Shown: piece by piece, positions 1 through 62,397 of the stretch | How positions within the stretch are numbered: the stretch's first letter is position 1 | Layout of the letters: the number at the start of each line of letters is the position of its first letter | The notes under the pieces: generated by a model | Databases searched by the model: none | What the model was told of the DNA's origin: nothing | The model's input: the letters and a program-made list of their open reading frames with translations, nothing else | Made by a program: the position numbers and the translations under genes | From: Patescibacteria group bacterium | GTDB taxonomy: Bacteria; Patescibacteriota; Minisyncoccia; Phycocordibacterales; UBA9973 | NCBI GenBank assembly: GCA_040384365.1 | Contig: JAZKJK010000015.1 | Span: 1,093 to 63,489, forward strand | Reading direction: 5' to 3' | DNA length: 62,397 bases

Positions 1-1293
1 GCTTCGCCTGCAACATTTGTAGATACTCTGATTCCTTCGAATGTTACGACCAAACTTGTGCAAGCATTTGGTAGCGCGATCAGTTCGTATGATGAATACA
101 AAAGTTTTCTCTTTGGCGGAGAAGGTAGAACAGATCCAGCCATATATCAAACAAATTTACCGATTAGTTTATCACAAAGCTTATTTTCTCAAGCCGAGAG
201 TTTACATAACAGTATTGATGCTTTTATTCCCCCAGAGAGCTTACGAGTAATAGAAGTGGCGGGTTGGGGGCTAGACACTATTGCCAGTTTTGAATACTAT
301 CCGCAAGCTTGCACTGTATCACTCGACTGTGGATATGTATTAGACGAGTGGCCGCGTTTTACAGCGGATGGAGATGGTACTGTGGTGGTACCAAGTGCTC
401 AATATATGGGTTTTCTTGGTAGTGCGGAGAAGTATTGGGTGGATTTACATAAATACAATGAAAGTAGCGTAGATTTACCAAAAAAGAAACATGCAAATAT
501 ATTAGAAATATCATCCCTTTTAAATTTTATATCAAACAATATTCAAAATTTACCATTAGACAGCTCTCCATACTTGAGTACAAATTCACCCATAGATACA
601 TCTAATCGTTTAAGATTATCTATTCATTCCCCAGTTACATTTGATGCGTATGATAGAGAGGGAAACCATACGGGTAAAATTTGCCCAGCCACTTCTGATT
701 TTTGTTATGTGGAAGAAAATATACTGAATAGTTCGTACCTTGATTTTGGAGAGGGGAAATATATCAATCTTCCAGAGGATCAAATGGCAAAGATTAAACT
801 TCAGGGTACAGGTACAGGAACATTTACATACGATTCTGAAGAAGTTTTACCAGATGGCACATCTACTATTTCATCCTTTGTAGATATTCCTGTAACGACA
901 CAGACCCAAGCAGAAATAACTTTAAATCCACATACTGGGGAGCCACAGCTGGCACTAGATGTGACAGGGGATGGAGTGGCAGACTTTAATCTTACTCCAA
1001 ATACTGTTTTTGACCCTGTATTATATTTACAAATTATGAAAGCTACGATTGATTCCTTAGATATACCCCAAGCGAAAAAAATTGCTTTTGGTAATCGTGT
1101 TGATAATATAATTAAATCAATTCAGAAAGGTAAGATAGATCAAGCAAATTTAAAAGCAGATAAATTTACTCGTATTTTTACAAATACCTTATCTAAAGAT
1201 GATCCAAAGAATCCTAAACCACACAAACTATCAAAAACTGATGCGCAACTCTTACTTGATATGTTTAATAAATTATTAGATAATCTAAGTTAA
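1..1293 (+). CDS. alpha/beta-hydrolase (lipase/PGAP1-like) C-terminal part plus beta-rich domain; 5' end cut by window edge
   Basis: Frame 1 is open from nt 1, with no stop before the ORF-track Met at 58, so the gene begins upstream of the window. The segments DGDGTVVVPS and KKHANILE resemble the Asp and His segments of lipase-type hydrolases. The rest is Thr/Gly-rich. Confidence 0.4.
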   Translation, partial: ASPATFVDTLIPSNVTTKLVQAFGSAISSYDEYKSFLFGGEGRTDPAIYQTNLPISLSQSLFSQAESLHNSIDAFIPPESLRVIEVAGWGLDTIASFEYYPQACTVSLDCGYVLDEWPRFTADGDGTVVVPSAQYMGFLGSAEKYWVDLHKYNESSVDLPKKKHANILEISSLLNFISNNIQNLPLDSSPYLSTNSPIDTSNRLRLSIHSPVTFDAYDREGNHTGKICPATSDFCYVEENILNSSYLDFGEGKYINLPEDQMAKIKLQGTGTGTFTYDSEEVLPDGTSTISSFVDIPVTTQTQAEITLNPHTGEPQLALDVTGDGVADFNLTPNTVFDPVLYLQIMKATIDSLDIPQAKKIAFGNRVDNIIKSIQKGKIDQANLKADKFTRIFTNTLSKDDPKNPKPHKLSKTDAQLLLDMFNKLLDNLS

Positions 1294-1294
1294 T

Positions 1295-1657
1295 ATGAAA
1301 AAACCATTTTTTCTTTCGGTTATAATTAGTATATTATTCTTAACTTTTGTGTATTTTAGAAGTTCTAATATAAATTTTTATAATACGGAATTTCTACACC
1401 CCCTTTTCTGGTTATTGATACCCGTAACTTGTCTTTTGTTTTTATGTATATTTTTAAGGGGTATTAAACCAAAATCCGTTTTTGTCTCTATATTTATTTT
1501 TGGAGTTTTAAGTTTTTTAATTTTGTCTGCCGTAGATCCAGTATGTTCAGGAATAGTGTGTTATGACCGCAGTACTTCAGCTTTACTTATATCATCTCTA
1601 TTTTCTATAGCATATTTTATTATTCTCCTTTTTAAAAATAGAAAACAATCTACTTGA
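1295..1657 (+). CDS. small integral membrane protein (about 4 TM segments)
   Basis: The ORF starts 2 nt after the upstream stop. It is strongly hydrophobic and helical throughout. Confidence 0.5.
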   Translation: MKKPFFLSVIISILFLTFVYFRSSNINFYNTEFLHPLFWLLIPVTCLLFLCIFLRGIKPKSVFVSIFIFGVLSFLILSAVDPVCSGIVCYDRSTSALLISSLFSIAYFIILLFKNRKQST

Positions 1658-1670
1658 AACTCGCAAGAAA

Positions 1671-1693
1671 CTCGCAAGGACCGTCCTTGCGAG
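1671..1693 (+). terminator. perfect 10-bp hairpin after the membrane-protein gene (possible terminator, no clear T-tract)
   Basis: The sequence ctcgcaagga-ccg-tccttgcgag lies 14 nt after the stop at 1657. Confidence 0.3.
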
Positions 1694-1751
1694 TGTGTTA
1701 GAAGGGAGTATAATATAGGGGACGGGCAACTTGAAAACAACATACAAAATT

Positions 1752-1904
1752 ATGGATCCATATCCATCACGGTGTGCAAACTGCGGTTGCGAGAGCATGC
1801 TTTCCAAGATGTTCTATCGGGACCACGAATATTTTTGTGGTGATAACTGTTGGAAAACATTCAACCCCCTTGAATTCAAGCCAAGGGAATGGAGGCAAAA
1901 ATGA
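1752..1904 (+). CDS. 50-aa Cys-rich zinc-ribbon/TRASH-like small protein (below the ORF-track cutoff)
   Basis: Hand translation gives MDPYPSRCANCGCESMLSKMFYRDHEYFCGDNCWKTFNPLEFKPREWRQK. It has CxxC...CxxxC spacing. A tataat sits at 1709-1714 upstream. Confidence 0.35.
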   Translation: MDPYPSRCANCGCESMLSKMFYRDHEYFCGDNCWKTFNPLEFKPREWRQK

Positions 1905-2068
1905 AAAACAGGATAAAAATATCTGTTAAATTCCAGGTCAAACAGGAAAAGTGGAAAGTGGGACTAGCTCTTCGTGCAGAGGACCACCCATTAAGGTGCT
2001 CAGTGAAAATCAAGTCGTATCCGGAGTTGCGAGCTAAACACTTGCGACTCCGTTTTTTTGTAAGGTAG
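1901..2068 (+). CDS. 55-aa basic small ORF overlapping the previous stop (ATGA)
   Basis: Hand translation gives MKNRIKISVKFQVKQEKWKVGLALRAEDHPLRCSVKIKSYPELRAKHLRLRFFVR. Its 3' end contains the terminator hairpin, so it may instead be a 3' UTR. Confidence 0.15.
   Translation: MKNRIKISVKFQVKQEKWKVGLALRAEDHPLRCSVKIKSYPELRAKHLRLRFFVR
2023..2059 (+). terminator. rho-independent terminator
   Basis: The arm ggagttgcgag pairs with cttgcgactcc (11 bp including 2 G-U pairs, 7-nt loop) and is followed by T7. Confidence 0.55.
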
Positions 2069-2143
2069 ATTTACATTTTTATGATAATATTAAAATATGC
2101 AATGGTTTTTTATAGCATTAGGCGCGCCATTTTTAAATAATTT

Positions 2144-2539
2144 ATGAAAAAAGTTCGTGCAATAATTATTCAAGACGGGAAACTGCTCTTGGTACATCGT
2201 GTAAAAAGTGATAGAGAATATTGGGTTTTTCCTGGCGGCGGATTAGAGGAATCAGATAATTCCCTTGAAGATGGACTCAAGAGGGAGTGTCGAGAGGAGC
2301 TTGGTGTGGAAGTTGAAGTTGGTGCAGTCTTTTCAGAGGACACATTCAAGGATCAACATGAGTTCTTCTATACCTGCAAGATCATCGGCGGAACACTTGG
2401 AACAGGCACTGGTCCAGAAGTTAGTAGAGATCTAGTGCAATGTGGTACTTATGAACCACAATGGATACCGCTCAATGAATTAATAAACAAAAATGTCCAG
2501 CCCAGCAAAGTGCGAGATTTAATACTAGCAAAATTATAG
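2144..2539 (+). CDS. NUDIX hydrolase
   Basis: The Nudix box GGGLEESDNSLEDGLKRECREELGVEV matches GX5EX7REUXEEXGU. Confidence 0.85.
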   Translation: MKKVRAIIIQDGKLLLVHRVKSDREYWVFPGGGLEESDNSLEDGLKRECREELGVEVEVGAVFSEDTFKDQHEFFYTCKIIGGTLGTGTGPEVSRDLVQCGTYEPQWIPLNELINKNVQPSKVRDLILAKL

Positions 2540-2543
2540 ATGA

Positions 2544-3128
2544 TTATCTTTTCCGAGCAATGAAATGAAACATGTGCCAATGGTGAGGCACGCCATGAAT
2601 AGTCTTACCATCTTTTTCTTTTTCCTCTAATTCTAAAATCTTTAATGGAGACAATAGTTTTAAAACTTGTCTTTTAGTGTGAAATACATAATCATATTTT
2701 GGAAATGGAACGCCTTCTGTATTCCAACTGTCATTTACTCCAAAGAATTGGCCCACGAAAATACCTTTTGGTTTTAATGAATTTATTATCCTTTTTATAA
2801 ATAAATTGAAACCTTTATATCCATACAAATGAAGCGAGAGCTGTGAAGTGATTAGATCAAAAGTATTTTTGGGATAGTTGTACTCTTTAAAAGAAATATT
2901 TTTGAATGTAATTTTCTTACTGATATTTTTAGCATATTTTTTACTTTCAGGGGCGTGGTCAATGGCGACAACATTAAATCCTTTTCTGGCTAGAAATTTC
3001 GATTCAATCATTGTGCCAGATCCTAAGTCTAACGCGTTTCCTTTTTTTACATGGCAAAAATTTACAGCTCTGACGAGTTGTTTTCTAGGTTCTCTTTTTT
3101 CATGTTTTTTATAATATTTTTTCCACAT
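2544..3128 (-). CDS. class I SAM-dependent methyltransferase
   Basis: Motif I is ALDLGSGTM, followed by an acidic residue at the end of beta2 (VVAIDHAP). The size is typical of TehB-type small-molecule methyltransferases. Confidence 0.75.
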   Translation of the reverse strand: MWKKYYKKHEKREPRKQLVRAVNFCHVKKGNALDLGSGTMIESKFLARKGFNVVAIDHAPESKKYAKNISKKITFKNISFKEYNYPKNTFDLITSQLSLHLYGYKGFNLFIKRIINSLKPKGIFVGQFFGVNDSWNTEGVPFPKYDYVFHTKRQVLKLLSPLKILELEEKEKDGKTIHGVPHHWHMFHFIARKR

Positions 3129-3205
3129 TGGTTGTATTGTATACTCAAATGTTAAAAACCTAAAGTAGTCGCATTATATAATGAATGTGCTAAAATACAT
3201 CTCTG

Positions 3206-3763
3206 ATGTTATATAAAATAAATTATATTAAAAAAGCATTATACTTTGCTGCCCAAAAGCATAATGGACAATTTAGAAGGATTGGCAATTTGCCTTACAT
3301 TGTTCACCCCACAGAAGTTGCATTTGATGTATCAAAATACACAGATGATGAGGAAATAATTTCAGCAGCATTTCTTCATGATGTACTTGAAGATTGTGCT
3401 GTCTCAGTCGATACTCTCAAAAAAGAATTTAATTCTAGAATTGCAAAAATTGTCAAAGAAATTAGTTTTACTGGAGAAAAAAAACTTTCATGGAAAGAAA
3501 ATCAAGAAGTTTATTTACAAAAAATTCAAAATGCTTCAAAAGAAGCGTTGATTATTGTTGCTGTTGATAAAATGAATAATATACAGGATTATTTTCATAC
3601 TTTAAAAAATGAAAAGAAAAAATTAAAAAATTTATTTTTTGGAACACCTGAAGAATATATTTGGTTTTACGATAACATTCAAGATATTCTTATATCTAAG
3701 CTCGGGAGACAGCCAATAGTTAAGAAATATCAGAAAATCTGGAAGGAAAACAAAAACCTGTAA
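3206..3763 (+). CDS. stand-alone SpoT/Mesh1-type HD hydrolase (small alarmone hydrolase-like)
   Basis: The sequence AAQKHNGQFRRIGNLPYIVHPTEV...AAFLHDVLEDC matches the (p)ppGpp-hydrolase HD domain signature of RelA/SpoT homologues. There is no synthetase domain. Confidence 0.75.
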   Translation: MLYKINYIKKALYFAAQKHNGQFRRIGNLPYIVHPTEVAFDVSKYTDDEEIISAAFLHDVLEDCAVSVDTLKKEFNSRIAKIVKEISFTGEKKLSWKENQEVYLQKIQNASKEALIIVAVDKMNNIQDYFHTLKNEKKKLKNLFFGTPEEYIWFYDNIQDILISKLGRQPIVKKYQKIWKENKNL

Positions 3764-3772
3764 TTTTTTATG

Positions 3773-4294
3773 TTACAGGTTTAGCTTGCTATATTTTATG
3801 TCATGATATTCTTTGTGCTGGACTTCATTTATTTTATGTCGTCCTTTTGTGGTAATTTGTATTTCAAAAGCTGTATTATTTATGAATGCAACAAACTTTA
3901 GAAATTGTATGGTCGTTTTCCCGCTTACTTTTTTAGGTTCTTTGAAATAATCAAGTATAATGTCTCCGCATAGTACTTGTGATATCTCATTAAGAACTTC
4001 GTAGGCCTGTTCAACTTTGTCTACGATAACACGAATACCGTATACATCATCGATCAGAAAGATGTCTGTAACATTAAAAAGTTGCATCTTCTTTTTCAAT
4101 ATCAGAGGATGTTTAATCCGAGACATTATGATGGAATCGCTGACTACCTTGCTTGTGATGATTCGTATTTCTTCTGCAAGTGGGTTGATATCAATACCAA
4201 TACGAGCTTGGTATAATGATATTTGTTTGGTAATTTCTTCCAAACTTAGATTTTCAACAGGATGAGGATGTACAGGTAAATGGGGTCTTCGCAC
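3773..4294 (-). CDS. stand-alone RelA/SpoT-type nucleotide pyrophosphokinase (small alarmone synthetase-like, divergent)
   Basis: The motifs SRIKHPLILKKKM, DDVYGIRVIV, DYFKEPKK and EIQITT...H..YH follow the order of RelA_SpoT synthetase motifs. The start is GTG, with AAAGGA 7 nt upstream. Confidence 0.65.
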   Translation of the reverse strand: MRRPHLPVHPHPVENLSLEEITKQISLYQARIGIDINPLAEEIRIITSKVVSDSIIMSRIKHPLILKKKMQLFNVTDIFLIDDVYGIRVIVDKVEQAYEVLNEISQVLCGDIILDYFKEPKKVSGKTTIQFLKFVAFINNTAFEIQITTKGRHKINEVQHKEYHDIKYSKLNL

Positions 4295-4492
4295 AGAATT
4301 CCTTTCGTTTTTTTGTCGGATTCGCCCCGACGGTTGCGACTTGCTCTTTAAGTTTTAAAAGAACAAGATTTATTGAAGCATACCCCCCCCTGTCGCTGAA
4401 AGTCAAGAAGTTACTTTTTCTCTAAAATTATGCTAAAATATCCCTATGTCCGAAGAAAAAAAATTTGTCGCTCTTTTAGCTAAAATTAAAAT

Positions 4493-5389
4493 ATGCAGAA
4501 TGAATTATACATAGCTATATTGGCTGGACTTGGTGGAATGCTAGGTTGGGGTTTTGCTGATTTCTTTGCAAAGAAAACAATAGACGAAGTTGGAGATATA
4601 ATTAGTCTTGCATGGGCACATATTTTTGGAACTTTGATCCTTTTAATTTTTATTTTACAGCAAGTAATTTTTAATGGTCGTCAGGTTTCACTTCCTAATG
4701 ATTTAAGCACTTGGAGTATGTTGATATTTTTTGGTGTATTACAGGGAGCAGTTTACTTTTTTGTATACAAAGGATTCAGTAAAGGTCAAGTGTCAGTTTT
4801 AAGTCCAGTTTTTGCTTCATTCTCAGGAATAACTTCTATATTATCAATAGTGGTATTTGGTGAAATTATAAGTGGACATTTAATTCTTGCTTTGATTACT
4901 ATATTCAGTGGAGTTTTGTTAATAAATATCGATATAAAAACTTTTGTTTCAAAACGTATTATTTTTACCAAAGTCGCCGGATTAAAAGAAATAGCAATAG
5001 CTACAATACTTGCATCTTTGTGGACACTATTTTGGGGCAAATTTGTTAGTGGTCAAGATTGGCTATTATACGCATTGTTTATGTATGGATTCATGACTCT
5101 TGCCATTTTGCTATTGGTGAAATATCAAAAAATAAATTTATTGATCGGCAAATCGAATCTATGGAAATTTTTTATTTTTATCGGTCTGTGTGAGATAATT
5201 GCATATCTGGCCATAAGTTTTGGATATAGTGCCACATCACACATAAGCATAATTGCATTACTAAGTGGAGCATTTTCTTTGCCAGTGATAATACTGGCTC
5301 GTATTTTTCTAAAAGAAAAAGTTGGATTGGCACAAACCATAGGAAGTGTTATAATCATTCTCGGTACTGTATTTTTATCCCTGTTTTAA
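4493..5389 (+). CDS. EamA/DMT-family transporter (10 TM)
   Basis: Two repeated 5-TM halves are present, and the hydrophobic pattern is typical of EamA. Confidence 0.75.
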   Translation: MQNELYIAILAGLGGMLGWGFADFFAKKTIDEVGDIISLAWAHIFGTLILLIFILQQVIFNGRQVSLPNDLSTWSMLIFFGVLQGAVYFFVYKGFSKGQVSVLSPVFASFSGITSILSIVVFGEIISGHLILALITIFSGVLLINIDIKTFVSKRIIFTKVAGLKEIAIATILASLWTLFWGKFVSGQDWLLYALFMYGFMTLAILLLVKYQKINLLIGKSNLWKFFIFIGLCEIIAYLAISFGYSATSHISIIALLSGAFSLPVIILARIFLKEKVGLAQTIGSVIIILGTVFLSLF

Positions 5390-5401
5390 TTTACTTCAAT
5401 C

Positions 5402-6550
5402 ATGAAAGATTCCTTCAGCACAATTTTTGATAATAGTTCTTTAGAGAAACTGTCGCTTGCACACGAAACACCTTTTTTCCTTTTCTCGAAACAAAAAATA
5501 ATAGATAAGTTGCATAAGTTTAAAAAATGTTTTCCAGGATCGATAATTCATTATGCAATGAAAGCTAATTCCGAACCAGAGGTTTTAAAAATTCTTTTTG
5601 ATACAGGAAGCTCGTTTGAAGTTGCTTCAAAATATGAACTTGATTTACTAAAAGCCATAAAGATTCCGCCAGATAAAATAGTTTACGGTACTTCCGTTAA
5701 ACCCGCTTCCCATATAAAAGAATTCTATAATTATGGTGTAGATAGATTTGCCTTCGACTCCTTTTCGGAGCTTGAAAAAATATCTGCAAATGCTCCGGGT
5801 TCACGTGTATATGTAAGGACAATCGCTAATGATTCAGGCAGTGTATTTAAATTCTCCGAGAAATTTGGTATTGAAAAGGAAAACATCATCCCACTACTCA
5901 AGCGAGCAGTTGAACTTGGTCTCAAGCCATATGGGATAAGTTTTCATGTGGGTTCTCAGGCCAGCAACTTGAAAGCTTGGGGCAATGCCCTCGAACTTCT
6001 TCGTCCAATTGTTGAAAAGTTAAAGAAAGAGGACATAAATATAGAGGTTATAAATATAGGTGGGGGATTTCCTTGCAATAGTTATGCCTCAAGTGGGCAA
6101 ATTTTTTCCTTAGAAGAAATAGCTGAATTTACTCTAAAGCAATATAAAAAATTTCCTCCACACTTAAAGTTAATGCTAGAACCTGGGAGGGGGATTATAG
6201 CTGATACCTCAGTCTTAATTACAAGCGTAATAGCCAAGATTGAAAGAAAAGAACGTACATGGATTTTTTTAGATGCTGGGGTTTACAATGCTCTCTTTGA
6301 AGCTATGGCATATCAAGGTTCCACTCGTTACAAAATAAACAGTCTTAGATTAAGCAATGATTCTGGCGAAGCGATGTTTTCTCTTGCAGGACCAACTGGT
6401 GACAGTCCAGATATAATAGCTAGAGAAGTTTTATTACCAAAAGATGTTGAAATTGGGGATAAGCTTTTAATTCACGATGTGGGAGCTTATACCCTTACGG
6501 CATCTAGTAGATTTAATGGTTTCCCCAAACCACCTGTGTATTTTGTTTGA
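5402..6550 (+). CDS. type III PLP-dependent decarboxylase (ornithine/lysine/diaminopimelate decarboxylase family)
   Basis: The motifs HYAMKAN (PLP lysine), HVGSQ, GGGFP and EPGR appear in canonical order. Confidence 0.8.
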   Translation: MKDSFSTIFDNSSLEKLSLAHETPFFLFSKQKIIDKLHKFKKCFPGSIIHYAMKANSEPEVLKILFDTGSSFEVASKYELDLLKAIKIPPDKIVYGTSVKPASHIKEFYNYGVDRFAFDSFSELEKISANAPGSRVYVRTIANDSGSVFKFSEKFGIEKENIIPLLKRAVELGLKPYGISFHVGSQASNLKAWGNALELLRPIVEKLKKEDINIEVINIGGGFPCNSYASSGQIFSLEEIAEFTLKQYKKFPPHLKLMLEPGRGIIADTSVLITSVIAKIERKERTWIFLDAGVYNALFEAMAYQGSTRYKINSLRLSNDSGEAMFSLAGPTGDSPDIIAREVLLPKDVEIGDKLLIHDVGAYTLTASSRFNGFPKPPVYFV

Positions 6551-6581
6551 CACCAGAGTTTTAAAAAATTATAATATAAGT

Positions 6582-7388
6582 ATGCAATTAAATATCTATC
6601 AGAAAGTGTGCCTATATTTTTTTATTGCTCTGGTTATCTTTTGGGCAATTTTGTTTTCTTTGGGTTTGAAAGAAGGATTCTATAATTATTTCTTCTCGTT
6701 TTTATTTGGACTGATCCCCCTCATTGCAGGACTTATCGCCATGTTTCGTGCTCACTTTTGGGGTGGACTTAAAAGTGCAGTCGGTAAAGCAGTATTCTTT
6801 ATTGGTTTTGGTATATTTTTATGGGGATGTGGTGAGGCAATTTGGTCTTACTATAACTTTTTCATGAATATTCCGGCACCCTACCCATCAATTGCTGATC
6901 TGGGATTTGCCCCTAGTATTTTCTTTTATGGATTGGGCACTTTTTATCTTTCGAAAGCTACAGGTGCAAAATTTGGGCTGAGAAATAAATTTGCTAAATT
7001 TTTTGTGACGATAGCACCTTTGTTTATCCTTGCTCTTTCTTACTATCTTTTGATAAACGTTGCTCGGGGCGGCGTTTTAATTCCAGAAGGTGAGACACCC
7101 CTTAAAATTTTACTTGACATAGTCTATCCATTAGGAGATTTTATTGCTCTGACCTTGGGTGTAATAATATCAGGACTTTCTTTCCAATACCTTGGTGGTA
7201 AATACAAATCAGACATTTATGCAATATTATTAGGTCTTGGTGTTATGTTTATAGCTGACACTATCTTTTCCTATACAACAACTGTTGGGACTTATTATAA
7301 CGCTGATTTCGGTGATCTAGTACTTGCTCTTGGTACCTTCCTAATTTCTTTTGGAATCCTTGGTTTTTATAAATTGAAAGTAGATTAA
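6582..7388 (+). CDS. polytopic membrane protein (about 7-8 TM), possible sensor module
   Basis: The track ORF starts at 6477 inside the upstream gene. The first non-overlapping ATG is at 6582 (MQLNIYQKV). The protein is hydrophobic throughout. Confidence 0.6.
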   Translation: MQLNIYQKVCLYFFIALVIFWAILFSLGLKEGFYNYFFSFLFGLIPLIAGLIAMFRAHFWGGLKSAVGKAVFFIGFGIFLWGCGEAIWSYYNFFMNIPAPYPSIADLGFAPSIFFYGLGTFYLSKATGAKFGLRNKFAKFFVTIAPLFILALSYYLLINVARGGVLIPEGETPLKILLDIVYPLGDFIALTLGVIISGLSFQYLGGKYKSDIYAILLGLGVMFIADTIFSYTTTVGTYYNADFGDLVLALGTFLISFGILGFYKLKVD

Positions 7389-7395
7389 AATATTT

Positions 7396-7674
7396 ATGGA
7401 TCCAATCTTACAAATTCCAATAAGAATTATAAAAGAGCAAGAACTTGTTATTGGACCTTTGGCTTGGGATGAAGCCCAAAAAGTTACCGGACTTAATATT
7501 GATCAATCACACAATTCTGTTTCTTTTACTGGTGATGCAAAAGATATAATAAATAGGTTGGTGGCTCAGTATGAAAGAATTTTCGGAAAAGCTTCCCACG
7601 CTGTGTGTCATGATGCTGTAAAAGATTTAATAACTGGAATGTCTCCCGCAGAAGTTCCGTCTAGTCTAAAATAA
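7396..7674 (+). CDS. small cytoplasmic protein of unknown function
   Basis: This 92-aa ORF lies 7 nt after the membrane protein and 9 nt before the kinase gene. Confidence 0.5.
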   Translation: MDPILQIPIRIIKEQELVIGPLAWDEAQKVTGLNIDQSHNSVSFTGDAKDIINRLVAQYERIFGKASHAVCHDAVKDLITGMSPAEVPSSLK

Positions 7675-7683
7675 TGATCAGTT

Positions 7684-8505
7684 ATGGCAAATAACGATGA
7701 CAAAAATCCTATTTCTCCAGAGGAATATAAGAACATAACAGAAAAAATGTATAAGCAGAATCTCGAGCTGGCGAGATTGTACAAAGAAGTTGATAGTTTA
7801 AATAAAAGCCGAGAAAGCTTGGTGCATTTGATCAATCATAAAGTAAAAGGCGCTTTTACCCATTCAAAATATATTTTTGCAGGAATTTTGGATGGAACCT
7901 TTGGTGACACAAATGAGGAAATAAGAAAAAGAGCAACTCAGGGACTAGAGTCAGACGATATGGGGATCAAGACCATTGATCTGTTTTTAAATACTGATAA
8001 TTTAAAAAAGGGAACCATAAAATATGACATGAAGGATACTGATTTTAAAGATCTAATTTTGCAAACTTTAGCGGGGAAAAAAGTACAGGCAGAAGCAAGG
8101 GGCCTCCAGATGGAAAGTATTATAGATGATGGCGCCTACCATGTATCGGGTGATGTATTCTGGCTACGAGAAGCTGTGAATAATCTGATAGATAATTCTA
8201 TTAAATACACAAAGGAGGGCAAGATAACTGTCGACCTCAAAGATGGTAATGGTCAAGTAAAATTATCCGTTAAAGATACTGGCATAGGTATCGCTGACGA
8301 GGACAGGAAAACTATGTTTACCGAGGGTGGGCGGGGTCAAAACTCAGTCAAAATAAATGTGGATAGTACAGGCTATGGTCTCTATACGGTAAAATTGGTC
8401 ATAGAGGCTCATGGTGGTAAAGTTTGGGTAGAATCAGAAGGTGAGGGTAAAGGTTCTACTTTCTATATTGAATTGTCATCTATCTCAGAAAACAAGCTTT
8501 CATAA
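7684..8505 (+). CDS. soluble histidine kinase (HisKA_2-like H box plus HATPase_c)
   Basis: The H box is INHKVKGAF (compare HRVKN), the N box is NLIDNSIKYT, G1 is DTGIGI and G2 is GYGLYTV. There is no TM segment or sensor domain. Confidence 0.75.
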   Translation: MANNDDKNPISPEEYKNITEKMYKQNLELARLYKEVDSLNKSRESLVHLINHKVKGAFTHSKYIFAGILDGTFGDTNEEIRKRATQGLESDDMGIKTIDLFLNTDNLKKGTIKYDMKDTDFKDLILQTLAGKKVQAEARGLQMESIIDDGAYHVSGDVFWLREAVNNLIDNSIKYTKEGKITVDLKDGNGQVKLSVKDTGIGIADEDRKTMFTEGGRGQNSVKINVDSTGYGLYTVKLVIEAHGGKVWVESEGEGKGSTFYIELSSISENKLS

Positions 8506-8534
8506 AAAATGATTGTATAGTATTGTTATTCTTA

Positions 8535-11500
8535 ATGGAGGAGAATCAAGAGAAAAATAAACCCGCCTCTGCACAAGGCTCCGGCGAGGCGAAGAAGTCA
8601 GACGCAGCGCTTCGCGAAGAAGCTGTTTTGGAGTTTTGGAAAGAGAATAAAATATTTGAAAAGTCTTTGACCAAAAAGGCGCCAAAGGGCAATTATGTTT
8701 TTTATGATGGCCCTCCTTTTGCCACTGGGCTGATGCATTATGGGCATATTTTGGGCAGTACTGCTAAAGATGTGGTAGGACGGTATCAGACAATGAAAGG
8801 TTTTCATGTTCCTAGAAAATGGGGTTGGGATTGTCATGGTCTACCTATTGAGAATATCGTTGAGAAAGATTTAAATATTGCTGGGCACAAAGAGATAGAA
8901 AAATTTGGCATAGATAAATTTGTAGAACATGCGCGCAGTAAGGTTTTGCAATATGACAAAGAATGGGAAAAGAGCGTCGAACGCATCGGGCGTTGGGTGG
9001 ATTTTAAAGGCGGATACAAAACAATGGATAATACTTTCATTGAATCTGCCTGGTGGGCTTTTAGTCAGTTGAATAAAAAAGGTCTAATCTATGAAGGAGT
9101 CAGAGTTTTGGCCTATTGCGCGAGGTGTGAAACTCCGATTGCTAATTCTGAAATAGCGATGGACAACAGTTATAAAGATATTGCGGATATTTCTATTTAT
9201 GTAAAATTCGAACTAGAAGACGAACCCAGAACATATCTACTGGCTTGGACGACGACGCCTTGGACCTTGCCGGGTAACACTGCGATTGCGATAAATAAAA
9301 ATATTGTCTATGTAAAAGTGAAAATAGGGGATGACGTTTTAATACTTGCAAAGGAAACTTTGAACAATGTTATAAAAAATAAAGAATATTCTATGCTGGG
9401 TGAAGTAAGAGGGGCTGATTTGATCGGTAAAAAATACAAGCCAGTTTTTCCTTATTATCAAAATACTGATATGCCGAATAGAGAAAATATTTGGAAAATT
9501 TGGCACGCGGATTTTGTAACTACAGAAAAAGGTACAGGTATTGCCCATGAAGCCCCAGCCTTTGGTGAAGAAGATGCCGATTTGGCAAAGGCGAATAGTA
9601 TTCCTTGGATTATTCACGTAGACGAGACAGGCAGATTTAAAGCCGAAGTGGTGGACTTTGCTGGTTTGAAAGTAAAACCCAAAGATACACTGGAAGACAA
9701 AGATGCGCACTTGCGGAGTGATATTGAAGTCATAAAATATCTTCAAAAAACCGGAGCGTATTTCGATAAAGAAAAAATAATCCATTCATACCCGCATTGC
9801 ATGCGTTGTGAGACGCCGATTATCTATTATGCGTTACCGTCTTGGTTTATTAATATTCAAAAAGTTAAAAAGCAAATCATAAAAAAAGCAGATGCGATGA
9901 ACTGGGTTCCCGCTCATTTAAAAGAAGGCAGGTTTAAAAATATAGTCGAGAATGCACCTGATTGGAATGTATCTCGAAATCGTTATTGGGCTTCACCCTT
10001 GCCGGTTTGGAAGTGTGAAAAGTGCGCAGAGAAGATTTTTATCGGCTCAATGAGTGAATTGAAAGAAAAAACCAAAAAATCTGGTAATAAATACTTTGTG
10101 ATGCGACACGGGGAGTCAGAAAGCAACATCAAACATGGCTCGCATGGGGTCATCTCCTCTCGCGAAGAGAATGTCGATCATCTGACTGAAGTTGGTCGGG
10201 GACAAGTAGAAAAAACTGCGAAAGAATTAAAAAATAAAAAGATTGATCTAGTTTTTGCTTCACCACTTATGCGGACTCGGGAAACACTCGCGATTCTGAA
10301 AGAAAAATTGGGCCTCACCGAAGAGCAGATCGTCTTTGATAAAAGATTGCAGGAAATACAAGGAGGTTCTTTTGAGGGTAAGCCGTGGGACGCATACTTG
10401 CGAACCTTGCTGGATCCAAAAGAAAGATTTCTAAAGTCTCATGAGGGGGTAGAGTCTTTGCTGGAGGTGAAAAAGAGAGTCGGGAATGTGATCTACGAAT
10501 TAGAAGAAAAATATTCTGAGAAGAATATTCTAATAATCTCGCATGGGGGACCACTCTGGATGTTCTATTCTGTATTGCATGGGTACAACGTCGATGAGTC
10601 TATCGCCATGACTGGCGGACTTTTTAGGCATTCGGAAGAAATTGAAAAAGGGGTTTCGGGAAGTTTTCGCTTTTTTAAAAATGCAGAATGTCGCGCTTTT
10701 GATTTTATTTCTATTCCTCATAATGAAAAATATGAACTAGACTATCATAGACCATATATAGACAGCATAAAACTCGTCTGTGATTGTTCCGCTATGATGA
10801 ACAGAGTACCAGAAGTTTTAGATTGTTGGTTTGAATCTGGCTCCATGCCTTTTGCTCAAGATCACTATCCATTTAAAAATCCGAAGTGGCAGAAAAATAA
10901 CTTTCCGGCTGGGTTTGTGGCTGAATATATTGCCCAGACGAGAACTTGGTTTTACTATACCCATGTCCTTTCCACTATTCTCTTTAATCATGCGCCATTT
11001 GAAAATGTGGTGACTACCGGCACACTCCTGGCGGAAGATGGTCAAAAAATATCAAAATCTAAAAAAAATTATCCAGACCCTTGGATATTTATAGATAAGT
11101 ATGGGGTCGACGCATTGCGTATTTATCTCATGACGAGTCCTCTAATGAAAGGGGAGGATGCAAATTTTTCAGAAAAGTCTGTGCAAGAAATCTCAAGTAA
11201 GATTATCGGCAGACTGGGAAATGTATTTTCCTTTTATGAACTTTATCGGGATCACTCACTTGAAGCTATAACTGACAACCCAAAACCTAATACTGTTTTG
11301 GATCAGTGGATTCTTGCACGCTTGAATCAATTTGTTGGGGAAGTTACGAATGGCATGGAAGCATACGATATGAATGAAGCCTCTCGTCCGATTGAAAACT
11401 TTATAGAGGATCTGTCCGTTTGGTATTTGCGTCGTTCACGAGATAGAATCAAGAATGGAGATAAGGAAGCCAAGCAAACTTTGTATTTTGTTTTGAAAAC

Positions 11501-12107
11501 TTTGGCAAAAACCATGGCTCCCTTCGCGCCATTTACAGCTGAAGATATATGGTTGAAATTGAAAAATGAAGATAGTGCGGAAAGTGTGCATTTAGAAAAT
11601 TGGCCAAAAGCTGAAAATATAAATAGTAAAATTATTGAAGAGATGGACATGGTTCGCAAAGTCGTGACTCTCGGGCTAGAAGCTAGGCAAAAGGCAGGCA
11701 TAAAAGTTCGTCAGCCCCTCGCTAAATTAGAAGTTAAAGATTTAAATTTCGGCAGAGAATATGTCGAGCTCATAAAAGATGAGTTGAATGTGAAAGTAGT
11801 TGTAAAAAACATAAATCTAGAAACTGAAGTCGCTCTCGATACAACAATTATAGAAGAACTAAAACAAGAAGGGGATTATCGTGAACTCGTGCGTGCCATT
11901 CAGGATATGCGCAAAAATATGGGGCTGACGCCTAGTGATGTAATCTCACTTTGTGTTGAGACGAGCGGAGAAGGTAAAAAATTAGTCCGAAAATTTGAAA
12001 ATGATATGAAAAAAACTGTCTTGGCGTCTAAAGTCGAGTTCCAAAACAACGATGGGCAAGAAGTAAAAGTTGATACCTTGGTTTTCAAGGTAAAAATTGA
12101 GAAATAG
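8535..12107 (+). CDS. ileS: isoleucyl-tRNA synthetase carrying an internal histidine-phosphatase domain insertion
   Basis: The class I and IleRS landmarks are present: HYGH, the editing motifs TTTPWTLPGNTA and GTGIAHEAPAFG, WFESGSMPF, and KISKS. The track start at 8523 is TTG; the first ATG is at 8535. The insert at about 10089-10733 carries RHGES, SPLMRTRET and SHGG. Confidence 0.95.
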   Translation: MEENQEKNKPASAQGSGEAKKSDAALREEAVLEFWKENKIFEKSLTKKAPKGNYVFYDGPPFATGLMHYGHILGSTAKDVVGRYQTMKGFHVPRKWGWDCHGLPIENIVEKDLNIAGHKEIEKFGIDKFVEHARSKVLQYDKEWEKSVERIGRWVDFKGGYKTMDNTFIESAWWAFSQLNKKGLIYEGVRVLAYCARCETPIANSEIAMDNSYKDIADISIYVKFELEDEPRTYLLAWTTTPWTLPGNTAIAINKNIVYVKVKIGDDVLILAKETLNNVIKNKEYSMLGEVRGADLIGKKYKPVFPYYQNTDMPNRENIWKIWHADFVTTEKGTGIAHEAPAFGEEDADLAKANSIPWIIHVDETGRFKAEVVDFAGLKVKPKDTLEDKDAHLRSDIEVIKYLQKTGAYFDKEKIIHSYPHCMRCETPIIYYALPSWFINIQKVKKQIIKKADAMNWVPAHLKEGRFKNIVENAPDWNVSRNRYWASPLPVWKCEKCAEKIFIGSMSELKEKTKKSGNKYFVMRHGESESNIKHGSHGVISSREENVDHLTEVGRGQVEKTAKELKNKKIDLVFASPLMRTRETLAILKEKLGLTEEQIVFDKRLQEIQGGSFEGKPWDAYLRTLLDPKERFLKSHEGVESLLEVKKRVGNVIYELEEKYSEKNILIISHGGPLWMFYSVLHGYNVDESIAMTGGLFRHSEEIEKGVSGSFRFFKNAECRAFDFISIPHNEKYELDYHRPYIDSIKLVCDCSAMMNRVPEVLDCWFESGSMPFAQDHYPFKNPKWQKNNFPAGFVAEYIAQTRTWFYYTHVLSTILFNHAPFENVVTTGTLLAEDGQKISKSKKNYPDPWIFIDKYGVDALRIYLMTSPLMKGEDANFSEKSVQEISSKIIGRLGNVFSFYELYRDHSLEAITDNPKPNTVLDQWILARLNQFVGEVTNGMEAYDMNEASRPIENFIEDLSVWYLRRSRDRIKNGDKEAKQTLYFVLKTLAKTMAPFAPFTAEDIWLKLKNEDSAESVHLENWPKAENINSKIIEEMDMVRKVVTLGLEARQKAGIKVRQPLAKLEVKDLNFGREYVELIKDELNVKVVVKNINLETEVALDTTIIEELKQEGDYRELVRAIQDMRKNMGLTPSDVISLCVETSGEGKKLVRKFENDMKKTVLASKVEFQNNDGQEVKVDTLVFKVKIEK

Positions 12108-12111
12108 AAAT

Positions 12112-12717
12112 ATGAAGTTAATTATTTTTGATTTTGATGGGGTCTTGGTGGATACGCTCATCATGACCTATGAGATAACCAAAGAAATAAATCCGGAAAT
12201 GTCCCTTGAGGATTTTCGTTTACTTAACAATGGGAACTTTCTTCACTCAATAGAAAATAGCCTTACGATTAAAAATCATCCTGAATTTTTTGAGCGGTAC
12301 AAAGAAGAATCCAGAGAACTCAAGATACCTCCATCATTAAAAGATTTAATTTATAAATTAAGCAAAGAGTGCACACTCGCGATTGTTTCTTCTTCTCTGT
12401 CATCTTTGATCAAAGACATTCTAGATCGGGAAGATGCTATGCCATATTTTATGGATATATTGGGTAGTGATTTACACAAGAGCAAGGTCTTCAAAAATAA
12501 AATGCTTTTGGAGAAGTATAAAGTTGATCCCAAAGATGCAGTTTTCATCACAGATACTGTGGGTGATATACTTGAAGCACGCGAATGCGGAATAAAATCT
12601 ATCGCTGTGACTTGGGGTTTCCAAGATGCAGAGTCTTTACAAAAAGCCAAACCGGCCAAAATAGTCAGTATGCCAGAAGACTTGATGCAAGCGATAACAG
12701 AACTTACCAATGCGTAA
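12112..12717 (+). CDS. HAD-superfamily phosphatase (phosphoglycolate phosphatase-like)
   Basis: Motif I is IIFDFDGVLVDT. The gene starts at the ATG at 12112, 5 nt after the ileS stop. Confidence 0.8.
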   Translation: MKLIIFDFDGVLVDTLIMTYEITKEINPEMSLEDFRLLNNGNFLHSIENSLTIKNHPEFFERYKEESRELKIPPSLKDLIYKLSKECTLAIVSSSLSSLIKDILDREDAMPYFMDILGSDLHKSKVFKNKMLLEKYKVDPKDAVFITDTVGDILEARECGIKSIAVTWGFQDAESLQKAKPAKIVSMPEDLMQAITELTNA

Positions 12718-13357
12718 AAAAATTTCAGATATTTATACTGAATATAAAATAATGCCAAGTTTGCAGGATCATATGCTCCGTGTGGCAGCGGTAGCATCTT
12801 TAATCTGCGACAACTTTGACGAGCCTCTTCCAAAAGAAGAAATAATCAGTGCATGTTTGTTACACGATATGGGGAATATTATCAAGTCAGACCTTAAATA
12901 TTTTCCAGAATTTTTAGAGCCACAAGGTTTGGACTATTGGCAGGAGGTCAAAGATGAATATATACAAAAATACGGCAAAAATGAACTGCAAGCGACCGTG
13001 CAAATTATTCAGGAACTGGGCCTGAGCAATCTGCTTCCTGTTTTTGGTGGTATGAGCTTTGCCAAAGCTAAAGAAAATCTTGCAGTCGAGGATTTTGCCA
13101 TCAAAATCTGTTTTTATGCCGATCTACGGGTTGATCCGCACGGAGTTGTTTCATACGAGGGGCGGATGGAAGAAGGGAAAAAGAGATATCAAAACAGGAC
13201 GGACGTTTTTTCTACTGAAGGGCGAGATTATTTAGTCCAATGCGGTAAAGAAATCGAAAAACAAATCTTCGCAAAATGCAAAATAAAGCCGGAAGATATA
13301 AATAATGAAACCGCAGCCCCAATAATTTTAAGCTTGAGGGGCTTTGTGATAAAATAA
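12710..13357 (+). CDS. HD-domain phosphohydrolase
   Basis: An H...LLHDMGN signature is present. The gene overlaps the HAD gene by 8 nt. Confidence 0.7.
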   Translation: MRKKISDIYTEYKIMPSLQDHMLRVAAVASLICDNFDEPLPKEEIISACLLHDMGNIIKSDLKYFPEFLEPQGLDYWQEVKDEYIQKYGKNELQATVQIIQELGLSNLLPVFGGMSFAKAKENLAVEDFAIKICFYADLRVDPHGVVSYEGRMEEGKKRYQNRTDVFSTEGRDYLVQCGKEIEKQIFAKCKIKPEDINNETAAPIILSLRGFVIK

Positions 13358-13361
13358 AAAG

Positions 13362-13877
13362 ATGGATAAAAAATTTACTTATGGAAATAAGTATGTGTGT
13401 AATCTTGAAAAAAAGACAATATTCTTACCGGTTGAATTAGAAAATCTTCCAGACAAGCTGATCATCGGGGAGTTTACTTTATTTAAAAGATCTGAGTTTC
13501 ATGTTAGTCTTGTTTGTGTTGGAAAAATAATAGAGAAGTACAAAATTTCTATTCCAGATTTTTGGAATAAAGTCGTCGATGATTTTTACGAATTTACTAG
13601 AACAAAAAAAATTGAAATTATAGGTTATAAAGATGAATTTAAATTTGTAGTAAGAGAAAATAAAAAAACAGTTGTAGTTATGTGTGAAATGTCGAATCTG
13701 AATGAATTTTTTGATTTTATAAATCATAAATATACTCTGAACATTGATTACCCGCCAGCTCACATCACTCTCTATACTCTCGATGGAGAATCCGGTATAT
13801 TTCTGATCAGTATCGATGATATAAAAAATTTTACAAAGCCTATTACAAATCCGATAGGTTTTATATTGCAATCTTAA
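13362..13877 (+). CDS. 2H phosphoesterase-superfamily protein (LigT/cyclic phosphodiesterase-like)
   Basis: Two HxS/Tx motifs (EFHVSLVC and AHITLYT) lie about 87 aa apart in a 171-aa protein, which matches the 2H-fold layout. Confidence 0.5.
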   Translation: MDKKFTYGNKYVCNLEKKTIFLPVELENLPDKLIIGEFTLFKRSEFHVSLVCVGKIIEKYKISIPDFWNKVVDDFYEFTRTKKIEIIGYKDEFKFVVRENKKTVVVMCEMSNLNEFFDFINHKYTLNIDYPPAHITLYTLDGESGIFLISIDDIKNFTKPITNPIGFILQS

Positions 13878-14458
13878 TGCACCACATCTATCACACAGAA
13901 GGAATAATTTTAGGGAGTAGAAGTCACGGCGAAGCGGGGAAGTATTATTATATTTTCACTCGGGATTTGGGGATGATCACGGCAACGGCTCAAGGGGTAC
14001 GCAAGATGTCTTCCAAGCTCCGCTATGTCTTGCAAGATTTCTCATATCTCAAGATTGACCTCGTGCAGGGCAAGAATATCTTTCGGGTGACGAGCGCCTC
14101 AAAAACAAATATTCTGGAAGACATTACTAAAAATTTGGAAAATTTTAAAGTTTTTGCAAATATTGCGCGCTTGCTGAGGCGACTACTCGCTGGTGTCGAG
14201 CCAAATGAAGCCCTATTTGCAGACTTATTAAATGGCTTATTGATTGTGGAAAAAGCAGAGACGAAGGAGGATTTAAGGAACTTGGAAATAATTATTGTCC
14301 TGCGGATACTGAACAATCTCGGATATATTGGCGATAATGAAATATTGCAAAATCTTACCAAATCTCCATTTGAGGAGAATCTAGTCTTTGAAGTTTTAAA
14401 AGATAGGACTAAAGTCTTAAACCAGATAAACAAAGCTCTCAAAGAGACACATTTGTAA
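13877..14458 (+). CDS. recO: DNA repair protein RecO (short form)
   Basis: The N-terminal OB-fold pattern TEGIILGSRSHGEAGKYYYIFTRDLGMITATAQGVRK is present. The start overlaps the upstream stop. Confidence 0.7.
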   Translation: MHHIYHTEGIILGSRSHGEAGKYYYIFTRDLGMITATAQGVRKMSSKLRYVLQDFSYLKIDLVQGKNIFRVTSASKTNILEDITKNLENFKVFANIARLLRRLLAGVEPNEALFADLLNGLLIVEKAETKEDLRNLEIIIVLRILNNLGYIGDNEILQNLTKSPFEENLVFEVLKDRTKVLNQINKALKETHL

Positions 14459-14503
14459 AAAACGCTTCTTCTAATTTTCTCTTCGAGATGGTACAATTCT
14501 ACA

Positions 14504-16453
14504 ATGGCGATAAATGATGGAGATAAATTAAACAGAATAGAAGAGTTAAAAAGCAAGCTCTTTAGTAAGAGCTATAGGACAAAGATAGAACACCGAGACA
14601 GTTTTACACACTTTGATAAAAATAAAGTGCCAGAGGCGTGGGGAAATGATGGAAAATCAGCGACCGACTATCTTTCATATCAAGAAAAATTTTTTATGAA
14701 AACATCTCTTTTTAAGAATTTCTTTTTATTTTCGTTAATTTTTCTTGTGCTGACGCTTTGTTATGCTGCCTATGTTTTTTTTGCTGGAGGCAATACGGTT
14801 TCTAATGAAAATATCGATATTTCAGTATTGGGGAATAATTTTACGGCTGGCGGAGAAGAGCTCTCGTTCGTCGTGGGAATCACAAATAAAAATAATTCTT
14901 CACTTGATTTAGTAAATTTAGTCATAGAATATCCCAAAAACTCGGGAGTCGGCACCACCACTTCTACTTCGGGCACACAAAGGACGCGACAGTCTCTAGG
15001 TACTATTCCCGCCGGGGCAGTGCGTAACGAAAATATAAAAGTGGTATTGTTTGGTGAGCAAGGCAGTCTGCAGAATATCAAGATCACGCTCGAGTATCGC
15101 GTCGAAGGGTCAAATGCCATCTTTGTCAAAGACAAATCCTACGATGTGACCATTAGCTCGACTCCTCTCAATTTGTCTATCGATGCTCCTTCTGTAACCA
15201 GCTCGAACCAAGCCCTAACTCTAAAAATAAAAGCCACACTAAACGCTACCAAGCCAGTTTCTAAAATACTTCTCAAGGTGGATTATCCACTCGGATTTCA
15301 ATTTGAATCAGCTGTGCCAGCTCCAACCCAAGGCAATAATGTCTGGAATATGGGGGATTTAGCTCCCGGCGCAGAGCGCACCATATCAGTGACCGGGAAA
15401 ATACTCGATGCCGTGGATGGAGAAGAAAAAACTTTTCGTATCTCGAGTGGTTCCCAGTCCAGCACTGACAAATCCATGATAGATGTTGTTTTTAATTCTC
15501 TGCCATACACGGTGATGATACAGAAGCCTTTTGTGGAGGCGCAAATTTTTATAAATGGTGTATCCGAAAGGCAATATGCTACCGATGCCAAGACTGCCAT
15601 CAATGGGCAGATCAGATGGACCAATAATTTAGATACGAATGTCAATGATTTAATAATTCAGGCGAAAATATCTGGGAACGCGGTGAATAGGAAGACCATC
15701 AATGCGCAACAGGGCTTCTATGATTCTTCAAAAGACGTCATAACTTGGGATAAAACTTCAGTGAATGATTTTGCGCGAATAAGCCCGGGTGATTCTGGAT
15801 CGGTAAATTTTTCTGTTTCGCCACTTTCCATATTCTCAGCGGCGGACGGGTTATTGCCTAGTCCTTCTGTGACCATAGATATTTCTATATCCGGCAAACA
15901 ATCTGTCTCTGGTTATACCACACAAGATTTGCATAATTCTGATTCAGCCATAATTCGAATCATTTCCGATGTTGGACTTACGGCCAAAGCTCTTCGTTAC
16001 TCCGGACCCTTTTCTAATACTGGCCCCATACCTCCAAAAGTCGAACAAAAAACAACTTATACAGTACAATGGTCTCTCTCTAATACAGCCAACAATATAT
16101 CCAAAGCAGTTATTAACTCCAGTCTGCCATCTTGGGTGAGTTTTGTGGGTCCAATTTCGCCGGCGGAGGTAGACCTCATTTACAATCCCGCCACTAGAAG
16201 CATCGTCTGGAATATAGGCAGTATTCCAAAGGGGACTGGCATTACCACAGCAGGCAAGAGCGTCTCTTTCCAAGTTGCATTTACTCCGTCACTTTCTCAA
16301 GTCGGCACTACTCCGATTATTATAAATGACGCAGTTTTGACTGGGCATGACGATTTTGCTAATGTAGACGTGAGGGTGAGTAAGACTTCGCTCCGCACCC
16401 AGCTCGACAGCGATCCGTCGTTTCCTTCTGGCGGAGGTCAGGTAGTGGAATAA
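14504..16453 (+). CDS. membrane-anchored extracytoplasmic beta-rich protein (CARDB/DUF11-like repeats)
   Basis: There is a single TM segment near residue 75, followed by about 560 aa rich in Ser, Thr, Asn and Val with beta-type periodicity. Confidence 0.55.
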   Translation: MAINDGDKLNRIEELKSKLFSKSYRTKIEHRDSFTHFDKNKVPEAWGNDGKSATDYLSYQEKFFMKTSLFKNFFLFSLIFLVLTLCYAAYVFFAGGNTVSNENIDISVLGNNFTAGGEELSFVVGITNKNNSSLDLVNLVIEYPKNSGVGTTTSTSGTQRTRQSLGTIPAGAVRNENIKVVLFGEQGSLQNIKITLEYRVEGSNAIFVKDKSYDVTISSTPLNLSIDAPSVTSSNQALTLKIKATLNATKPVSKILLKVDYPLGFQFESAVPAPTQGNNVWNMGDLAPGAERTISVTGKILDAVDGEEKTFRISSGSQSSTDKSMIDVVFNSLPYTVMIQKPFVEAQIFINGVSERQYATDAKTAINGQIRWTNNLDTNVNDLIIQAKISGNAVNRKTINAQQGFYDSSKDVITWDKTSVNDFARISPGDSGSVNFSVSPLSIFSAADGLLPSPSVTIDISISGKQSVSGYTTQDLHNSDSAIIRIISDVGLTAKALRYSGPFSNTGPIPPKVEQKTTYTVQWSLSNTANNISKAVINSSLPSWVSFVGPISPAEVDLIYNPATRSIVWNIGSIPKGTGITTAGKSVSFQVAFTPSLSQVGTTPIIINDAVLTGHDDFANVDVRVSKTSLRTQLDSDPSFPSGGGQVVE

Positions 16454-16490
16454 GTTATAAAGTTCATAAAGTAGAAAGTTATAAAGCAAA

Positions 16491-17819
16491 ATGAAAAAAG
16501 AAAACAAAGAGAATGAATTGATGGAAAAGATAGTCTCGCTATGCAAAAGGCGAGGGTTTGTTTTTCAGGGTTCAGAAATATATGGGGGACTGGGCGGAAC
16601 TTGGGACTTCGGACATTATGGAGTTGCCTTAAAAAATAATATTACCCAGTCTTGGTGGAATAAATTTGTGGATTCTAGGCGGGATATGTATGGCATAGAC
16701 GCAGCTATTCTCATGCGTCAAGAAGTCTGGCAAGCCTCTGGCCACGTGGCCGGGTTTGCTGATCCGATGGTGGAATGTGAAAAATGTAAAAAAAGATTTC
16801 GCCCCGATCAAATTGAAGATGCAAAAAAGTGTCCGGAATGCGGAGGCAAGCTTGGCCAGCCGAGACAATTCAATATGATGTTTCAAACAAAAGTCGGCGC
16901 TTCGGAAGATTCTTCGGCTATTTCATATCTGCGCCCTGAAACAGCCCAAGGAATGTTTGTAAATTTCAAAAATACCGTGGACGCTTTTCATCCCAAACTT
17001 CCTTTTGGAATGGCCCAAATCGGTAAGGCCTTCAGGAATGAGATAACTCCGCGTGATTTTCTTTTTCGTGTGCGCGAATTTGAGCAGATGGAGATAGAAT
17101 ATTTTATTCGTGGCGGAGATTGGGAAAAATATTTCGAATACTGGAAAGATGAGATGCTCGCTTGGATGCAAGAAGTTGGCCTCGATATGAATAAAGTTCA
17201 TGAGCTCGAAGTGCCAAAAGAAGACAGAGCGCATTATTCTAGCCGGACGATTGATTTTGAATTTGATTTTCCATTTGGCAAGAAAGAACTTTTTGGTCTT
17301 GCTTATCGTACGGATTTTGATCTCAAGAATCATAAGCTTGAATATATAGACGAGGAGAACAAAGAAAAAATAGTGCCACATGTCATTGAGCCGACCTTTG
17401 GAGTCGGTCGAGCCTTGCTTGCTCTATTAGTTTCAGCCTATCGTGAAGACCCCGAAGCAAAGAGTACTTCCGACGGGGCAAGTGAAAAAAGAGTCTACCT
17501 AAAGTTTAAAGCAAGTATTGCGCCGGTTATCTGCGCTGTTTCGCCACTCTTAAAAAATAAACCAGAACTTGTGGAATATGCTAATGCCAAAGTTTTTGTA
17601 CCACTTAAGGCGGAGTTTGGTCGGGTGGCTTGGGACGACAATGGCAACATCGGCAAGCGTTATCGCAGGCAAGACGAAATCGGCACGCCATTTTGTATCG
17701 TAGTTGATTTTGATACGCTCACAGATAATACCGTGACTGTCCGCGATCGTGATACAGGCGAGCAGGAGAGGGTATCAGTTGCCGATTTACAAAAATACAT
17801 AAAAGGAAAGATAAACTAA
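16491..17819 (+). CDS. glyQS: glycyl-tRNA synthetase (homodimeric alpha2 type)
   Basis: The sequences RRGFVFQGSEIYGGLGGTWDFGHYG and RPETAQGMF, plus class II motifs, are characteristic of GlyQS. Confidence 0.95.
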   Translation: MKKENKENELMEKIVSLCKRRGFVFQGSEIYGGLGGTWDFGHYGVALKNNITQSWWNKFVDSRRDMYGIDAAILMRQEVWQASGHVAGFADPMVECEKCKKRFRPDQIEDAKKCPECGGKLGQPRQFNMMFQTKVGASEDSSAISYLRPETAQGMFVNFKNTVDAFHPKLPFGMAQIGKAFRNEITPRDFLFRVREFEQMEIEYFIRGGDWEKYFEYWKDEMLAWMQEVGLDMNKVHELEVPKEDRAHYSSRTIDFEFDFPFGKKELFGLAYRTDFDLKNHKLEYIDEENKEKIVPHVIEPTFGVGRALLALLVSAYREDPEAKSTSDGASEKRVYLKFKASIAPVICAVSPLLKNKPELVEYANAKVFVPLKAEFGRVAWDDNGNIGKRYRRQDEIGTPFCIVVDFDTLTDNTVTVRDRDTGEQERVSVADLQKYIKGKIN

Positions 17820-17865
17820 AAATACTTAGAACTCTGCTATCGCAGAAAATCTAGTAAAAGTACTT

Positions 17866-19134
17866 ATGAAATTCTCAAAAAAAGTTTTAAAGAATGGACT
17901 ACGAGTAATCACGGTGCCGATGAAAGACAACCCGACGGTGACGGTCTTGGCACTAGTGGAAACTGGTTCTAAATATGAGAGAAAGGAGGTGAATGGGATT
18001 TCGCACTTTTTAGAGCATATGTGCTTCAAGGGCACTTCAAAAAGGCCAAAAGCCGTTGATATTTCAAAGGAATTAGACGCTCTCGGTAGTCAGTATAATG
18101 CTTTCACTGCCCAAGAATATACAGGATATTATGCCAAATCTGATGCTCGGCATTTCAAGCAGATTTTTGATATTGTGTCGGATATTTATTTAAATTCAAC
18201 CTTTCCCGATGCCGAAATGCAAAAAGAAAAAGGGGTGATTATTGAAGAAATAAATATGTACGAAGACATGCCTCATAGGCACGTGCAGGACTTGATGATG
18301 AAGCTACTTTATGGAGATCAGCCAGCTGGCTGGAACATCGCGGGTGAAAAGAAAAATATTTTAAATATGAAACGAGAAGATTTCATTGATTATCACCAGA
18401 AGCAGTATCTGCCAGAAGCGACTGTGCTAATAGTCGCGGGGCAGGTGACAGAGAAAGAAGTGATGAGTGAAGTAAAAAAGATTTTTGGTCAAGTTTCGCG
18501 TGGCAAGAAGGGTAGTAAACTAAAAGTAAAAGAAAAACAGGAAAAACCGCAAGCCCTGATTAATTTTAAGCAGACAGATCAGACGCATTTTGTCTTGAGT
18601 GTGCGTACTCACGATATATTTAGCAAGAAAAGCACGATTCTTTCTGTGCTCAGTGGCGTGCTCGGCGGGGGAATGAGTTCGAGGCTCTTTGTGAAGCTTC
18701 GGGAAGAGATGGGTGTGGGTTATTATGTGCGTGCCTACAACGATGCTTATACGGATCACGGATTTTTGCAAATTTCTGCTGGAGTGGATAACAAAAGAAT
18801 CGACGAAGTTATTTATGCAATTTTAGAAGAATGCCGGAAATTAAAAAACTTCAAAGTGACCGAAGAAGAATTAAATAAAGTCAAAGAATGTTTGATCGGC
18901 AACATGAAGTTATCTCTAGAATCGAGTGATGACATAGCCAACTTTTTTGGCGGACAAGAACTCTTGAAACGCGAAATCCGTGGAGCAGAAGAAAAGGCCA
19001 AAGATATACGCAAAGTCACAGCCGCTCAAATTCAAGCCCTAGCTAAAGATATTTTTGTAAATAAAAAGCTCAATCTGGCGCTCATCGGACCTTTCAAAGA
19101 AAAAGCTAAGTTTTTTAAGATACTGAAATTCTAG
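17866..19134 (+). CDS. M16-family zinc peptidase (insulinase-like)
   Basis: The inverted zinc motif HFLEHMCFKGT (HxxEH) is present. The length is typical of this family. Confidence 0.85.
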   Translation: MKFSKKVLKNGLRVITVPMKDNPTVTVLALVETGSKYERKEVNGISHFLEHMCFKGTSKRPKAVDISKELDALGSQYNAFTAQEYTGYYAKSDARHFKQIFDIVSDIYLNSTFPDAEMQKEKGVIIEEINMYEDMPHRHVQDLMMKLLYGDQPAGWNIAGEKKNILNMKREDFIDYHQKQYLPEATVLIVAGQVTEKEVMSEVKKIFGQVSRGKKGSKLKVKEKQEKPQALINFKQTDQTHFVLSVRTHDIFSKKSTILSVLSGVLGGGMSSRLFVKLREEMGVGYYVRAYNDAYTDHGFLQISAGVDNKRIDEVIYAILEECRKLKNFKVTEEELNKVKECLIGNMKLSLESSDDIANFFGGQELLKREIRGAEEKAKDIRKVTAAQIQALAKDIFVNKKLNLALIGPFKEKAKFFKILKF

Positions 19135-19233
19135 TTGTGTTTATTTTAGTTTGCAACATTGACATTGATATCTAAATAGATGTACCATTCAACCGAACAG
19201 TAGCAGCAAACCTAAACCTTGGAAGGATAGAAC

Positions 19234-19746
19234 ATGAAAAAAAGAATAGAAAGGTCGATGGTAGGGATAATTTTCCTCATCAACGGCCCAAATCTCAACC
19301 TTCTCGGCAAGCGGGATCCTGAAAAATATGGGACAGCGACCCTGGAGCAGATCACTCGTCAAGTGGCAAAGAAAGCCAGAAAACATGGTTTCGTCGTCAA
19401 GGCATTCCAGTCGAATCATTCTGGTGCATTGATTGATTTCATTCAGACACTTGGTCTTTCAGAAGCGACAGTGCTTATGAGGGGGATTGTGTTGAACGCC
19501 GGTGGACTCACTCACACGGATGTTTCCTTGCGAGACGCAGTGGACTTTGCGTCTTCAAAGGGTGTACCGACCGTTGAGGTGCATCTTTCCAATATTCATA
19601 AACGCGAAACGTTTCGGCAGGTTTCGCTTTTAACCGGAGTCTCCATTGACCAGGTCTGTGGACTTGGGGCGAGGAGTTACACAGAGGGACTCGAGAAGCT
19701 TATAACGCATTTGAAGGAAATGCGTCGTAAGTCGAAAAAGAAATAG
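19234..19746 (+). CDS. aroQ: type II 3-dehydroquinate dehydratase
   Basis: The motifs INGPNLNLLGKRDPEKYG, NAGGLTHTDVSLRDA and HLSNIHKRETFRQVS are present. An alternative start at 19258 is possible. Confidence 0.9.
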   Translation: MKKRIERSMVGIIFLINGPNLNLLGKRDPEKYGTATLEQITRQVAKKARKHGFVVKAFQSNHSGALIDFIQTLGLSEATVLMRGIVLNAGGLTHTDVSLRDAVDFASSKGVPTVEVHLSNIHKRETFRQVSLLTGVSIDQVCGLGARSYTEGLEKLITHLKEMRRKSKKK

Positions 19747-19757
19747 GCCACATCTAA

Positions 19758-19809
19758 GGGCCGGAGGAAGGGCTGATGCTTTTCATCCGGCCCTTTCTCT
19801 TTGTTTTTT
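19758..19809 (+). terminator. rho-independent terminator after aroQ
   Basis: The arm gggccgga pairs with tccggccc and is followed by tttctctttgtttttt. Confidence 0.6.
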
Positions 19810-19840
19810 ATTTTTCGTATTTTTGTGCTATCATATTTCT

Positions 19841-20914
19841 ATGATTGAAAAGAGTAACATTACTCATATTTCTATAACTACTGGCACCATCGTTCGAGTC
19901 ATATTGATTGCTTTGGGTCTATTTTTGTTGTGGTTTTTGCGAGATTTGGGTCTAGTAGTTTTGACTTCCATTGTTATTGCATCTTTTGTCGAATCAGCGA
20001 CCCCTTATTTTAGAAAAGTGAAGATGAATAGAGTGCTCGGGATTGTTCTCTTGTATGTCATCTCGCTCTTCACGCTCGCTGGCCTATTTTATCTTTTTGC
20101 GCCGCTACTCATAACTGAAATTTATAATTTCTCTACATTTATTTCAGCTTATGTGCCAAATATTTCTTTCTTGCAATATTTTCAAAATGAGGCCTTCTCT
20201 GGCGCCAAGGATATAGTCAGTACCCTCGGAAGTAATTTTTCCATTACCACTTTGTTTTCAGTTTCCAAAGCTTTTATTCTGAACCTCTCTGGAGGATTTT
20301 TCCAAATACTCTCGGTCACTTTCGGAAGCGTCTTTAATTTTATATTGATCATCCTTATTTCTTTCTATCTCTCGATGGAAGAGAGGGGCATAGAAAATTT
20401 TCTTCGACTTATTTTCCCAATTCAACACGAGGACTATGTGGTGGATCTCTGGGAACGCTCTCGCCGCAAAATTGCTCTATGGATGAAGGGGCAAGTCGTC
20501 CTGGGAGTGGTGGTCGGGGTTCTCATTTACCTAATACTCTCACTCCTCGGCATAGAGTATGCGCTGCTGCTCGCTCTGATTGCCGGAATAATGGAGCTGG
20601 TGCCTTATGGTATTTGGGTGGCTCTTATTCCAGCTTTTTCCTTCTCTTATCTTTCGGATGGAATTTCCAGCGCTTTGATGGTGGCTGGAGCTTACCTCAT
20701 CATTCACCAATTTGAAGTTTTCCTTTTTGCGCCACTGATTATAAAGAAAATAGTCGGCCTTTCACCGATTGTGATAATCCTATCTGTTTTGATAGGTTTT
20801 GAACTGGGTGGAATATGGGGAGGTGTGCTGGCTATCCCTCTCGCTGTGATAGTCATGGAATTCCTGAGCGATATTGAAAAGAACAAAACTTTAGCCAGAA
20901 CGCAGCATGGTTAA
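19841..20914 (+). CDS. AI-2E/UPF0118-family transporter (PerM-like)
   Basis: The 8-TM profile and C-terminal conserved region are typical of the family. The first ATG is at 19841; the track start at 19823 is TTG. Confidence 0.8.
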   Translation: MIEKSNITHISITTGTIVRVILIALGLFLLWFLRDLGLVVLTSIVIASFVESATPYFRKVKMNRVLGIVLLYVISLFTLAGLFYLFAPLLITEIYNFSTFISAYVPNISFLQYFQNEAFSGAKDIVSTLGSNFSITTLFSVSKAFILNLSGGFFQILSVTFGSVFNFILIILISFYLSMEERGIENFLRLIFPIQHEDYVVDLWERSRRKIALWMKGQVVLGVVVGVLIYLILSLLGIEYALLLALIAGIMELVPYGIWVALIPAFSFSYLSDGISSALMVAGAYLIIHQFEVFLFAPLIIKKIVGLSPIVIILSVLIGFELGGIWGGVLAIPLAVIVMEFLSDIEKNKTLARTQHG

Positions 20915-20928
20915 CTCGCTAATAAATA

Positions 20929-22377
20929 ATGAAAAAAAAAGATAGTTTCTATTTAACTACAACACTTCCATATGTAAATGCTCCTCTTCACATGGGTCAT
21001 GCTCTTGAGTTTGTCCGGGCTGATGTCATTGCTCGATATAAAAAACTGGCAGGGTTTGACGTTTATTTTAATACTGGTACTGATGAGCATGGAATGAAGA
21101 TATATGAGAAAGCCATTGAGAAAGGTTTGTCCCCAAAAGAATTTACCGATCAGGGGTTTGTGGTTTTCAAGGAACAATTAAATATTTTTGGGATAAGCGA
21201 TGATATTCACTTTGTGCGCACGACAGATCCGCATCATGAGCTGGCAGCTCGGGAATTTTGGAAACGAGTAAATGATAATGGTTATATTTACAAAAAAAGT
21301 TATCAAGCAAAATATTGTGTTGGTTGCGAGATCGAAAAGACCAATTCAGAATTGAATGACAAAGGGGAATGCTTGCTACATCCTGGCAGACAGCTCGAGT
21401 TGATCGATGAAGAAAACTATTTCTTCAAACTTTCTTCATTTGGAGAAAAACTTTTGAAACTCTATGAGAACCAACCCAATTTCGTCATTCCTGATTTTCG
21501 TTTGAATGAAATGAAGAATTTTATCAAGAATGGCTTACAAGATTTTTCTATTTCCAGATTAAAAGCCAAAATGCCATGGGGGATAGAGGTGCCAAATGAC
21601 AAAGAGCATGTTATGTATGTCTGGTTCGATGCTCTCACAAATTATATATCCACGTTGGGTTGGCCTGACAATTTAGAGAACTTTGAAAAATATTGGGTAA
21701 ACGGAAATCCTACTCAGTATTGTGGCAAAGACAATACTCGATTTCAATCTATCATGTGGCAAGCTATGTTGATGGCTGCTAATTTGCCAAATTCGCATCA
21801 GATCGTAGTCAACGGTTTTATTACTGGTGACAAAGGTGAGAGAATGTCTAAAACTACCGGTAACATTGTGGATCCAAGAGATATTGTAAAAGAGTACGGC
21901 ACCGACGCACTTCGATATTTTCTCTTGCGTGAAATTTCTTCTTTTGAAGATAGTCCATTTACAATGGAAAGATTCAAGGAGGCTTACAATTCTGGTCTGG
22001 CGAATGGATTGGGGAATTTAACTTCGAGAATATTAACTCTATCAGAAAAATATTTAGATAAATGTCCAGAAATACCCGAAAAATCTGATTTTACGGAATA
22101 TTTTGGTTTTTTTGAAAAATTTGACCTGAAACAGGCCACCGACTTTATTTGGAATGAAATTGGAAGTTTAGATAGGTTTATTCAAGAAACAGAACCATTT
22201 AAGGTTGTAAAAGTAGATAAACAAAAAGGGAAGGAATTGATTTCGGATATGATTCTTCGTTTGTACCAAATAGCTCGAATGCTAAATCCTATAATGCCAG
22301 AAAGCAGTGTTACTATAAAAAAATTAATCAAAGCAAACAAAAAACCAGAACAACCTTTATTTCTCAGAAAAGAATAA
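20929..22377 (+). CDS. metG: methionyl-tRNA synthetase (short form, no C-terminal tRNA-binding domain)
   Basis: Present are LHMGH (the HIGH motif), a CxxC...C zinc knuckle, and RMSKTTGN (the KMSKS motif). Confidence 0.95.
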   Translation: MKKKDSFYLTTTLPYVNAPLHMGHALEFVRADVIARYKKLAGFDVYFNTGTDEHGMKIYEKAIEKGLSPKEFTDQGFVVFKEQLNIFGISDDIHFVRTTDPHHELAAREFWKRVNDNGYIYKKSYQAKYCVGCEIEKTNSELNDKGECLLHPGRQLELIDEENYFFKLSSFGEKLLKLYENQPNFVIPDFRLNEMKNFIKNGLQDFSISRLKAKMPWGIEVPNDKEHVMYVWFDALTNYISTLGWPDNLENFEKYWVNGNPTQYCGKDNTRFQSIMWQAMLMAANLPNSHQIVVNGFITGDKGERMSKTTGNIVDPRDIVKEYGTDALRYFLLREISSFEDSPFTMERFKEAYNSGLANGLGNLTSRILTLSEKYLDKCPEIPEKSDFTEYFGFFEKFDLKQATDFIWNEIGSLDRFIQETEPFKVVKVDKQKGKELISDMILRLYQIARMLNPIMPESSVTIKKLIKANKKPEQPLFLRKE

Positions 22378-22390
22378 AAAAAATATTAAT

Positions 22391-23230
22391 ATGCCTAAAT
22401 ACATAGACATACATAGCCACGTAAATTTCAAGGCTTTTGACGCAGATAGGGATGAGGTCATAAAGCGGGCATTGGAGAATGACACTTGGGTCATAAACGT
22501 CGGCACACAGCTGGATACTTCGAGGAAGGCAGTGGAGATGGCCAATGGGTACAAAGAGGGCGTGTATGCCATTATAGGCCTGCACCCGATACATACCGGA
22601 GCTTCATATCACGATGAGAAGGAATTAGGTGAGGGCGGCAAAGAGTTTACCTCTCGCGGGGAAGTTTTTGATAAAGAATCTTACCGAAAGCTTTTGGCCG
22701 ATCCTAAAGTCGTGGCCATAGGGGAGTGTGGGTTAGACTATTACCGATGTACGCCGGACTCAATAGTCAAGCAGAAAAAAGATTTCATCAGTCAGATAGA
22801 ATTGGCGAATGAATTTAACAAGCCGCTCATGCTACATATTAGGAATAATCCTGAAAACAAAACTCCGAATGCATATTTGGATTCGTTAGAAATTTTAAAA
22901 CAGCACTCAAAGGTTAAGGGTGATGTACATTTTTTCGCTGGGACACCAGAGGAGGCCAAAGGTTTTTTGGATTTTGGTTTCGCCCTTTCTTTTACCGGAG
23001 TTATCACTTTTACTGATGATTATGATGAAGTTATCAAGAATACGTCGCTCGATATGATCATGTCAGAGACGGATTCTCCATATGTGACTCCTACTCCATA
23101 CCGAGGCAAGAGGAACGAACCTTCTTATGTGAGGGAAGTGGTAAAAAAGATTGCGAAAGTTAAAAATTTACCTGAAGAGGAAGTGGCAAAAGCTTTGGTT
23201 GCAAACGCAAAGCGAGTCTTTGGCATCTAA
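22391..23230 (+). CDS. TatD-family metal-dependent hydrolase
   Basis: Present are IDIHSHVNF at the N-terminus, GECGLDYY, and HFFAG...SETDSPY. Confidence 0.9.
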   Translation: MPKYIDIHSHVNFKAFDADRDEVIKRALENDTWVINVGTQLDTSRKAVEMANGYKEGVYAIIGLHPIHTGASYHDEKELGEGGKEFTSRGEVFDKESYRKLLADPKVVAIGECGLDYYRCTPDSIVKQKKDFISQIELANEFNKPLMLHIRNNPENKTPNAYLDSLEILKQHSKVKGDVHFFAGTPEEAKGFLDFGFALSFTGVITFTDDYDEVIKNTSLDMIMSETDSPYVTPTPYRGKRNEPSYVREVVKKIAKVKNLPEEEVAKALVANAKRVFGI

Positions 23231-23233
23231 ACT

Positions 23234-23291
23234 CCTCACCCCGCCTTCGGCACCCCTCTCCATCTCTAATGGAGAGGGGACGGGGGTGAGG
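23234..23291. repeat. nested-palindrome repeat, copy A (CCTCACCCC...CCCCTCTCCAT-loop-ATGGAGAGGGG...GGGGTGAGG)
   Basis: A perfect 11-bp inner stem pairs 23253-23263 with 23269-23279. A 9-bp outer stem pairs 23234-23242 with 23283-23291. Confidence 0.85.
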
Positions 23292-23327
23292 TTGTGTTTT
23301 TAAAAGTTTTTTGCTAATATTAAATTC

Positions 23328-23825
23328 ATGTCAGAAAGTGAGATTAAGAATGAAATATTAAAAGAAACAAGCGGAAAAGTCTATGAACTTGGCTATCTTT
23401 TGGTGCCTACAATCAAGGAAGAGGATTTAGCTGTTAGTTATGGTAATTTAAAGGAACTCGTCGCATCTTTTGGCGGTGAGATTGTTTCCGACGAAATGCC
23501 TAAGATGCTCAACCTTGCTTACACTATGCAGAAAGTTGTTTCTAATGTGCGCAGCAAGTTTAATACTGCCTATTTTGGTTGGACTAAATTTACCATGGAT
23601 TCCCAAAAGGTTTTGGAGTTGAAAAAGAGTCTGGATCTAAATCCTACCTTTGTTAGATTTTTAATCTTGAAAACAGTCAAAGAAAATACTATTGCCGCAA
23701 AAAGATTTGTACGAGGCGAAACATACAAGAGACCAACAACAAAAAAGAGTACTGAAAATGAAATAGTTACTCCTATCAATAAGGAGGAAATAGATAAAGA
23801 GATAGACGCATTAGTCGCGGTATAA
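23328..23825 (+). CDS. rpsF: 30S ribosomal protein S6 with C-terminal extension
   Basis: It occupies the first position of a conserved rpsF-ssb-rpsR arrangement. The N-terminal S6-like pattern is YELGYLLVP. Confidence 0.8.
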   Translation: MSESEIKNEILKETSGKVYELGYLLVPTIKEEDLAVSYGNLKELVASFGGEIVSDEMPKMLNLAYTMQKVVSNVRSKFNTAYFGWTKFTMDSQKVLELKKSLDLNPTFVRFLILKTVKENTIAAKRFVRGETYKRPTTKKSTENEIVTPINKEEIDKEIDALVAV

Positions 23826-23832
23826 TAAAATT

Positions 23833-24288
23833 ATGTTTTTAAACAAAGCAATTTTAATAGGGAATCTGACTCGAGACCCAGAACTCAAATCACTGCCATC
23901 CGGCATCAAGGTTTGTTCTTTTTCTATCGCGACTAATCGGGTCTGGAAAGACAAGAACGGCGCGCGTCAAGAGGCGGCGGATTATCACAATGTTGTGGTT
24001 TTCGGACGCCAAGCCGAGACAGTCGCTCAGTACATGAAAAAGGGAAGCTCTATATTAGTGGAAGGCAGAATGCAGACGAGAAGTTGGGAAGACAAGACAT
24101 CAGGTGAAAAGAAATATCGCACTGAAGTCATCGCGGATCGTACCCAATTTGGTCCGAAAGGTTCTGGGAGTGGTAGTGCAGGAGGAGCTCCAAGTGCGCC
24201 GAAAGAAGGAAATACTAAGAGTAATGAAGGATCTGATACGATAGAATACCCAGAAGAAGACATTAGTCCTGAAGACATTCCATTTTAA
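23833..24288 (+). CDS. ssb: single-stranded DNA-binding protein
   Basis: The OB fold reads LNKAILIGNLTRDPEL...YHNVVVFGRQAE. A Gly-rich linker and an acidic C-terminal tip (EDIPF) follow. Confidence 0.95.
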   Translation: MFLNKAILIGNLTRDPELKSLPSGIKVCSFSIATNRVWKDKNGARQEAADYHNVVVFGRQAETVAQYMKKGSSILVEGRMQTRSWEDKTSGEKKYRTEVIADRTQFGPKGSGSGSAGGAPSAPKEGNTKSNEGSDTIEYPEEDISPEDIPF

Positions 24289-24373
24289 CTTTACAAACTT
24301 TACAAACTTTACAAACTTTACAAACTTTATAAACTTTATAAACTTTACAAACTTTATAACTTTTAACTTTACA
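24287..24373. repeat. 9-bp tandem repeat (AACTTTAYA), 8 contiguous units plus one more after a 6-nt break
   Basis: Read directly from the sequence. Contiguous units span 24287-24358 and a ninth unit is at 24365-24373. The array begins inside the ssb stop codon. Confidence 0.9.
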
Positions 24374-24383
24374 ACTAATTAAT

Positions 24384-24584
24384 ATGAGACAAGATTACTT
24401 TTCAGCTAACAATATAAAATTCATAGATTACAAGGATGTGGAAATCCTGAAGAAATTTCTGAACCCTAACGGCAAGATCATGAGTCATAAAAGAACTGAC
24501 ATAACTGCTAAAAATCAACGCGCTCTGGCCGCTGCCATCAAACACGCTCGTTTCCTTGGCCTTCTGCCTTTCGTAGTTAAGTAA
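24384..24584 (+). CDS. rpsR: 30S ribosomal protein S18
   Basis: The sequence IDYKDVEILKKFLNPNGKIMSHKRTDITAKNQRALAAAIKHARFLGLLPF matches S18. Confidence 0.9.
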   Translation: MRQDYFSANNIKFIDYKDVEILKKFLNPNGKIMSHKRTDITAKNQRALAAAIKHARFLGLLPFVVK

Positions 24585-24703
24585 AAACTCTTTCTTGGCG
24601 TACTTTTTAGAAAGCAATCTATCTGGCATTGCTACGCCAGCGAACTGCTCGGCTCGTCAGCCTGCGCAAGGCTTTCTAAAAAGTACGCCTGCAACGAGTT
24701 TTT
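24585..24703. repeat. about 120-bp structured inverted-repeat element, copy 1
   Basis: The outer arms ggcgtactttttagaaagc and gctttctaaaaagtacgcc form a perfect 19-bp stem, and aaaactc pairs with gagtttt. Two internal hairpins are present. The element fills the whole rpsR/efp convergent spacer. Confidence 0.85.
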
Positions 24704-25283
24704 AAACCCGCTCCACGTATTCTCCAGTTTGAGTGTTTACGCTTATGACATCACCTTCGGCGATGAACATTGGAGCATTTAGATTTGCGCCGTTTTCTAA
24801 AATGATGACTTTGATTCCTCCCTTGGAGGTGTCTCCACGGACAGCAGGGGGAGCTTCTTTAACTTTGAAATTCATTTTGATAGGCAGGGTGACCTTGATG
24901 ATTTGCTCAACCTCATCCTCATTTTCCCAGACCACTGCTTCTACATTGCTATTTTGTTTTAAGAATCTTACGGCATCGCCTATGAGTGATTCCTCGAGCT
25001 TGAATCTCTTGCTCTTGTCCTCTACATCACAGAACCAATACTCACCTTTGTTGTGATACAAGAAGGTGATAGGTTTTTTCATAATATCAGCTTCATCCGC
25101 TGATTCCGAGACGTGAAAAGTCGCGTTGATGGTCTTACCGGAAATCAAAGTCTTGAGCTTCACTTGATTTTGAGGCTTTCTTTGCTGAGTGCGGGCGACA
25201 TGTGACTCGATGACTTCACAAGGCTCACCATCGTAAATGATGATCTTTTTCTCCCGTATTTCGTTGTATTCAAGCTTTGACAT
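24702..25283 (-). CDS. efp: elongation factor P
   Basis: The sequence HVARTQQRKPQNQVKLKTLISGK and the three-domain length are characteristic of EF-P. Confidence 0.95.
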   Translation of the reverse strand: MSKLEYNEIREKKIIIYDGEPCEVIESHVARTQQRKPQNQVKLKTLISGKTINATFHVSESADEADIMKKPITFLYHNKGEYWFCDVEDKSKRFKLEESLIGDAVRFLKQNSNVEAVVWENEDEVEQIIKVTLPIKMNFKVKEAPPAVRGDTSKGGIKVIILENGANLNAPMFIAEGDVISVNTQTGEYVERV

Positions 25284-25320
25284 ACGGATATACTAGCAGA
25301 AAAAGGATTAAAATCAAATT

Positions 25321-25390
25321 CCCTCACCCCTGACCCCTCTCCATTAATTATGAATGGAGAGGGGGTGGATGCGAAGCAGACGAGGTGAGG
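25321..25390. repeat. nested-palindrome repeat, copy B
   Basis: The outer arm cctcacccc (25322-25330) has its partner ggtgagg at 25384-25390. The 12-bp inner stem is cccctctccatt/aatggagagggg. Confidence 0.85.
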
Positions 25391-25403
25391 TTATAATAAA
25401 TTT

Positions 25404-25748
25404 GTGGCTAAGTTGAGAACAATAATCAAAGCAAGATATTTACGTAAAGAAGAAACCCAAACAGAAAAAGTGCTTTGGGAAAAAATCAGAAATAATAAAC
25501 TTGGCGTAAAGTTTAGGAGGCAACACCCCTTAGATGTTTTTGTTATTGATTTTTATGCACCCTCCATAGGAATTGCAATAGAATTAGACGGGTCTTTTCA
25601 TAGAGAGAACAAAGAATATGACCGAATGAGAACAGACTATTTAAATTCAAAAAATATAAAGGTTATAAGATTTTGGAATAATGAAATAGAAAAAGATTTA
25701 GAAGAAGTGCTAAATACAATCAGAAAGGAAATAAAAGAACTTCTGTGA
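25404..25748 (+). CDS. DUF559 endonuclease-domain protein (Vsr-like fold)
   Basis: The pattern LRKEETQTEKVLWEKIRNNKLGVKFRRQHPLDVFVIDFY...IELDGSFH...IRFWNNEI is typical of DUF559. The start is GTG, and an in-frame TGA lies 18 nt upstream. Confidence 0.8.
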   Translation: MAKLRTIIKARYLRKEETQTEKVLWEKIRNNKLGVKFRRQHPLDVFVIDFYAPSIGIAIELDGSFHRENKEYDRMRTDYLNSKNIKVIRFWNNEIEKDLEEVLNTIRKEIKELL

Positions 25749-25808
25749 CCTCTCTTCAACCCTCTCCATAAATCAATTTATGGAGAGGGGAATAAAAGGG
25801 GTGAGGTC
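25748..25808. repeat. nested-palindrome repeat, copy C (degenerate outer arms)
   Basis: The inner stem ccctctccataaat/atttatggagaggg pairs 25760-25773 with 25776-25789. The outer arms are gacctc and gaggtc. The element fills the DUF559/recA convergent spacer exactly. Confidence 0.8.
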
Positions 25809-26848
25809 TACACTTCCTCCGCAAATTTTTTACGAATTTCTTTTAGAATCTGGTCAGCTATTTTTTTATTCTCTTTCAAGAATGTACGGGTAGCATCATA
25901 ACCCACACCCAACTTTACTTTCTCGGCTTTTTCATCCGCCGGCTTATGAAAGTAGGAATTTCCAGTTTTTTCTATTATTTTAAATCTTTCGCCGAGGGCC
26001 ATGATTTCGCCTTCTTTGGAAATGCCTTCATTGTAGATGATATCAAACTCTGTTTGTTTGAACGGCGCCGCGACTTTATTTTTGACTATTTTTACTCGAG
26101 TGCGGCTGCCGACGACTTCTTCACCTTTCTTTATCTGAGCTATTTTACGGATATCGAGGCGGATAGAAGTGTAGAACTTGAGCGCCTTTCCTCCCGGAGT
26201 CGTCTCAGGGTTACCAAACATGACGCCGATCTGCATTCTGATTTGGTTGATGAAGATGACGACGGTTTTGGATTTAGCGACTATGGCGGTGAGTTTGCGG
26301 AGAGCTTGCGACATCAGGCGGGCTTGCTTGCCGACGTGGTACGCGCCCATATCGCCCTCTATCTCGTCTTTGGGGGTGAGCGCGGCCACAGAGTCTATGA
26401 CGATGACATCGATCTTGCCTGTTCGCACCAACGACTCTACTATCTCAAGCGCCTGTTCGCCGTTGTCTGGCTGAGAGATGAGTAAATTATTTATATTCAC
26501 CCCGAGCTTTTTGGTATATTCTGGATCCATCGCATGTTCGGCGTCTATGTAGGCGCATATGCCACCGAGTCTCTGGGCTTCAGCGACAATGTGGAGCGAT
26601 AGGGTAGTTTTGCCGGAAGATTCTGGTCCAAATATTTCAATTATTCTGCCGCGGGGTATACCGCCGACGCCGAGGGCCGTGTCTAGGCCGATAGAGCCCG
26701 TCGGAATGACATTAATGTCTACTTTTGGCGAGTCACCGAACTTCATAATAGAACCCTCGCCAAATTTCGTCTGGATTGCTTTCAAAGTGTCCTCGAGTAC
26801 CGCTATACCCAAAGTCTTGTCTTCCTTTTTCTCCTTTTTCTTTAACAT
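25808..26848 (-). CDS. recA: recombinase RecA
   Basis: Present are the Walker A motif [18 protein letters not shown], and the L1 and L2 loop regions. Confidence 0.97.
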
Positions 26849-26890
26849 ATTTCTTTATCCATCAGCTTAAAGATTTTACTTTTTAAAATG

Positions 26891-26927
26891 GTCTGGCCGG
26901 GGGAGGGACCCGGAGAACCGAGGACCT
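26891..26927 (-). terminator. GC-rich hairpin between the small membrane-protein gene and recA (possible attenuator or terminator)
   Basis: On the minus strand the sequence is ggtcctcggttctccgggtccctcccccggccagacc, followed by atttt. It contains a ccggg/cccgg stem. The patch is conspicuously GC-rich within an AT-rich spacer. Confidence 0.35.
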
Positions 26928-26928
26928 T

Positions 26929-27303
26929 TTAAAAAGAAAAATCTTTTTGCTGATATATTAACTTATAATTTTTCTCATCCACATATCCAAACTTGTCCTT
27001 GGCTGTTATGTTGATTATATTATATCCCGACAAGAGTGCAATCGTCTCCTTGAAATTGCCTTCTTGGTCTAGCGAAATTTCTCGGCCGTTTAAGGTTAAA
27101 TTTATGGCATTTTGAGCATTGCCGGTGACTTCCTGGATATTGTTCACGACTTCGATGTTATCGACGATATTTACATTTTTTATTTTTACTCCAAGAATCA
27201 GATTGTGAGAGCCAAAGAGGGCATACACCGCCATCAGAATAAAGAAGGTCAACAAGCTAGCTTTCTGCAATATTTTCTTTAGGTTTTTGTTTGGTTCACT
27301 CAT
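26929..27303 (-). CDS. N-terminally anchored small extracytoplasmic protein
   Basis: There is one N-terminal TM segment followed by a beta-rich region of about 85 aa. The gene is 8 nt downstream of ftsK on the same strand. Confidence 0.5.
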   Translation of the reverse strand: MSEPNKNLKKILQKASLLTFFILMAVYALFGSHNLILGVKIKNVNIVDNIEVVNNIQEVTGNAQNAINLTLNGREISLDQEGNFKETIALLSGYNIINITAKDKFGYVDEKNYKLIYQQKDFSF

Positions 27304-27311
27304 GATCTATT

Positions 27312-29534
27312 TTATATTACATTTTCTCCAGTTTCAGTGCGTTCTATTTTTTCTAACACCTCTCTCGGTTTGGCTCCGTCTCCGGGGCCAATGACTCCGC
27401 GTTCTTCTAGGACATCCATCAGGCGCGCGGCTCTCGCATACCCCAATTTTAATTTTCTTTGCAGATAGGAGGTAGATGCCTTGCCGGCTTCGATGACACA
27501 AGCCCTGGCTTCTTCATACATCTCATCGTCATCTCCCATATCTTCGTCACTATCGAGTGTGCTTTCAAAAATACTTTTGTCTGCCGATATGGAGCCGGTG
27601 GATAGGGCTATTTCTTCTGACACTTCGTCTTTATATGCGTCTGCCAAATATTTTACGACTTTTTTGACCTCACTTTCTGAAATAAATGCAGACTGGAGTC
27701 TCTCTGGCTGAGCTTCACCTGAAGAATATAGCATATCGCCAGCGCCCAGTAATTTCTCTGCGCCGCCAGCATCTAGGATGGTGCGTGAGTCTACCTGTGA
27801 GGATACTTTCAAGGCAATGCGAGCGGGGATATTGGCTTTAATGAGTCCAGTGATGACATTTACTTCGGGACGTTGAGTAGAAAGTATCAAATGTATGCCG
27901 ACAGCGCGAGACATCTGAGCGAGTCGCACGATAGCTGACTCAAGTTCTCTAGGGTAGGAACTCATTATATCTGCCAATTCGTCTATAATGATGACGATAT
28001 ATGGCAAGCGGTCAGCATTTACCTCTTCCACCCCTCCTTCCTTAGTTTTACTCTTAACTTTACCGAAGATATTGTTGTGATAAGATTCTATGTCTCGGAC
28101 ACTTTCAGATTCCAATATATCGTAACGGCGATCCATTTCTTTGGCTGCCCATTTCAAGGCGAGGATTGTCTTTTTGGCCTCAGTGATGACAGGAGTGAGC
28201 AAGTGGGGGATATTGTTGTATAGCGTCAGCTCTACGCGCTTTGGGTCTATTAATATGAATTTCAGGTCGTCTGGTCCATTCCTATATAGGAGGGAAGTAA
28301 TGATGGAATGGATAGTGACTGATTTTCCGGAGCCAGTCGTGCCGGCGACGAGGGCATGAGGCATCTTGGCTAGATTACCAAAGACTGATTTGCCCCCGAT
28401 GCTACGACCCAAGGCAATGGTCAAATTCTTGGCAGAATTTTGGAATTTATCGTCGGCAAGGAGAGTCGCGAGACCGACGAGAGATTTTGTCCTGTTTGGG
28501 ATCTCGATACCGACGAGAGATTTACCCGGGATCGGCGCTTCTATGCGGATAGGATGGGCGGCGAGAGCGAGGGCCAAGTCATTTTGCAGTCCGAGGATGC
28601 GTGAGAGCTTCATTCCTTCGGCTGGTTTTAATGCGTAACGGGTGACTGTCGGTCCGACGGTGATCTCATCCATTTCTACTTCAATACCAAAGTTCAAGAG
28701 CGTGCGTTTTATTATATTCGCGTTTGCTTTGATGTCTCCTGTGTTTGGTTTACCTTTATCCTCTTCGAGGAGGGAGAGTGGGGGAGGGACGTAAGTAGAA
28801 ATGAGCCCACCCTTATTCCCCTTGCTCTTTCTAATTGGCATTTCCTCTTCTTCTGGTTCTTGCTCTTTCTTTTTCCCTACACCCAAGGCTTTTTTGATTT
28901 TTTCTCTAGCACTTTCTTCTTCCCCCTCATCTTCCCCCTCAGCCTCTGGTTCTGCTACTTCCTCCTTTGGTTCCCCAGCATCCAATACGGGAGCGGGATT
29001 TTTCTTCAAGATAAAATCCCATATTCTTTTCAAGAATGATACTAGATCAAATCTCATATCAAATATGATAAGAATAGAAATTATAAAAATTGCGCTAAGG
29101 AAAATGATACTAACATAAGTATCAAAAAAGGCGACGAGTGGTGTCGATAAAATACTTCCCAAGAATCCACCGGCATGCCTCAAGATGCCACTCACATCTT
29201 TGCCCGAAGCGATATCTATGATTCCCAAACTTGAAAGTAAAAACATCGCCCCACTGGTGATGCGGATCCAACCAAATTCTGGTGTTTCTGATTTAGTGAA
29301 TGAGTATCCGAGCAGGATACATACTATAGGGAGGAGAAAGTAACCCAAGCCCAGCAGAGAGTCAAAAATCTCGTAAGTAAATATTCCAGCTTTTCCAGCA
29401 ACATCAAAATACGACATTAAAAAAAATAATGCCGCTACAAAAAAAACTATCGCTACTATCCCATGTTTGGTTTGGATTTTTAATCCGGAAGAATAAGTTG
29501 TGTCGTCTTTTTTCTTAGTTCCATTTTTTGCCAT
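27312..29534 (-). CDS. ftsK: DNA translocase FtsK/SpoIIIE
   Basis: Present are an N-terminal set of 4-5 TM segments, an acidic linker, the Walker A motif GTTGSGKS, the Walker B motif IIIDELAD, and a C-terminal gamma winged helix (YLQRKLKLGYARAARLMD). Confidence 0.95.
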   Translation of the reverse strand: MAKNGTKKKDDTTYSSGLKIQTKHGIVAIVFFVAALFFLMSYFDVAGKAGIFTYEIFDSLLGLGYFLLPIVCILLGYSFTKSETPEFGWIRITSGAMFLLSSLGIIDIASGKDVSGILRHAGGFLGSILSTPLVAFFDTYVSIIFLSAIFIISILIIFDMRFDLVSFLKRIWDFILKKNPAPVLDAGEPKEEVAEPEAEGEDEGEEESAREKIKKALGVGKKKEQEPEEEEMPIRKSKGNKGGLISTYVPPPLSLLEEDKGKPNTGDIKANANIIKRTLLNFGIEVEMDEITVGPTVTRYALKPAEGMKLSRILGLQNDLALALAAHPIRIEAPIPGKSLVGIEIPNRTKSLVGLATLLADDKFQNSAKNLTIALGRSIGGKSVFGNLAKMPHALVAGTTGSGKSVTIHSIITSLLYRNGPDDLKFILIDPKRVELTLYNNIPHLLTPVITEAKKTILALKWAAKEMDRRYDILESESVRDIESYHNNIFGKVKSKTKEGGVEEVNADRLPYIVIIIDELADIMSSYPRELESAIVRLAQMSRAVGIHLILSTQRPEVNVITGLIKANIPARIALKVSSQVDSRTILDAGGAEKLLGAGDMLYSSGEAQPERLQSAFISESEVKKVVKYLADAYKDEVSEEIALSTGSISADKSIFESTLDSDEDMGDDDEMYEEARACVIEAGKASTSYLQRKLKLGYARAARLMDVLEERGVIGPGDGAKPREVLEKIERTETGENVI

Positions 29535-29563
29535 AGCGTTATTTTAACATAAATTTAAAAATT

Positions 29564-29686
29564 AAAAACTCTTTCTTGGCATACTTTTTATAAAGCAATC
29601 TATCTCGCAAAGCTTTGCGAGCGAACTGCTCGGCCCGTCGGCCTGCGCAAGGCTTTCTAAAAAGTACGCCTGCGACAAGTTTTTAA
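29564..29686. repeat. about 120-bp structured inverted-repeat element, copy 2
   Basis: It is nearly identical to copy 1 along its whole length, except for paired substitutions inside the two internal hairpins. Confidence 0.85.
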
Positions 29687-29762
29687 TTTTTAAAAGAAAA
29701 TAGTCACTAGAATTTAAAAGAAAAGCTCTTGCTTTTTTACCTGTCCTATATATAATGGACAA

Positions 29763-30560
29763 ATGTTGGACATGGATAAAAATCTCAAAGACTCCGCCGA
29801 TGAGGGTCAAATAGTTGTAAAGGACACGTTCTTATCTATTTCCTATACTAAGACTAATAAGCTTATTACAGCACTGTATATGGTAACGGACATTGTAGAC
29901 AAAGATGAACCGCTTAGAAATAAATTAAGGACATTGGGTGCAGAAATTCTATCGGACATCCATTCCACTCCAGCAAATGCCCATACGAAAATTACTCAGG
30001 TGATGTCCTTTTTGGATCTATCTTCTGCTGTGAATATCATCTCCGAAATGAACTGCGCTATTCTCAAAAAAGAATTTTTAGAACTAAAAGGATCTATCCA
30101 CAAATCAAAGCACGCAAAGCCTATTTGGCTTGAAGAATTTTTAGAAGTGGATAGAGGTGAAGGGGAAGCTAGATCGCCGCTATTTTCTAAACATCCTCCA
30201 TTCGCTATCGGACAAAATAAATCTAAAGGACATGCAGGCATTGGGGTGCAAAAAGGGAGCACCTTGCTGAGGGCTCTGTCCAATAAGAAACTACTCTTGT
30301 CCGATACTAATTCTATTGCCAATAGCAAAGAAAGTTTTGATGTCTTAAAGAAACAAAGACGCAATATTATAAACACGATTATAAAAAACAATGGGGGGAG
30401 TGCCACCATCAAGGACATAAAGATGAAGATGGATACCGAAGATGGCAAGTCTCTTATTTCTAGTGAAAAGACACTCCAGCGTGAGCTGGTGTCCATGACG
30501 AAAGACGGTGTCCTTAATAGGACAGGGGAGAAGCGTTGGAGCCGATATTTTATAAAATAG
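29763..30560 (+). CDS. hypothetical protein with C-terminal winged-helix-like segment
   Basis: This is a 265-aa ORF. The C-terminal sequence KTLQRELVSMTKDGVLNRTGEKRWSRYF resembles a wHTH recognition helix plus wing. Confidence 0.45.
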   Translation: MLDMDKNLKDSADEGQIVVKDTFLSISYTKTNKLITALYMVTDIVDKDEPLRNKLRTLGAEILSDIHSTPANAHTKITQVMSFLDLSSAVNIISEMNCAILKKEFLELKGSIHKSKHAKPIWLEEFLEVDRGEGEARSPLFSKHPPFAIGQNKSKGHAGIGVQKGSTLLRALSNKKLLLSDTNSIANSKESFDVLKKQRRNIINTIIKNNGGSATIKDIKMKMDTEDGKSLISSEKTLQRELVSMTKDGVLNRTGEKRWSRYFIK

Positions 30561-30562
30561 GG

Positions 30563-30589
30563 ACTAGGAAACTAGGCTCTAGGCGCTAG
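30563..30589. repeat. 27-nt CTAG-rich repeat, copy 1 (ACTAGGAAACTAGGCTCTAGGCGCTAG)
   Basis: It matches 56480-56506 at 26 of 27 positions. It starts 3 nt after a stop codon. Confidence 0.8.
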
Positions 30590-30710
30590 TTAAAATTAAG
30601 ATCAAAAAAACTATAGCCACAAACTAGCCTGACTTGCATTTTGTCCTAAAATATGAGAGTATAAATACGTGGGTTTTACTAGCTTAAATGCAAGTTATCC
30701 ACATAGTATC

Positions 30711-30739
30711 TTGCTCTGCCTTGGGGCTCGTATTATAAT
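30711..30739 (+). promoter_or_regulatory. candidate sigma70-type promoter (ttgctc-N17-tataat) with a consensus DnaA box just upstream
   Basis: The -10 tataat is at 30734-30739. TTATCCACA is at 30695-30703. A leader of about 300 nt would precede the surface-protein gene. Confidence 0.3.
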
Positions 30740-31050
30740 GTTCTTGTGATTACAAGTTGCGCACTTTTGTGTTCATCATGTATTCACAAATTGTATTTAT
30801 TTTTCTTGGATTATCGTTTGCGATTTCGTCGAAAAAATCTCAAGTGATACCGGTAAAATAAATGGAAAGGTCATTGAAAACCAAATAAGGAAATCTTACG
30901 GAATTTATTCTGTAGGATGAATAGTTTTGTTTTCAATGTGTTCAGCCAAAGGCTGGTCAGCCCTAGGTTGAAGTTAAATAGTTCTCTGTTCATTATTTAT
31001 TTGTCCGTCGCATTATTAACAATTATTAGTTTATTGGCGGAGAAAAAATA

Positions 31051-33129
31051 ATGATAAGAAAAATTACGCTTTTAGTTTTGTCGAAACTTATTAATGGCGT
31101 AGAAAATTATAAAAAATTTATGAGTAATTTATTAAAATCAAAATTCCTTCTTGGAGTTATGACTTTGGCAATTATGTTCGTTGGTGCAGTTGCAGTTGCA
31201 ACTACAGCTTCAGCTGATTGTTCAATCACAACTACATTAAGATTAGGTTCTGCAGGCGCTGAAGTTGCTTGTCTTCAGTCAAAGCTTAATGGTGGTCTTG
31301 TCGCTGATGGTAAATTCGGTCCTATGACTGAAGCTGCTGTCAAAGTTTGGCAAGCTGCTAAAGGCTTAACAGCTGACGGCATAGTTGGTCCTATTTCAAG
31401 ATCAGCTTTGGTAGCTAGTGGCTCAGTTTCAGGAAATTTCCCAGCAGGATGTCAATCAGCTGCGGGATACAGTCCAACAACTGGTGCTAAATGCGATAGT
31501 GGTCCTTCAGCTGGTCTTCCAGCAGGTTGTTCATCAACATCTGGCTTTAGTGTAACAACTGGTCAGTCATGTTCTGGTACTACAGCCCCTTCTGGTCCTC
31601 TAGCGGGAACAGCAGGAACAGTAACATACACTCAATTATCACAATACACCAACGAAAAGGTGGGAGCGGGTGTAACTGATGTTAAAGTAGCTGGATTTGA
31701 ACTTGAAGCTTCAGACGGAGATGTCTCCCTTAGGTCATTCAAGTTAACTTTCAGTTCAACTGGAAACGCAGCAGCGGATTCTGATCGTCTCATAGACTAT
31801 CTTGATTCAGTATCTATCTGGCAAGGCTCTACAGAGGTCGGATCAGCTGATGCAGCAGATTTCACTAGAGACAGTGCTGGTGTTTATTCTAAAGTTGTAA
31901 CTGTTTCTAACGCTATCGTTAGAGATGGTGATGTAGAGAAATTCTATATTTCCGTAGATGCAGCAACTAACATAGACTCAGCAGATATTGACTCAGATTC
32001 TTGGGGTGTTGATCCTATTAACGTTAGATATGAAGATGGAGGTGGTGTAGTATCAACAGATACTATTACACAGACTGAAATCCCAATGTCTTTCGTTACT
32101 TCAGCGTCAGCAACTGACACTGAACTCAAGCTAACTGTTGATTCAACATTAAAGGCTGGTGTTCAGACTGTAAATGTTACTTCTGATACAAATGATGTTC
32201 TTCTTTTGAAGGGTACTTTGGAGATAGAAGGCGAATCTGATGTTTGGGTAGATGAGATTCCATTCTTGTTTACTACAAACGCGACTAACGCGGATGCTGT
32301 CTCAAACACTGTATACCTCACTATTGATGGAACAGAGTTTTCAGAATCTATGGGTTCTGCAGTAGGAACTACAGAGACTATTACCTTTAACGAGCTTAAT
32401 AAGACTCTTGCACCTGGTAAATACGTATTTACTGTTACAGCAGATGTGAATGATATTGAGGCAGACGTATTTGACGAAGGCGATTACTTGTTAGCAGAAT
32501 TAACTGCTACTACTCGTGCTTCTGTCGTCGCTCTTAACACAGAGGGCGGAGATCAGTTGACGGACGGTACAGAAATGACTGGTGTTGCTGCAGGCACTAT
32601 CCAGTACTTCTATTCAAAATCACCAAAAGTTGAAGTTTTGTCCAGTTACGGTAGTAATTGTGAAAGTAGTATCAAAGCTAATGATAATGGTTCAAGTGCT
32701 CCATCTTCTGCAACAGCTAAGTTGTGCTTAAAGATTACAGCAAATGGAGGAACTATCTATCTTAACGGTAATGATGAAACTACTCAAGCTAAAGAATTCT
32801 TTGGCATAGCTATTGACGGAGGTGATGCAAGTTCAACTATCGCTAACAATGGAGGATATTCATTTACACCATCAGGAACATATACTGTGACTGATGATGC
32901 TACTGATAATGAATACTACACTCTAAATGAAGGTGATGTAATGTATGTCGGTATAGAATCTACGCTTGTAGAAGGAGTTGGTTCAGCTGCTATCCTTGTA
33001 GGTATGAAGGGAGATGAAATCCTCTTCGGTACTGCAAGCACATCTGATACCACTCGTTCAGCTAATACGTTGAACTTCACAGCTCTACTTGATATCCTAA
33101 AGACAGGAAAGGTAACATTGGATAGCTAA
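31051..33129 (+). CDS. secreted cell-wall-anchored surface protein (PG_binding_1 domain, two C-x13-C motifs, acidic Ser/Thr-rich beta region)
   Basis: GGAG lies 8 nt upstream of the start. The signal/TM segment is LLGVMTLAIMFVGAVAVATTASA. The PG-binding pattern is GSAGAEVACLQSKLN...DGKFGPMTEAAVKVWQ. The two motifs are CQSAAGYSPTTGAKC and CSSTSGFSVTTGQSC. Confidence 0.75.
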   Translation: MIRKITLLVLSKLINGVENYKKFMSNLLKSKFLLGVMTLAIMFVGAVAVATTASADCSITTTLRLGSAGAEVACLQSKLNGGLVADGKFGPMTEAAVKVWQAAKGLTADGIVGPISRSALVASGSVSGNFPAGCQSAAGYSPTTGAKCDSGPSAGLPAGCSSTSGFSVTTGQSCSGTTAPSGPLAGTAGTVTYTQLSQYTNEKVGAGVTDVKVAGFELEASDGDVSLRSFKLTFSSTGNAAADSDRLIDYLDSVSIWQGSTEVGSADAADFTRDSAGVYSKVVTVSNAIVRDGDVEKFYISVDAATNIDSADIDSDSWGVDPINVRYEDGGGVVSTDTITQTEIPMSFVTSASATDTELKLTVDSTLKAGVQTVNVTSDTNDVLLLKGTLEIEGESDVWVDEIPFLFTTNATNADAVSNTVYLTIDGTEFSESMGSAVGTTETITFNELNKTLAPGKYVFTVTADVNDIEADVFDEGDYLLAELTATTRASVVALNTEGGDQLTDGTEMTGVAAGTIQYFYSKSPKVEVLSSYGSNCESSIKANDNGSSAPSSATAKLCLKITANGGTIYLNGNDETTQAKEFFGIAIDGGDASSTIANNGGYSFTPSGTYTVTDDATDNEYYTLNEGDVMYVGIESTLVEGVGSAAILVGMKGDEILFGTASTSDTTRSANTLNFTALLDILKTGKVTLDS

Positions 33130-33191
33130 TCCGATTAACCTGACTTCTTTAGACTCTGGCCAATACGCCTTAAAAAGTATTACAAAACAAC

Positions 33192-33222
33192 CCCCGACTC
33201 TTACGAGAGTCCGGGGTTTTTT
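33192..33222 (+). terminator. rho-independent terminator after the surface-protein gene
   Basis: The arm ccccgactc pairs with gagt(c)cgggg and is followed by T6. Confidence 0.6.
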
Positions 33223-33252
33223 GTTTGTCTAAAATGTTGTATAATACCCTGC

Positions 33253-35067
33253 ATGAGCTCAGTTATCAGGAAAATAATATATGCTTCAGTATTTATTTTG
33301 CCGTTTATAATTTTCCCGCACACCACATATTCAATGGTATTTTCGAAATCTCTTTTTTTAGAAGGAGCCACTCTCGTTCTTGGCGCTCTTTGGATAATTG
33401 GCAAGCTTAACAGCAAAGAAAAGCAAAAAGAAAGCGAAAAAATACCAAAGAATATAGTTTTTTTTGTTTTTGGGCTTTATGCGCTTTTCCTTCTGGTTTC
33501 AGGTTTAAATAGCCTTGTTCCTGGGCTTTCATTCTGGGGCAGTCTCGATCATGGAACTGGGGTGGTTTTTATGTTGTGTTTACTTACCTTTTCTTTAATT
33601 ACCAGTTCTGTGTTTAAAACACTCGATGATTGGTATAAATTATTTACAGTTTTTGTTTTTTCAGGCATTTTCTTTAATTTAGGAACTTTTTTGACTATGG
33701 TTGGTATTCATTTTTCTAAAATCTACAATCTTAATGCCTTAAGTGGTTTTCTTATAGGTAACTCATCTTGGGCGGGCGTTTATCTTTCTTTTGTGTTTTT
33801 TATAGGGCTTGGTCTCATGCTTGCTTCAAACGTAAAAAGTCAGAGGATCATCGGTTTCTTGGCGCTCGTGACTGCCTTCCTTAATCCTAGCTTGACTGGT
33901 TTTATCCCCCAAGCTTCGGATGCTTCTTTTAGATTTATCGGCTTAGCTCAAACAGCTTCTTATTCCCTTATCGCAAGTTTTGGTCTCTTTGTGCTTTATA
34001 TTTTTTTTAGAAAAATAAATTCTATAAAATGGAGAAAAGTATTTATAGGATCTTTTTTATCTTTATCGATCATTAGTTTGGTGTTGGTTTCAACTTTAGG
34101 CTGGGGGCATATACGTCAGTTTGTCGCCGAAAAAGCTGGACCGAACAGATTTGTTTTTTGGGAGATTTCAATTTCAGCCCTCAAAGAGCGTCCGATATTA
34201 GGATGGGGAGGGGATAGTTATCAATATGCTTATGCAAAATATTTTGATCCGATTGTCCTTACTCCTGGTTATGCTCCAGAATATTGGGTAGACCGAGCTC
34301 ACAATATTTATTTTGATGAACTTGTTTCCGGCGGAATTACAGGCTTTCTCCTCCTCATGTTTTTATACGGAATTCTTTTATTTGGTTTCATTCGAAATGC
34401 AGTTAGGTTCAAAGAGAAGGAGGGGTTACTATATATGGCGTTATTTTCTGGCGTCGTAGGATTTCTCATCCAAGGATTGATGATATTTCAGATAAATATG
34501 GGTTGGTTCGTTATAGCTATTCTTCTTGCCTTTGCCGCCCGTTTTTGTTTTGAAGATAAAAATATAATTAGTGCTGATGCTGAAAAAAATAATAGAAAAA
34601 AAAATAGAGATGAAGACCACACCTTTAGGAATTTATTCGCAGTTGTTGTTGTAATAATTTTTGGATTTTTATTTAATTATTTAATTATCAAACCATATAG
34701 AGTTGATAATGGATTGGCTAGATTCCCAGTAATGAGATATGAAGCGAGAATGCAGTTTTACAATGAAATAGATAAAGCTTATGTGGGGAATACTACAGAT
34801 CTAGGTAATGCTTTTACCCGGTATCATATTAGACTTCGAAAAATTTTAGAAAAAGGATTAAAGGAAAAGGAAAAGAAATTAATGATAGAAGAAATCAAAG
34901 AAATAAATCGTATTTTAGAGAATAGTTTACAAAAACAAGAATACAGGGAATTGAAAACTTTAATGGCGACAACCGGGTTTTATTCTGTGATCATAGCTTT
35001 GACTGACGGAGAGGAAAGACAGGGGTATTACGATCAGAGTCTATTTTATGTGGAATATATCGCTTAA
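33253..35067 (+). CDS. O-antigen ligase/oligosaccharyltransferase-like membrane protein (Wzy_C family) with C-terminal soluble helical region
   Basis: It has about 12 TM segments. The periplasmic-loop signature is WGGDSYQY...DRAHNIYFDELVSGGITGF. Confidence 0.7.
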   Translation: MSSVIRKIIYASVFILPFIIFPHTTYSMVFSKSLFLEGATLVLGALWIIGKLNSKEKQKESEKIPKNIVFFVFGLYALFLLVSGLNSLVPGLSFWGSLDHGTGVVFMLCLLTFSLITSSVFKTLDDWYKLFTVFVFSGIFFNLGTFLTMVGIHFSKIYNLNALSGFLIGNSSWAGVYLSFVFFIGLGLMLASNVKSQRIIGFLALVTAFLNPSLTGFIPQASDASFRFIGLAQTASYSLIASFGLFVLYIFFRKINSIKWRKVFIGSFLSLSIISLVLVSTLGWGHIRQFVAEKAGPNRFVFWEISISALKERPILGWGGDSYQYAYAKYFDPIVLTPGYAPEYWVDRAHNIYFDELVSGGITGFLLLMFLYGILLFGFIRNAVRFKEKEGLLYMALFSGVVGFLIQGLMIFQINMGWFVIAILLAFAARFCFEDKNIISADAEKNNRKKNRDEDHTFRNLFAVVVVIIFGFLFNYLIIKPYRVDNGLARFPVMRYEARMQFYNEIDKAYVGNTTDLGNAFTRYHIRLRKILEKGLKEKEKKLMIEEIKEINRILENSLQKQEYRELKTLMATTGFYSVIIALTDGEERQGYYDQSLFYVEYIA

Positions 35068-35132
35068 ATACGGAGAAGAAGGTCTTGGTCTTTTTAATTT
35101 AAATGAAACTACGGTAATAAAATAAAAAATCT

Positions 35133-36038
35133 ATGGAGAAAATAATCGTTACAGGCGGTGCAGGGTTTATAGGGTCACACATTGTGGATCAGCTTATTTC
35201 TGATGGTTATGAGGTTCATGTTGTGGATAATCTATCAGCGGGGAAAAAAGAAAATGTGAATCCAAAAGCGATTTTTCACAATGTAGATATTCGTGATTAT
35301 GATAAACTGTTGCCCATATTTGAAGGTGTAAAATATGTTTTTCATGAAGCGGCTTTTCCTCAAGTCCAATATTCAATAGAGAATCCCGTTGAAACTAATG
35401 AAATAAATGTCGGGGGCACATTAAATGTGCTAGAGGTCTCGAGGGCAAACAAGGTTAGAAGAATAATTTTCGCTTCTTCTAGCGCCGTGTATGGCAATCA
35501 AGAAATTTTACCGATAACCGAAAACATGCAAACCAATCCATTGTCTCCCTATGGCGCTCAGAAATATATTGGTGAAGTTTATATGAAACTCTATGCTGAA
35601 ATTTACGGGCTAGAAACTGTTTGTCTTAGATATTTCAATGTTTACGGACCGAGACAGAGTGCGGGCGGAGCTTATGCTTCCGTGATTCCTAAATTTATAG
35701 AATTTCGCCAAAAAAATGAACCGCTTTCTATTACCGGAGACGGAGAACAGACTAGGGATTTTGTAAACATCAAAGATGTTGTTGAAGCTAATATTTTAGC
35801 CATGAAAGGAGATAAAGTAGGGAGGGGTGAGGTGTTGAATATTGGCGGAAGTTGTCAATATTCCATCAACTACATAGCAAAATTAGTAGGAGGAAATGTT
35901 TCTTATATTTCTCCTCGCATAGAACCTCGTAATACAGAGGCCAGCGTAGATAAAGCTAAGAAGTTTCTAAATTGGGGACCGCATGTTATTCTAGAAGAAG
36001 GTATAAAAGAATTAAAGAAATATAACAATATAAATTAA
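35133..36038 (+). CDS. NAD-dependent sugar-nucleotide 4-epimerase (GalE/WbpP-like SDR)
   Basis: Present are GGAGFIGSH, the catalytic YGAQK, and the general pattern of extended SDRs. Confidence 0.85.
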   Translation: MEKIIVTGGAGFIGSHIVDQLISDGYEVHVVDNLSAGKKENVNPKAIFHNVDIRDYDKLLPIFEGVKYVFHEAAFPQVQYSIENPVETNEINVGGTLNVLEVSRANKVRRIIFASSSAVYGNQEILPITENMQTNPLSPYGAQKYIGEVYMKLYAEIYGLETVCLRYFNVYGPRQSAGGAYASVIPKFIEFRQKNEPLSITGDGEQTRDFVNIKDVVEANILAMKGDKVGRGEVLNIGGSCQYSINYIAKLVGGNVSYISPRIEPRNTEASVDKAKKFLNWGPHVILEEGIKELKKYNNIN

Positions 36039-36041
36039 TAT

Positions 36042-37010
36042 ATGGTAAATATCAAAAAAGTGTTAGTCTGCGGCGCCGGTGGATTTATTGGTAGCCACTT
36101 GGTAAAAAAATTAAAGACTGAAGGATATTGGGTGAGAGGCGTTGACCTCAAGAATCCAGATTTTAGCCCGAGCGTTGCTGATGAATTTATCATTGGTGAT
36201 CTGCGCGATCAGTCAGTTTGTAAGAAAGTTCTAGACCAAGCTTTTGATGAAGTATATCAATTAGCGGCAGATATGGGCGGGGCGGGGTATATTTTTACGG
36301 GGGAACATGATGCGGACATAATGCATAATTCAGCTCTCATTAATATCAATATTACTGATTTAGCGGTAAAAAATAAAGTTGGTAAAATATTTTATTCTTC
36401 TTCTGCATGTATTTATCCCAAACATAACCAAGAAGATCCTGATAATCCAAAATGCTCTGAAGAATCAGCTCACCCAGCAAATCCTGATTCTGAGTATGGT
36501 TGGGAAAAACTTTTTAGTGAACATTTATACCTTAGTTATAATCGGAATTATAATTTAAATGTTCGGATTGCTAGATTTCATAATATTTTTGGAGTAGAGG
36601 GTCCTTATAAAGGTGGAAAAGAAAAGGCTCCTGCTGCGATTTGCAGAAAAGTAGCCGAAGCAAAATCCGGTGGCGAAATAGAAATTTGGGGTGATGGCAA
36701 GCAAACCCGCTCATTTTTATATGTAGATGAATGCTTGGAGGGGATACGAAGGCTTATGGATTCAGATTTTATTGGTCCGGTTAATATTGGCTCAGATGAA
36801 ATGGTTACAATTGATAGACTTGCGGAGATGGCTATTGAGTCTTCTAGTAAAAAGATAACATTAAAGCATATTGATGGGCCCGTTGGAGTAAGAGGAAGAA
36901 ATTCTGACAATAAATTGATAAAAGAAAAATTAAATTGGGCCCCATCTCAGGCCCTTACAGAAGGTGTTCGAATGACCTATGAATGGATAAATAATCAATT
37001 AAAAAAATAA
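36042..37010 (+). CDS. NAD-dependent epimerase, GDP-mannose 3,5-epimerase-like
   Basis: GAGGFIGSH is present. From memory, QLAADMGGAGYIFTGEHDADIMHNSALININ resembles the GME signature region. It also has YGWEK and RFHNIFG. Confidence 0.6.
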   Translation: MVNIKKVLVCGAGGFIGSHLVKKLKTEGYWVRGVDLKNPDFSPSVADEFIIGDLRDQSVCKKVLDQAFDEVYQLAADMGGAGYIFTGEHDADIMHNSALININITDLAVKNKVGKIFYSSSACIYPKHNQEDPDNPKCSEESAHPANPDSEYGWEKLFSEHLYLSYNRNYNLNVRIARFHNIFGVEGPYKGGKEKAPAAICRKVAEAKSGGEIEIWGDGKQTRSFLYVDECLEGIRRLMDSDFIGPVNIGSDEMVTIDRLAEMAIESSSKKITLKHIDGPVGVRGRNSDNKLIKEKLNWAPSQALTEGVRMTYEWINNQLKK

Positions 37011-37020
37011 AGATATTTAT

Positions 37021-37557
37021 ATGCCAGAAAATAAAAGATTAACCAATGATTTATATGCTTTAGTTTACGGACAATATGTGCCTCGCCTTTGTGTAGATTT
37101 AGTTGTGATTGGTCCAGAAGATACATTTAGAGTTGCAATATCGACCAATTTGGACTCAGTATTTGATGTGCAAGGACCTAACGGTATAATTTTAATTCAG
37201 AGAGATATTCCGCCAGAAATCGGTAGCTGGCATTTACCGGGGGGAACAGTTCGAAAAGGTGAGACTCTTGAAGTAGCCGCAAAAAGAATAATAAAATCTG
37301 AAACAGGAATTGAAGTAGAGATTTTGGATAGGATTGGTTCACTTGAGTTTTTAAACGAGGAACAAGAAGTTGAATTAAATGGAAAAAAAGAAAAAATCAA
37401 TATACATTCTGTTTCTGTAATTTTATTAGCAAAAGCAAAAACGAATGTACTTACCGGAAGTGATGATGGAAAAAATGTTGAATGGTTCAAAATTGCTCCT
37501 ACTATTGGCCATACAATACATATTCCTTATTTGATAAAGCATGGATTTCTTAAATAA
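37021..37557 (+). CDS. NUDIX hydrolase (sugar-nucleotide hydrolase-like)
   Basis: The Nudix box is GGTVRKGETLEVAAKRIIKSETGIEVE. The gene is embedded in the sugar-nucleotide cluster. Confidence 0.7.
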   Translation: MPENKRLTNDLYALVYGQYVPRLCVDLVVIGPEDTFRVAISTNLDSVFDVQGPNGIILIQRDIPPEIGSWHLPGGTVRKGETLEVAAKRIIKSETGIEVEILDRIGSLEFLNEEQEVELNGKKEKINIHSVSVILLAKAKTNVLTGSDDGKNVEWFKIAPTIGHTIHIPYLIKHGFLK

Positions 37558-37566
37558 TAAATAAAT

Positions 37567-38457
37567 ATGATTATTGTAAGACTTTCAGGGGGAATGGGGA
37601 ATCAAATGTTTCAATATGCTTTAGGGCGTGCTCTTTCTATTAAACACAACGTTTCACTTAAGCTTGATATAACATTTCTTAATCATCGGATTAAAATGCC
37701 GAATTTTTTACGACCTAATTTTTCTTTTCGCAATTTTGATCTGGATGTTTTTAATATACAAGCAGAAATTGCTAAACCTTACGAGATTTCGTTTTGGAAT
37801 CGACCAATTTTGTTTGGTCCCATTATGCTTATAATTGATGCTTTTTTACGCAAGTTGGCATTTTTGCCTGGCTGGGAAAAGAAATATTCTTTCAATAATA
37901 AAGCTTTGCAATTTGGGCCCAATACATACCTTGAGGGGTTTTGGCAAAGTGAAAAATATTTTTTAAATATTGCCTCTACTATCAGAAAAGATTTTTTTTT
38001 AAAAAAGCCAATTTCTGAGGCTACTAAAAAAATTCAAGACGACATTAAAAATACAAATTCAATCTGTGTTCACCTAAGACGTGCACATGGAGGTGGAGAT
38101 TTCCATTCCAAGTATGATATTACTTATTATGAAAAAGGCATAAATTATATTGCTGAGAAAAAAAAGATTGAAAAGATTTATGTATTTTCTGATGACATAG
38201 AATGGTGTAAAGAAAATATTAAATTTAATATTCCTACTGTTTTTGTCGGTAGTGATTCTGCTGGTGTGAAAGGAGAGGGACATCTGTATTTAATGAGTCT
38301 TTGTCAGAATTTTGTTATATCCAATAGCACTTTTTCTTGGTGGGGAGCATGGCTTTCTGATTATGCAAGCAAAATTGTTGTTTGTCCGAAGCAGTGGTTT
38401 GGGGACGCTTCAATAGACACAAGTGATTTAATTCCCAACGAATGGGTAAAAATATGA
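37567..38457 (+). CDS. GT11-family alpha-1,2-fucosyltransferase-like glycosyltransferase
   Basis: The GT11 landmarks are LSGGMGNQMFQYALGRAL, HLRR..GGDF and ISNSTFSWWGAWL. Confidence 0.8.
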   Translation: MIIVRLSGGMGNQMFQYALGRALSIKHNVSLKLDITFLNHRIKMPNFLRPNFSFRNFDLDVFNIQAEIAKPYEISFWNRPILFGPIMLIIDAFLRKLAFLPGWEKKYSFNNKALQFGPNTYLEGFWQSEKYFLNIASTIRKDFFLKKPISEATKKIQDDIKNTNSICVHLRRAHGGGDFHSKYDITYYEKGINYIAEKKKIEKIYVFSDDIEWCKENIKFNIPTVFVGSDSAGVKGEGHLYLMSLCQNFVISNSTFSWWGAWLSDYASKIVVCPKQWFGDASIDTSDLIPNEWVKI

Positions 38458-39284
38458 GTAAATTGGTATCAATATTATTACCGACACATAATGGGGCGGA
38501 TCGAATAAAAGAGGCTATGGCGAGCGTTTTTGGCCAATTCTATGACTATTGGGAGCTTTTAGTGCTTGACGACGGGTCTGTGGACGATACTAAGCAAATA
38601 GTTGAAAGTTTAGCTAAAGATGACTCACGGGTGAAGTATATAAAAAATGAAACAAATCTCGGAATACAAAAAGCCCTGAACAAGGGTTTAAGAGAAGCGA
38701 AAGGTGAATACATAGCTCGCATAGATGATGACGATGTTTGGATAGATAAAGATAAGTTGAAAAAACAGGTGGAATTTTTAGATAAAAATAAGGATTATGT
38801 TTTAATTGGAACTGGGGTAATAGTAATAGATGAAAATAAAAAGGAATTATTCAGATATCTGCCTCCACAGGAAGATAATGAAATCAGGAACAAAATTTTA
38901 TACAAAAATTGCTTTACCCATTCCAGTGTTTTATTTAGAAAGAACGTCGCTTTTGAGTTTGGTGGATATTCCGAGGATCCGAACGTAAAACATATAGAGG
39001 ATTATGATTTGTGGCTAAAACTAGGAACAATGGGCAAGTTTGCTAATTTAAGGACATATTCTATTGTCTTTACACAAAGAGGAGGTGCTATTTCTGCTAA
39101 AAATAGAGTTGTGCAAGCGAAGCGTTCACTATACGTAATTAAGAAATTTAAAAATAAATATCCCCGTTTTTTTAGAGGATATTTTATTACTCTAATAAAA
39201 TTATGGTTTTTTGCAGCGCGGAAGATGATTCCAATTAGTGAAAAAATGTTATCCAAATTTAAAGCTCAGTATAAAGAATTTTAG
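38454..39284 (+). CDS. GT2-family glycosyltransferase
   Basis: Present are SILLPTHNGADRI and ARIDDDDVW (the DxD motif). The ATG at 38454 overlaps the upstream stop (ATGA). Confidence 0.85.
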   Translation: MSKLVSILLPTHNGADRIKEAMASVFGQFYDYWELLVLDDGSVDDTKQIVESLAKDDSRVKYIKNETNLGIQKALNKGLREAKGEYIARIDDDDVWIDKDKLKKQVEFLDKNKDYVLIGTGVIVIDENKKELFRYLPPQEDNEIRNKILYKNCFTHSSVLFRKNVAFEFGGYSEDPNVKHIEDYDLWLKLGTMGKFANLRTYSIVFTQRGGAISAKNRVVQAKRSLYVIKKFKNKYPRFFRGYFITLIKLWFFAARKMIPISEKMLSKFKAQYKEF

Positions 39285-40213
39285 TTTTCTTGCAAAAATA
39301 ATTTTTTGTATTTTTTCCTATTATCTAAAATATATTTCGGCAAATCTTTTTCATCTATCTCGAATTTAAAATTTCTACCAATATAATCACTTTTACCGAA
39401 TCTTTTTTCAAGATTTTTCTGAACCTCCTCTGTATTATAGCTTTCTTGTGTGTAAGAATCTTTTAATTTTCTACGAACCTCGTTAATTCCCCCCATACTT
39501 GTAAAGTGCCAGCCACCATTTTCAACATAAGTATACTTTGTTTTATTTGCTGTTCTTAGATGGTTTAGACATGAATTCTTGATGTTTTTGTATTTTGTGA
39601 CTAAGGTTCCCGCCCATGGTTCGTTGGATTTGTTGTTCAAGTAATACGCATATACATCCTGCTTTAATTTAAAAACATCATCCCTTGAATAGTCTATAAG
39701 TATTTCAGGATTCCATATCTCATCCACATCTCCAATAAAGCATACATCTTCTTCCCTTAGGTGCATGAGAGCCTTTTTTATGCTTTCTTTTTGAAAAAAT
39801 TCTCTTCTCCAGTGCTCAGGCCCATCTTTTGGCACATTTGAACTTTGATCGGCAAGCCTAAGTATTTCAGGATCATTTGGATAATCGTCTATTATAAAGT
39901 ATTTTATCTTGTCTAAAAAGGGCGCGAAATGGGGTTTCTGCTCTTCGAAATACAGAGGTTTTTTCGAACCTGAAAAAGTGGTAGGTGCTTCAACTATTAC
40001 AAATTGATCCACATAATCCTTCAAAATGTTCAGGCGGATTTCTAGGATATCGGCTTCGCCGTTATAGGTAAATATGTCATATATTTTTATTTTTTTCCTA
40101 TAATCTAAAATTCCTTCCTTTTCATTTTGCGAAAACGGTTTTTGTGTTATAGATAATAAATTACTTTTGTTTATTAAAATTATGTTTTTTATTTTATTTA
40201 ATATCTTTTTCAT
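39281..40213 (-). CDS. GT17-like glycosyltransferase (bisecting GlcNAc-transferase family homologue)
   Basis: From memory, IYDIFTYNGEADILEIRLNILKDYVDQFVIVEAPTTFSGSKKPLYF matches the bacterial GT17 N-terminal pattern. Confidence 0.5.
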   Translation of the reverse strand: MKKILNKIKNIILINKSNLLSITQKPFSQNEKEGILDYRKKIKIYDIFTYNGEADILEIRLNILKDYVDQFVIVEAPTTFSGSKKPLYFEEQKPHFAPFLDKIKYFIIDDYPNDPEILRLADQSSNVPKDGPEHWRREFFQKESIKKALMHLREEDVCFIGDVDEIWNPEILIDYSRDDVFKLKQDVYAYYLNNKSNEPWAGTLVTKYKNIKNSCLNHLRTANKTKYTYVENGGWHFTSMGGINEVRRKLKDSYTQESYNTEEVQKNLEKRFGKSDYIGRNFKFEIDEKDLPKYILDNRKKYKKLFLQEN

Positions 40214-40214
40214 A

Positions 40215-40997
40215 TCAAATTCTTTTCGATAAAAGATTTATAAGTTTAAAGGTGATATGAGAGAATATTTCATTGAATATATTTCTATTTAATTTTTTTA
40301 CATTTATAGAATTTGCATTGAAAGGCTTAAGTATATCTGGATTTAATTCAAAATTACTATTCCACAGTGTGTATATGGCTCTCTCTATAATATGTGTTTC
40401 TCCGGGTAGTTGGCAATATGAAATGAGGAGTTTCATATTTTCATATACAATTTTTGGTAGTTTCAAAATTTGATTTTTGGGTACTATATAATTTCCCCCT
40501 GGAGCAAATCTAATATATTTTGGTATAAATGGATTTTTGTAAATAAATTTTAGGAAATCATTGTAATTATTAAAATATCTTGTTTCAAAATGCTTTAAAT
40601 ACCAGCTATTATTAATTTCATTAAATCCACCATCCGATGATATGAAAGAAATAGGGAATTTAGGTGTATACGCCTTATAATCCTCAATAGTGGTAAAATA
40701 TTCATTATTTATTACTTTTTCAAAGTAACTTTGTGTTACATGTCTAGGAAAAATATTTCCTTTTGCAAAAATTATATTTTCAGGCAAATTGTCATAATTA
40801 TCTATGATAAAAGTAAAATAATCATAGAAGTTGTATCCCACATTTTCGCTTTTAATTATTTTTTTTGGATCTATGTTGACTGGTATTTTGGCATCTTCGC
40901 TTTTGTTGTAGATTAAATAGTTATTTGTATATTCTGATACCCATGAAATATCATTATTGTAGTTTGAAACTATTAAAAAATTATTTTTAATTTTCAT
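40215..40997 (-). CDS. hypothetical protein of the glycan cluster (DUF3431-like)
   Basis: This 260-aa ORF is translationally coupled on both sides. The segment NVGYNFYDYFTFIIDNYDNLPENIIF is weakly reminiscent of DUF3431. Confidence 0.4.
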   Translation of the reverse strand: MKIKNNFLIVSNYNNDISWVSEYTNNYLIYNKSEDAKIPVNIDPKKIIKSENVGYNFYDYFTFIIDNYDNLPENIIFAKGNIFPRHVTQSYFEKVINNEYFTTIEDYKAYTPKFPISFISSDGGFNEINNSWYLKHFETRYFNNYNDFLKFIYKNPFIPKYIRFAPGGNYIVPKNQILKLPKIVYENMKLLISYCQLPGETHIIERAIYTLWNSNFELNPDILKPFNANSINVKKLNRNIFNEIFSHITFKLINLLSKRI

Positions 40998-42646
40998 TGC
41001 GATATTTTAATGAATCGGTTAAGGAAATTTTTTGTTCTAAGTGAAAGCAAACCACCTACTTTTTTCTTTAAAAATAACGGAAGACCAAGCTTGCTGAATT
41101 GCCTGACGTTGTTTTCTTTTCTATTGAAATATTCTGAATGATTTTTTTGATATTCTTCAAATTCCTTTAAACATGTCGTATAATCATTTAATTTTCCTTC
41201 TCTATCCTGATACATCCATCCCTTTGTTATATTGTAGCCACAGCTCCAATAGCCATCGGATACATTATGCCTTGCCCAGTATTTTGGGGCAATGCAATAT
41301 TTTAGGCTTTTATTAAGCCATGCAGGGAACCACGCAAAGCTGGAGTTAGAAAGAATTAGATAATATGCATTTTTTATGATTGCATAATCTTTTCCAATGC
41401 TAAAGTGAAAAACATCATAATTAGGAAAAAATTTCTTGGCTGTATACACATCATCGGTAATAACAATAAACCTAAGATCTTTGTTTATTTTAAGCATATT
41501 GTCTATAGCATTTTTCCAATAGTTCTGGCTCAAGAATAGATCTTTATGACGTGCATATTCTCCTCCTCTGAAATTTATTATACAAATATTTGCATTTGAA
41601 TAATCGTAACATTCATATTTTTCTTTAATCTTTAACCATTCTCGGATCTCCGACTTTCTGTGCTCAAAATATTTTTCATCTTGCATTAAGCCATCAATTT
41701 TTGTATTGGGTGGAATATCTGCAAGATGTTTGTCATGTAATCTTATATCAGATCTATTCATGGGGTGTATTGTTTTTTTCTCATTGTAATAGTTACTAAT
41801 GCCTTCTGGTAATTTTTTAGGCGGACCGCCTTCCGGCCCTTTACCGCCAGTGACTTTTTTCCCAAAATCTAAATCTAAAAAATCAGCACCTTTAAATTTT
41901 TCTGGACTCCTAATTCCAAAGTCGTATCCTTTGTCTAAGGCTATAACTTTTGTTGCTACGTAACAAAAAAGTTGGTTTCCGAGTCCCTGGCCGTTATACA
42001 TTTCAGTGATTAGTAAGTTGCCTTTTTCAAAATCGGGATAAATAGAATTTTCGCCTATTGTTTTATGGTAAACAAAAGTTTTTAACTCTTTATTTTCCAG
42101 TAAAGGCATTTCTCTTCCGAAGAGCACTGCTTCTTCAAAAGGAGCAAATTTACATCCATGTTTTTCAAAAACATGTCGCATATTTACGCAGATATACCCA
42201 TCTTCGTTAAAATATCCATGGAAAGATCTCCATTCCATGCCTATCTTTTTTGGCAATTGCATAAGTTTTTTAGATCTTAAGGATATACTATTGCCTACTC
42301 TCTGTATTTTTCCATTGATGTCTCGGTATGAAAAATTATCGTTCGGTAGGGGAAAGGGTGAACCGATATAATCATAATTCAACCATTCTTCGCGCCATAA
42401 CTGAGGTTCTCCGATACCTCCATCAGGATGTACCAACAGGGCAAATTCGGTGTTTATATAATCTCCCAAATCAAACACAACGGCTTTGTTCCACTCATCA
42501 ATATTGTTGGTATTTACAATTATGTTTTTAACTTCCCCAAACTCAATATTTTTTGAACTATAATCAAGCGCCTTTTGGTGCTGGATTTTGTATTTTTCAG
42601 ATCCTATGCAGCAAAGAGTTACATTTGGAAGTTTTAGTTTACTCAT
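40994..42646 (-). CDS. two-domain glycosyltransferase (N-terminal DUF5672-like module fused to a C-terminal GT11-like module)
   Basis: The N-terminus has LPNVTLCCIGSEKY. The central and C-terminal parts have NGQGLGNQLFCYVATKVIAL, RGGEY and LSNSSFAWFPAWL (the GT11 pattern). Confidence 0.55.
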   Translation of the reverse strand: MSKLKLPNVTLCCIGSEKYKIQHQKALDYSSKNIEFGEVKNIIVNTNNIDEWNKAVVFDLGDYINTEFALLVHPDGGIGEPQLWREEWLNYDYIGSPFPLPNDNFSYRDINGKIQRVGNSISLRSKKLMQLPKKIGMEWRSFHGYFNEDGYICVNMRHVFEKHGCKFAPFEEAVLFGREMPLLENKELKTFVYHKTIGENSIYPDFEKGNLLITEMYNGQGLGNQLFCYVATKVIALDKGYDFGIRSPEKFKGADFLDLDFGKKVTGGKGPEGGPPKKLPEGISNYYNEKKTIHPMNRSDIRLHDKHLADIPPNTKIDGLMQDEKYFEHRKSEIREWLKIKEKYECYDYSNANICIINFRGGEYARHKDLFLSQNYWKNAIDNMLKINKDLRFIVITDDVYTAKKFFPNYDVFHFSIGKDYAIIKNAYYLILSNSSFAWFPAWLNKSLKYCIAPKYWARHNVSDGYWSCGYNITKGWMYQDREGKLNDYTTCLKEFEEYQKNHSEYFNRKENNVRQFSKLGLPLFLKKKVGGLLSLRTKNFLNRFIKISQ

Positions 42647-43271
42647 AATCTTTTGGAATCAAGACCCCAGTTTCTTTTACATAATCATCAACACTATTTG
42701 GCAAGACATCAGGCCGGGTGCGTTTTGCAAGTTCAAACATTGTTTTTCTACCAGTTCCGAGATACTCTAAGCCAGATGTTTTTTTGTCCCATTTTTCAAT
42801 TTTTTCTGCGAGTAATTTTGCTATAACGTCTACGTAATCACCTTGCGTGTATTGATCTTTATATGCCTTTGGGAAGGGGAATGGATTTGGCTTGAAGAGT
42901 GTTCTAAGAACAAGATAATTAGGATGGGTTTTTACTATTTCCTCGCCAAGTTTTTTTGTTAAGGCATAAACATCGATAGGGTTGTGGGCGTATTCAGTTG
43001 AAATAAAAACAAAAGGGGTATTCTTGTAATGTTCCACTAAATTAAATGTTCCGTAAACATTTACATTAAAGCATTCATCTTTTCCAGCCGATTCGGCATT
43101 TTTAACATTAGTATAAGCTCCAGTGTGGACTATCAAATCGTATTTTTTTTCTAATTTTATTGGTTTAGTGAAGTCAAATTCCTCTTTACTTAAATAATCT
43201 CCAGGCAAATGTTTCTTAAGTTCGGTGGCGAGTTTGCCATTACCACCGGTAATTAAAATTTTATTTAGCAT
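42639..43271 (-). CDS. short NAD(P)-dependent sugar-nucleotide reductase/epimerase (RmlD-like, truncated length)
   Basis: ILITGGNGKLATEL forms a Rossmann motif. At 210 aa it is shorter than canonical RmlD. Confidence 0.55.
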   Translation of the reverse strand: MLNKILITGGNGKLATELKKHLPGDYLSKEEFDFTKPIKLEKKYDLIVHTGAYTNVKNAESAGKDECFNVNVYGTFNLVEHYKNTPFVFISTEYAHNPIDVYALTKKLGEEIVKTHPNYLVLRTLFKPNPFPFPKAYKDQYTQGDYVDVIAKLLAEKIEKWDKKTSGLEYLGTGRKTMFELAKRTRPDVLPNSVDDYVKETGVLIPKDYE

Positions 43272-44337
43272 AAAATTCTTTTACTTTGCTTATAATGAAT
43301 TTAACTTCTTTATTAGTTAAAGCATTGTGCACGGGTAGGGAAAGTAATTTAACCCACTCTCGATCTGTCACCGGGAGAGGTCTTTTTTTTGCCTTCTTCC
43401 AATAAGTCATTTCTGAAAGAGGTTTGAAGTGCACTGATGTTGCAATATTATGATCAGCAAGAAATTCCCCCAATTCATTTCTGTTCTCACATTTCATAGT
43501 ATAGTATTGCACGGTGTGTGAATGCATAGGTGTTTTTATTTGAGGCGTGTTTTTAAATGCTTCATTGTACATGGATTCGATTTTTCTTCTGCGAGCATTT
43601 GTTTTCTCAAGCCTTCGAAGTTGTCCTAAACCTACAACCGCCTGAACATCTGTCATGTAAGCTTTTATTCCCTGTGATTGAGTGATGTCATAATCCCAAG
43701 TATACTTTTTCCCCAGAGCTCTATCATAGGTTGATTTTTCTACACCAAGCCAAGTTAAGGTGCGAAGTTTTTTATAAACTGCTTCATCGTTGGTAGTGAT
43801 AGCTCCACCGTCCCACATTGGTAAAGATTTCACCGCTTGAAAGCTCCAGATAGTAATATCAGCATCTTTTCCTGCGCCTGGTGTGTGCATGGCATGGGCG
43901 GCGTCTTCAATAATCAGACCTTTGAATTTTTTTCGTATACCTTTCACATCTGCGAGTCGGCCATGTGAGTCAACTGTAATGATGGCTTTTGTTTTTGGTG
44001 TAATGACGAGAGTTTTTGGATCAAGACATAAAGTATTTGGATCTATATCTGCAAAAGTTACATCCATTCCATTCCATTCACCAACAATTGCGTCTGATAC
44101 GAAAGTCATTGCGGTGGTTATTAACTCTCCACCTTTTATACCATAAACTTTCAAACATAGGTCAAGAGCTGATGTTCCTGAATTTGTACCTACGCAATAT
44201 TTTGCTCCGACATACTCAGCGAATTTTTTCTCAAACTCTTGGGTTTTCGGTCCAAATCCCCACCAGCCGGAGTCAAGCACTTCCAAGAGTTCCTTTTTGG
44301 TTCGCTCATCAATTGTTGGCTTTAATACGGGTATCAT
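43261..44337 (-). CDS. DegT/DnrJ/EryC1/StrS-family sugar aminotransferase
   Basis: The fold-type I pattern includes GTNSGTSALDL and the PLP-lysine region FQAVKSL. Confidence 0.9.
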   Translation of the reverse strand: MIPVLKPTIDERTKKELLEVLDSGWWGFGPKTQEFEKKFAEYVGAKYCVGTNSGTSALDLCLKVYGIKGGELITTAMTFVSDAIVGEWNGMDVTFADIDPNTLCLDPKTLVITPKTKAIITVDSHGRLADVKGIRKKFKGLIIEDAAHAMHTPGAGKDADITIWSFQAVKSLPMWDGGAITTNDEAVYKKLRTLTWLGVEKSTYDRALGKKYTWDYDITQSQGIKAYMTDVQAVVGLGQLRRLEKTNARRRKIESMYNEAFKNTPQIKTPMHSHTVQYYTMKCENRNELGEFLADHNIATSVHFKPLSEMTYWKKAKKRPLPVTDREWVKLLSLPVHNALTNKEVKFIISKVKEFYAK

Positions 44338-44346
44338 GGGATTAGT

Positions 44347-45057
44347 TTACCACAAGCCAAGCCAATACAAAAGTTCCTTTTTATATTTTTTAGCCATATA
44401 ATAGCGTTCTTTTTTCTTGGCCCAACTAGATAAGATATTTGTAATTTGGTGCTTACCTGTCCCTATAACAACATTTACCCCATTTAGAATTTCGGGTTCG
44501 CCATACATGTCGTGCATTCTTTTATAGTAGTCGCAATCCAGTAGCCAGGTCATGTTTTCATCAAAGAGTAGGGGATGGTCATTCCTGATTGATAAGACAG
44601 AAGGAGACCCAATCGTATTTTTACCACGATATATCTTTTTATTATACTTTGGATAATGAAGATTATATCGTCGGCTACCATCATAATGCTCACAGCCTGT
44701 AACTAACCACTGCCCTTTAAAATTTTCTGCGATCTCTTTTAGAGAATTCTCATTCGCCAGAAAGTCATCCATATATAATATTTTTATAATTTCTCCTTTG
44801 GCATGTTTGATTGCTTCATTGGTATTTGGGGCCATGCCTTTTCTGGGATTTCTCAAATAATTTATATGAAGTGACCCATATTCAGGGCTTTCGCATAGAT
44901 TTTTTACGATACTATCTTCAGAGTTATCTGATATAACTACTTCGAAATCCTTGAAAGTTTGCTTTTTAAGCATATCAAAACTTCGAGTGAGTACTCTTAA
45001 TGCTTCGCCCCGCATTTCATATGTTGGTATACAAATACTTAAAGTTATTTTTTTCAT
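44347..45057 (-). CDS. GT2-family glycosyltransferase
   Basis: Present are SICIPTYEMRGEAL, VVISDNSED and ILYMDDF. Confidence 0.8.
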   Translation of the reverse strand: MKKITLSICIPTYEMRGEALRVLTRSFDMLKKQTFKDFEVVISDNSEDSIVKNLCESPEYGSLHINYLRNPRKGMAPNTNEAIKHAKGEIIKILYMDDFLANENSLKEIAENFKGQWLVTGCEHYDGSRRYNLHYPKYNKKIYRGKNTIGSPSVLSIRNDHPLLFDENMTWLLDCDYYKRMHDMYGEPEILNGVNVVIGTGKHQITNILSSWAKKKERYYMAKKYKKELLYWLGLW

Positions 45058-45077
45058 TTCTCTTATTTTTTTTATAA

Positions 45078-46028
45078 CTAGGGTTTAGTATTCTCATACC
45101 ATTCTATGGTTTTCCTCATTCCTTCTTCAAAGGTTACCGAAGGTTTCCATCCGAGCTCTCTGGTGATCTTGGAATGATCCATCGCATAGCGCATATCGTG
45201 TCCTTTACGATCTTCTACAAAAGTTTTCAGAATTTTAGGCTTGTTTAATAATCCGAGTATAGTATCTGCAATTTCTAATCCGTTTTTTTCTGAATCACCG
45301 CCGATGCAATAAGTTTCACCGATTTTACCTTTATGCAGAATCAAATCAATCGCTTCGCAATGATCTACCACATATAGATAATCACGAACAGCCTTGCCTG
45401 CACCATAGATAGGAAGCGATTTATTTTCAAGAGCATTGGTGATAAAAAGCGGAATTATTTTTTCGGGGAACTGGAAGGGTCCGTAATTATTTGTACAATT
45501 TGAAATCGTGGCAGGGAAATTGTATGTTTCGATAAAGGCTCGCACAAGGTGGTCTGATCCGGCTTTGGAAGCAGAGTAGGGAGATCTGGGCGCGTATGGA
45601 GTTTTTTCGGAAAATTTTTCTCCAGTTTTGTCGAGTGGCAAGCTGCCAAAGACTTCGTCTGTAGAAACATGATGGAATCTTTTTATTTCAAGTTCCTGTG
45701 CGACTTCAAGTAGAACCTCTGTTCCTATCACATTTGTTTGGATAAAAATTGCCGGTCCTGAGATTGAACGATCCACATGAGATTCAGCGGCAAAGTGAAC
45801 TACCATATCACATCTAGTCATAGCTTTTCTCACCATATCTATATCACAAATATCACCGTGAATAAATGTGTAATTAGGATTTTTCCCTACCTCTTTTAAA
45901 TTTTCTAAATTACACGCGTAAGTCAATTTATCTAAATTGACTATTTTATAATCAGGATATTTCTTCATCATATAGATGATGAAGTTTGATCCTATAAAAC
46001 CTGCTCCGCCTGTTACTAAAAGTTTCAT
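45078..46028 (-). CDS. rfbB: dTDP-glucose 4,6-dehydratase
   Basis: Present are MKLLVTGGAGFIGSNF, HFAAESHVDRS and YSASKAGSDHLV. The start was moved to the Met that does not overlap rfbC. Confidence 0.93.
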   Translation of the reverse strand: MKLLVTGGAGFIGSNFIIYMMKKYPDYKIVNLDKLTYACNLENLKEVGKNPNYTFIHGDICDIDMVRKAMTRCDMVVHFAAESHVDRSISGPAIFIQTNVIGTEVLLEVAQELEIKRFHHVSTDEVFGSLPLDKTGEKFSEKTPYAPRSPYSASKAGSDHLVRAFIETYNFPATISNCTNNYGPFQFPEKIIPLFITNALENKSLPIYGAGKAVRDYLYVVDHCEAIDLILHKGKIGETYCIGGDSEKNGLEIADTILGLLNKPKILKTFVEDRKGHDMRYAMDHSKITRELGWKPSVTFEEGMRKTIEWYENTKP

Positions 46029-46038
46029 AATAAATTGA

Positions 46039-46584
46039 TTAAAAATCAATGTCGCTATCTTTTAAAGTTGGTGCATTGGCGTCTCTATCTATTAGGATAG
46101 GATTATCAATACCCCAATCTATGCCTATATCTGGGTCGTTGAAACAAATAAATCTTTCAGACTCTTTATTGTAGTGATTGTCTATATTGTAATGAACCTC
46201 AACATTGTCAGTAAGCGATAATATACCATGAGCAAACCCCCTTGGGATAAAAAGCTGTATTTTATTTTCTTCAGTTAATTCTACAGCTAACCATTTTTTG
46301 TAAGTCGGTGAATTTTTTCTCAAATCTACTACTACATCCAAAACCGCCCCCTTGGTGCATTTAATAAGTTTAGATTGAGCAAAGGGATGAATTTGACAGT
46401 GTAATCCACGAAGAGTTCCCTTTTTTTTCGTAAAAGAATGGTTGCTCTGAACAAAATTTGTGTCAATTCCAGCCTCAGCTAGTTTCTTTTTGTGATAAGA
46501 TTCAAAAAACCATCCGCGGGTATCTTCGAAGATATCTGGCTCAATGATTAAAACATCTTTTATTTTTGTTTGGGTAATTGTCAT
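46039..46584 (-). CDS. rfbC: dTDP-4-dehydrorhamnose 3,5-epimerase
   Basis: The cupin pattern includes FEDTRGWFFESY, RGLHCQ and PRGFAHG. Confidence 0.93.
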   Translation of the reverse strand: MTITQTKIKDVLIIEPDIFEDTRGWFFESYHKKKLAEAGIDTNFVQSNHSFTKKKGTLRGLHCQIHPFAQSKLIKCTKGAVLDVVVDLRKNSPTYKKWLAVELTEENKIQLFIPRGFAHGILSLTDNVEVHYNIDNHYNKESERFICFNDPDIGIDWGIDNPILIDRDANAPTLKDSDIDF

Positions 46585-46592
46585 CTAGTTGT

Positions 46593-47492
46593 TTATATCA
46601 ATTTTCTCGGAGAATTCTCTTCAGCCACTCGCATGAGATATTGTCCATACTGAGATTTTTCATATTGTTTTGCAATTTTAAGCAGATCAGCGTGTTTTAT
46701 CCAACCATTCCTATAAGCGATTTCTTCTAAAGCGGCAATTTTAGTATTTTGTCTCTCCTCAATGATTTTTACAAAATCATTGGCATTCACCATCGAGCTG
46801 ATGGTGCCAGTATCAAGCCAAGCAAATCCACGCCCCAGGAGTTTGACATCTAAATCGCCTGCGTCCAAATATAATTTGTTTACATCAGTTATTTCAAGTT
46901 CTCCACGATGGCTCGGTTTGATCTTTTTTGCAAAGTTAATGACTCTGTTGTCATAAAAATAAAGACCAGTAACGGCGTAATTCGATTTCGGCTTTTTCGG
47001 TTTTTCTTCTATTGAAGTAACTTTCCCTTTTTTGTTGAACCCAACAACACCGAACCTTTCTGGATCATTAACATAATATCCAAATATGGTTGCACCATTT
47101 TTGTTTTTTACAGCTTCTCTTAAGATTTTTGTTAATCCATTGCCGTAGAAAATATTGTCGCCCAAGATCATTACTACATTACTTTTACCTATGAATTTTT
47201 CGCCGATTATGAAAGCCTGAGCCAAGCCGTCAGGGGAAGGCTGTTCGGCATATGACAGCTCTAATCCAAAATTTTTACCATCCCCTAAAAGTTTCTTGAA
47301 ATTCGGCAAATCAGCTGGTGTCGAGATGATCAGAATTTCTCTAATGCCTGCCAACATTAAAATAGACAGCGGATAAAAAATCATCGGCTTGTCATGGATG
47401 GGCAACAATTGCTTGCTCATTGCTTTCGTTAGGGGGTAGAGTCTGGTTCCGCTACCACCTGCCAATATGATGCCTTTTGTGGTATTTTTCAT
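46593..47492 (-). CDS. rfbA: glucose-1-phosphate thymidylyltransferase
   Basis: Present are [16 protein letters not shown], the ILGDNIFYG region, and the ELEITDVN region. Confidence 0.95.
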
Positions 47493-47669
47493 AAAATATG
47501 TGTGTTGTTTCTAAATTTTTCTAAAGATTAATTTGCTTAATAATAGATAAAAGGTATTATTAAATAATATTAATTATATGTGTTAGTATAACATTTAATC
47601 GAATGTATTTCAATCCTCAAATGTATTTTGATTGTGTCTAATTTGGGTATTATATGTGGTATAGAAAGT

Positions 47670-48518
47670 ATGAAAAATAATGGACTTAAAATTGGATTTA
47701 TTGGACAAGGATATGTTGGCAAACATTGCGCAGATGATTTCGAGCGTCGAGGCTATAAGGTTGTTCGTTACTCTAAAGAAAAATTATATTATTCCAATAA
47801 GGAAAAAATTAAGAGTTGTGATATAGTGTTTATCGCAGTTCCAACTCCCACAATTTGTGGTACTTATGATGCCAGTATTCTATATAAAGTTATACCTCTT
47901 ATTGGAAAGAATAAAATTATTGTTTTGAAATCAACTTGTTGTTTTGGTCTTTCGCGTGTTTTGCAAAAGAAGTTCAAAGATTATATTATTGTGCATTCTC
48001 CAGAATTTTTAAGTGAGGTTACTGCAGCAGAGGATGCCGGGAATCCTTTTTTCAATATTGTGGGGATAGACCAAAGTTCAAAAAAACACAAAGATGTGGC
48101 CCAGTTTCTTCATTCCATTCTTCCAAAGGCGCCTTCCTCTTTCACTGTATCATACGAAGATGCTGAATTGATAAAATATGCTCATAATACTTCAGCTTAT
48201 GTGCAGATAGTTTTTTCAAACCTTATGTATGATTTTGCGAAAAAATTGGGCGCAAATTGGGAAAATATAGCAAAAGCGATGAAATCAGACCCATTTATGG
48301 CAAGTAAATATTGGGAACCCATACATAAGGGTGGTCGAGGGGCAGGAGGACATTGTTTCATTAAGGATTTCGCTATTCTTTCCAGTATATATAAGAAAAT
48401 CATGAATGATCCCCTAGGTGCCCAAGTTTTATTGGATTTAGAGAAAAAAAATATTGAACTTTTGCAAAAAAGCGAGAAAGACACGGAATTACTTAAAGGT
48501 GTTTATTGTGATTTGTAG
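47670..48518 (+). CDS. UDP-glucose/GDP-mannose dehydrogenase-family protein lacking the C-terminal UDP-binding domain
   Basis: IGFIGQGYVGK forms a Rossmann motif, and the catalytic-Cys region is GGHCFIKD. Only about 45 aa follow the catalytic Cys. The first ATG is at 47670; the track start at 47628 is TTG. Confidence 0.6.
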   Translation: MKNNGLKIGFIGQGYVGKHCADDFERRGYKVVRYSKEKLYYSNKEKIKSCDIVFIAVPTPTICGTYDASILYKVIPLIGKNKIIVLKSTCCFGLSRVLQKKFKDYIIVHSPEFLSEVTAAEDAGNPFFNIVGIDQSSKKHKDVAQFLHSILPKAPSSFTVSYEDAELIKYAHNTSAYVQIVFSNLMYDFAKKLGANWENIAKAMKSDPFMASKYWEPIHKGGRGAGGHCFIKDFAILSSIYKKIMNDPLGAQVLLDLEKKNIELLQKSEKDTELLKGVYCDL

Positions 48519-48578
48519 AAAAAATAATATAAAAGATTTAGTTACTTTTTTCTAACCATTCTACGAAGAAAATAAATT

Positions 48579-49529
48579 ATGGAAAATAATTTTAAAAGAA
48601 AGATCTTAATAACTGGCGGAGCAGGGTTTATCCCTAGTTGCCTTGCGGAACGACTCATAAAAGATAATAAAAATTTTGTAGTAGTAGTGGATAATTTTTT
48701 GACTGGTCATAAAAAAAATTTACCTTCTTCATTTTATAAAAACTGGAAATTTGTAAAATGTGATGTAAATAAATACAAAGATATTTCTAGAATAATGTTA
48801 GCTTATAATTTTGACTTTGTATTTCACTATGCTGCTATGGTGGGGGTAAAGAGAACATTAAAAAATCCACTCATGGTTCTTGATGATTTAGATGGAATAA
48901 AAAATATTTTGGAACTTTCCAAGGATACTGGAGTGCAAAGATTGTTTTTCTCTTCTTCTTCTGAGGTTTATGGTGAATCAGTAGAATTTCCTCAAAATGA
49001 GGAGACTACCCCTCTGAACTCTCAATTACCTTATGCTATTGTTAAAAATGTAGGAGAGGCATTCTTGCAAGCATTTAAAAAAGAATGTAATGTAAATTAC
49101 ACTATTTTTCGTTTCTTTAATACATATGGACCAAAACAAAGTATGGATTTTGTAATGTCAAAATTTATTTCTTTAGCCTTAAAAAATAAAAACATTACCA
49201 TTTATGGTGATGGAAAACAAACTAGAACTTTTTGTTATATAGATGATAACCTTGATGCAACAATCAATGCTTTTATGCAAAATAAATATATAAATAAAAT
49301 AGTAAACATAGGTAATGATAACGAAATAACAATTCTTGAATTGGCTAAGAAAGTTATTAGAATCACTAAGTCAAAATCACAGATTATCCACTTACCACCA
49401 TTACCTAAGGGTGATGTAACACGTAGAAAACCTGATATCTCTAAAATGAAGAACTTATTAGGAAGAAAATTGATACCCCTAGAAAAGGGAATTAAAAAAG
49501 TAATTGAATCATGGAATTTATATCATTGA
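48579..49529 (+). CDS. NAD-dependent epimerase/dehydratase, UDP-glucuronate decarboxylase (UXS)-like
   Basis: Present are GGAGFIPS, SSSEVYGE, YAIVK, and RFFNTYGP...GDGKQTRTFCYIDD. Confidence 0.75.
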   Translation: MENNFKRKILITGGAGFIPSCLAERLIKDNKNFVVVVDNFLTGHKKNLPSSFYKNWKFVKCDVNKYKDISRIMLAYNFDFVFHYAAMVGVKRTLKNPLMVLDDLDGIKNILELSKDTGVQRLFFSSSSEVYGESVEFPQNEETTPLNSQLPYAIVKNVGEAFLQAFKKECNVNYTIFRFFNTYGPKQSMDFVMSKFISLALKNKNITIYGDGKQTRTFCYIDDNLDATINAFMQNKYINKIVNIGNDNEITILELAKKVIRITKSKSQIIHLPPLPKGDVTRRKPDISKMKNLLGRKLIPLEKGIKKVIESWNLYH

Positions 49530-49534
49530 TTAAT

Positions 49535-50461
49535 TTAATCAATCTTGTATATTTCAAATTGTCTTGGTACTTCAATTACTTCTAGTAATTTTTCTCCTGC
49601 CCACATACACTTTTTTGGGTATTTCCAACTATTGTAGTATTTTACAATCCTGTCTACACTTTCTTCGGTAAAAAATCTTTTAGAAGAATGATTCCACAAT
49701 TTTTTCTTTATGTCTTTGCGTACAAAAGATAGGTGATGCATTTGACACTCTCTTCTTGAAAAAATACGGTATCGTAATTCATTTCCTTTTACATTATTAG
49801 TCTTTCTTGTGGGATCAATAGGTACAATACATGGGATATTGTATACATACTTTGTGTTGGGCATTATTTTTTCGATAGTGGCTACGTATTGTCGTTCGGG
49901 ATATTTTAATTGATAAATTGAGTCATAGTAATATTGTAAATGTTGGCAGTAACCAGTACCATAATCTCCATTTTCCATTTCCTTTTTCAAAAATTGAAAT
50001 TGTTTTTCTGTGTAAAATTCATCTGCATCAATTGTCATATGATAATTGCAACCATTTTGCCTACATAATTCTAGCCCGATATTTCTTTTCTTGGTTTCAT
50101 TAAGCGAAGCATTCTCTCCAGCTGTATTGGCGATGTTTGGTTCATATAGATAAAGTTTATTCACTAATCCATCTCTTACAAGTTTATTTAAAAAATCTTC
50201 CATTCCCGCACTACAGGGTTCCCCATGATTGGATATTTTTTGCCAAATGATACATACAAAATCTACATTATTTCTAATGCTTCGTATTGAATATTCAAGC
50301 AATTCTTCGCCGTCGAATAAATTATACGCCACACCAAGTCGCATAGTATAGTATTTATTTTTTTTACGCAGGATTTTGCCTAATTGTTGTTTAAGTGTAA
50401 TTATTTTAATCCAAAATACACGAAAGAATTTTAGGACTTTATTTTTTATCAGGTCGATCAT
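49535..50461 (-). CDS. putative glycosyltransferase (unassigned family)
   Basis: This 308-aa ORF sits in the glycan cluster and has a DxD-like IDADEF. The start codon is uncertain. Confidence 0.4.
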   Translation of the reverse strand: MIDLIKNKVLKFFRVFWIKIITLKQQLGKILRKKNKYYTMRLGVAYNLFDGEELLEYSIRSIRNNVDFVCIIWQKISNHGEPCSAGMEDFLNKLVRDGLVNKLYLYEPNIANTAGENASLNETKKRNIGLELCRQNGCNYHMTIDADEFYTEKQFQFLKKEMENGDYGTGYCQHLQYYYDSIYQLKYPERQYVATIEKIMPNTKYVYNIPCIVPIDPTRKTNNVKGNELRYRIFSRRECQMHHLSFVRKDIKKKLWNHSSKRFFTEESVDRIVKYYNSWKYPKKCMWAGEKLLEVIEVPRQFEIYKID

Positions 50462-50469
50462 TTTGATTT

Positions 50470-51918
50470 TTAATGACTTTTTACTAACATGGATATTTCA
50501 TTGAGTGTTTGTTCTTTTAGGATTTTGAGTGAACAAATATATACAATTATTGCGAGCAAGATGTTTATGATGAAATTTATTCCGGTTAAATTTAAGAGCA
50601 ATATTGAAACTGTCATAATAATACTTGAAATACATATTTTCCAAAGTTTTGGTATGACACTGAAAGGAATAAATTTTTTTAGCCTTTTCCAATTGGTGCC
50701 CATAATTACGAGTTCTGCTATTACTGTGGATGCTGCGGCTCCAATTGCTCCATATTGTGGTATAAACCAGAAATTTAGAAATATGTTTAAAAAGACTCCA
50801 AATGCAGTCGTGGTAATAAAAGATTTTTGGAGATTTTTCGAAAAAATTAGATTAGTTAGAAAAATATTTGGAAAAGATGCGAGAATCGAAATCATAAGGA
50901 TAGCAAATACTGATGCTACGGCAATGTACGACTGTCCTAGTATAAGTAAAGTTATCTGGTTACTAAATATTATTCCTCCAATTGTTACGGGTATTCCTAT
51001 TGCTAGGATTATTGTCATAACTTTCTCAAAGATATTGCCGAGTTTGCTTGTGTCATCTGCATTTTTTGACAGTATTGGGAATATTGAAATCGCAATAAAA
51101 CCTGGAACGATTGACAAAAAAGAAATTAGACGTTGAGCCGTCGTATATAAACCGACATCAGTCGCAGACCGCATTTGTCCCAACATAATAGTGTCTAAAC
51201 TAAATAAAAATCCAAACAAACCGATTATTGCCACAGGCCAAGAAAAATTACAAATTATTTTTAAATTTTCTTTTGAAAATTTAAACTCAATTCCCTTAAA
51301 TTCTCCTCTGATTGACCAGACTATATATATAGTCGAGAATATACTTCCTAGCATATAAGCCATTGCGAGAGAGATGGGGTTGGCATTATTAAGTAATAAA
51401 ATCAACCCAAAAATTGTGATAAGTAAATTCATGAGTATCTTTGAAAATCCCTCTATCTCCATTTTTTGTAATGAGCGATTTATGGACATTGCAAATTCAC
51501 GTATTGACTCAAATAAATAGAAAGTTGCAAAAATGAGAATTGCACCAAAACTTAATTTTATTTTTCCTAGATCTGGAGCGAGTAACAACGCTGTAGAAAA
51601 AAATATTATTAAAAGAGTTAGTCTAATCATAATGGATGTAGCAAGATATTTATGTTTGTTGGTGTTATCTTTGGACATTTCTTTTGTAATAAATGTATTT
51701 ATTCCAAAGTCTCCCAAGATGAAGAAAAGAGAAACAAAAGCTAATCCATATGAAAATACCCCCCATTCCTCAATTCCGAGTTTGCGAGTAGCAAATATGA
51801 TAATTACTAATTTAAGAATTCGCCCTATGCCTTCTCCTAAAAAAAGCCAAAATGTATTTTTTATCACCGTCTGCTTATTGCTTGTATTTTTTAAAAAAAA
51901 GTTCTTTATTTTTTCCAT
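50470..51918 (-). CDS. Wzx-type oligosaccharide flippase (MOP superfamily)
   Basis: It has about 12-14 TM segments. The N-terminal region typical of polysaccharide-biosynthesis flippases is NTFWLFLGEGIGRILKL. Confidence 0.8.
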   Translation of the reverse strand: MEKIKNFFLKNTSNKQTVIKNTFWLFLGEGIGRILKLVIIIFATRKLGIEEWGVFSYGLAFVSLFFILGDFGINTFITKEMSKDNTNKHKYLATSIMIRLTLLIIFFSTALLLAPDLGKIKLSFGAILIFATFYLFESIREFAMSINRSLQKMEIEGFSKILMNLLITIFGLILLLNNANPISLAMAYMLGSIFSTIYIVWSIRGEFKGIEFKFSKENLKIICNFSWPVAIIGLFGFLFSLDTIMLGQMRSATDVGLYTTAQRLISFLSIVPGFIAISIFPILSKNADDTSKLGNIFEKVMTIILAIGIPVTIGGIIFSNQITLLILGQSYIAVASVFAILMISILASFPNIFLTNLIFSKNLQKSFITTTAFGVFLNIFLNFWFIPQYGAIGAAASTVIAELVIMGTNWKRLKKFIPFSVIPKLWKICISSIIMTVSILLLNLTGINFIINILLAIIVYICSLKILKEQTLNEISMLVKSH

Positions 51919-51930
51919 ATCTTACTCTGT

Positions 51931-53265
51931 TTAATAAGTAAATATCTTTGCTATTGTTTTTAGGATAATAATTATATCAAAAAAAATGTTTCTATTTTTA
52001 ATATAATAAAAGTCATATTTCAGTTTTTCTCTAGCATCTTCGGTCGAAGAACCATATTTATAATTTACTTGCGCCCAACCTGTCAGCCCCCCTTTTACAG
52101 TATGTCTCAGATCATAATATAGTATGTCTTGTTTCAAATTGCGTATGAATTCCGGTCTTTCGGGTCGTGGTCCGACAAAAGAAATATCACCCTTCAAAAT
52201 ATTTATAAGTTGCGGAATTTCATCCAAGTGTGTTTCTCTAATAAATTTTCCCACAGGCGTAATTCTAGAATCCTTTTTATTATCTTTTGTCCAGACGGCG
52301 CCGTTTTTCTCGGAATTTAGATACATCGATCTAAATTTATAAATTGTGAATTCTGTGTCATTGAGACTGATTCTTTGATGTTTGAAAAGAGCGGGACCTT
52401 TTGATGTGAGTTTCACGATGATGGCCGTCAGCACAAAAACGGGTGACAATAAGATAATCAATGCGAAAGACAAGGCAATGTCGAGAATTCTCTTCATAAA
52501 ATTGAAAATCGTTTTGTTTTCGCTGATATATTCAATGATTTCGTTTTTCCCCAATATCTCGGTTGGCATTTTTTGAAACATTTCTTCGTAGAAATTGTTT
52601 ATGGTGTAAACAAAAATTCCTTTTTTTACTAGAGCATAAATTTTATTGAACTCTGCTCCCTCATCTCCGCTGATTACGACGATATCTGGATCAAGAGCGA
52701 TGATCTCATTCAAATCCAGCATGTCCGATTCCCTAATTATCTCATACCCGATATTTTGATTGCGGCGCAACTCTTCAACGAGACCGTCCCTTTTTTTACT
52801 TATAATTATTATTTTTCTATTTATTTTTCTATGCGTAAAATATCTTTTTATCAATATTCTCAAATAAAAATCAAGAATTCCAAATATGCCGGTAAATATG
52901 ACCAAGTTTGTTTTTGGGGTTAGTTTGAAAAAATCTCCGAATATATAAAAAATTAGAACTGAAATGGAAAATGAAATCATCAAACTTTTTGCAAAAGAAT
53001 TTGCGAACTCCGTAGTATTTTTATTGAATCTGAAAGAATATAGGTTGAATATGAAGAAAATCAGGATGAATAGCAGAGTTATGATAGAAAATGGAATGAA
53101 ATGGTCCTTTAGTTGCGCCGAAAAATTTTCACTGCCATATCTTATAAGAATCATTAAAAAAAGCGCGCTGAACGCTACCGCCAAATCAACGATAAAAATA
53201 AAGAACATCTTGAATTGTATGAGTAAACCTTTCATTTTCATGTCCTGCATGCTTTTGTCGGGCAT
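51931..53265 (-). CDS. polyprenyl-phosphate glycosyl-1-phosphate transferase (WbaP/PglC-type priming enzyme)
   Basis: The C-terminal bacterial sugar transferase domain carries DIALSFALIILLSPVF, KFRSM, DEIPQLINILKGDISFVGPRPERP and KYDFYY. Confidence 0.9.
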   Translation of the reverse strand: MPDKSMQDMKMKGLLIQFKMFFIFIVDLAVAFSALFLMILIRYGSENFSAQLKDHFIPFSIITLLFILIFFIFNLYSFRFNKNTTEFANSFAKSLMISFSISVLIFYIFGDFFKLTPKTNLVIFTGIFGILDFYLRILIKRYFTHRKINRKIIIISKKRDGLVEELRRNQNIGYEIIRESDMLDLNEIIALDPDIVVISGDEGAEFNKIYALVKKGIFVYTINNFYEEMFQKMPTEILGKNEIIEYISENKTIFNFMKRILDIALSFALIILLSPVFVLTAIIVKLTSKGPALFKHQRISLNDTEFTIYKFRSMYLNSEKNGAVWTKDNKKDSRITPVGKFIRETHLDEIPQLINILKGDISFVGPRPERPEFIRNLKQDILYYDLRHTVKGGLTGWAQVNYKYGSSTEDAREKLKYDFYYIKNRNIFFDIIIILKTIAKIFTY

Positions 53266-53404
53266 GCTTCAGTATCCAGTTAATCTACCACAAAAACGGA
53301 TTTTTTACAGCTTTTTTAATTTGTGACCTAATTTTATAGGTTTATTTTTCCCATAAGGTGTATAATTCACCTATTAAGAGTAATTGTTTCCACGGCGATT
53401 TATT

Positions 53405-53863
53405 ATGCAAACAACCAAAAGAAAAATAGATGAGATGTTAGAAATGTATGGACTCCCAAAAGAACTTTACACAATGCAGCGCGGAGTGAAGCACAAAGGA
53501 GAAATGCGCTATGACATAACGATTATTCCTCCACTTGTCATTAACGGGCAATATAACAAAACCCACGGACATATCCATATCACAGGTCATGAAGAAGAAT
53601 ACATAGTCTTAGAAGGGGAAGCCATATTTTTATTTCAAAATAAAAAGGATTTTTGGAAAACTAAAGCTAAAAAAGGACAGCACATTTTAATACCCGGTGA
53701 TTGTTACCACGCAACGATCAATCCGTCTAAAACTAAAACTCTCAAATTAGCCAATTGGCTCAGTGAAAAATGTGTTTCTGATTACAAATATATACAAAAA
53801 AAGAAAGGTATGCGTGAGTACTATACAGTCAAAGGATGGGTCAAGAATCCTAATTATAAATAA
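53405..53863 (+). CDS. cupin-fold protein, possibly cupin-type glucose-6-phosphate isomerase
   Basis: THGHIHITGHEEEYIVLEGEAIF and the later CYHATIN resemble the cupin-type PGI metal site. The assignment is tentative. Confidence 0.4.
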   Translation: MQTTKRKIDEMLEMYGLPKELYTMQRGVKHKGEMRYDITIIPPLVINGQYNKTHGHIHITGHEEEYIVLEGEAIFLFQNKKDFWKTKAKKGQHILIPGDCYHATINPSKTKTLKLANWLSEKCVSDYKYIQKKKGMREYYTVKGWVKNPNYK

Positions 53864-53895
53864 AAATATAATTCGCAGAATCTTGTGATATACTC

Positions 53896-54312
53896 ATGGA
53901 TATGATTAGAGGATTTACTTGTGGTGCCATGGATTTATTGCACGCTGGGCACCTTTTGATGCTAAAAGAATGCAGGGGGCAGTGCGACTATCTCATCGTG
54001 GGACTTGAAGTCGATCCATCTGTGGATAGACCTGAAAAAAATAAACCTGTGGAAACATTGGAGGAAAGAATGATCCGATTGCAAGGTTGTAAATATGTTG
54101 ACGAAATAGTTGTTTACAATGACGAGATTGACCTGTACAAACTTTTAAAAAAAATAAATCCTGATGTTCGTTTTATGGGGATGGATTGGAAAAATAAAGA
54201 AAATTATTCCAGAGATAGATTGCCAGATATGAAAGTTATTTATAATAGCCGAAGTCACAATTATTCTTCTAATGATTTAAGGCAAAGAATTGCTGAAAGC
54301 CAAAATCATTAA
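53896..54312 (+). CDS. cytidylyltransferase-family nucleotidyltransferase (TagD/RfaE-II-like)
   Basis: The HxGH motif is GAMDLLHAGHLLML. The 138-aa size fits this family. Confidence 0.8.
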   Translation: MDMIRGFTCGAMDLLHAGHLLMLKECRGQCDYLIVGLEVDPSVDRPEKNKPVETLEERMIRLQGCKYVDEIVVYNDEIDLYKLLKKINPDVRFMGMDWKNKENYSRDRLPDMKVIYNSRSHNYSSNDLRQRIAESQNH

Positions 54313-55397
54313 TGGGTGCTATACTTGTTTTCATGCTTTATAAACACAACGACAACTATACAGTCGAAAGCGTAACTGCTGGGCATCCGGATAAAGTTTG
54401 CGATCAAATATCGGACGCTATTTTAGATGCGTACCTTGCCTTGGATCCAAAGAGTCGGGTGGCAGTTGAAACTTTTGGCGGGCATGGCAAGCTAGTCATT
54501 GGCGGAGAAGTCACTTCCAAAGGCAAGGTGGATTATGTAAAGATTGCTCGTGAAGTTTATAAAGATATTGGCTATAAAGACGAGCTGGCAATTTCGGCGC
54601 ATATCGTGACTCAATCCCCAGATATAGCTATGGGCGTGGATACTGGCGGCGCGGGCGACCAGGGTATCATGTATGGATTTGCGACAAACGAGACTCCAGA
54701 ATTCTTGCCAAAAGGGGTGGTGCTCGCTCACAAACTTGCAAGGAGACTAGAAGAAGCTAGAAAAACAGGAGAAATAAAATGGCTGCGTCCAGATGGTAAA
54801 ACCCAAGTCACTTACACTGATGGGAAATTGCACACAGTCCTAGTCAGCACTCAACATGCCAAAGATGTTAAGTTAGCAGAAATCAAAAAAGAAATTACTA
54901 AGAAAATAATCCTGCCATTGCTCGGAGCTAAAGAAAAAAAGACAGTAAAAATTTTAATAAACCCGACAGGACATTTTGTAGCCGGAGGTTTTGAAGCAGA
55001 CACTGGGCTGACGGGTAGAAAAATAATGGTGGACACTTATGGCGGTATTATTCCACACGGCGGTGGATGCTTCTCGGGCAAAGATGCGACAAAGGTAGAT
55101 CGTTCTGGCGCATATATGGCTCGCTATGTGGCAAAAAATTTGGCCGCAGCTCACTATGGCAAAGAAATACTTGTATCTGTGGCTTATGCTATCGGCATGG
55201 CCGAACCTTTGATGATAGAAGCCATAAATGAAAAAGGCGAGGACTTGGCGGCAATTGTAAAAAAGAATTTTGATTTTCGGCCACTGGCTATCATTGAACG
55301 CCTAGGGCTACGCAATCCGGTCTTTCGTCAAACTGCCACTTATGGGCATTTTGGGAAAGAAAATCTGCCGTGGGAGAAAATAGAAAAGATGAAATAA
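54312..55397 (+). CDS. metK: S-adenosylmethionine synthetase
   Basis: Present are ESVTAGHPDKVCDQISDAILD, GAGDQGIMYGFA and GGGCFSGKDATKVDRSGAY. The true start may be a few codons downstream. Confidence 0.93.
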   Translation: MGAILVFMLYKHNDNYTVESVTAGHPDKVCDQISDAILDAYLALDPKSRVAVETFGGHGKLVIGGEVTSKGKVDYVKIAREVYKDIGYKDELAISAHIVTQSPDIAMGVDTGGAGDQGIMYGFATNETPEFLPKGVVLAHKLARRLEEARKTGEIKWLRPDGKTQVTYTDGKLHTVLVSTQHAKDVKLAEIKKEITKKIILPLLGAKEKKTVKILINPTGHFVAGGFEADTGLTGRKIMVDTYGGIIPHGGGCFSGKDATKVDRSGAYMARYVAKNLAAAHYGKEILVSVAYAIGMAEPLMIEAINEKGEDLAAIVKKNFDFRPLAIIERLGLRNPVFRQTATYGHFGKENLPWEKIEKMK

Positions 55398-55438
55398 TTA
55401 GGATATATTTTCTCCACTGATTTTGCTATAATTAACCC

Positions 55439-55630
55439 ATGCTTGGAATTTTGTTTAAAGTCTGGTACTTCATAGTTATTTTGCCCTTTCTTATCTTTAT
55501 AGAAGGTAGTGACAGGTTTGCAAATTTTTTAAAGAAAAGAAATATATATTCTCATTGGGACATCTATCATTCTTTTCTTGTTGTCGCGGTTATTTTATTA
55601 GTTGTATTTTGGTTGCAGGGTTATCGTTAG
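55439..55630 (+). CDS. small two-TM membrane protein (uncertain)
   Basis: This is a 63-aa hydrophobic ORF. There is no other support. Confidence 0.3.
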   Translation: MLGILFKVWYFIVILPFLIFIEGSDRFANFLKKRNIYSHWDIYHSFLVVAVILLVVFWLQGYR

Positions 55631-55729
55631 TCAGGAAATTATGATTACAAAACATTTTTTTAAGACACTGATTATTTTTCTGGTGATGATAGCTTTGGGT
55701 CTCTTTGCGTTTTATTTGGCGAGCCATGT

Positions 55730-55757
55730 TGCAAAATAGCTCATTTGTGCTATAGTC
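55730..55757 (+). promoter_or_regulatory. candidate promoter (ttgcaa-N16-TGc-tatagt, extended -10)
   Basis: Read directly from the sequence. It lies about 230 nt upstream of rplJ. Confidence 0.4.
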
Positions 55758-55828
55758 TGTATACCGCAAAGAAGATAGGTGGTGACCATAAGGTCACAGT
55801 AAATCCTATTTAGTGGGTCGATATCTTT

Positions 55829-55849
55829 GACGGCGCAAGCCGTTTTTTT
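55829..55849 (+). terminator. intrinsic terminator or attenuator (GCAA tetraloop hairpin plus T7)
   Basis: The sequence is gacggc-gcaa-gccgt followed by ttttttt. Confidence 0.55.
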
Positions 55850-55857
55850 AATTTATT

Positions 55858-55974
55858 AAAACTTTTGCAATATAAACTTTTCTTCGGTACGGAATTTTTT
55901 AAGCTTAAAAATTCCTGAAGTTCTCGGCTCGACAGCCTCGAAACCCCTGCGAAAAGTTATATTGCAAAAGTTTT
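55858..55974. repeat. about 117-bp structured inverted-repeat element, copy 3 (divergent arms, shared core)
   Basis: The outer arms aaaacttttgcaatataaacttttc and gaaaagttatattgcaaaagtttt pair. An internal palindrome ggaatttttt-aagctt-aaaaattcc is present. The core ctcggctcgacagcct matches ctcggctcgtcagcct of copy 1. Confidence 0.7.
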
Positions 55975-55987
55975 CGGACAATAAAAC

Positions 55988-56473
55988 ATGTTACAAAAAT
56001 CAAAAAAAGAAGAAATGATAAAGGAGCTCGAAGGAGCAATCAAGGAATCAGAATCTCTCGTCTTTGTGAACTTTCATGGTTTGAAAGTTAGCGACGAGAC
56101 GATGTTGCGCCGAGACCTTCGAAATCAGGGTGTGAAGTATAAAGTTTCCAGAAAGACTCTCCTCGCTCGTGCCCTGAAAGGCAAGGCCGAAGGTGAGGTT
56201 CCAGAGCTAGGCGGGGAAGTCGCTATCGCATATTCGAAAGATGCCATATCTTCACCACGCGAGGTTTACAATTTTCAAAAAGCCCATAAAGGAATAGTCT
56301 TAAATATTCTCGGTGGAATTTTTGAAGGTAAATTTGTCAGTAAGGATGTGATGATGGAGCTAGCAATGATCCCAAGTAGGGAAGTCTTGCTTTCTAAATT
56401 GGCATTCTTGCTCAAGAGTCCGATGCAACGTCTAGCTATCGCTGTCGGCGAAGTAGCGAAAATTAAAAAATAA
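55988..56473 (+). CDS. rplJ: 50S ribosomal protein L10
   Basis: The N-terminal L10 pattern is KKEEMIKELEGAIKESESLVFVNFHGLKVSDETMLRRDLR. The gene is followed by rplL. Confidence 0.9.
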   Translation: MLQKSKKEEMIKELEGAIKESESLVFVNFHGLKVSDETMLRRDLRNQGVKYKVSRKTLLARALKGKAEGEVPELGGEVAIAYSKDAISSPREVYNFQKAHKGIVLNILGGIFEGKFVSKDVMMELAMIPSREVLLSKLAFLLKSPMQRLAIAVGEVAKIKK

Positions 56474-56479
56474 CAAGGC

Positions 56480-56506
56480 ACTAGGAAACTAGGCTCTAGG
56501 CACTAG
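56480..56506. repeat. 27-nt CTAG-rich repeat, copy 2 (ACTAGGAAACTAGGCTCTAGGCACTAG)
   Basis: It matches 30563-30589 at 26 of 27 positions. It is followed by four GCCTAA-type motifs within 56519-56552. Confidence 0.8.
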
Positions 56507-56554
56507 CAAAAATGCTAAAGCCTAACTGCCTAAGGCCTAAAGCCTATTAATAAA

Positions 56555-56920
56555 ATGTCAAAATTTGATTCGTTTTTATCAGAATTAGAAAGTGCTTCAG
56601 TCTTGGAACTAAATACATTGGTCAAGGCTATTGAAGAAAAGTTCGGAGTATCTGCAGCCGCTGTGGCCTCAGCTGGGGCTGGCGCTGCTGCACCCGCAGC
56701 AGAAGAGCAGAGTACATACACAGTTATGCTTTCTGCCGCTGGTGATCAGAAAATAGCTGTTATGAAAATCGTCAAAGAAACTTTAGGTCTTGGATTAAAA
56801 GATGCAAAGGACCTAGTTGACGCCGCTCCTTCAACCCTCAAAGCGGGAATGAAGAAAGAGGAAGCGAATGACTTGAAGAAGAAGATCGAAGAGGCGGGAG
56901 GAAAAGTCGAGCTTAAATAA
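56555..56920 (+). CDS. rplL: 50S ribosomal protein L7/L12
   Basis: It has an Ala-rich hinge ([18 protein letters not shown]) and a C-terminal domain with [24 protein letters not shown]. Confidence 0.95.
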
Positions 56921-57043
56921 AATACTCGACTTTTCAGCCGGAAGCACATGGGTGCTGAGGCGGGGTCGCGCAAAATTCCAGTAGGAATTTATGGGTGACA
57001 AGGTTGAATTGAAATAAAAGATTACTCAGATTAAACAAAAGAG

Positions 57044-57064
57044 CACCCGAAAGGGTGTTTTTTT
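57044..57064 (+). terminator. rho-independent terminator after rplL
   Basis: The hairpin caccc-gaaa-gggtg is followed by T7. Confidence 0.7.
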
Positions 57065-57120
57065 GTAATGGGGATAACTTATTTAGTGAATATGTAAAGT
57101 AGGCGTATACTTAAGCCCAT

Positions 57121-59754
57121 ATGAAAAAATATATGCCTGTTTTGCTTTTTGCCACTTTATTGGTTACTTTACTAGGTTTTACTAATTCCGCGAGCGCAGA
57201 CACAGTTTCCTTAACTCAAAATCTGCAAATTGGTTCGATTGGAAGTGAGGTTGTAATACTTCAGCGATTCCTCAATGCAGAAGGTTTTTTCTTTGGTAGA
57301 ATCGATGGTCGCTATGGAAGGATCACCGCCAGAGCTGTGGGTGATTTTCAAGAAGCAGTTGATCTGCCAATCACTGAAAAAGTAGATGCCGTTACTCGTG
57401 CCAAAATTAACGCTTCTATTGCAGGTGGGTTAAAGGAATTCGATACTACAGATCTTCCAGAAGGTTGTACATCCACCCAAGGTTACAGTCCAACTACTGG
57501 CGTAAAGTGCGATGCAACTCCTACTACTTCACCTCTTCCACAAGGATGTTTTTCAACTTCTGGCTACAGTGTTACAACAGGACAGCCTTGTGGTGGGAAT
57601 ACAATCCCCCCAGTTGTTACATATCCAGGATTTTTTATTAATTTTTCAAAAACATCGTATTCTCCGACAGAAAATGTGGTGGCTAGGGTGAGCCGAGCTG
57701 ATGGAAGTAATGTGCCTTACTCAGTTGATACATATCTAATTTATGGTGATAATCAAAAAGTTCCTCTACGAAGAGTATCAATAGGTCAAGGGACCAAGAT
57801 TGATTTCCAAATGGATCAGCAACTTGTGGCATACAAAGGTCCAGGTGAATACACATTGCTTTTGTGTGATGGAGGAAAAGTTTGTAATGGGGGAGTAAAT
57901 ACGAACTCTAGTCTATTTACCATCTCTTATTCAATTTACCCCCCAGGCTGTACGTCAACTTCAGTTTACAGTTCAACCACAGGGGAACCTTGTGGAGGGA
58001 CAACATCTACTTCTTCTATTACCGTAATGTCACCAAATGGGGGAGAGAACTTTACAGCTGGTAATTCTTTAGGTGATGTATATTGGAATTCTGCCAATTT
58101 ACCGAGTGGAACGGGTATAGACAGCATAAGGTTTTCTCTTACTTCTTCATTCGGTTCGGTCTACGAACTTGCTGTGACCAAAAGCACTTTATTTCAGGGG
58201 GGATTTGCTGGTTACTATAATAACAACGGAGAATCTCAAGTTATTGATTTGAAAATACCAGCGACGGTTCCTGCTGGTCAATACAAACTAAAAATTAGTT
58301 GCGGTACATGTTTTAGTCCGGCTGGGGATTATAGTGATCAGAACTTTACCATTTTAGCTTCTACAGCTACTCCTTCTATCACGGTTACTAAACCAGTTGC
58401 ATTACAAAAGGTAACTGCCGGTAGTACACTCTTGATAACTTGGTCAACTCAGAATATTTCTGCTAATAAATTAATGAACCTAAGTGTCTATCCTGGCTCG
58501 GGCAGTATCCCATCCGACACTCTGACCAGTAAGATCTTGAAGGGTGTAAACGGAGTTCCCAACACAGGTAGTTACACGTTGACAGTTCCTCCTGAAACCA
58601 GGCTTCAAGATTACTCTCTCCAAGTTATCTGCGCGACTTGTCAGGCAGATTTTGGAGTTCAAACCTTCGGTTGGAGTCCGAAGTTTACAGTTGTCGCTCC
58701 GGTTGCCCAACCGTCTATAACTGTCACTTCACCAAATGTGGGAGAAACATACAAAAAAGGAACCTCTGGTTCTTCTGGAGACAATCTGTCGTATGGCGCT
58801 ACCATTGTAAATGGTAAAAACTTAAATTCTTACTTTGTGTATTTTACCGAACGCAATGACGCGTCTTGGCGTTCAGGTTATTTTCAGCGCCTAGGGGGAG
58901 CGTCTGGTACAGATGTTATACCTTACAGTCCATATAACCTTTCAGGAGGGATAGTGCAGCTAAATGAAGATACTCGTGTAGGGACTTACTATCTTTTAGT
59001 TGAAGTTACTGATAGTGTTGGAAATACTTTCAGAGATTTCAGTGATCAACCTTTCACCATAATCGCACCTACAACTGTTTCACAAACCTTCAACCTCACT
59101 TATCCAGGCGCGGGCACTGTTTGGACTACTGGAGCTCGACAAATAATTACCTGGACATCTAGTGGCTTGCCAACGACTGCAACTATCAGTGTTAATGTTT
59201 GGGCAATGACTCCGACCCGCACATCAGTGGCTTCCATGACTGCTTTTGTGAGCGATGGCAGTGTCTATTGGACAATACCAACCACTCTTACTCCGGGCAA
59301 TAATTACCAAGTCACACTTAGTTCAGTTGGTTCTGCTCCAGGTCCAGCGAGCGGTACCTTTAGTATCGTCACCCCAGAAAGTCAGACCATGACTATCACT
59401 TCGCCTGCGAGCGGGGACTCTTGGGCTGCCGGTTCAACCCACCCAGTAACTTGGACTACGGAGAACATTGAACAGACCCCGAACTCTTCAATGGTCGTCA
59501 GACTTTTCAAGAGCGGAATTTATGCTGGGGCTGGAGCTCGCTCTACTAATGACGGTACCGAATCAGTAAATCTGCCAGCAACTCTTGTTCCAGGTGATGA
59601 TTACACTTTTGAACTTCTTTGTTATCAACCCACTTGTCTTGTCCCTGGCGCAGTTGGTAAAAAGCAGGCAAGTAGTCCTTTTACTATAGTTGCGCCAACA
59701 ACTAGTCAGGGGGCAAGTACCTGGGATTCCATTCGAGGTTTGTTTGGTTTCTAG
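57121..59754 (+). CDS. secreted cell-wall-anchored surface protein (PG_binding_1 domain, three C-x13-C motifs, tandem Kre9/KNH-like beta domains)
   Basis: Present are a signal peptide (MKKYMPVLLFATLLVTLLGFTNSASA) and a PG-binding pattern (GSIGSEVVILQRFLN...DGRYGRITARAVGDFQ). The three motifs are CTSTQGYSPTTGVKC, CFSTSGYSVTTGQPC and CTSTSVYSSTTGEPC. The repeated modules read ITV(T/M)SPN.GE...G....W. Confidence 0.75.
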   Translation: MKKYMPVLLFATLLVTLLGFTNSASADTVSLTQNLQIGSIGSEVVILQRFLNAEGFFFGRIDGRYGRITARAVGDFQEAVDLPITEKVDAVTRAKINASIAGGLKEFDTTDLPEGCTSTQGYSPTTGVKCDATPTTSPLPQGCFSTSGYSVTTGQPCGGNTIPPVVTYPGFFINFSKTSYSPTENVVARVSRADGSNVPYSVDTYLIYGDNQKVPLRRVSIGQGTKIDFQMDQQLVAYKGPGEYTLLLCDGGKVCNGGVNTNSSLFTISYSIYPPGCTSTSVYSSTTGEPCGGTTSTSSITVMSPNGGENFTAGNSLGDVYWNSANLPSGTGIDSIRFSLTSSFGSVYELAVTKSTLFQGGFAGYYNNNGESQVIDLKIPATVPAGQYKLKISCGTCFSPAGDYSDQNFTILASTATPSITVTKPVALQKVTAGSTLLITWSTQNISANKLMNLSVYPGSGSIPSDTLTSKILKGVNGVPNTGSYTLTVPPETRLQDYSLQVICATCQADFGVQTFGWSPKFTVVAPVAQPSITVTSPNVGETYKKGTSGSSGDNLSYGATIVNGKNLNSYFVYFTERNDASWRSGYFQRLGGASGTDVIPYSPYNLSGGIVQLNEDTRVGTYYLLVEVTDSVGNTFRDFSDQPFTIIAPTTVSQTFNLTYPGAGTVWTTGARQIITWTSSGLPTTATISVNVWAMTPTRTSVASMTAFVSDGSVYWTIPTTLTPGNNYQVTLSSVGSAPGPASGTFSIVTPESQTMTITSPASGDSWAAGSTHPVTWTTENIEQTPNSSMVVRLFKSGIYAGAGARSTNDGTESVNLPATLVPGDDYTFELLCYQPTCLVPGAVGKKQASSPFTIVAPTTSQGASTWDSIRGLFGF

Positions 59755-59790
59755 ATTCTTTATATCTTTTGATTAACTTTCTATCAAACT

Positions 59791-59829
59791 AAAACTAAAA
59801 AACACCCCTTGTGGGTGTTTTTTAGTTTT
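59791..59829. terminator. long perfect hairpin, bidirectional-type terminator
   Basis: A 17-bp stem pairs aaaactaaaaaacaccc with gggtgttttttagtttt. Confidence 0.7.
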
Positions 59830-59875
59830 TACCGGTGCTTATTTCTTCTTGATTCTTTCTTGAGAAAGGACTAGA

Positions 59876-60475
59876 ATGCTACTTATGGAAATTTTGGAAA
59901 AAATACTTGGCAATTCTTCTAGAGTGAAAATCATGCGACTTTTTTTGCTGAATAGGGGCAAGGGTTTTAAGAGTAAAGATATTGCAAAACGCAGTCGAGT
60001 CAGCGCTGATGCGGTTCGCAAAGAGATCAAACTTTTATCTTCTGTTGGTTTTATCAAGAAGCGTTCCAAGGTATCCCTAGATTGGTATTTTAATTCTCTG
60101 TTCAAATACGCAGAAGAATTTGAAGATCTGCTGGTGCGATCTGATAGTCTCAACAGGCAACAACTTTTAAATAATTTTAAGAATGTCGGACGGATCAAGC
60201 TCCTAGTGGTTTCCGGCGTCTTTATCAAAAATCACAGTAGCCGAGTAGATCTACTCATCGTCGGGGACAATATGAAACGCAGTAAAATAGAAGCAGGAGT
60301 TAAAAGACTCGAAGCCGAGATAGGCTCTGAGCTCGTCTATGCTATTTTCAGCTCCAAAGACTTTACTTATAGACTCAGTATGTATGACAAGCTAGTTCGC
60401 GACATCTTAGATTACCCACACGAGGTCCTCCTGCAGTCTCGTGAGCTATCTACTCAAGCCTTAAAAAAGGTCTAA
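59876..60475 (+). CDS. winged-helix DNA-binding protein with C-terminal nucleotidyltransferase-like region
   Basis: The N-terminal ArsR-like wHTH is SSRVKIMRLFLLNRGKGFKSKDIAKRSRVSADAVRKEIKLLSSVGFI. The C-terminal sequence VDLLIVGD is reminiscent of minimal NTases. AAAGGA serves as a ribosome-binding site. Confidence 0.5.
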   Translation: MLLMEILEKILGNSSRVKIMRLFLLNRGKGFKSKDIAKRSRVSADAVRKEIKLLSSVGFIKKRSKVSLDWYFNSLFKYAEEFEDLLVRSDSLNRQQLLNNFKNVGRIKLLVVSGVFIKNHSSRVDLLIVGDNMKRSKIEAGVKRLEAEIGSELVYAIFSSKDFTYRLSMYDKLVRDILDYPHEVLLQSRELSTQALKKV

Positions 60476-60609
60476 AATAAGCAATTAGTCCATGTAAGGC
60501 AAAAGTGGATAACTTTTTTGCCTATGCTCCTCGCTTATTGGTATAATAAATACTAGAATTTTAAGGTCGAAACTTAAAAGGCATTATTAGCTAAGGTTTC
60601 TAGATTATT

Positions 60610-61305
60610 ATGAATAACATTTGGATGACATGGGGTGATGTTTTTAATGTATCACTTCAAAATTTGTGGGCAGGTTTTCTTGATTTTACCCCAAAGCTTT
60701 TGATCGCGATCATATTCTTTGTGGTTGGTTGGGTTTTGGGCGGTGTGATCGCTAAAGCTCTTGACCAAGTCTTTCGTTCTTTGAAGATAGACAATCTTCT
60801 CAGATCTATCGGCGTAGAGAATTTTTTTAGAAAAGCAGGGTTGAATTTGAATTCTGGATATTTTGTCGGACAGGTCGTGAAGTGGTTTGTGATTATAGTT
60901 TTCCTACTACCTTCATTAAATTTGGTCGGCTTAGATAGTATCGGGTCTTTCTTAAAAGATGATGTCCTAGGTTTTCTACCTAGAGTTGTAGTTGCAGCTC
61001 TTGTGCTCATAATCGCTACAATCGTTGCTGACGCCCTATCAAGGACAGTCAGTGCTTCTGTAAAGACTATGGGTTTGAGTTCAGCGAATATGCTCGGCAC
61101 TATTGCAAAATATGCTGTTTGGATATTTGCGCTAATTATTGCCCTAGGTCAGCTAGGAATTGCTGATTACTACATGAGTGTTCTTTTCACTGGAATTATT
61201 GCGATGCTTTCCATCGGCGGTGCCCTAGCTTTCGGCTTGGGTGGACGTGATGCAGCTGCAAGATTTATCTCAAAAGTCAGTGAGGAAGTTTCTCATCGAG
61301 GATAG
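60610..61305 (+). CDS. membrane protein with conserved TM-helix repeats (mechanosensitive-channel-associated type)
   Basis: Four repeated TM-helix units of the type LLIAIIFFVVGWVLGGVIAKAL are present. Confidence 0.55.
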   Translation: MNNIWMTWGDVFNVSLQNLWAGFLDFTPKLLIAIIFFVVGWVLGGVIAKALDQVFRSLKIDNLLRSIGVENFFRKAGLNLNSGYFVGQVVKWFVIIVFLLPSLNLVGLDSIGSFLKDDVLGFLPRVVVAALVLIIATIVADALSRTVSASVKTMGLSSANMLGTIAKYAVWIFALIIALGQLGIADYYMSVLFTGIIAMLSIGGALAFGLGGRDAAARFISKVSEEVSHRG

Positions 61306-61400
61306 TTTAAAACTGCAAAGTTTTTAATATAAAAAGACTCTAGTAAAATAGGGTCTTTTTATATGTTTGCGTATTTTTATTTAAGGTTTATAATTGTGTT

Positions 61401-61748
61401 ATGAGGAGAAAATTATCTAAAAGAGAAGGACTGACAAAAAAAGACTTAACGCAAATTCTAGGAGTTGTAGGGGGGAACATTAGTTCTAAAATAGATCATT
61501 TGGGATCGGGTATTAAAAGTCTTGATTTGCGTATATCCAAATTGGAGAGTTACTTGAAAGAAGGATTTGAATCCCTAGATCATAAAATAGAGAATGTTGA
61601 TACAAGGTTATCATACCAAATAGAAGGTTTAGGGCGCAGAATAGATGATTTTGCTGATAATAAAATTTCCAGAATGGCATACAAAGAACTTGAAAATCGT
61701 GTTGTTCTTTTGGAATCAAAAATTTTAACAAAAACAAAGAGAGCATAG
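61401..61748 (+). CDS. coiled-coil protein of unknown function
   Basis: This is a 115-aa ORF with heptad-like periodicity. Confidence 0.4.
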   Translation: MRRKLSKREGLTKKDLTQILGVVGGNISSKIDHLGSGIKSLDLRISKLESYLKEGFESLDHKIENVDTRLSYQIEGLGRRIDDFADNKISRMAYKELENRVVLLESKILTKTKRA

Positions 61749-61782
61749 TCGAAATTATTAAAGTTAGATATAAATAAATTTT

Positions 61783-61971
61783 ATGCCTGATAAAAATATG
61801 CTAGAAACAATGGTAAAGCCATTAACAATAAAGCAAGAATTAATAGAATTAAGGTCAAGGAAAAAAGAACTTGTTTCTAAAAAGTCTACTCTGGAGAATG
61901 AGATTCAGTCAGTTTTGGCCGCGATACATCTTACGGAGCTTAAAATTACAGAACTTGCAAATAAAATATAG
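61783..61971 (+). CDS. small coiled-coil protein (uncertain)
   Basis: This is a 62-aa ORF with a helical, charged composition. Confidence 0.3.
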   Translation: MPDKNMLETMVKPLTIKQELIELRSRKKELVSKKSTLENEIQSVLAAIHLTELKITELANKI

Positions 61972-62027
61972 TTTTGTTGCAAAAAAGATGTCCACAAGTT
62001 ATCCCAAAATGCCAGATTTGACTTATT

Positions 62028-62056
62028 TTGGCGTTTAGACTATACTCTTTTTATCA
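62028..62056 (+). promoter_or_regulatory. near-consensus sigma70-type promoter (ttgact-N17-tatact) upstream of the 23S rRNA gene
   Basis: Read directly from the sequence: -35 at 62028-62033 and -10 at 62051-62056. Confidence 0.5.
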
Positions 62057-62118
62057 GTATGAATATAACAAGAAACAGTTTAAAAGGCAGGCCCTAGCAG
62101 ACTTTTCTTTTGTCTGTA

Positions 62119-62142
62119 GGCCGCCTTGAAAGGCGGTTTTTT
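62119..62142 (+). terminator. hairpin plus T7 within the rRNA leader (attenuator, or the end of an ~80-nt RNA)
   Basis: The hairpin gccgcc-ttgaaa-ggcggt is followed by tttttt. Confidence 0.45.
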
Positions 62143-62353
62143 TGTTGACCTGAATGTCAGGTTGCAGGACGAATGACACTTTGAAAACTTAAATCCTGTC
62201 CTAATTTTCTGAGATGCAATCTGCATTTCAGGGTCTTTATTGGAGACAGGGAAAAGCTCATAATATATTTGAGTCCCGAGCGGTCGGGATATAGTATTTT
62301 TTTGAGCTTTGTTTTCCCCGCAGTAATGCGGGGTTGTGGTTTTCAAATTTCTT

Positions 62354-62397
62354 AACAGGAAATTTAAGGGCGTACGGTGGATGCCTTGACTTTAAGA
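62354..62397 (+). rRNA. rrl: 23S rRNA, 5' end (continues beyond the window)
   Basis: The sequence aagggcgtacggtggatgccttgac matches the universally conserved 5' segment of bacterial 23S rRNA (AAGGGCGCACGGUGGAUGCCUUGGC in Bacillus). The exact 5' end is uncertain by about 10 nt. Confidence 0.85.

What the first reader, a model, noticed from the sequence alone, without database searches (positions are those of the whole stretch)
10089..10733. Complete histidine-phosphatase (PGAM-type) domain inserted in-frame inside isoleucyl-tRNA synthetase
The IleRS ORF has every class I and IleRS landmark: HYGH, the editing motifs TTTPWTLPGNTA and GTGIAHEAPAFG, WFESGSMPF, and KISKS. As far as I recall, two conserved blocks in eukaryote-like (type 2) IleRS are joined by only a short linker. 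Those blocks are SPLPVWKCEKCAEKIFIGSMSELKEK and ELDYHRPYIDSIKLVCDC...VLDCWFESGSMPF. Here about 215 aa sit between them.

The insert reads KYFVMRHGESESN...VGRGQ...FASPLMRTRET...LQEIQGGSFEG...ILIISHGGPL. These are the RHG, SPLxRxxxT, E..G..EG and SHGG motifs of histidine-phosphatase superfamily branch 1, in canonical order and spacing, with the catalytic His/Arg/Glu/His positions present. The reading frame is continuous, with no stop or frameshift.

An apparently active phosphatase embedded beside the aminoacylation core is an architecture I do not recognise. Possible roles are speculative: removal of a 2'/3' phosphate or pyrophosphate from the tRNA acceptor end before charging, or hydrolysis of a phosphorylated metabolite or inhibitor.
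Basis: partly seen in the sequence, partly recalled or inferred. Interest (0 to 1): 0.85.

Follow-up and report, generated by a model that had tools for sequence, protein, structure and literature searches.

The report
Phosphatase enzyme nested inside isoleucyl-tRNA synthetase
An essential protein-synthesis enzyme (isoleucyl-tRNA synthetase) of an ultra-small Patescibacteria bacterium carries a complete, apparently active phosphatase enzyme spliced into one of its surface loops; the arrangement is real, is shared by hundreds of related genomes, appears undescribed, and its purpose is unknown.

Summary
ORF 8523/8535-12107 encodes a type 2 IleRS. Residues ~517-737 (nt 10071-10733) are a whole branch-1 histidine phosphatase (Pfam His_Phos_1, E 3e-31) nested in the CP3/zinc-knuckle loop, where insert-less relatives have 4-12 residues.

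It is not an assembly artefact. All 120 best homologs carry it, as do 34 GTDB species representatives, at the same site wherever the ORF is complete. The catalytic residues (R528, H529, N535, R584, E611, H674) are conserved in at least 120 of 121 sequences, although the insert diverges faster than the host (43% vs 74% identity).

In sister Paceibacteria lineages the same protein is a free-standing ~190-aa gene wedged argS | hp | ileS (43 of 46 loci, median gaps 7 nt). Related copies sit in CP3 of ValRS (71 of 120 homologs; Gracilibacteria, Peregrinibacteria), at two other IleRS sites, and at the C-termini of ArgRS and TsaC.

By sequence and fold, its nearest characterised relatives are small-metabolite phosphomonoesterases (PspA, PhoE, CobC, GpgP), not phosphoglycerate mutase.

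The substrate is unknown. My leading guess (~40%) is removal of a phosphomonoester from a tRNA 3' end or an adenine nucleotide. The main rival (~30%) is an unrelated housekeeping phosphatase carried as a passenger. No searched paper describes this architecture.

The parts
8523..12107 (+). Complete ileS ORF (type 2 IleRS with nested phosphatase). The likely true start is the ATG at 8535.
   Evidence: ORF. Pfam and NCBIfam hits. The 100% identical public protein P0001 is 1190 aa. Coordinates verified.
8523..10070 (+). IleRS N-terminal part: first Rossmann half (HYGH at 8736-8747), CP core, CP1 editing domain (TTTPWT at 9249-9266, GTGIAH at 9531-9548), CP2, and the first half of CP3.
   Evidence: Aligns to 8C8U residues 11-476. 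Motifs verified. Subdomain names follow PMC7191050 and PMC7955072.
9954..9995 (+). CP2-CP3 linker APDWNVSRNRYWAS. In yeast IleRS the equivalent segment lines the pocket for the tRNA 3' end, which is also the reveromycin A site.
   Evidence: Sequence. Its role in ScIleRS (453-ARDWNVSRNRYWG-465) comes from PMC7955072.
10014..10025 (+). First Cys pair (C498-x-x-C501) of the CP3 zinc knuckle.
   Evidence: The four Cys are present in 89 of 121 homologs and are lost together in about 31. T. thermophilus IleRS CP3 has a zinc motif.
10071..10733 (+). Nested branch-1 histidine phosphatase domain (aa 517-737). It corresponds to a whole free-standing ~190-aa protein.
   Evidence: Pfam PF00300, E 1.1e-32 on the segment alone. 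Boundaries defined against insert-less IleRS. End-to-end alignment with free-standing homologs. AF2 pLDDT 83-96 in the full-length model and 89 for the domain alone. Foldseek top hits are PspA, GpgP and PhoE.
10104..10112 (+). RHG motif: R528, H529 (predicted phospho-accepting nucleophile) and G530.
   Evidence: Invariant in 121 of 121 homologs and in 33 of 33 insert plus free-standing sequences.
10272..10274 (+). R584, the second phosphate-binding Arg (SPLxR motif).
   Evidence: 121 of 121.
10353..10355 (+). E611, the predicted general acid/base.
   Evidence: 121 of 121. Lies in an 'E-I-x-x-G-x-F-E-G-K' context, as in PhoE and PspA (alignment).
10542..10544 (+). H674, the second catalytic His (SHG motif).
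   Evidence: 121 of 121.
10734..12107 (+). IleRS C-terminal part: rest of CP3 (HRPYID; C753-x-C755 at 10779-10787), second Rossmann half (WFESG at 10827-10841, KISKS at 11046-11060), anticodon-binding domain, and type 2 C-terminal domains.
   Evidence: Aligns to 8C8U residues 485-885 and 937-1022. Pfam Anticodon_1 and DUF5915. Coordinates verified.
12097..12717 (+). HAD-family phosphatase gene overlapping the ileS stop codon. It occupies a variable slot between ileS and recO.
   Evidence: Pfam HAD_2, E 5e-19. Below every NCBIfam equivalog cut-off. Present in L001 but absent in L002 and L003.
12710..13357 (+). HD-domain protein gene. Its ortholog is fused to the IleRS C-terminus in several related genomes.
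   Evidence: Pfam HD, 29.7 bits. 55% identical to the C-terminal 212 aa of P0013. Eight IleRS homologs of 1286-1330 aa carry PF01966.

Best explanation
The gene encodes a bifunctional protein: a normal-looking type 2 IleRS with a complete PhoE/PspA/CobC-like histidine phosphatase nested in a surface loop of the CP3 (zinc-knuckle) subdomain.

Shown:
- The guest is the same protein that, in sister Paceibacteria lineages, is a separate ~190-aa gene packed tightly between argS and ileS.
- In the window's lineage that gene is no longer upstream but sits in frame inside ileS, one copy per locus.
- Its catalytic residues are under strict purifying selection.
- Related copies have been captured at the equivalent CP3 site of ValRS in other CPR lineages. 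Others sit at two further IleRS sites and at the C-termini of ArgRS and TsaC.

Inferred:
- The domain is an active phosphomonoesterase (~80%). It would work by the standard mechanism of the superfamily: His529 attacks the phosphate held by R528, R584, N535 and H674, and E611 protonates the leaving group and then activates water.
- Meanwhile the IleRS part charges tRNA-Ile as usual.
- Repeated capture by class Ia synthetases suggests that keeping the phosphatase with the synthetase is selected.

My best guess for the substrate (~40%) is a phosphomonoester on a ligand of the adenosine/A76 pocket. That means a 2'/3'-phosphorylated tRNA 3' end, or a 3'/2'-phosphorylated adenine nucleotide, which would otherwise block aminoacylation. 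The substrate is not shown.
For: Architecture and reality:
- establish the ORF, the domains and the boundaries.
- All 120 best homologs (61-100% identity, many independent sources) carry PF00300.
- 34 GTDB species representatives have the domain nested, at the same site in the 33 whose ORF extends far enough to judge.

Selection on catalysis:
- R528, H529, G530, R584, E611 and H674 are 121 of 121. N535 is 120 of 121.
- Mean identity to the window protein is only 43% in the insert, against 74% in the host.

Fold:
- AF2 pLDDT is 83-96 over the insert, and also high at both junctions.
- The domain-only model has pLDDT 89 and pTM 0.88.
- Foldseek and profile searches give PspA, PhoE, CobC, GpgP and a riboflavin-pathway phosphatase as nearest relatives.

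Origin:
- Free-standing homologs align end to end with the insert.
- 43 of 46 free-standing loci read ArgRS | HisPhos | IleRS, with median gaps of 7 nt.
- No locus has both a nested and a free-standing copy.

Recurrence:
- ValRS: 71 of 120 homologs carry 1-4 copies, 73 of them in CP3.
- IleRS P0240 (six contigs, the longest 1.06 Mb) has two copies at other sites.
- ArgRS C-terminal fusion.
- TsaC fusion in four clusters.
- Nomurabacteria ValRS (P0501) has no insert, while IleRS homologs named Nomurabacteria do.

Location:
- The insertion lies in CP3. It is ~25 residues after the CP2-CP3 linker, which lines the tRNA A76 pocket in yeast IleRS.
Against: - No biochemical data exist and the substrate is unknown.
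- The nearest characterised relatives all act on small metabolites, not RNA.
- The domain is not consistently basic. In the window's clade it is slightly acidic (median pI 6.0), like its host.
- Operon adjacency to ileS is weak functional evidence.
- Gene fusion is promiscuous in Patescibacteria. TsaC there is fused to Ogt, TruB, 2H phosphoesterase, a glycosylase, NUDIX or GNAT. One IleRS even carries an IS200-type transposase domain.
- CP3 is structurally variable among IleRSs and may simply tolerate insertions.
- Copies occur at several sites, some far from the active site.
- Some ValRS copies have lost the acid Glu or the second His.
- I could not obtain model coordinates, so the distance between the phosphatase pocket and the A76 pocket is unknown.
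Confidence: 0.55

Rival explanations
1. Passenger model. The phosphatase is a housekeeping small-metabolite phosphomonoesterase with no functional relation to aminoacylation. It happened to be the upstream operon neighbour of ileS and was nested into a permissive CP3 loop. The fusion is neutral, or merely guarantees co-expression.
For: - Nearest relatives by sequence and fold are metabolite phosphatases (PspA, PhoE, CobC, GpgP, riboflavin-pathway HFP).
- The domain functions as a free-standing protein in many lineages.
- Fusions are promiscuous in Patescibacteria, and IleRS there also hosts GNAT and transposase domains.
- CP3 topology varies between IleRSs.
- The insert evolves faster than the host.
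- Charge follows the proteome.
Against: - The same guest family is found in CP3 of both IleRS and ValRS in different CPR lineages, at two more IleRS sites, and fused to ArgRS and TsaC. Random choice of guest would rarely pick the same family repeatedly.
- Tandem arrays of 2-4 copies in ValRS are odd for a housekeeping enzyme.
- All 80 best-matching species-representative loci link it to ileS: 34 nested, 44 immediately upstream of ileS, 1 with an IleRS/ValRS-like ORF on the opposite strand (L057), and 1 contig-limited (L081).
Confidence: 0.3
2. Hidden glycolytic enzyme. The domain is the divergent phosphoglycerate mutase reported as 'missing' in shallow Parcubacteria clades. It is invisible to annotation because it sits inside IleRS.
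For: - Jaffe et al. [quoted passage not shown]
- The best NCBIfam hit of free-standing P0166 is the short archaeal dPGM model (102 bits).
- The domain belongs to the same superfamily.
Against: - Scores are far below the dPGM cut-offs (76-102 bits against 225).
- The region after the catalytic Glu reads E-I-x-x-G-x-F-E-G-K, as in PhoE and PspA, not the dPGM ERHYG/WRRS substrate motifs (sequence; motif knowledge is my own).
- The same paper states that a complete Gracilibacteria genome lacks glycolysis altogether. Yet ValRS homologs labelled Gracilibacteria carry the domain.
Confidence: 0.05
3. Protein phosphatase. The domain removes phosphate (pHis, pSer or pThr) from IleRS itself or from a partner, for example to reverse kinase-mediated inhibition of the synthetase.
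For: - Small branch-1 domains such as SixA and the MutT1 C-terminal domain are reported phosphoprotein phosphatases (abstracts).
- In the window the gene directly upstream of ileS encodes an HATPase_c protein.
Against: - SixA model scores are 28-34 bits against a cut-off of 74.5.
- No protein phosphatase appears among the top sequence or fold matches.
- The HATPase_c neighbour is specific to this window. ArgRS is the usual upstream gene.
Confidence: 0.06
4. Product removal. The domain hydrolyses pyrophosphate (or AMP) released by adenylate-forming enzymes (IleRS, ValRS, ArgRS, TsaC), pulling the reactions forward.
For: All four fusion partners release PPi and AMP (established enzymology; partners). 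Tandem copies would raise the dosage.
Against: - I found no precedent for PPi hydrolysis by a branch-1 histidine phosphatase. My recollection that the MutT1 C-terminal domain cleaves 8-oxo-GDP was not supported by the paper I read.
- Whether these genomes lack a canonical pyrophosphatase could not be tested. The window holds none, but it is only 62 kb.
Confidence: 0.04
5. Assembly chimera, mis-join or intein-like selfish element, rather than a real part of the mature enzyme.
For: None found. The only superficial resemblance is a conserved H733-N734 near the C-terminal junction.
Against: - The same junctions occur in 120 homolog clusters and 34 GTDB species.
- GC and GC3 are continuous across the borders.
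- No flanking repeats.
- No Hint or intein domain in Pfam.
- The residue after H-N is A, K or E rather than C, S or T.
- The free-standing homologs share the same N- and C-terminal elements.
Confidence: 0.01

Closest known systems
PhoE / PspA / CobC-type branch-1 histidine phosphatases (PDB 1H2E, 4IJ5, 6NRU; also GpgP Rv2419c 4PZ9 and the riboflavin-pathway HFP 9MMH)
   Same: The size is the same (~190-210 aa) and so is the α/β fold: Foldseek E 7e-14 to 1e-12, TM 0.65-0.75. The catalytic residues are the same (RHG His, two Arg, Asn, Glu, second His), as is the 'E-I-x-x-G-x-[FW]-E-G-K' region.
   Different: Identity is only ~20-24%. Scores fall below every NCBIfam equivalog cut-off. The known enzymes are free-standing metabolite phosphatases. 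This one is nested in an aaRS, or encoded between argS and ileS. It also has its own N-terminal 'SGN-x-Y' and C-terminal 'GE-x-R-x-L' elements.
Type 2 (eukaryote/archaea-like) IleRS, e.g. P. megaterium IleRS2 (8C8U/8C8V) and T. thermophilus IleRS (1ILE)
   Same: All class Ia and IleRS landmarks are present, along with the type 2 C-terminal domains and a zinc-binding CP3 as in T. thermophilus.
   Different: About 221 extra residues form an independent enzyme domain inside CP3, where 8C8U has 8 residues.
CP1 editing domain of class Ia synthetases
   Same: It is a hydrolytic domain nested in the connective polypeptide of the Rossmann fold, working beside the synthetic site. This is the classic precedent for 'an enzyme inside an aaRS' (domain descriptions).
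   Different: CP1 is universal in IleRS, ValRS and LeuRS and has a different fold. It hydrolyses aminoacyl esters, not phosphoesters. The phosphatase is lineage-specific and also exists as a separate gene.
Other bifunctional proteins with a His_Phos_1 domain: M. tuberculosis RNase HI/acid phosphatase Rv2228c (NCBIfam NF005567) and mycobacterial MutT1 (Nudix + RHG domain)
   Same: A small branch-1 phosphatase is covalently joined to a nucleic-acid or nucleotide enzyme. NF005567 matches the insert at 65-67 bits. MutT1 is described in PMC11784022.
   Different: Those are end-to-end fusions, not nested insertions. Their partners are not aaRSs. The scores here are far below their cut-offs.
NCBIfam NF040702 'isoleucine--tRNA ligase, N-acetyltransferase domain-containing'
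   Same: It shows that IleRS with an extra enzymatic domain is already a recognised annotation class. P0266 combines the His_Phos insert with a GNAT domain.
   Different: The extra domain there is a GNAT, not a phosphatase. The window protein scores 301 bits against a cut-off of 1999.

Membership tests
Histidine phosphatase superfamily, branch 1 (Pfam PF00300) | Score above the Pfam gathering threshold | tested here: met
   108.9 bits in the full protein and 113.7 bits for the segment alone, against a cut-off of 21.7.
Histidine phosphatase superfamily, branch 1 (Pfam PF00300) | Catalytic core: RHG nucleophile His, two phosphate-binding Arg, a general-acid Glu and a second His, in canonical order | tested here: met
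   R528, H529, R584, E611 and H674 are present and invariant in 121 of 121 homologs.
Histidine phosphatase superfamily, branch 1 (Pfam PF00300) | α/β fold of the superfamily | tested here: met
   AF2 domain model with pLDDT 89. Foldseek probability is 1.00 to PspA, GpgP, PhoE and dPGMs.
Histidine phosphatase superfamily, branch 1 (Pfam PF00300) | Phosphatase or mutase activity through a phospho-histidine intermediate | not testable with these tools
   Requires an enzyme assay.
Cofactor-dependent phosphoglycerate mutase (dPGM) | Equivalog-level HMM score | tested here: not met
   dPGM_arch NF038349: 71-76 bits for the insert and 102 bits for free-standing P0166, against a cut-off of 225. The other dPGM models score below 41 bits.
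Cofactor-dependent phosphoglycerate mutase (dPGM) | Substrate-binding motifs after the catalytic Glu (ERHYG, WRRS) and the C-terminal tail | tested here: not met
   The sequence reads E611-IQGGSFEGK, as in PhoE and PspA. The motif definition is from my own knowledge of the family.
PspA phosphoserine phosphatase / CobC alpha-ribazole phosphatase / SixA | NCBIfam equivalog cut-off | tested here: not met
   PspA 54-59 bits against 350. CobC 72-77 bits against 162.9. SixA 28-34 bits against 74.5.
Isoleucyl-tRNA synthetase (TIGR00392) | Equivalog HMM score | tested here: met
   850.9 bits against a cut-off of 621.4.
Isoleucyl-tRNA synthetase (TIGR00392) | Class I HIGH and KMSKS motifs, plus the CP1 editing motifs | tested here: met
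   HYGH at 72-75, KISKS at 842-846, TTTPWT at 243-248 and GTGIAH at 337-342. All are conserved in homologs.
Type 2 IleRS | Closest to IleRS2 and eukaryote-like enzymes, with the type 2 C-terminal domains | tested here: met
   8C8U E 1.8e-218, against type 1 1FFY at 7.6e-80. DUF5915 is present. Foldseek top hits are IleRS2 and yeast IleRS.
Type 2 IleRS | Aminoacylation and editing activity retained despite the insert; sole IleRS of the genome | not testable with these tools
   Only one IleRS lies in the 62-kb window. The whole genome is not available here.
Intein / Hint domain | Hint fold, N-terminal Cys/Ser, and C-terminal His-Asn followed by Cys/Ser/Thr | tested here: not met
   No Hint domain in Pfam. 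H733-N734 is followed by A, K or E in most homologs.
NCBIfam NF040702, IleRS with GNAT domain | Model cut-off | tested here: not met
   301 bits against 1999. No GNAT domain in the window protein.

The most novel reading that the evidence does not exclude
The nested histidine phosphatase is a dedicated de-blocking or healing activity for tRNA 3' ends. It would remove 2'/3'-phosphate left by RNase or toxin cleavage, or another phosphoryl block on A76. Different CPR lineages have built it into, or beside, their class Ia synthetases. That would make it a previously unknown phosphate-directed quality-control step coupled to aminoacylation, analogous in logic to the CP1 editing domain. The variably present HD and HAD phosphohydrolases next to ileS, and the HD fused to its C-terminus, would belong to the same repair toolkit.
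Probability: 0.2. Interest if true: 0.9.

Novelty: new variant of a known kind. Interest (0 to 1): 0.72.

Why it matters
Aminoacyl-tRNA synthetases are among the best-studied enzymes. Apart from the editing domain, very few carry a second catalytic activity nested in the catalytic core.

Here a whole, apparently active phosphatase sits in CP3 of IleRS in a large part of the Paceibacteria. The same guest sits in CP3 of ValRS in Gracilibacteria and Peregrinibacteria.

If the phosphatase acts on tRNA ends or adenine nucleotides, it would reveal a new layer of substrate quality control in translation, in organisms with minimal genomes.

If it is a passenger, it is still useful in two ways:
- It is a clean natural example of how a neighbouring gene becomes a nested domain, with the free-standing, terminally fused and nested states all preserved in extant genomes.
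- It is a warning that per-gene annotation of CPR genomes hides enzymes inside 'class I tRNA ligase family proteins'.

Either way the question is directly testable with one recombinant protein and a point mutant.

Tried and rejected
1. Chimeric assembly: rejected, because the junctions recur in more than 150 independent assemblies, composition is continuous and there are no flanking repeats.
2. Intein or selfish element: rejected.
3. dPGM identity: rejected on HMM cut-offs and motifs. The 'missing PGM of Parcubacteria' lead is kept only as a low-probability rival, because Gracilibacteria lack glycolysis yet carry the domain in ValRS.
4. Pyrophosphatase precedent: I recalled that the MutT1 RHG domain cleaves 8-oxo-GDP. 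The paper I read says its activity was unknown, or directed at phosphoproteins, so I dropped that argument.
5. Electrostatic test for RNA binding: the domain is basic in many genomes (median pI ~9.7), but so are their hosts. In the window's own clade it is acidic (pI 6.0). The test is uninformative or mildly negative.
6. Defence-system link: no PADLOC hit for the insert, HAD, HD or the unknown 171-aa protein.
7. HD neighbour identity: no significant PDB or NCBIfam match.
8. A profile scan of genomes with the broad alignment A2 failed for lack of a conserved stretch. It worked with the tighter A3.
9. Single-origin test: the domain NJ tree is unresolved. The host IleRS NJ tree needs 5-7 nested/free changes in 100 of 100 bootstraps, against ~23 for shuffled labels (the first attempt timed out). 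I cannot say whether nesting happened once.
10. Relative geometry of the two active sites: not obtainable, because the tools return no model coordinates or PAE.
11. A search of the window for ArgRS, PGM, pyrophosphatase or glycolytic genes found none.


Full report
**1. The observation**

The window contains one uninterrupted ORF, 8523..12107 on the + strand, of 1194 aa from a TTG. A public protein that is 100% identical is 1190 aa, so the real start is probably the ATG at 8535.

Pfam finds tRNA-synt_1 (E 3.4e-122) in two stretches. They are separated by His_Phos_1 (PF00300) at residues 525-692, with E 3.3e-31 and 108.9 bits against a gathering score of 21.7. Anticodon_1 and DUF5915 follow. 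NCBIfam's IleRS equivalog model scores 850.9 bits (cut-off 621.4).

Against the solved P. megaterium IleRS2, residues 29-515 align to 11-476 and residues 738-1132 align to 485-885. So ~222 residues stand where that enzyme has eight.

Against close Paceibacteria IleRSs that lack the insert, the extra segment is residues 517-737, nt 10071-10733. Those enzymes have mostly 4-12 residues there.

**2. Not an artefact**

- All 120 best homologs in the 5.8-billion-protein collection carry PF00300 inside an IleRS. They span 61-100% identity, come from NCBI, JGI, ENA and Logan assemblies, and are named Patescibacteria, Paceibacterota, Nomurabacteria or Parcubacteria.
- In a scan of GTDB species-representative genomes, 34 loci have the domain nested. 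In the 33 whose ORF extends far enough, it sits at the same place: RHG ~35 residues after the PxPxW motif and HRPYID ~195 residues later.
- GC, GC3 and skew are continuous across the borders.
- No repeats flank the segment.
- There is no Hint/intein domain. The conserved His-Asn near the C-terminal junction is followed by Ala, Lys or Glu, not Cys, Ser or Thr.

**3. What the insert is**

It is a whole protein. Free-standing homologs of 185-205 aa align with it from their first residues ("M-K-L-N-N-x-Y-F-L-L-R-H-G") to their last strand ("G-E-L-R-x-L").

AlphaFold2 models the full-length protein with mean pLDDT 84 and pTM 0.73. The insert scores 83-96, and both junctions score above 90. The domain alone gives pLDDT 89 and pTM 0.88.

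Its nearest solved relatives are all small-metabolite phosphomonoesterases of ~200 aa:
- By profile: H. thermophilus phosphoserine phosphatase PspA (E 1.5e-31), B. stearothermophilus PhoE (1e-29) and CobC (4e-24).
- By fold: PspA, GpgP Rv2419c, the riboflavin-pathway histidine-family phosphatase 9MMH, and PhoE.

It misses every NCBIfam equivalog cut-off (dPGM_arch, CobC, PspA, SixA, GpmB), and so does the free-standing form. It is therefore an uncharacterised subfamily.

The stretch after the catalytic Glu reads E-I-Q-G-G-S-F-E-G-K, as in PhoE and PspA, rather than the ERHYG/WRRS substrate motifs of true mutases. The motif knowledge is my own.

**4. Selection**

In 121 aligned IleRSs, mean identity to the window protein is 43% in the insert and 74% in the host.

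R528, H529, G530, R584, E611 and H674 are nevertheless present in 121 of 121 sequences. N535 is present in 120. Y524, G558 and S580 are present in 121, and R652 in 119. This is the pattern expected of an active enzyme, not of a spacer.

The host keeps all its own landmarks. The four Cys of the CP3 zinc knuckle that brackets the insert (C498, C501, C753, C755) are present in 89 of 121 sequences. They are lost together in about 31.

**5. Where it sits in IleRS**

According to the yeast and Candida structures, the insertion point lies in the CP3 subdomain (ScIleRS 459-526; CaIleRS 473-534). Query residue 517 aligns to Sc ~492 and Ca ~499.

CP3 connects CP2 to the second half of the Rossmann fold. 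Its topology differs between Candida, Thermus and Staphylococcus IleRS, and it carries a zinc motif in Thermus.

The CP2-CP3 linker ARDWNVSRNRYWG lines the pocket that binds reveromycin A, a mimic of the tRNA 3' end. It corresponds to APDWNVSRNRYWAS (residues 478-491) in the window, ~25 residues before the insert.

I could not obtain model coordinates, so the real distance between the two active sites is unknown.

**6. Origin**

In 46 of the 80 best GTDB loci the phosphatase is a separate gene. In 43 of these the order is ArgRS | phosphatase | IleRS, with median gaps of 7 nt on both sides and many 1-4-nt overlaps. The IleRS in these loci is 909-1008 aa and has no insert.

The nested loci keep the same block: ArgRS directly upstream in 19 of 34, and RecO downstream in 16. 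They lack the separate gene. No locus has both forms, and the window has a single copy.

So a gene that was the immediate upstream neighbour of ileS now lies in frame ~1.5 kb inside it.

One lineage instead fused it to the C-terminus of ArgRS (P0229).

On an NJ tree of the host IleRS, the nested/free state is strongly clustered: 5-7 changes in all 100 bootstraps, against ~23 for shuffled labels. It does not form one clean clade, and the domain tree is unresolved. I cannot say whether nesting happened once and then spread by recombination, or more than once.

**7. Recurrence elsewhere**

The same family, on separate branches of the domain tree, is found in other translation enzymes:
- **ValRS.** Among the 120 best homologs of ValRS P0144, 71 carry one to four copies. 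These come from Gracilibacteria, Peregrinibacteria and unnamed MAGs, on contigs up to 1.37 Mb. 73 copies lie between the DWxISR linker and the WF(D/S)S motif, which is CP3 again. Nine lie just before DWxISR.
- **IleRS at other sites.** An IleRS found on six contigs (the longest 1.06 Mb) has a normal CP3 but two copies elsewhere. One follows WFESGSMPYA. The other lies between the KMSKS/stem-contact region and the anticodon-binding domain.
- **TsaC/Sua5.** It is fused to the domain in four clusters.

A Nomurabacteria ValRS (P0501) has no insert, whereas IleRS homologs named Nomurabacteria do. The IleRS-double lineage appears to have an insert-less ValRS: P0494 is listed with a longest contig of the same length (439,541 nt) as that of P0275. 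This suggests one host per genome, but I could not test that on whole genomes.

In ValRS the catalytic set is less strict. The nucleophile His and both Arg are kept in 84-85 of 86 copies. By profile alignment, the acid Glu is kept in only 59 and the second His in 76.

**8. Caveats on functional inference**

- Fusion is promiscuous in these bacteria. The same TsaC family is fused to Ogt-type PF01035 (most often), TruB, 2H cyclic phosphodiesterase, a DNA glycosylase, NUDIX or GNAT.
- One IleRS (P0266) carries an IS200-type transposase domain in its editing region, plus a GNAT after WFESG, in addition to the phosphatase.
- NCBIfam already has a model for IleRS with GNAT.
- Operon adjacency to ileS is not in itself functional evidence.
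- The domain's charge follows the proteome: median pI ~9.7 where the host IleRS is ~9.0, and 6.0 in the window's clade.
- The slot between ileS and recO holds variable phosphohydrolases. The window has HAD plus HD plus an unknown 171-aa gene. L001 has HAD only, L002 has HD fused to the IleRS C-terminus, and L003 has nothing. This is suggestive but not conserved.

**9. Mechanism**

Shown: the architecture, the intact catalytic set, the fold, the operon origin and the recurrent capture by class I synthetases.

Inferred with ~80% confidence: the domain is an active phosphomonoesterase using the standard phospho-His mechanism, and IleRS function is retained.

Inferred with ~40% confidence: its substrate belongs to the aminoacylation sphere. 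That means a 2'/3'-phosphorylated tRNA 3' end, or a 2'/3'-phosphorylated adenine nucleotide, that would occupy the adenosine/A76 pocket unproductively. In that case proximity to the class Ia core is what selection maintains.

The main rival (~30%) is a housekeeping metabolite phosphatase carried as a passenger in a permissive loop.

Minor rivals:
- A hidden phosphoglycerate mutase. The lead is Jaffe et al. 2020. It is weakened by the HMM cut-offs, the motifs, and the absence of glycolysis in Gracilibacteria.
- A protein phosphatase. SixA- and MutT1-type precedents come (abstracts), but the family scores are poor.
- A pyrophosphatase. I have no precedent I can cite. My own recollection about MutT1 proved wrong.

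**10. Novelty**

Ten full-text searches found no description of a histidine phosphatase in or next to an aaRS. One of the papers examined, a 2026 preprint surveying IleRS domain evolution, does not mention it either.

Public annotations call these proteins 'class I tRNA ligase family protein' or 'isoleucyl-tRNA synthetase'.

Both parts belong to known families. The combination, its breadth and its parallel occurrence in ValRS are new as far as I can tell. I therefore rate it a new variant of a known kind, with interest 0.72.

Noticed in passing
window 12710-13357 (+); also P0013, P0018, P0045, P0071, P0075, P0080, P0097, P0113: The HD-domain protein encoded two genes downstream of ileS is fused to the C-terminus of the phosphatase-bearing IleRS in eight related clusters (1286-1330 aa). 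It is 55% identical to the C-terminal part of P0013. It has no significant match in PDB sequences or NCBIfam.
   Followed up: partly
window 12097-13877 (+); L001-L003: The interval between ileS and recO is a variable slot. The window has HAD + HD + an unknown 171-aa gene. L001 has HAD only, L002 has HD fused to IleRS, and L003 has nothing. The unknown gene (13362-13877) has markedly low GC (0.26-0.28, against ~0.38 around it) and no family hit.
   Followed up: partly
window 10014-10025 and 10779-10787 (C498, C501, C753, C755): The four Cys of the CP3 zinc knuckle that brackets the insert co-vary across homologs. All four are present in 89 of 121. In about 31 they are replaced together (Ser/gap ... 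Asp/Lys), implying repeated loss of zinc binding with the phosphatase still in place.
   Followed up: partly
P0144 and P0397-P0515 (ValRS homologs); not in the window: ValRS of Gracilibacteria, Peregrinibacteria and related MAGs carries 1-4 copies of the same phosphatase family, mostly in CP3. About a third of the copies lack the acid Glu, and nine have Asn in place of the second His (for example the RHRSN group: P0422, P0423, P0425, P0435, P0437, P0440). These may be binding-only or mechanistically altered.
   Followed up: partly
P0266 (IleRS, 1066 aa, JGI contig 11 kb); not in the window: One IleRS carries three extra domains at once. An IS200-like Y1 transposase domain (aa 340-461) lies inside the editing-domain region. 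The His_Phos insert lies in CP3. A GNAT acetyltransferase follows WFESG. The ORF ends inside or just after the GNAT domain, so it may be truncated or disrupted.
   Followed up: no
P0154, P0278-P0394 (TsaC/Sua5 homologs); not in the window: In Patescibacteria the t6A enzyme TsaC is a fusion hub. Its partners include an Ogt-type methyltransferase domain (most common), TruB, 2H cyclic phosphodiesterase, methylpurine glycosylase, NUDIX, GNAT and this histidine phosphatase.
   Followed up: no
window 8523-8537: The mechanical ORF starts at TTG 8523, but the identical public protein is 1190 aa, which corresponds to the ATG at 8535. The sequence just upstream is AT-rich, with no obvious strong Shine-Dalgarno motif.
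   Followed up: partly
window 7684-8505 (+): The gene immediately upstream of ileS encodes a 273-aa protein with only a C-terminal HATPase_c domain (histidine-kinase-like ATPase). It has a moderate match to the PADLOC candidate family PDC-M43B (E 8e-12). In most related genomes ArgRS occupies this position instead.
   Followed up: no
L006 (ENA contig_3, 1.06 Mb), gene 6001-10260: The IleRS with two phosphatase copies at non-CP3 sites belongs to an organism with a richer gene set nearby (DAHP synthase, adenylosuccinate synthase, a 1476-aa SLH-domain protein). Its first copy reads ARHAES, with Ala in place of the Gly of RHG.
   Followed up: no
window 14504-23230 (+): Downstream of recO the window keeps a block conserved in related genomes: DUF11/CLIPPER-like protein, class II aaRS (tRNA-synt_2b), M16 peptidase, AI-2E transporter, then MetRS and TatD. 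So three aaRS genes lie within 14 kb.
   Followed up: no

Follow-up and report, generated by a model that had tools for sequence, protein, structure and literature searches.

In a genome of the class Paceibacteria, the gene of isoleucyl-tRNA synthetase (ileS) is followed on the + strand by genes of a HAD phosphatase, an HD phosphohydrolase and a 171-aa protein, and then by recO, while a further phosphatase domain lies inside the synthetase itself. The question raised by this locus is whether these enzymes form a set for RNA or tRNA 3'-end healing coupled to charging, as the first-pass annotation had proposed, or whether they act on other substrates. The window analysed is a single strand of 62,397 nt from Patescibacteria group bacterium (GCA_040384365.1 JAZKJK010000015.1:1093-63489).

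Gene junctions and transcription of the ileS-recO run

The junctions of the run were described as tight, and all coordinates, gaps and overlaps were recovered. The ileS stop codon (TAG, 12105-12107) is separated by 4 nt from the HAD start codon (ATG, 12112), while the HD start codon (ATG, 12710) precedes the HAD stop codon (12715-12717), giving an overlap of 8 nt. The HD stop codon (13355-13357) is again followed after 4 nt by the ATG of the 171-aa gene (13362), and the sequence TAATG contains both the stop of this gene and the start of recO, with a 1-nt overlap at 13877. Because these junctions are coupled and no terminator-like site was found on the + strand between the genes of the run, co-transcription from ileS to recO, previously considered likely, is plausible from the sequence, and one transcript would carry all hydrolase genes together with ileS and recO. 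The numbers of promoter-like sites (31 vs 25.1 by shuffle) and terminator-like sites (9 vs 6.4 by shuffle) in 7300-16700 were close to expectation, and the co-directional run around ileS spans approximately 4493 to 24288. Tight junctions are ordinary here, since gaps of 10 nt or less separate 21 of the 49 same-strand adjacent ORF pairs in the window.

Histidine phosphatase and HD families associated with IleRS

The ileS gene (8535-12107, + strand) encodes a protein of 1190 amino acids from the ATG at 8535, or of 1194 from an alternative TTG upstream at 8523. The protein scored 850.9 bits against TIGR00392 (cut-off 621.4) and matched the Pfam models tRNA-synt_1, Anticodon_1, and DUF5915. A His_Phos_1 domain is nested in-frame at about residues 519-726 (10089-10712, + strand), with boundaries taken from the alignment against insert-less IleS, and sits between the CxxC pair and the CxC pair of the synthetase. 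The PF00300 match (E 3e-31; 108.9 bits, cut-off 21.7) covers residues 525-692, inside tRNA-synt_1, and among 106 IleS sequences conservation reaches 90% or more at the catalytic positions RHG, R, E, and H; the profile match and the catalytic residues place the insert in branch 1 of the histidine phosphatase superfamily. The insert region was matched by 917 IleS-length proteins, with PF00300 present in all 120 among the matches listed. Of 301 class genomes, 241 gave an insert-like match, and 132 of the 150 matches listed lie within ORFs of 669 aa or longer. As for free-standing His_Phos proteins, of which 12 were fetched, six are encoded directly upstream of an insert-less ileS, four at up to 2.2 kb upstream, and two elsewhere. 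These results showed that a histidine phosphatase is a constant partner of IleRS across the class, nested or encoded just upstream, and the association therefore reaches far beyond the source genome.

The HD protein (215 aa; 12710-13357, + strand) belongs to a Paceibacteria family whose genes usually follow ileS or are joined to its 3' end. It matched PF01966 (E 9e-7; 29.7 bits, cut-off 22), and none of 42 homologues deviates at H21, H52, D53, or D138, so that profile and metal ligands (H, HD, and D) alike assign it to the HD superfamily. The AF2 model (pLDDT 95.7) was compared with known structures by VIA, where all matches listed were HD-superfamily or HD-domain-containing entries, with flat Z-scores from 9.5 to 6.7. 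They included phosphodiesterases, GppA, and the HD domain of GlyRS beta (Z 8.5, 8.3, and 7.9), as well as tRNA nucleotidyltransferase (6.9). Since the Z-scores are flat across families, the fold does not discriminate between nucleotide and tRNA substrates. YqeK was among the best matches (2o08, Z 9.2; 8wmy, Z 8.3), tied in Z with other HD families; both entries are YqeK Ap4A hydrolases according to an excerpt of PMC11857287. NCBIfam gave two weak matches only (NTP transferase HD region and HDIG), none of them named YqeK.

The genomic setting of this family, which occurs in 4 of the 301 class genomes, was analysed in 80 metagenome loci holding the closest relatives of the window's HD protein, a sample whose shared ancestry makes the counts overstate independence. 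HD and IleS form one ORF in 23 loci, HD lies directly after ileS in 23, and one gene separates them in 12. The association with IleRS is thus seen well beyond the source genome, in 58 of the 80 loci or 58 of the 73 decidable ones, the remainder being undecidable (7) or elsewhere (15). In the HD tree, the fused state must have changed 13 times or more, with at least 7 of these changes forced by branches with SH-aLRT of at least 95, and 11 of the 15 proteins encoded elsewhere branch outside the ileS-linked group (midpoint root, SH-aLRT 89). The fusions are end-to-end and retain the start methionine of HD. These data showed that in one sub-clade HD was captured behind ileS and several times fused to, or split from, the C-terminus of IleS.

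Variable slot between ileS and recO

The short-form recO (193 aa; 13877-14458, + strand) scored 65.6 bits against TIGR00613 (cut-off 48.7) and matched Pfam RecO_N. It is followed by a 649-aa DUF11-like protein and glycyl-tRNA synthetase (14504-17819, + strand), and the order recO, large DUF11-like protein, GlyRS is kept among relatives. In 18 of 19 relatives' loci, recO comes after ileS, directly or past a variable slot of which it is the conserved downstream anchor. Five of 8 relatives with the same gene order have no gene in this slot, and within the genus it contains varying combinations of HAD, HD, 2H, MBL-fold, NUDIX (in two relatives), serine hydrolase, PaaX/Cas2-like, and unknown genes. 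Both HAD and 2H were thereby shown to be optional members.

The HAD protein (201 aa; 12112-12717, + strand) matched HAD_2 (E 4.6e-19; 69.7 bits, cut-off 23.8) and TIGR01509 (41.6, cut-off 29.4), and its translation contains the DxDG motif as DFDG at residues 7-10. Profile and DxD nucleophile motif assign it to subfamily IA of the HAD superfamily, while the best NCBIfam matches, phosphoglycolate phosphatase and PpaX, scored far below their cut-offs. The cut-offs of the PF01966 and HAD_2 profiles, both suggested in the first-pass annotation, were thus exceeded by their respective proteins.

The 171-aa protein (13362-13877, + strand), whose 2H assignment had been a guess, matched no model of Pfam or NCBIfam. 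It carries the motifs H47-V-S49 and H134-I-T136, in which H47, H134, and T136 never vary across 42 homologues and S49 is retained in at least 90% of them. Its AF2 model (pLDDT 92.9) retrieved 2H enzymes at ranks 1 to 21 among 48,161 PDB chains by VIA (Z 7.0 to 4.2), the next entry being unrelated (Z 3.1); Foldseek gave weak E-values, the best of which was 0.034. The structural neighbours in the Atlas were clusters of 2'-5' RNA ligase-like, 2H-SAK, Acb1, and HVSL proteins. A pair of His-x-Ser/Thr motifs and a predicted two-lobed alpha/beta fold agree with the definition of the 2H phosphoesterase family in an excerpt of PMC5283653. None of the 42 members scored over the cut-off of the named Pfam 2H families (LigT_PEase, 2_5_RNA_ligase2, CPDase, HVSL, 2H-SAK, and Acb1), the one low-scoring case being a member with E 0.21 to 2_5_RNA_ligase2. 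The 2H assignment thus stood on motifs and predicted fold and gained nothing from the LigT_PEase and 2_5_RNA_ligase2 profiles proposed for it, and the predicted structure indicates that the protein is a new sequence family of the 2H superfamily, which extends the superfamily and is missed by current profile libraries. All four phosphoesterase folds of the run are accordingly real, three by profile matches and 2H by motifs and model.

The four genes seldom occur together. The string ileS-HAD-HD-2H was found in none of the 19 relatives' recO loci, in none of the 16 genome loci with a 2H gene, and in 3 of the 80 metagenome HD loci; the 2H gene is present in 5 of the 301 class genomes and co-occurs with this HD family in the source genome only. 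The run is therefore not a conserved unit, and is best explained as a lineage-specific mosaic rather than a fixed four-enzyme pathway.

A mosaic of this kind could have arisen without any shared function, if, in these very compact genomes, small hydrolase genes pile up between ileS and recO, in a gap that is permissive and well expressed, and their nesting and fusion are tolerated accidents among enzymes with separate metabolic jobs. The change of slot content from genome to genome agrees with this explanation, as do the tight junctions usual in the source genome and the end-to-end fusions of HD with its own methionine, which are expected from simple stop-codon loss. However, an intact phosphatase in or beside an essential enzyme across most of the class is hard to call neutral, the fusion or fission of IleS and HD recurs at least seven times, and HD stays with ileS in most decidable loci; absence of a shared function is possible but rather doubtful.

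The patchy distribution of 2H also suits a role in conflict, in which 2H, and perhaps HD, would degrade cyclic-oligonucleotide or 2'-5'-linked immune signals or reverse toxin modifications. Such signals are degraded by phage Acb1 and by viral ns2 and VP3, and the best structural matches of the 171-aa protein include MHV ns2 (Z 7.0), rotavirus VP3, Acb1, a phage phosphodiesterase, and a poxvirus cGAMP PDE, with phage members also present in the Atlas neighbour clusters. Nevertheless, viral and cellular 2H enzymes tie in Z-score, the gene sits within a housekeeping operon, neither IMG/VR nor 50,697 phage records yielded a homologue, and PADLOC on all proteins returned only one weak Cas3-HD match (E 0.006), which makes a conflict role highly improbable.

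Candidate substrates and comparison with known systems

Away from ileS, the neighbours of both families bear on their substrates. Among the 10 of 15 HD loci located elsewhere in which neighbours were scanned, NDK lies directly upstream in three, two have the order NDK-CYTH-HD, one has a cytidylate-kinase-like gene upstream, and two have a beta-CASP RNase J-like gene downstream. The 2H gene is found in unrelated contexts in 10 of 16 genome loci, beside NTPase_I-T (two loci), cytidine deaminase with HAD and SNase (one), or a RecJ-like DHH protein (one), and many other neighbours have no nucleotide tie (chaperonin, thioredoxin reductase, LemA, and MarR). The location of HD by nucleotide kinases and of 2H by housecleaning genes points to nucleotide substrates.

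Small-nucleotide hydrolysis coupled to IleRS is consequently favoured over tRNA-end healing, at a probability of about 0.4. The enzymes of the run would act on small phosphorylated nucleotides rather than on tRNA. HD and the nested phosphatase may clear adenine-nucleotide side products of the synthetase, for example Ap4A-type dinucleotides and their breakdown products, while 2H and HAD may open 2',3'-cyclic nucleotides and then strip the resulting monoester phosphate, in nucleotide salvage or housecleaning. Aminoacyl-tRNA synthetases are a main source of Ap4A, which is degraded by Nudix enzymes, as stated in an excerpt of PMC10148737.

In the healing scheme of the first-pass annotation, 2H would open a 2',3'-cyclic phosphate, HD, His_Phos, or HAD would remove the remaining phosphate, and the damaged or toxin-modified tRNA would be recharged by IleRS. 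IleS is indeed a tRNA-binding enzyme of which two phosphohydrolases are physically part, by nesting or by fusion, an arrangement that would suit a tRNA-directed activity equally well. Other enzymes of the tRNA acceptor end also contain HD domains and were matched structurally (GlyRS beta and tRNA nucleotidyltransferase), and the CCA-adding enzyme of the source genome has an HD domain of its own. The 2H enzymes ThpR, LigT, and Usb1 have RNA ends as well as nucleotides as substrates; the closest structural relatives of the 171-aa protein include the RNA-end enzymes Usb1, ThpR (4qak), and LigT, and tRNA_lig_CPD and 2H-SAK domains occur in about 10% of the members of some of its Atlas neighbour clusters. 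On the other hand, 2H and HAD are sporadic, and 2H and HD do not follow the same distribution. The stretch 8535-17819 has neither an RNA 5'-kinase nor a ligase gene, and a search of the source genome, which is 94.8% complete, did not find RtcB. A C-terminal fusion would moreover put HD by the anticodon-binding end of IleS and not by the acceptor end, and the need of tRNA-Ile alone for such a service has no explanation. Because the string on which the four-enzyme idea rests is rare even in close relatives, 2H and HD are not co-distributed, repair parts are missing, and the neighbours away from ileS are nucleotide-metabolic, healing gained no specific support and is unlikely.

A broader proposal, to which we also assign a low probability, is that the IleRS of Paceibacteria is a hub of undescribed clean-up, where the nested His_Phos and HD, with 2H and HAD helping in some species, would destroy adenylate-derived side products or remove phosphates that block the tRNA 3' end, right at the enzyme that generates or encounters them. 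If true, such clean-up would add a second type of quality control to amino-acid editing. Few enzymes are as well studied as aminoacyl-tRNA synthetases, yet our literature searches found no description of a bacterial IleRS whose catalytic body contains an intact phosphatase and whose end repeatedly gains HD. CPR bacteria must economise on nucleotides, and if the two IleRS-linked hydrolases use the synthetase's products or its tRNA as substrates, they would represent a new accessory activity of translation in these ultra-small, host-dependent organisms.

Among known systems, T4 Pnkp/Rnl, Pnkp-Hen1, and RtcAB include a cyclic phosphodiesterase or phosphatase step at RNA ends, and healing-and-sealing systems also need a 5'-kinase and a ligase, both of which the ileS run (8535-17819) lacks beside its phosphoesterases. 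The 171-aa protein resembles the 2H enzymes ThpR/LigT of E. coli (4qak), the 2'-5' RNA ligase of Pyrococcus (1vgj), Usb1 (5v1m), and MHV ns2 (4z5v), with Z from 7.0 to 6.1 over 124-134 residues, but its identity to the 2H structural matches is only 9-16%, it falls outside all named sequence models, and in its model residues 1-15 form a short additional beta hairpin at the N-terminus. The HD protein shares with YqeK (COG1713; 2o08, 2ogi, and 8wmy) a small size (about 190-215 aa), a stand-alone form, and the H, HD, and D ligands. YqeK is usually encoded beside nadD, whereas the present family lies behind ileS or is fused to it and lacks a YqeK match in NCBIfam.

An HD domain as part of a tRNA enzyme has precedents in CCA-adding enzymes and the bacterial GlyRS beta, although here HD has its own gene or is appended C-terminally to a class I synthetase; its fully conserved ligand residues suggest catalysis rather than tRNA binding alone. 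No NCBIfam model describes IleS with the layout of nested phosphatase and HD. The exception model 'ileS_w_GNAT' (NF040702) is similar to the IleS of the window in that it represents an IleRS with a second enzymatic domain, which is an acetyltransferase in NF040702, whereas in the window it is a histidine phosphatase within the catalytic body, behind which an HD protein may follow.

Gene order and the variable slot between ileS and recO

In the window, whose source genome is 687 kb and 94.8% complete, the + strand carries ileS (8535-12107), a HAD gene (12112-12717), an HD gene (12710-13357; 215-aa protein), a 171-aa gene (13362-13877) and recO (13877-14458), followed on the same strand by a gene for a 649-aa DUF11-like protein and then a glycyl-tRNA synthetase gene. 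Homologues of the window proteins are labelled by their sources as Nomurabacteria, Paceibacterota or Patescibacteria. The tight junctions reported by the first-pass annotation were found to be exact from ileS through recO: 4 nt separate ileS from HAD and HD from the 171-aa gene, HAD and HD overlap by 8 nt, and the 171-aa gene and recO share 1 nt. No terminator-like site was detected on the + strand between these genes, and the counts of promoter-like and terminator-like sites were close to the shuffled-sequence level. The co-directional run around ileS extends over about 20 kb, and of the 49 pairs of adjacent ORFs on one strand of the window, 21 are separated by 10 nt or less; such close spacing is compatible with co-transcription but, being common in the window, does not set the genes apart as a unit. 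Across the whole window, Rfam gave no family above the gathering score, with no T-box or leader found, and ARAGORN gave no tRNA. Upstream of ileS, at a distance of 29 nt, a gene at 7684-8505 encodes a 273-aa protein in which HATPase_c (residues 157-264) is the sole domain and neither HisKA nor a sensor domain was recognised.

Comparison of the recO region in 19 relatives (eight same-order and 11 same-genus loci) revealed that the content of the slot between ileS and recO varies, and the ileS-HAD-HD-2H neighbourhood was not conserved. In five of the eight same-order genomes recO directly follows ileS, and each of the 11 same-genus slots contains between one and four small genes, the combination differing from locus to locus. 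Among these, L023, L025 and L028 have an intact HAD gene and L018 a fragment of one; L028 also has HD, and in L025 HD is fused to IleS; the 2H gene, as the 171-aa gene is called here, occurred in L024 only; and an MBL-fold hydrolase was found in six slots and, split, in a seventh (in L023, 67 + 157 aa). Other slot genes encoded NUDIX proteins (two), serine hydrolases (two), PaaX_M/Cas2-like proteins (four) and proteins of no named family. Metagenome contigs were also scanned with the HD alignment and the 80 closest loci kept; in these close kin, counts among which are therefore not independent, 2H was found in seven, HAD in 10 and the full HAD-HD-2H string in three (L066, L125 and L126, the HD sequences of the last two being identical). 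The rarity of the four-gene string is a new observation.

Several further features of the slot were recorded. The PaaX_M/Cas2-like gene (about 160-190 aa), absent from the window, recurs at L018:4911-5414, L020:4293-4769, L025:4377-4937 and L027:6892-7365, and in 20 of the 80 HD loci. Members of an unnamed protein family, about 180-200 aa long, are encoded repeatedly in the slot, at L028:3587-4132, L022:5711-6265 and L007:7390-7989, with "unk181" matches in L071 and L078-L080, and hhalign output revealed a Cys-rich stretch common to three of its members. Hidden 2H relatives were sought among the slot unknowns of L028 (181 aa), L022 (184 aa), L030 (192 aa) and L007 (199 aa) and rejected, with an hhalign probability of at most 0.3% each. 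The ileS gene lies in two ORFs in L027 (3335-6838; 389 + 760 aa) and L133 (813 + 368 aa), and a true split is possible, as is a frameshift or an assembly error. L007, L003, L008, L010 and L015 have the argS-ileS(His_Phos)-recO-DUF11-glyS backbone in common with Nomurabacteria and Paceibacteria loci; the labels of L007 (Burkholderiales MAG) and of the other four (Saccharibacteria) clash with these genes, which suggests mislabelled or mixed bins.

Assignment of the 171-aa protein to the 2H superfamily

The 171-aa protein had no match in Pfam or NCBIfam, and its 88 homologues, of about 170 aa, are all unnamed. Alignment of 42 homologues revealed three invariant residues (H47, H134 and T136) and a nearly invariant S49, giving HxS and HxT motifs. 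The AlphaFold model (pLDDT 92.9, pTM 0.86) was used for an exhaustive VIA search, in which ranks 1-21 were all 2H enzymes, including MHV ns2 (Z 7.0), Usb1 (6.4), the Pyrococcus 2'-5' ligase (6.2), ThpR (6.1) and, as the lowest 2H entry, Arabidopsis CPDase (4.2), with unrelated folds from Z 3.1 down. The ESM Atlas agreed, returning 2'-5' RNA ligase-like, 2H-SAK, Acb1 and HVSL clusters. Foldseek gave no match at E ≤0.001 (best E 0.034, weak), its better matches being nearly all 2H enzymes, and a PDB sequence search, both single-sequence and profile, returned chance-level rows alone (PH0099, E 0.28). The guess of a 2H fold was thus upheld by motifs, model and VIA ranking, but not by profile HMMs, since none of the Pfam 2H families was reached by the 42 members at E up to 10, except for one member at E 0.21. 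Judged from its modelled structure, the protein is predicted to be a 2H enzyme of a sequence family missed by current profiles, and the assignment of this gene to 2H, in a family without a profile, is new here.

In 16 loci from species-representative genomes, the 2H gene lay between ileS and recO in five (L002, L003, L006, L007 and L011) and in unrelated settings in 10, the remaining match being marginal. Within a sample of 301 Paceibacteria genomes, the 2H family was found in five and in none of the three same-genus genomes; the HD family was found in four, and the two co-occur solely in the genome of the window. At L003:5029-7974, the 2H gene is directly 3' of an ileS encoding a 981-aa protein without the phosphatase insert described below, and a nested phosphatase is therefore not required for this placement. 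Elsewhere, 2H neighbours included NTPase_I-T (two loci), cytidine deaminase with HAD and SNase (one), a RecJ-like protein (one) and APH-type kinases (two), and many others were unrelated to nucleotides. A conflict-related role for 2H is regarded as very improbable; PADLOC returned nothing for 2H, HAD, His_Phos or RecO, and from PHROGs came nothing beyond generic His_Phos and HAD rows. A phage origin of the 2H gene was also considered and dropped, with no match among phage records or in IMG/VR.

Phosphatase and HD domains associated with IleRS

The histidine phosphatase insert noticed in IleS was confirmed by Pfam (His_Phos_1, residues 525-692, E 3e-31); the insert spans approximately residues 519-726 and is flanked by CxxC and CxC pairs. 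Each of the RHG, R, E and H positions of the insert is conserved in 90% or more of 106 IleS sequences. The insert region was matched by 917 IleS-length proteins, with PF00300 present in all 120 of those listed, and by 241 of the 301 class genomes. The open frame holding the match was 669 aa or longer for 132 of the 150 matches listed and about 140-213 aa long for the other 18. Free-standing His_Phos genes, 12 of which were fetched, were located directly upstream of an insert-less ileS in six cases, within 2.2 kb upstream in four and elsewhere in two. Given this nested or near-upstream placement, His_Phos is a constant partner of IleRS. A second, free-standing His_Phos_1 gene is found elsewhere in the window's genome (G000:C3:29831-30418; 215-aa frame, 99 bits).

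The HD and HAD folds were likewise borne out by Pfam (HD, 29.7 bits, cut-off 22; HAD_2, E 5e-19). Of the 120 IleS proteins listed, five also carried PF01966, and the C-terminal 215 residues of these five showed 53-61% identity to the window HD over its full length. Within the 80 closely related HD loci, IleS and HD were in one ORF in 23, HD was directly 3' of ileS in 23, one gene separated them in 12, and HD was elsewhere in 15, while in seven HD stood at the contig start and the arrangement was undecidable. On the HD tree the fused state required at least 13 changes, at least seven of which are forced by well-supported branches, and fusion and fission were therefore repeated. An IleRS that contains a nested histidine phosphatase or has an HD hydrolase attached to it was not described in the literature searched, and NCBIfam lacks a model for such an arrangement; the HD-IleS fusions are counted and placed on a tree here for the first time. 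A complex prediction for IleS residues 880-1190 with HD, both given as alignments, scored 0.00 and gave no verdict. Another HD protein (HD_3/YfbR-like, E 2.5e-13; L044:7178-7804) is encoded directly upstream of ileS in a genome whose phosphatase gene is free-standing, giving a second HD-ileS adjacency independent of the first.

Eleven of the 15 HDs located elsewhere branch outside the ileS-linked group (midpoint root, SH-aLRT 89). Scanning of the neighbours of 10 of these 15 loci revealed NDK directly upstream in three, the order NDK-CYTH-HD in two, a cytidylate-kinase-like gene upstream in one and a beta-CASP RNase J-like gene downstream in two; such nucleotide-kinase neighbours outside the ileS clade are also new. 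The conserved string of NDK, sometimes CYTH, HD and the RNase J-like gene (L113:2190-5775, L115:3322 onward, L094:3973-6866) could represent a small operon for nucleotide or RNA turnover.

Hydrolase function and likeness to known systems

In our view, the putative operon from ileS to recO contains a mosaic of hydrolases for nucleotide phosphoesters; two of them, His_Phos and HD, are tied to IleRS, and HAD and 2H are optional members. Small-nucleotide hydrolysis coupled to IleRS is tentatively preferred as the mechanism, with a probability of roughly 0.4: HD and the nested phosphatase would act on side products of the synthetase, and 2H and HAD might act on cyclic and monoester nucleotides. The first-pass annotation had proposed that the set heals RNA or tRNA 3' ends, coupled to charging. 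This is judged unlikely: no kinase or ligase lies in the run, a search of the 94.8%-complete genome gave no RtcB, and an HD domain is already part of the CCA-adding enzyme. A reading in which the hydrolases of the run share no function is considered rather unlikely as well. Replacement of a missing soluble pyrophosphatase was dropped as unsupported; PF00719 and DHHA2 had no match in the whole genome, but a membrane H+-pyrophosphatase is present (C12:1646-3613, 903 bits).

The HD model (pLDDT 95.7), in which H21, H52, D53 and D138 are invariant, matched HD enzymes only in VIA, with flat scores; the rows included 3i7a (Z 9.5), PDEs (about 9) and GppA (8.8). According to passages of a review (PMC10148737), synthetases are among the chief sources of Ap4A, which Nudix enzymes degrade. 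The model resembled YqeK Ap4A hydrolases at Z 9.2 and 8.3 (PMC11857287 so names 2O08, 2OGI and 8WMY in a figure legend), the bacterial GlyRS beta HD domain at Z 8.5, 8.3 and 7.9, and small alarmone hydrolases at Z 7.9-7.4.

Follow-up and report, generated by a model that had tools for sequence, protein, structure and literature searches.

A Patescibacteria locus joining a peptidoglycan-binding surface protein, a WaaL/PglL-like ligase and a variable glycan island: a candidate protein O-glycosylation system

A candidate glycosylation locus

The window (the whole stretch of DNA analysed, 62,397 nt) comes from an uncultivated Candidatus Nomurabacteria (Patescibacteria), a tiny cell, and carries next to each other the genes for a peptidoglycan (PG)-binding surface protein, a 604-aa Wzy_C-family enzyme and a glycan island. 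Our best reading, which we put forward tentatively, is that the locus is dedicated to O-glycosylating the adjacent surface protein, the candidate acceptor. The family scan covered the 56 ORFs of the window using Pfam profiles. All ORFs named in the original prediction for this DNA are present, and together they make up a complete lipid-linked, Wzx-dependent assembly kit with a single WaaL-fold Wzy_C enzyme whose catalytic Arg and His are intact.

The surface protein and its left-hand neighbour

29763-30560, + strand: putative DeoR-like winged-helix regulator, 265 aa, left neighbour of the module, conserved in position
31120-33129, + strand (ORF opens at 31051): PG-binding surface protein with PG_binding_1, 669 aa, candidate acceptor
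31450-31572, + strand: two Cys-bracketed Ser/Thr-rich mini-loops, CQSAAGYSPTTGAKC and CSSTSGFSVTTGQSC, from a motif scan; hypothetical glycosylation sites
33189-33222, + strand: intrinsic terminator (hairpin plus T-run) 3' of the surface-protein gene
57121-59754, + strand: second PG_binding_1 surface protein, 877 aa, S+T 24%, with the same Cys-bracketed loops; possible second acceptor

The surface-protein gene had been placed at 31051-33129. Its ORF, its PG-binding domain (PG_binding_1, E 1.3e-9 in Pfam) and its Ser/Thr richness (S+T 23%, versus 8-14% for most window proteins) all held, but the start did not: relatives have a stop codon just 5' of the corresponding start, so this was corrected to the ATG at 31120 (MSNLLKSKF...). 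The protein comprises a signal peptide, PG_binding_1, a Cys-loop Ser/Thr-rich linker and tandem Ig-like beta-sandwich domains, and a Foldseek search with its AF2 model (pLDDT 79) matched PrgB, AgI/II and integrin Ig-like domains. Homologues fall into 105 clusters, essentially all of ~630-730 aa with PG_binding_1. The linker that holds the mini-loops is modelled with low confidence (pLDDT 50-66) and differs between homologues, which have Cys-bracketed loops, CPNG..SNC loops, or poly-Thr or (Thr-Pro)n runs. A further Ser/Thr-rich surface protein is encoded at 14504-16453.

The regulator was found upstream of the surface-protein gene in every complete locus compared; the window copy has no Pfam match, and its counterparts in two relatives' loci (L006 and L034; such labels denote the relatives' loci compared) match HTH_DeoR. 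An equivalent hairpin plus T-run follows the surface-protein gene in 17/17 loci tested. Because this strong, conserved terminator lies between them, the surface-protein and ligase genes form no obvious operon. There is a TATAAT at 33241-33246, 6 nt 5' of the ligase ATG.

The Wzy_C enzyme

33253-35067, + strand: Wzy_C-family (Pfam) 604-aa enzyme, proposed en-bloc glycan ligase/O-oligosaccharyltransferase (O-OTase)
35048-35132, + strand: uncertain ligase 3' end, from comparison with relatives

The enzyme scores 47.5 bits against Wzy_C (PF04932; cut-off 31.7). Its AF2 model (pLDDT 81.5, pTM 0.86) has a WaaL-like core of 12 TM helices, a 13th TM helix and a helical-repeat tail (aa 456-604); the best PDB match in Foldseek is the Cupriavidus metallidurans WaaL 7TPG (E 9.6e-6, TMt 0.63), and SEDS proteins come next. 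Between TM9 and TM10, as in WaaL, lies a large outer loop (aa 282-351) whose invariant residues are R299, P314, G317, G319, D347 and H350. R299 and H350 are invariant across 34 family members and 13 distant relatives, and hhalign aligns them with R288 and H338 of E. coli K-12 WaaL, the profile similarity being weak (E 0.41). These WaaL residues are equivalent to R298 and H349 of PglL (PMC3643930). The motif spacing, R-x14-P-xx-G-x-G-x30-H, matches the published numbering of Neisseria meningitidis PglL (R298, P313, G316, G318, H349; PMC3643930). G316 and G318 are reported as conserved among PglLs, though not in WaaL (PMC3643930), and E. coli WaaL has F306 and S308 at these positions. The P-x-G-x-G...H motif marks no single function, however, because a small Wzy_C protein of the relatives also has P-x-G-x-G...HN.

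Is the enzyme a ligase, an O-OTase or a polymerase? These are inseparable by sequence in the Wzy_C family (PMC3643930). Neither PglL_A (PF15864) nor Wzy_C_2, the signatures of PglL/PglS, nor any NCBIfam model matches the 604-aa enzyme, and a conserved residue corresponding to WaaL R215 was not seen. In the AF2 model the 13th TM helix comes after a basic loop, so the helical-repeat tail is placed outside the cell. The family is confined to Patescibacteria, and its only distant relatives are TPR-tailed: nearly all the more distant ones have Pfam TPR repeats in the tail, and Pfam TPR models find no match in that of the window's enzyme. A C-terminal TPR has been reported for PglL and for the S-layer O-OTase WsfB (PMC2943079).

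The window's ligase ORF may be truncated at its 3' end. Relative to its relatives there is a 59-bp gap at 35060/35061, near the end of the ORF, and a remnant of the conserved ligase tail, ISLKYGEEGLGLFNL..., lies in the +1 frame. Logan unitigs do not span the junction at 35060/35061, and the adjoining unitig depth is 2 versus 6.7-9.4.

The glycan island

35133-36038, + strand: GalE-like 4-epimerase (PDB match 4ZRM, 1.4e-61)
36042-37010, + strand: full-length GDP-mannose 3,5-epimerase homologue, SDR (PDB match 2C59, 2.3e-97)
37021-37557, + strand: NUDIX hydrolase (family match)
37567-39284, + strand: GT11, fucosyl/L-galactosyl-type (start 37567), and GT2 (start 38442), firm in Pfam
39281-40213, - strand: GT17-like glycosyltransferase (firm Pfam GT17)
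40215-40997, - strand: DUF3431 (Pfam), putative glycosyltransferase
40994-42646, - strand: two-domain DUF5672+GT11 protein (GT11 firm, DUF5672 domain a putative glycosyltransferase)
42639-47492, - strand: dTDP-sugar block (Pfam): RmlD-like, DegT aminotransferase, GT2 (44347), RmlB, RmlC, RmlA
42639-43271, - strand: the short RmlD-like gene, 210 aa, kept at 209-210 aa in relatives
47628-49529, + strand: two-gene insert in opposite orientation, UGDH-like and UXS-like decarboxylase (GC 30.9%)
49535-50461, - strand: unassigned 308-aa protein, putative glycosyltransferase
50470-51918, - strand: Wzx flippase (Polysacc_synt, 2.7e-37)
51931-53265, - strand: priming polyprenyl-phosphate hexose-1-phosphate transferase (Bac_transf, 8.9e-65)
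53384-54312, + strand: cupin-type sugar-phosphate isomerase and small cytidylyltransferase, TagD/RfaE-like (GC 35-36%)

The priming transferase and the flippase are as predicted, the former matching TIGR03025 (325.8 bits; cut-off 295.55) as well as Bac_transf and the latter Polysacc_synt. Of the at least seven glycosyltransferases that had been claimed, five are firm (GT11, GT2, GT17, DUF5672+GT11, GT2) and three only putative, among them the 308-aa protein, which has no Pfam or PDB match. DUF3431 and GT17 are joined in one protein in L004. As to the sugar genes, RmlA, RmlB, RmlC, DegT, several SDRs and UXS (best PDB match UXS1, 2.8e-47) stand; the UGDH-like protein is a 296-aa short form without the C-terminal domain (its L034 counterpart has 267 aa and is 35% identical), and the RmlD-like gene had gone unlisted. 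The GDP-mannose 3,5-epimerase homologue implies an L-galactose route.

Island genes are AT-rich, as had been judged by eye, although the effect is moderate: mean GC is 33.7% versus 39.7% outside (per gene, Mann-Whitney p=2e-5). The most AT-rich block is 39281-42646 (30.9% GC), and the lowest-GC gene is that at 40215-40997 (24.6%). The pair at 53384-54312 is a possible right edge of the island; in L009 a CTP_transf_like gene lies inside it.

None of the 56 window ORFs is a second Wzy_C, Wzz, LCP, lipid A or Lpt gene, in line with the earlier claim that Wzz, lipid A and LPS export genes are absent, and no teichoic-acid or lipid-anchor genes were found within the window. Since no polymerase is seen, what is transferred is probably one short oligosaccharide unit. 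Lipid A/LPS genes are absent from Parcubacteria, for which a glycosylated surface layer has been suggested (PMC5220378).

Conservation and co-variation of surface protein and ligase

In relatives the genes recur in the same arrangement, with the regulator first, then the PG-binding surface protein, between one and three large ligases and finally the glycan island. A large Wzy_C gene comes next after the surface-protein gene in 20/21 GTDB species representatives (the contig of the 21st breaks off just upstream) and in 6 metagenome loci, and this adjacency holds although ligase identity drops to 23% (family range 23-75%). Within one clade the order RecA, FtsK, regulator, surface protein, ligase is mostly a matter of inheritance, but in a distant lineage (L034) a module of HTH, PG_binding_1 protein and Wzy_C-TPR adjoins GroEL/ES, on another backbone. 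Surface-protein and ligase similarity are correlated (r=0.93; partial r=0.91 given FtsK, n=16), whereas regulator divergence tracks the FtsK backbone instead (rs=0.96). The co-variation involves the whole surface protein, mostly its Ig-like body, while the PG_binding_1 domain stays conserved. The link between surface protein and ligase is thus stronger than the original prediction knew.

Synteny among relatives also bears out the predicted hypervariability of the island. The ligase family is kept with other sugar islands, for instance with GT1/GT4 and methyltransferases in L006 and L007. An extra Wzy_C gene of 444-450 aa occupies a fixed position at the GT11/GT2 junction in L001, L004, L012, L014 and L025; it is cleanly absent from the window, with no remnant at that junction.

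What does the enzyme transfer to?

With the PglL_A signature absent and the acceptor only a candidate, the enzyme may instead act on a wall polymer or a lipid, or serve as a polymerase. The first of these, which we regard as doubtful but worth serious consideration, would make the 604-aa enzyme a ligase acting on wall polysaccharide, peptidoglycan or a membrane glycolipid. This would yield a secondary wall polymer, which the surface protein would bind via PG_binding_1 and the Cys-loop region; such binding would explain both the linkage and the co-variation. Some monoderm wall polysaccharides are built outside the membrane by polytopic transferases, as for the Lactococcus pellicle. WaaL, whose fold and catalytic residues the enzyme shares, acts on a glycolipid acceptor, and the missing PglL_A and Wzy_C_2 signatures, the surface-protein gene's own terminator and the lack of a surface-protein neighbour for some distant Wzy_C-TPR relatives all point the same way. 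Firmicutes, moreover, swap S-layer anchoring modules and wall-polymer synthesis machinery together (preprint 10.1101/2025.04.02.646754). Against this, it is the Ig-like body that dominates the co-variation while PG_binding_1 itself is conserved, tails of TPR type classically bind proteins and have been reported in the protein O-OTases PglL and WsfB (PMC2943079), and LCP, teichoic-acid and lipid-anchor genes are absent from the window.

We consider it improbable that the enzyme polymerises repeat units as the Wzy of a Wzx/Wzy capsule or exopolysaccharide pathway, with attachment or release encoded elsewhere. Wzy_C does include polymerases, the priming transferase, Wzx and glycosyltransferases form the classic Wzx/Wzy layout, this is the sole Wzy_C gene within the window, and the relatives' tandem paralogues could polymerise different units. 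Unlike a Wzy polymerase, however, the family remains recognisable across islands of differing composition and tracks the surface protein, not the glycosyltransferases; its gene stands outside the glycosyltransferase block, beside a protein gene; and the window has no Wzz/PCP co-polymerase. The more typical polymerase position, amid the glycosyltransferases, is taken in relatives by the separate small Wzy_C, and one Wzy_C-TPR relative adjoins a Wzm/Wzt ABC-transporter glycan cluster, where a polymerase is unneeded. The nearest solved fold is also a ligase, though the library may simply lack a polymerase structure.

A general O-OTase for many secreted proteins (type IV pilins and other surface proteins), its neighbour being incidental inherited synteny, is quite improbable: enzymes of the PglL type act generally and are often encoded away from their targets (PMC12645811), the RecA-to-ligase order is largely inherited in one clade and the window encodes other Ser/Thr-rich surface proteins (14504-16453 and 57121-59754), but the module recurs on another backbone (L034), surface protein and ligase vary together as a pair, independently of the backbone, and this proposal overlaps our best explanation, differing only in substrate breadth.

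For a protein acceptor we count the motif spacing, the outward tail, the adjacency, its recurrence on another backbone and the co-variation; against it, the absent PglL_A and Wzy_C_2, the non-specific motif, the terminator, the lack of an R215 counterpart and of Pfam TPR matches, and the possible 3' truncation. Adjacency and co-variation could also arise because the genes are physically linked in a surface-antigen cassette that recombines, or from a surface protein that binds the glycan rather than carrying it. The surface-protein glycosylation originally proposed, by en-bloc transfer to protein or a wall polymer, is supported in part: it agrees with the assembly kit, the WaaL fold, the conserved Arg/His pair, the co-variation and the outward tail; its protein acceptor stays a candidate, and PglL_A/Wzy_C_2 do not match.

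Comparison with known systems

The loci for S-layer protein O-glycosylation (slg) in Geobacillus stearothermophilus and Paenibacillus alvei, with the O-OTases WsaB/WsfB and the priming transferases WsaP/WsfP, likewise belong to monoderm-like cells without LPS. They share with the present locus a Bac_transf priming enzyme and glycosyltransferases working on a lipid carrier, an rml sugar supply (rmlA-D in slg), a TagD-like cytidylyltransferase nearby, an OTase gene that can be transcribed alone, and a polytopic Wzy_C enzyme (WsfB with C-terminal TPR) for final transfer to an abundant surface protein, here a candidate (PMC2943079); WsaB/WsfB are likened to the 604-aa enzyme by published descriptions. 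Unlike in slg loci, the candidate acceptor is a PG_binding_1 and Ig-like protein rather than an SLH or known S-layer fold, its gene directly adjoins the ligase in nearly every relative, the ligase paralogues stand in tandem in numbers from one to three, and export is by Wzx instead of the Wzm/Wzt of Geobacillus.

PglL, PglS, TfpO and TfpM also have a Wzy_C/WaaL-like core with catalytic Arg and His, the published residue numbers of PglL give the very R...P-xx-G-x-G...H spacing of the 604-aa enzyme (PMC3643930), and here too a Wzx-flipped unit would be transferred en bloc. Substrate-specific O-OTases adjoin their targets (TfpO, TfpM, PglS and 21/31 PglL homologues), as the 604-aa enzyme does its candidate, and PglS glycosylates a Ser within a Cys-bracketed loop, of which our Cys-bracketed Ser/Thr loops are reminiscent (PMC3643930, PMC12645811). 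Unlike these Gram-negative enzymes, the 604-aa family is limited to Patescibacteria, lacks PglL_A and Wzy_C_2, has an extra 13th TM helix and helical tail, would not target a pilin and works in a cell without a periplasm enclosed by an outer membrane. The same added TM13 and extracellular tail, and the missing R215 counterpart, separate it from WaaL, whose lipid A-core acceptor is not expected here, as Parcubacteria are without LPS genes (PMC5220378).

Proposed pathway

We infer a pathway direction, sugar identities and, above all, a protein acceptor as follows. The hexose-1-phosphate transferase (51931-53265) would prime polyprenyl phosphate at the cytoplasmic membrane face, and five to eight glycosyltransferases would extend the primer with sugars from local routes (dTDP-L-rhamnose or a 4-amino-6-deoxyhexose; GDP-L-galactose; UDP-hexose, uronate or xylose). 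Wzx (50470-51918) would move the completed oligosaccharide to the outer face, where the 604-aa enzyme would transfer it en bloc onto surface-protein hydroxyl residues, the Arg299/His350 outer loop serving catalysis and the outward-facing tail gripping the acceptor. The likeliest target would be the exposed Ser/Thr-rich linker of the PG-bound, Ig-like-domain surface protein, and the second surface protein (57121-59754) may be another. The locus is one cassette: a surface protein, a WaaL/PglL-like ligase and a variable sugar-assembly island.

Gene content and base composition of the locus

The window has a GC content of 37% and derives from a low-GC Patescibacterium. The closest homologues of the ligase (the 604-aa Wzy_C protein) and of the surface protein beside it occur in MAGs of Candidatus Nomurabacteria, Paceibacterota and Minisyncoccia, and the sole public run with the window sequence is a watershed metagenome (DNA). 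All the ORFs named in the original prediction were present where it had placed them.

Genes of the locus and its flanks, mapped from Pfam, NCBIfam and PDB sequence searches (window position, strand, assignment)
25808, minus, RecA
26929, minus, small Ig-like membrane protein
27312, minus, FtsK
29763, plus, 265-aa winged-helix protein (regulator)
31051/31120-33129, plus, PG_binding_1 surface protein
33253-35067, plus, Wzy_C protein (ligase)
35133, plus, GalE-like epimerase
36042-37010, plus, GDP-mannose 3,5-epimerase homologue (PDB 2C59, E 2.3e-97)
37021, plus, NUDIX
37567, plus, GT11
38442, plus, GT2
39281, minus, GT17-like
40215, minus, DUF3431
40994, minus, DUF5672+GT11
42639, minus, short RmlD-like
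43261, minus, DegT aminotransferase
44347, minus, GT2
45078, minus, RmlB
46039, minus, RmlC
46593, minus, RmlA
47628, plus, short UGDH-like
48579, plus, UXS-like (PDB UXS1, 2.8e-47)
49535, minus, unassigned 308-aa protein
50470, minus, Wzx
51931, minus, priming phosphoglycosyl transferase (PGT; TIGR03025, above cut-off)
from 53384, plus, cupin isomerase, small cytidylyltransferase, MetK
57121-59754, second PG_binding_1 surface protein

None of the 56 window ORFs scanned was a second Wzy_C, Wzz, LCP, lipid A or Lpt gene, in agreement with the original prediction, which had seen no Wzy polymerase, Wzz, lipid A or LPS export genes. Lpx, Kds and Lpt genes are absent from the 62-kb window; Parcubacteria have been reported to lack these LPS genes, and envelope biogenesis in the CPR has been called unclear (PMC5220378). 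Rfam gave no match in the window, which also has no tRNAs, and PDB sequence searches found no relatives of the unassigned 308-aa ORF or of DUF3431. The SDRs, the aminotransferase and the glycosyltransferases all scored below the curated NCBIfam cut-offs, so exact sugar identities remain inferred.

The region around 37-53 kb had been judged markedly AT-rich by eye. This was correct in that the genes of the island (the variable glycan gene block, 35133-53265) have a mean GC of 33.7% versus 39.7% for those outside (Mann-Whitney p=2e-5), with troughs of about 31% at 39.3-42.6 kb and 47.6-53.3 kb and a lowest single-gene value of 24.6%. The effect is moderate, however: the rml/DegT block is less depleted (36.9%), and further AT-rich stretches exist elsewhere in the window (2-5 kb).

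Outside the locus, the isoleucyl-tRNA synthetase (8523-12107, 1194 aa) is unusual in that its catalytic domain is split in two by a complete inserted histidine-phosphatase domain (His_Phos_1, aa 525-692); the insert could affect or replace the editing region. The genes of a small HD-domain hydrolase and of a small RelA/SpoT-type synthetase converge tail to tail at 3206-4294, forming a minimal alarmone pair.

Fold and catalytic residues of the ligase

The ligase matches Wzy_C (PF04932) over aa 236-368 with 47.5 bits (cut-off 31.7, E 2e-12); NCBIfam gave no match. The AF2 model (pLDDT 81.5, pTM 0.86) predicts a core of twelve TM helices, TM9 and TM10 being joined by a large outer loop (aa 282-351). 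After this core come a basic disordered loop, a 13th TM helix and a six-helix repeat domain (aa 456-603), which the positive-inside rule would put on the outer face of the cell together with the catalytic loop. PDB sequence searches, whether with the single protein or with a profile, returned only noise and did not reach WaaL. The relationship to WaaL was reached by fold search only, structure 7TPG being the sole significant Foldseek match (E 9.6e-6, TMt 0.63), with the SEDS proteins FtsW and RodA ranked after it.

Six residues (R299, P314, G317, G319, D347 and H350) are invariant in 34 members of the ligase family, and equally so in a 13-sequence set that includes very distant relatives. The pattern H[NSQ]x9Gxx[GTY], a motif from the literature, occurs at residue 350. 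Profile alignment pairs R299 with R288 of E. coli WaaL and H350 with H338; the underlying hhalign match between the family profile and WaaL is weak (E 0.41) and served only to map these two residues, which have been equated with R298 and H349 of PglL (Schulz et al., PMC3643930). With a Pfam score above cut-off, a WaaL-like fold and the catalytic Arg and His present, the original assignment to the O-antigen-ligase (Wzy_C) family stands. A counterpart of the third functional Arg, R215 of E. coli WaaL (R224 of PglL), was looked for in the outer loop at 210-232, which has no conserved Arg. R253 is nearly invariant but was rejected as the equivalent because it falls in a predicted cytoplasmic loop.

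Is the ligase, then, closer to PglL than to WaaL? Its R-x14-P-xx-G-x-G-x30-H spacing equals that of N. meningitidis PglL (R298, P313, G316, G318, H349, compared by published residue numbers; PMC3643930), whereas E. coli WaaL has P303, F306 and S308 where the ligase has P314, G317 and G319. A similar P-x-G-x-G...HN is carried by the small Wzy_C, an extra 444-450-aa protein of some relatives, so that "G-x-G" was rejected as a discriminator between it and the large ligase. Neither PglL_A (PF15864) nor Wzy_C_2 (PF11846) matches the ligase, Wzy_C being the only model to do so at E<=0.01; TfpO and TfpM likewise lack both domains (PMC12645811). The lack of both domain matches, the failure to find an R215 counterpart and the motif of the small Wzy_C count against PglL membership and make the PglL-like motif suggestive only; simple sequence comparison is reported not to separate WaaL, PglL and Wzy (PMC3643930).

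As to the tail, PglL and WsfB are noted to have a C-terminal TPR (reviewed in PMC2943079). The predicted tail of the ligase consists of TM13 and six helices, and its sequence matches are Fis1/TPR-like only and weak (E >1). Pfam TPR models do not match the window ligase but do match the paralogue types and nearly all distant relatives. The Paceibacterial ligase family comprises 45 clusters (36-75% identity), and nearly all relatives beyond it are Wzy_C proteins with C-terminal Pfam TPR repeats.

At the 3' end of the gene, 59 bp are missing in the window at 35060/35061 compared with three relatives' loci (L001, L013, L014). This shifts the frame, so that the ORF ends at 35067 and about 40 outer-domain residues are lost, while the conserved tail (ISLKYGEEGL...) persists in the +1 frame (35048-35132 region). 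In the only run with the sequence, Logan unitigs break off at 35047 and start again at 35065, and the 151-bp unitig 35065-35215 has a depth of 2 versus 6.7 and 9.4 for the longer flanking unitigs. With this junction uncovered and the depth this low, the gap may stem from an assembly error or belong to a minor allele. Should it be genuine, the window strain has a ligase with a shortened tail. At the other end of the gene, a TATAAT box ends 6 nt 5' of the ATG (33241-33253) and a Shine-Dalgarno sequence is absent, suggesting a leaderless or near-leaderless transcript.

The neighbouring surface protein

The conserved start of the surface protein is the ATG at 31120, relatives having a stop codon immediately 5' of their equivalent MS(K/N)LLKSKF start. 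A Sec-type signal peptide is followed by a three-helix PG_binding_1 domain, a low-confidence linker and about 500 residues of tandem beta-sandwich domains (AF2 pLDDT 79). Foldseek relates the protein to Ig-like domains of the Gram-positive adhesins PrgB and AgI/II and to integrin legs, with TM-scores that are low, as expected for a multi-domain chain. Ser plus Thr make up 23% of its residues, versus 8-14% in most window proteins. Homologue searches with the body of the protein as query gave a family of 105 clusters, essentially all of about 630-730 aa with PG_binding_1.

The linker is the most variable part of this family. It contains one to three Cys-bracketed Ser/Thr-rich loops (P.GC.S..G[YF]S.TTG..C), or CPNG..SNC loops, or poly-Thr or (Thr-Pro)n runs. 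In both PG_binding_1 proteins of the window a 15-residue loop of the first kind (C.S..G[YF]S.TTG..C) is repeated directly after PG_binding_1 (31450-31572 and 57466-57591); it is found in many homologues, alternating with CPNG..SNC loops or poly-Thr, and has no match in Pfam. Outside the locus, 14504-16453 encodes a 649-aa DUF11 protein with an N-terminal membrane anchor and 20% Ser+Thr, which makes a third candidate for a surface protein.

A canonical intrinsic terminator (33189-33222) lies 3' of the surface-protein gene, and an equivalent follows that gene in all 17 of the relatives tested (17/17). Such a terminator would suit a structural gene transcribed alone and at a high level, and it speaks against the ligase simply sharing its transcript. 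The product is a secreted protein that binds PG and has many Ig-like domains, which, with the strong terminator, is consistent with an abundant surface protein; searches for an S-layer-specific domain or lattice evidence found neither.

Conservation and exchange of the locus in relatives

The comparison covered six metagenome loci and 21 GTDB species representatives. Wherever a locus is not truncated, its genes run from RecA through the small protein, FtsK, the regulator, the surface protein, one to three large Wzy_C genes and the glycan island to Wzx and PGT, and this order persists down to 23% ligase identity. The island interior is a mosaic, which bears out the hypervariability that the original prediction had proposed to check by synteny.

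The islands of L006 and L007, for instance, contain GT1/GT4 enzymes and methyltransferases, and a GMD/Fcl-like GDP-fucose module is present in L001, L010 and others where the window, L004 and L017 have GDP-mannose 3,5-epimerase. In many relatives the GMD-like and Fcl-like pair precedes the same GT11 gene as does the window epimerase (L001 13966-16896; window 36042-37010), which suggests that sugar-nucleotide modules were exchanged while the transferase stayed in place. Between L004 and the window, DegT (87%) and the RmlD-like protein (80%) are more similar than FtsK (79%).

Five relatives (L001, L004, L012, L014, L025) have the small Wzy_C gene between GT11 and GT2; the window shows no trace of it, the flanking GT11 and GT2 genes overlapping. 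This protein has no BLAST relationship to the large ligase (L001 17882-19216, L004 14632-15972; in the distant lineage L034, 10671-12020). Large TPR-tailed Wzy_C paralogues, two or three of different types, stand in tandem 3' of the surface-protein gene in L006 (7967-13902), L009 (10001-13964) and L010 (8028-11878); L006 and L009 additionally encode small secreted proteins (PTL_trimer, Por_Secre_tail) between the surface-protein gene and these paralogues.

L034 has a ligase with TPR that is 25% identical to that of the window, in a module of HTH_DeoR, a 1149-aa PG_binding_1 protein (body 26% identical to the surface protein), Wzy_C-TPR, small Wzy_C and short UGDH that adjoins GroEL/ES, not FtsK/RecA. 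Another Wzy_C-TPR relative adjoins a Wzm/Wzt ABC-transporter glycan cluster, a type that does not require a polymerase.

Other island genes vary in form. The short UGDH-like protein of the window (47628-48518, 296 aa) has the N-terminal and central domains without the C-terminal one; a 267-aa counterpart in L034 (12633-13436, 35% identical) indicates a conserved short form and not a pseudogene. DUF3431 and GT17-like, separate genes in the window (39281-40997), are one fused 535-aa protein in L004 (16789-18396), which suggests that the role of DUF3431 is associated with glycosyltransferases. In L010 the GT17-like gene is larger (645 aa) and the DUF3431 gene lies separately beside it.

Across 16 non-redundant loci the normalised similarities of surface protein and ligase to the window copies are correlated (r=0.93; partial r=0.91 controlling for FtsK), while that of the regulator tracks the backbone (rs=0.96). 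In L030 and L032 RecA is 86-90% identical to that of the window, yet the surface protein is only 30-33% identical and the ligase is of a different type. Since the loci are phylogenetically related and the genes physically linked, these correlations show a co-inherited or co-exchanged cassette and are not proof of an enzyme-substrate pair.

Proposed pathway and alternatives

In the pathway that we propose, the PGT would prime polyprenyl phosphate and the glycosyltransferases would extend the primer with dTDP-Rha or a 4-amino-6-deoxyhexose, GDP-L-Gal (proposed from GME, the GDP-mannose 3,5-epimerase homologue, and the two GT11 domains), UDP-hexoses and possibly UDP-GlcA or Xyl. Wzx would then flip the oligosaccharide and the Wzy_C enzyme would transfer it en bloc. 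Polymerase and Wzz not having been found in the window, a single short unit is most likely what is transferred.

Like the Gram-positive S-layer (slg) systems, the window locus has a Wzy_C enzyme, a Bac_transf priming enzyme, rml genes and glycosyltransferases together. By analogy with the slg systems of Firmicutes and with O-OTases encoded next to their targets (PMC2943079, PMC3643930, PMC12645811), the favoured acceptor would be the linker of the neighbouring surface protein; on the same analogy the second PG_binding_1 protein is a possible additional target. PglS modifies a Ser inside a Cys-bracketed loop of ComP (PMC12645811), a precedent by which we infer that the Cys-bracketed Ser/Thr loops would be attractive candidate glycosylation sites.

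Alternatively, the acceptor of the ligase might be a wall polymer or lipid, and the surface protein might bind this polymer, which we consider somewhat unlikely. That the ligase is a Wzy polymerase appears improbable on indirect evidence: its family is retained in islands of different content, co-variation is with the surface protein rather than with the glycosyltransferase set, and the partner Wzz/PCP was not found in the window. A general O-OTase whose location is incidental is the least probable of these alternatives. Overall, the observation behind the original prediction was confirmed, while its interpretation as surface-protein glycosylation is supported in part.

The locus can also be read more broadly as a portable envelope-identity cassette of Paceibacteria. 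Such a cassette would combine an abundant peptidoglycan-anchored, S-layer-like surface protein, one to three dedicated O-oligosaccharyltransferases with TPR tails, from a family other than those of PglL, PglS, TfpO and TfpM, and a hypervariable glycan island. The enzyme would glycosylate Ser/Thr in poly-Thr linkers or in small loops bracketed by disulfides, which separate the wall anchor from the Ig-like body, and exchange of the whole cassette between lineages would reset the surface antigen, which would govern phage susceptibility and host attachment of these episymbionts. Taken jointly, these elements make a speculative and, as a whole, unlikely proposal.

Novelty and biological meaning

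The components and their logic are already known; the setting and architecture are new. New are a Wzy_C family that is specific to Patescibacteria, lacks PglL_A and has TM13 plus a tail of helical or TPR type, its fixed position beside a PG_binding_1/Ig-like surface protein with frequent tandem duplication, and the behaviour of ligase, surface protein and island as an exchangeable cassette. No account of the module emerged from a literature search, incomplete in coverage, that paired Patescibacteria with O-antigen ligase, oligosaccharyltransferase or S-layer glycosylation.

For these cells, which live on hosts and face phages, the outermost layer is central to their biology, and the locus offers a testable model of it, with one candidate acceptor, one candidate transferase, a defined sugar kit and a clade-wide arrangement. 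If the acceptor is a wall polymer, this is an ordinary though nicely organised wall-polysaccharide cluster. If the ligase is a protein O-oligosaccharyltransferase, it would represent a new OTase family with a different acceptor logic, which would interest glyco-engineers; the joint behaviour of surface protein, ligase and island as a single exchangeable cassette would be explained, and en-bloc O-glycosylation would extend to a major uncultivated radiation.
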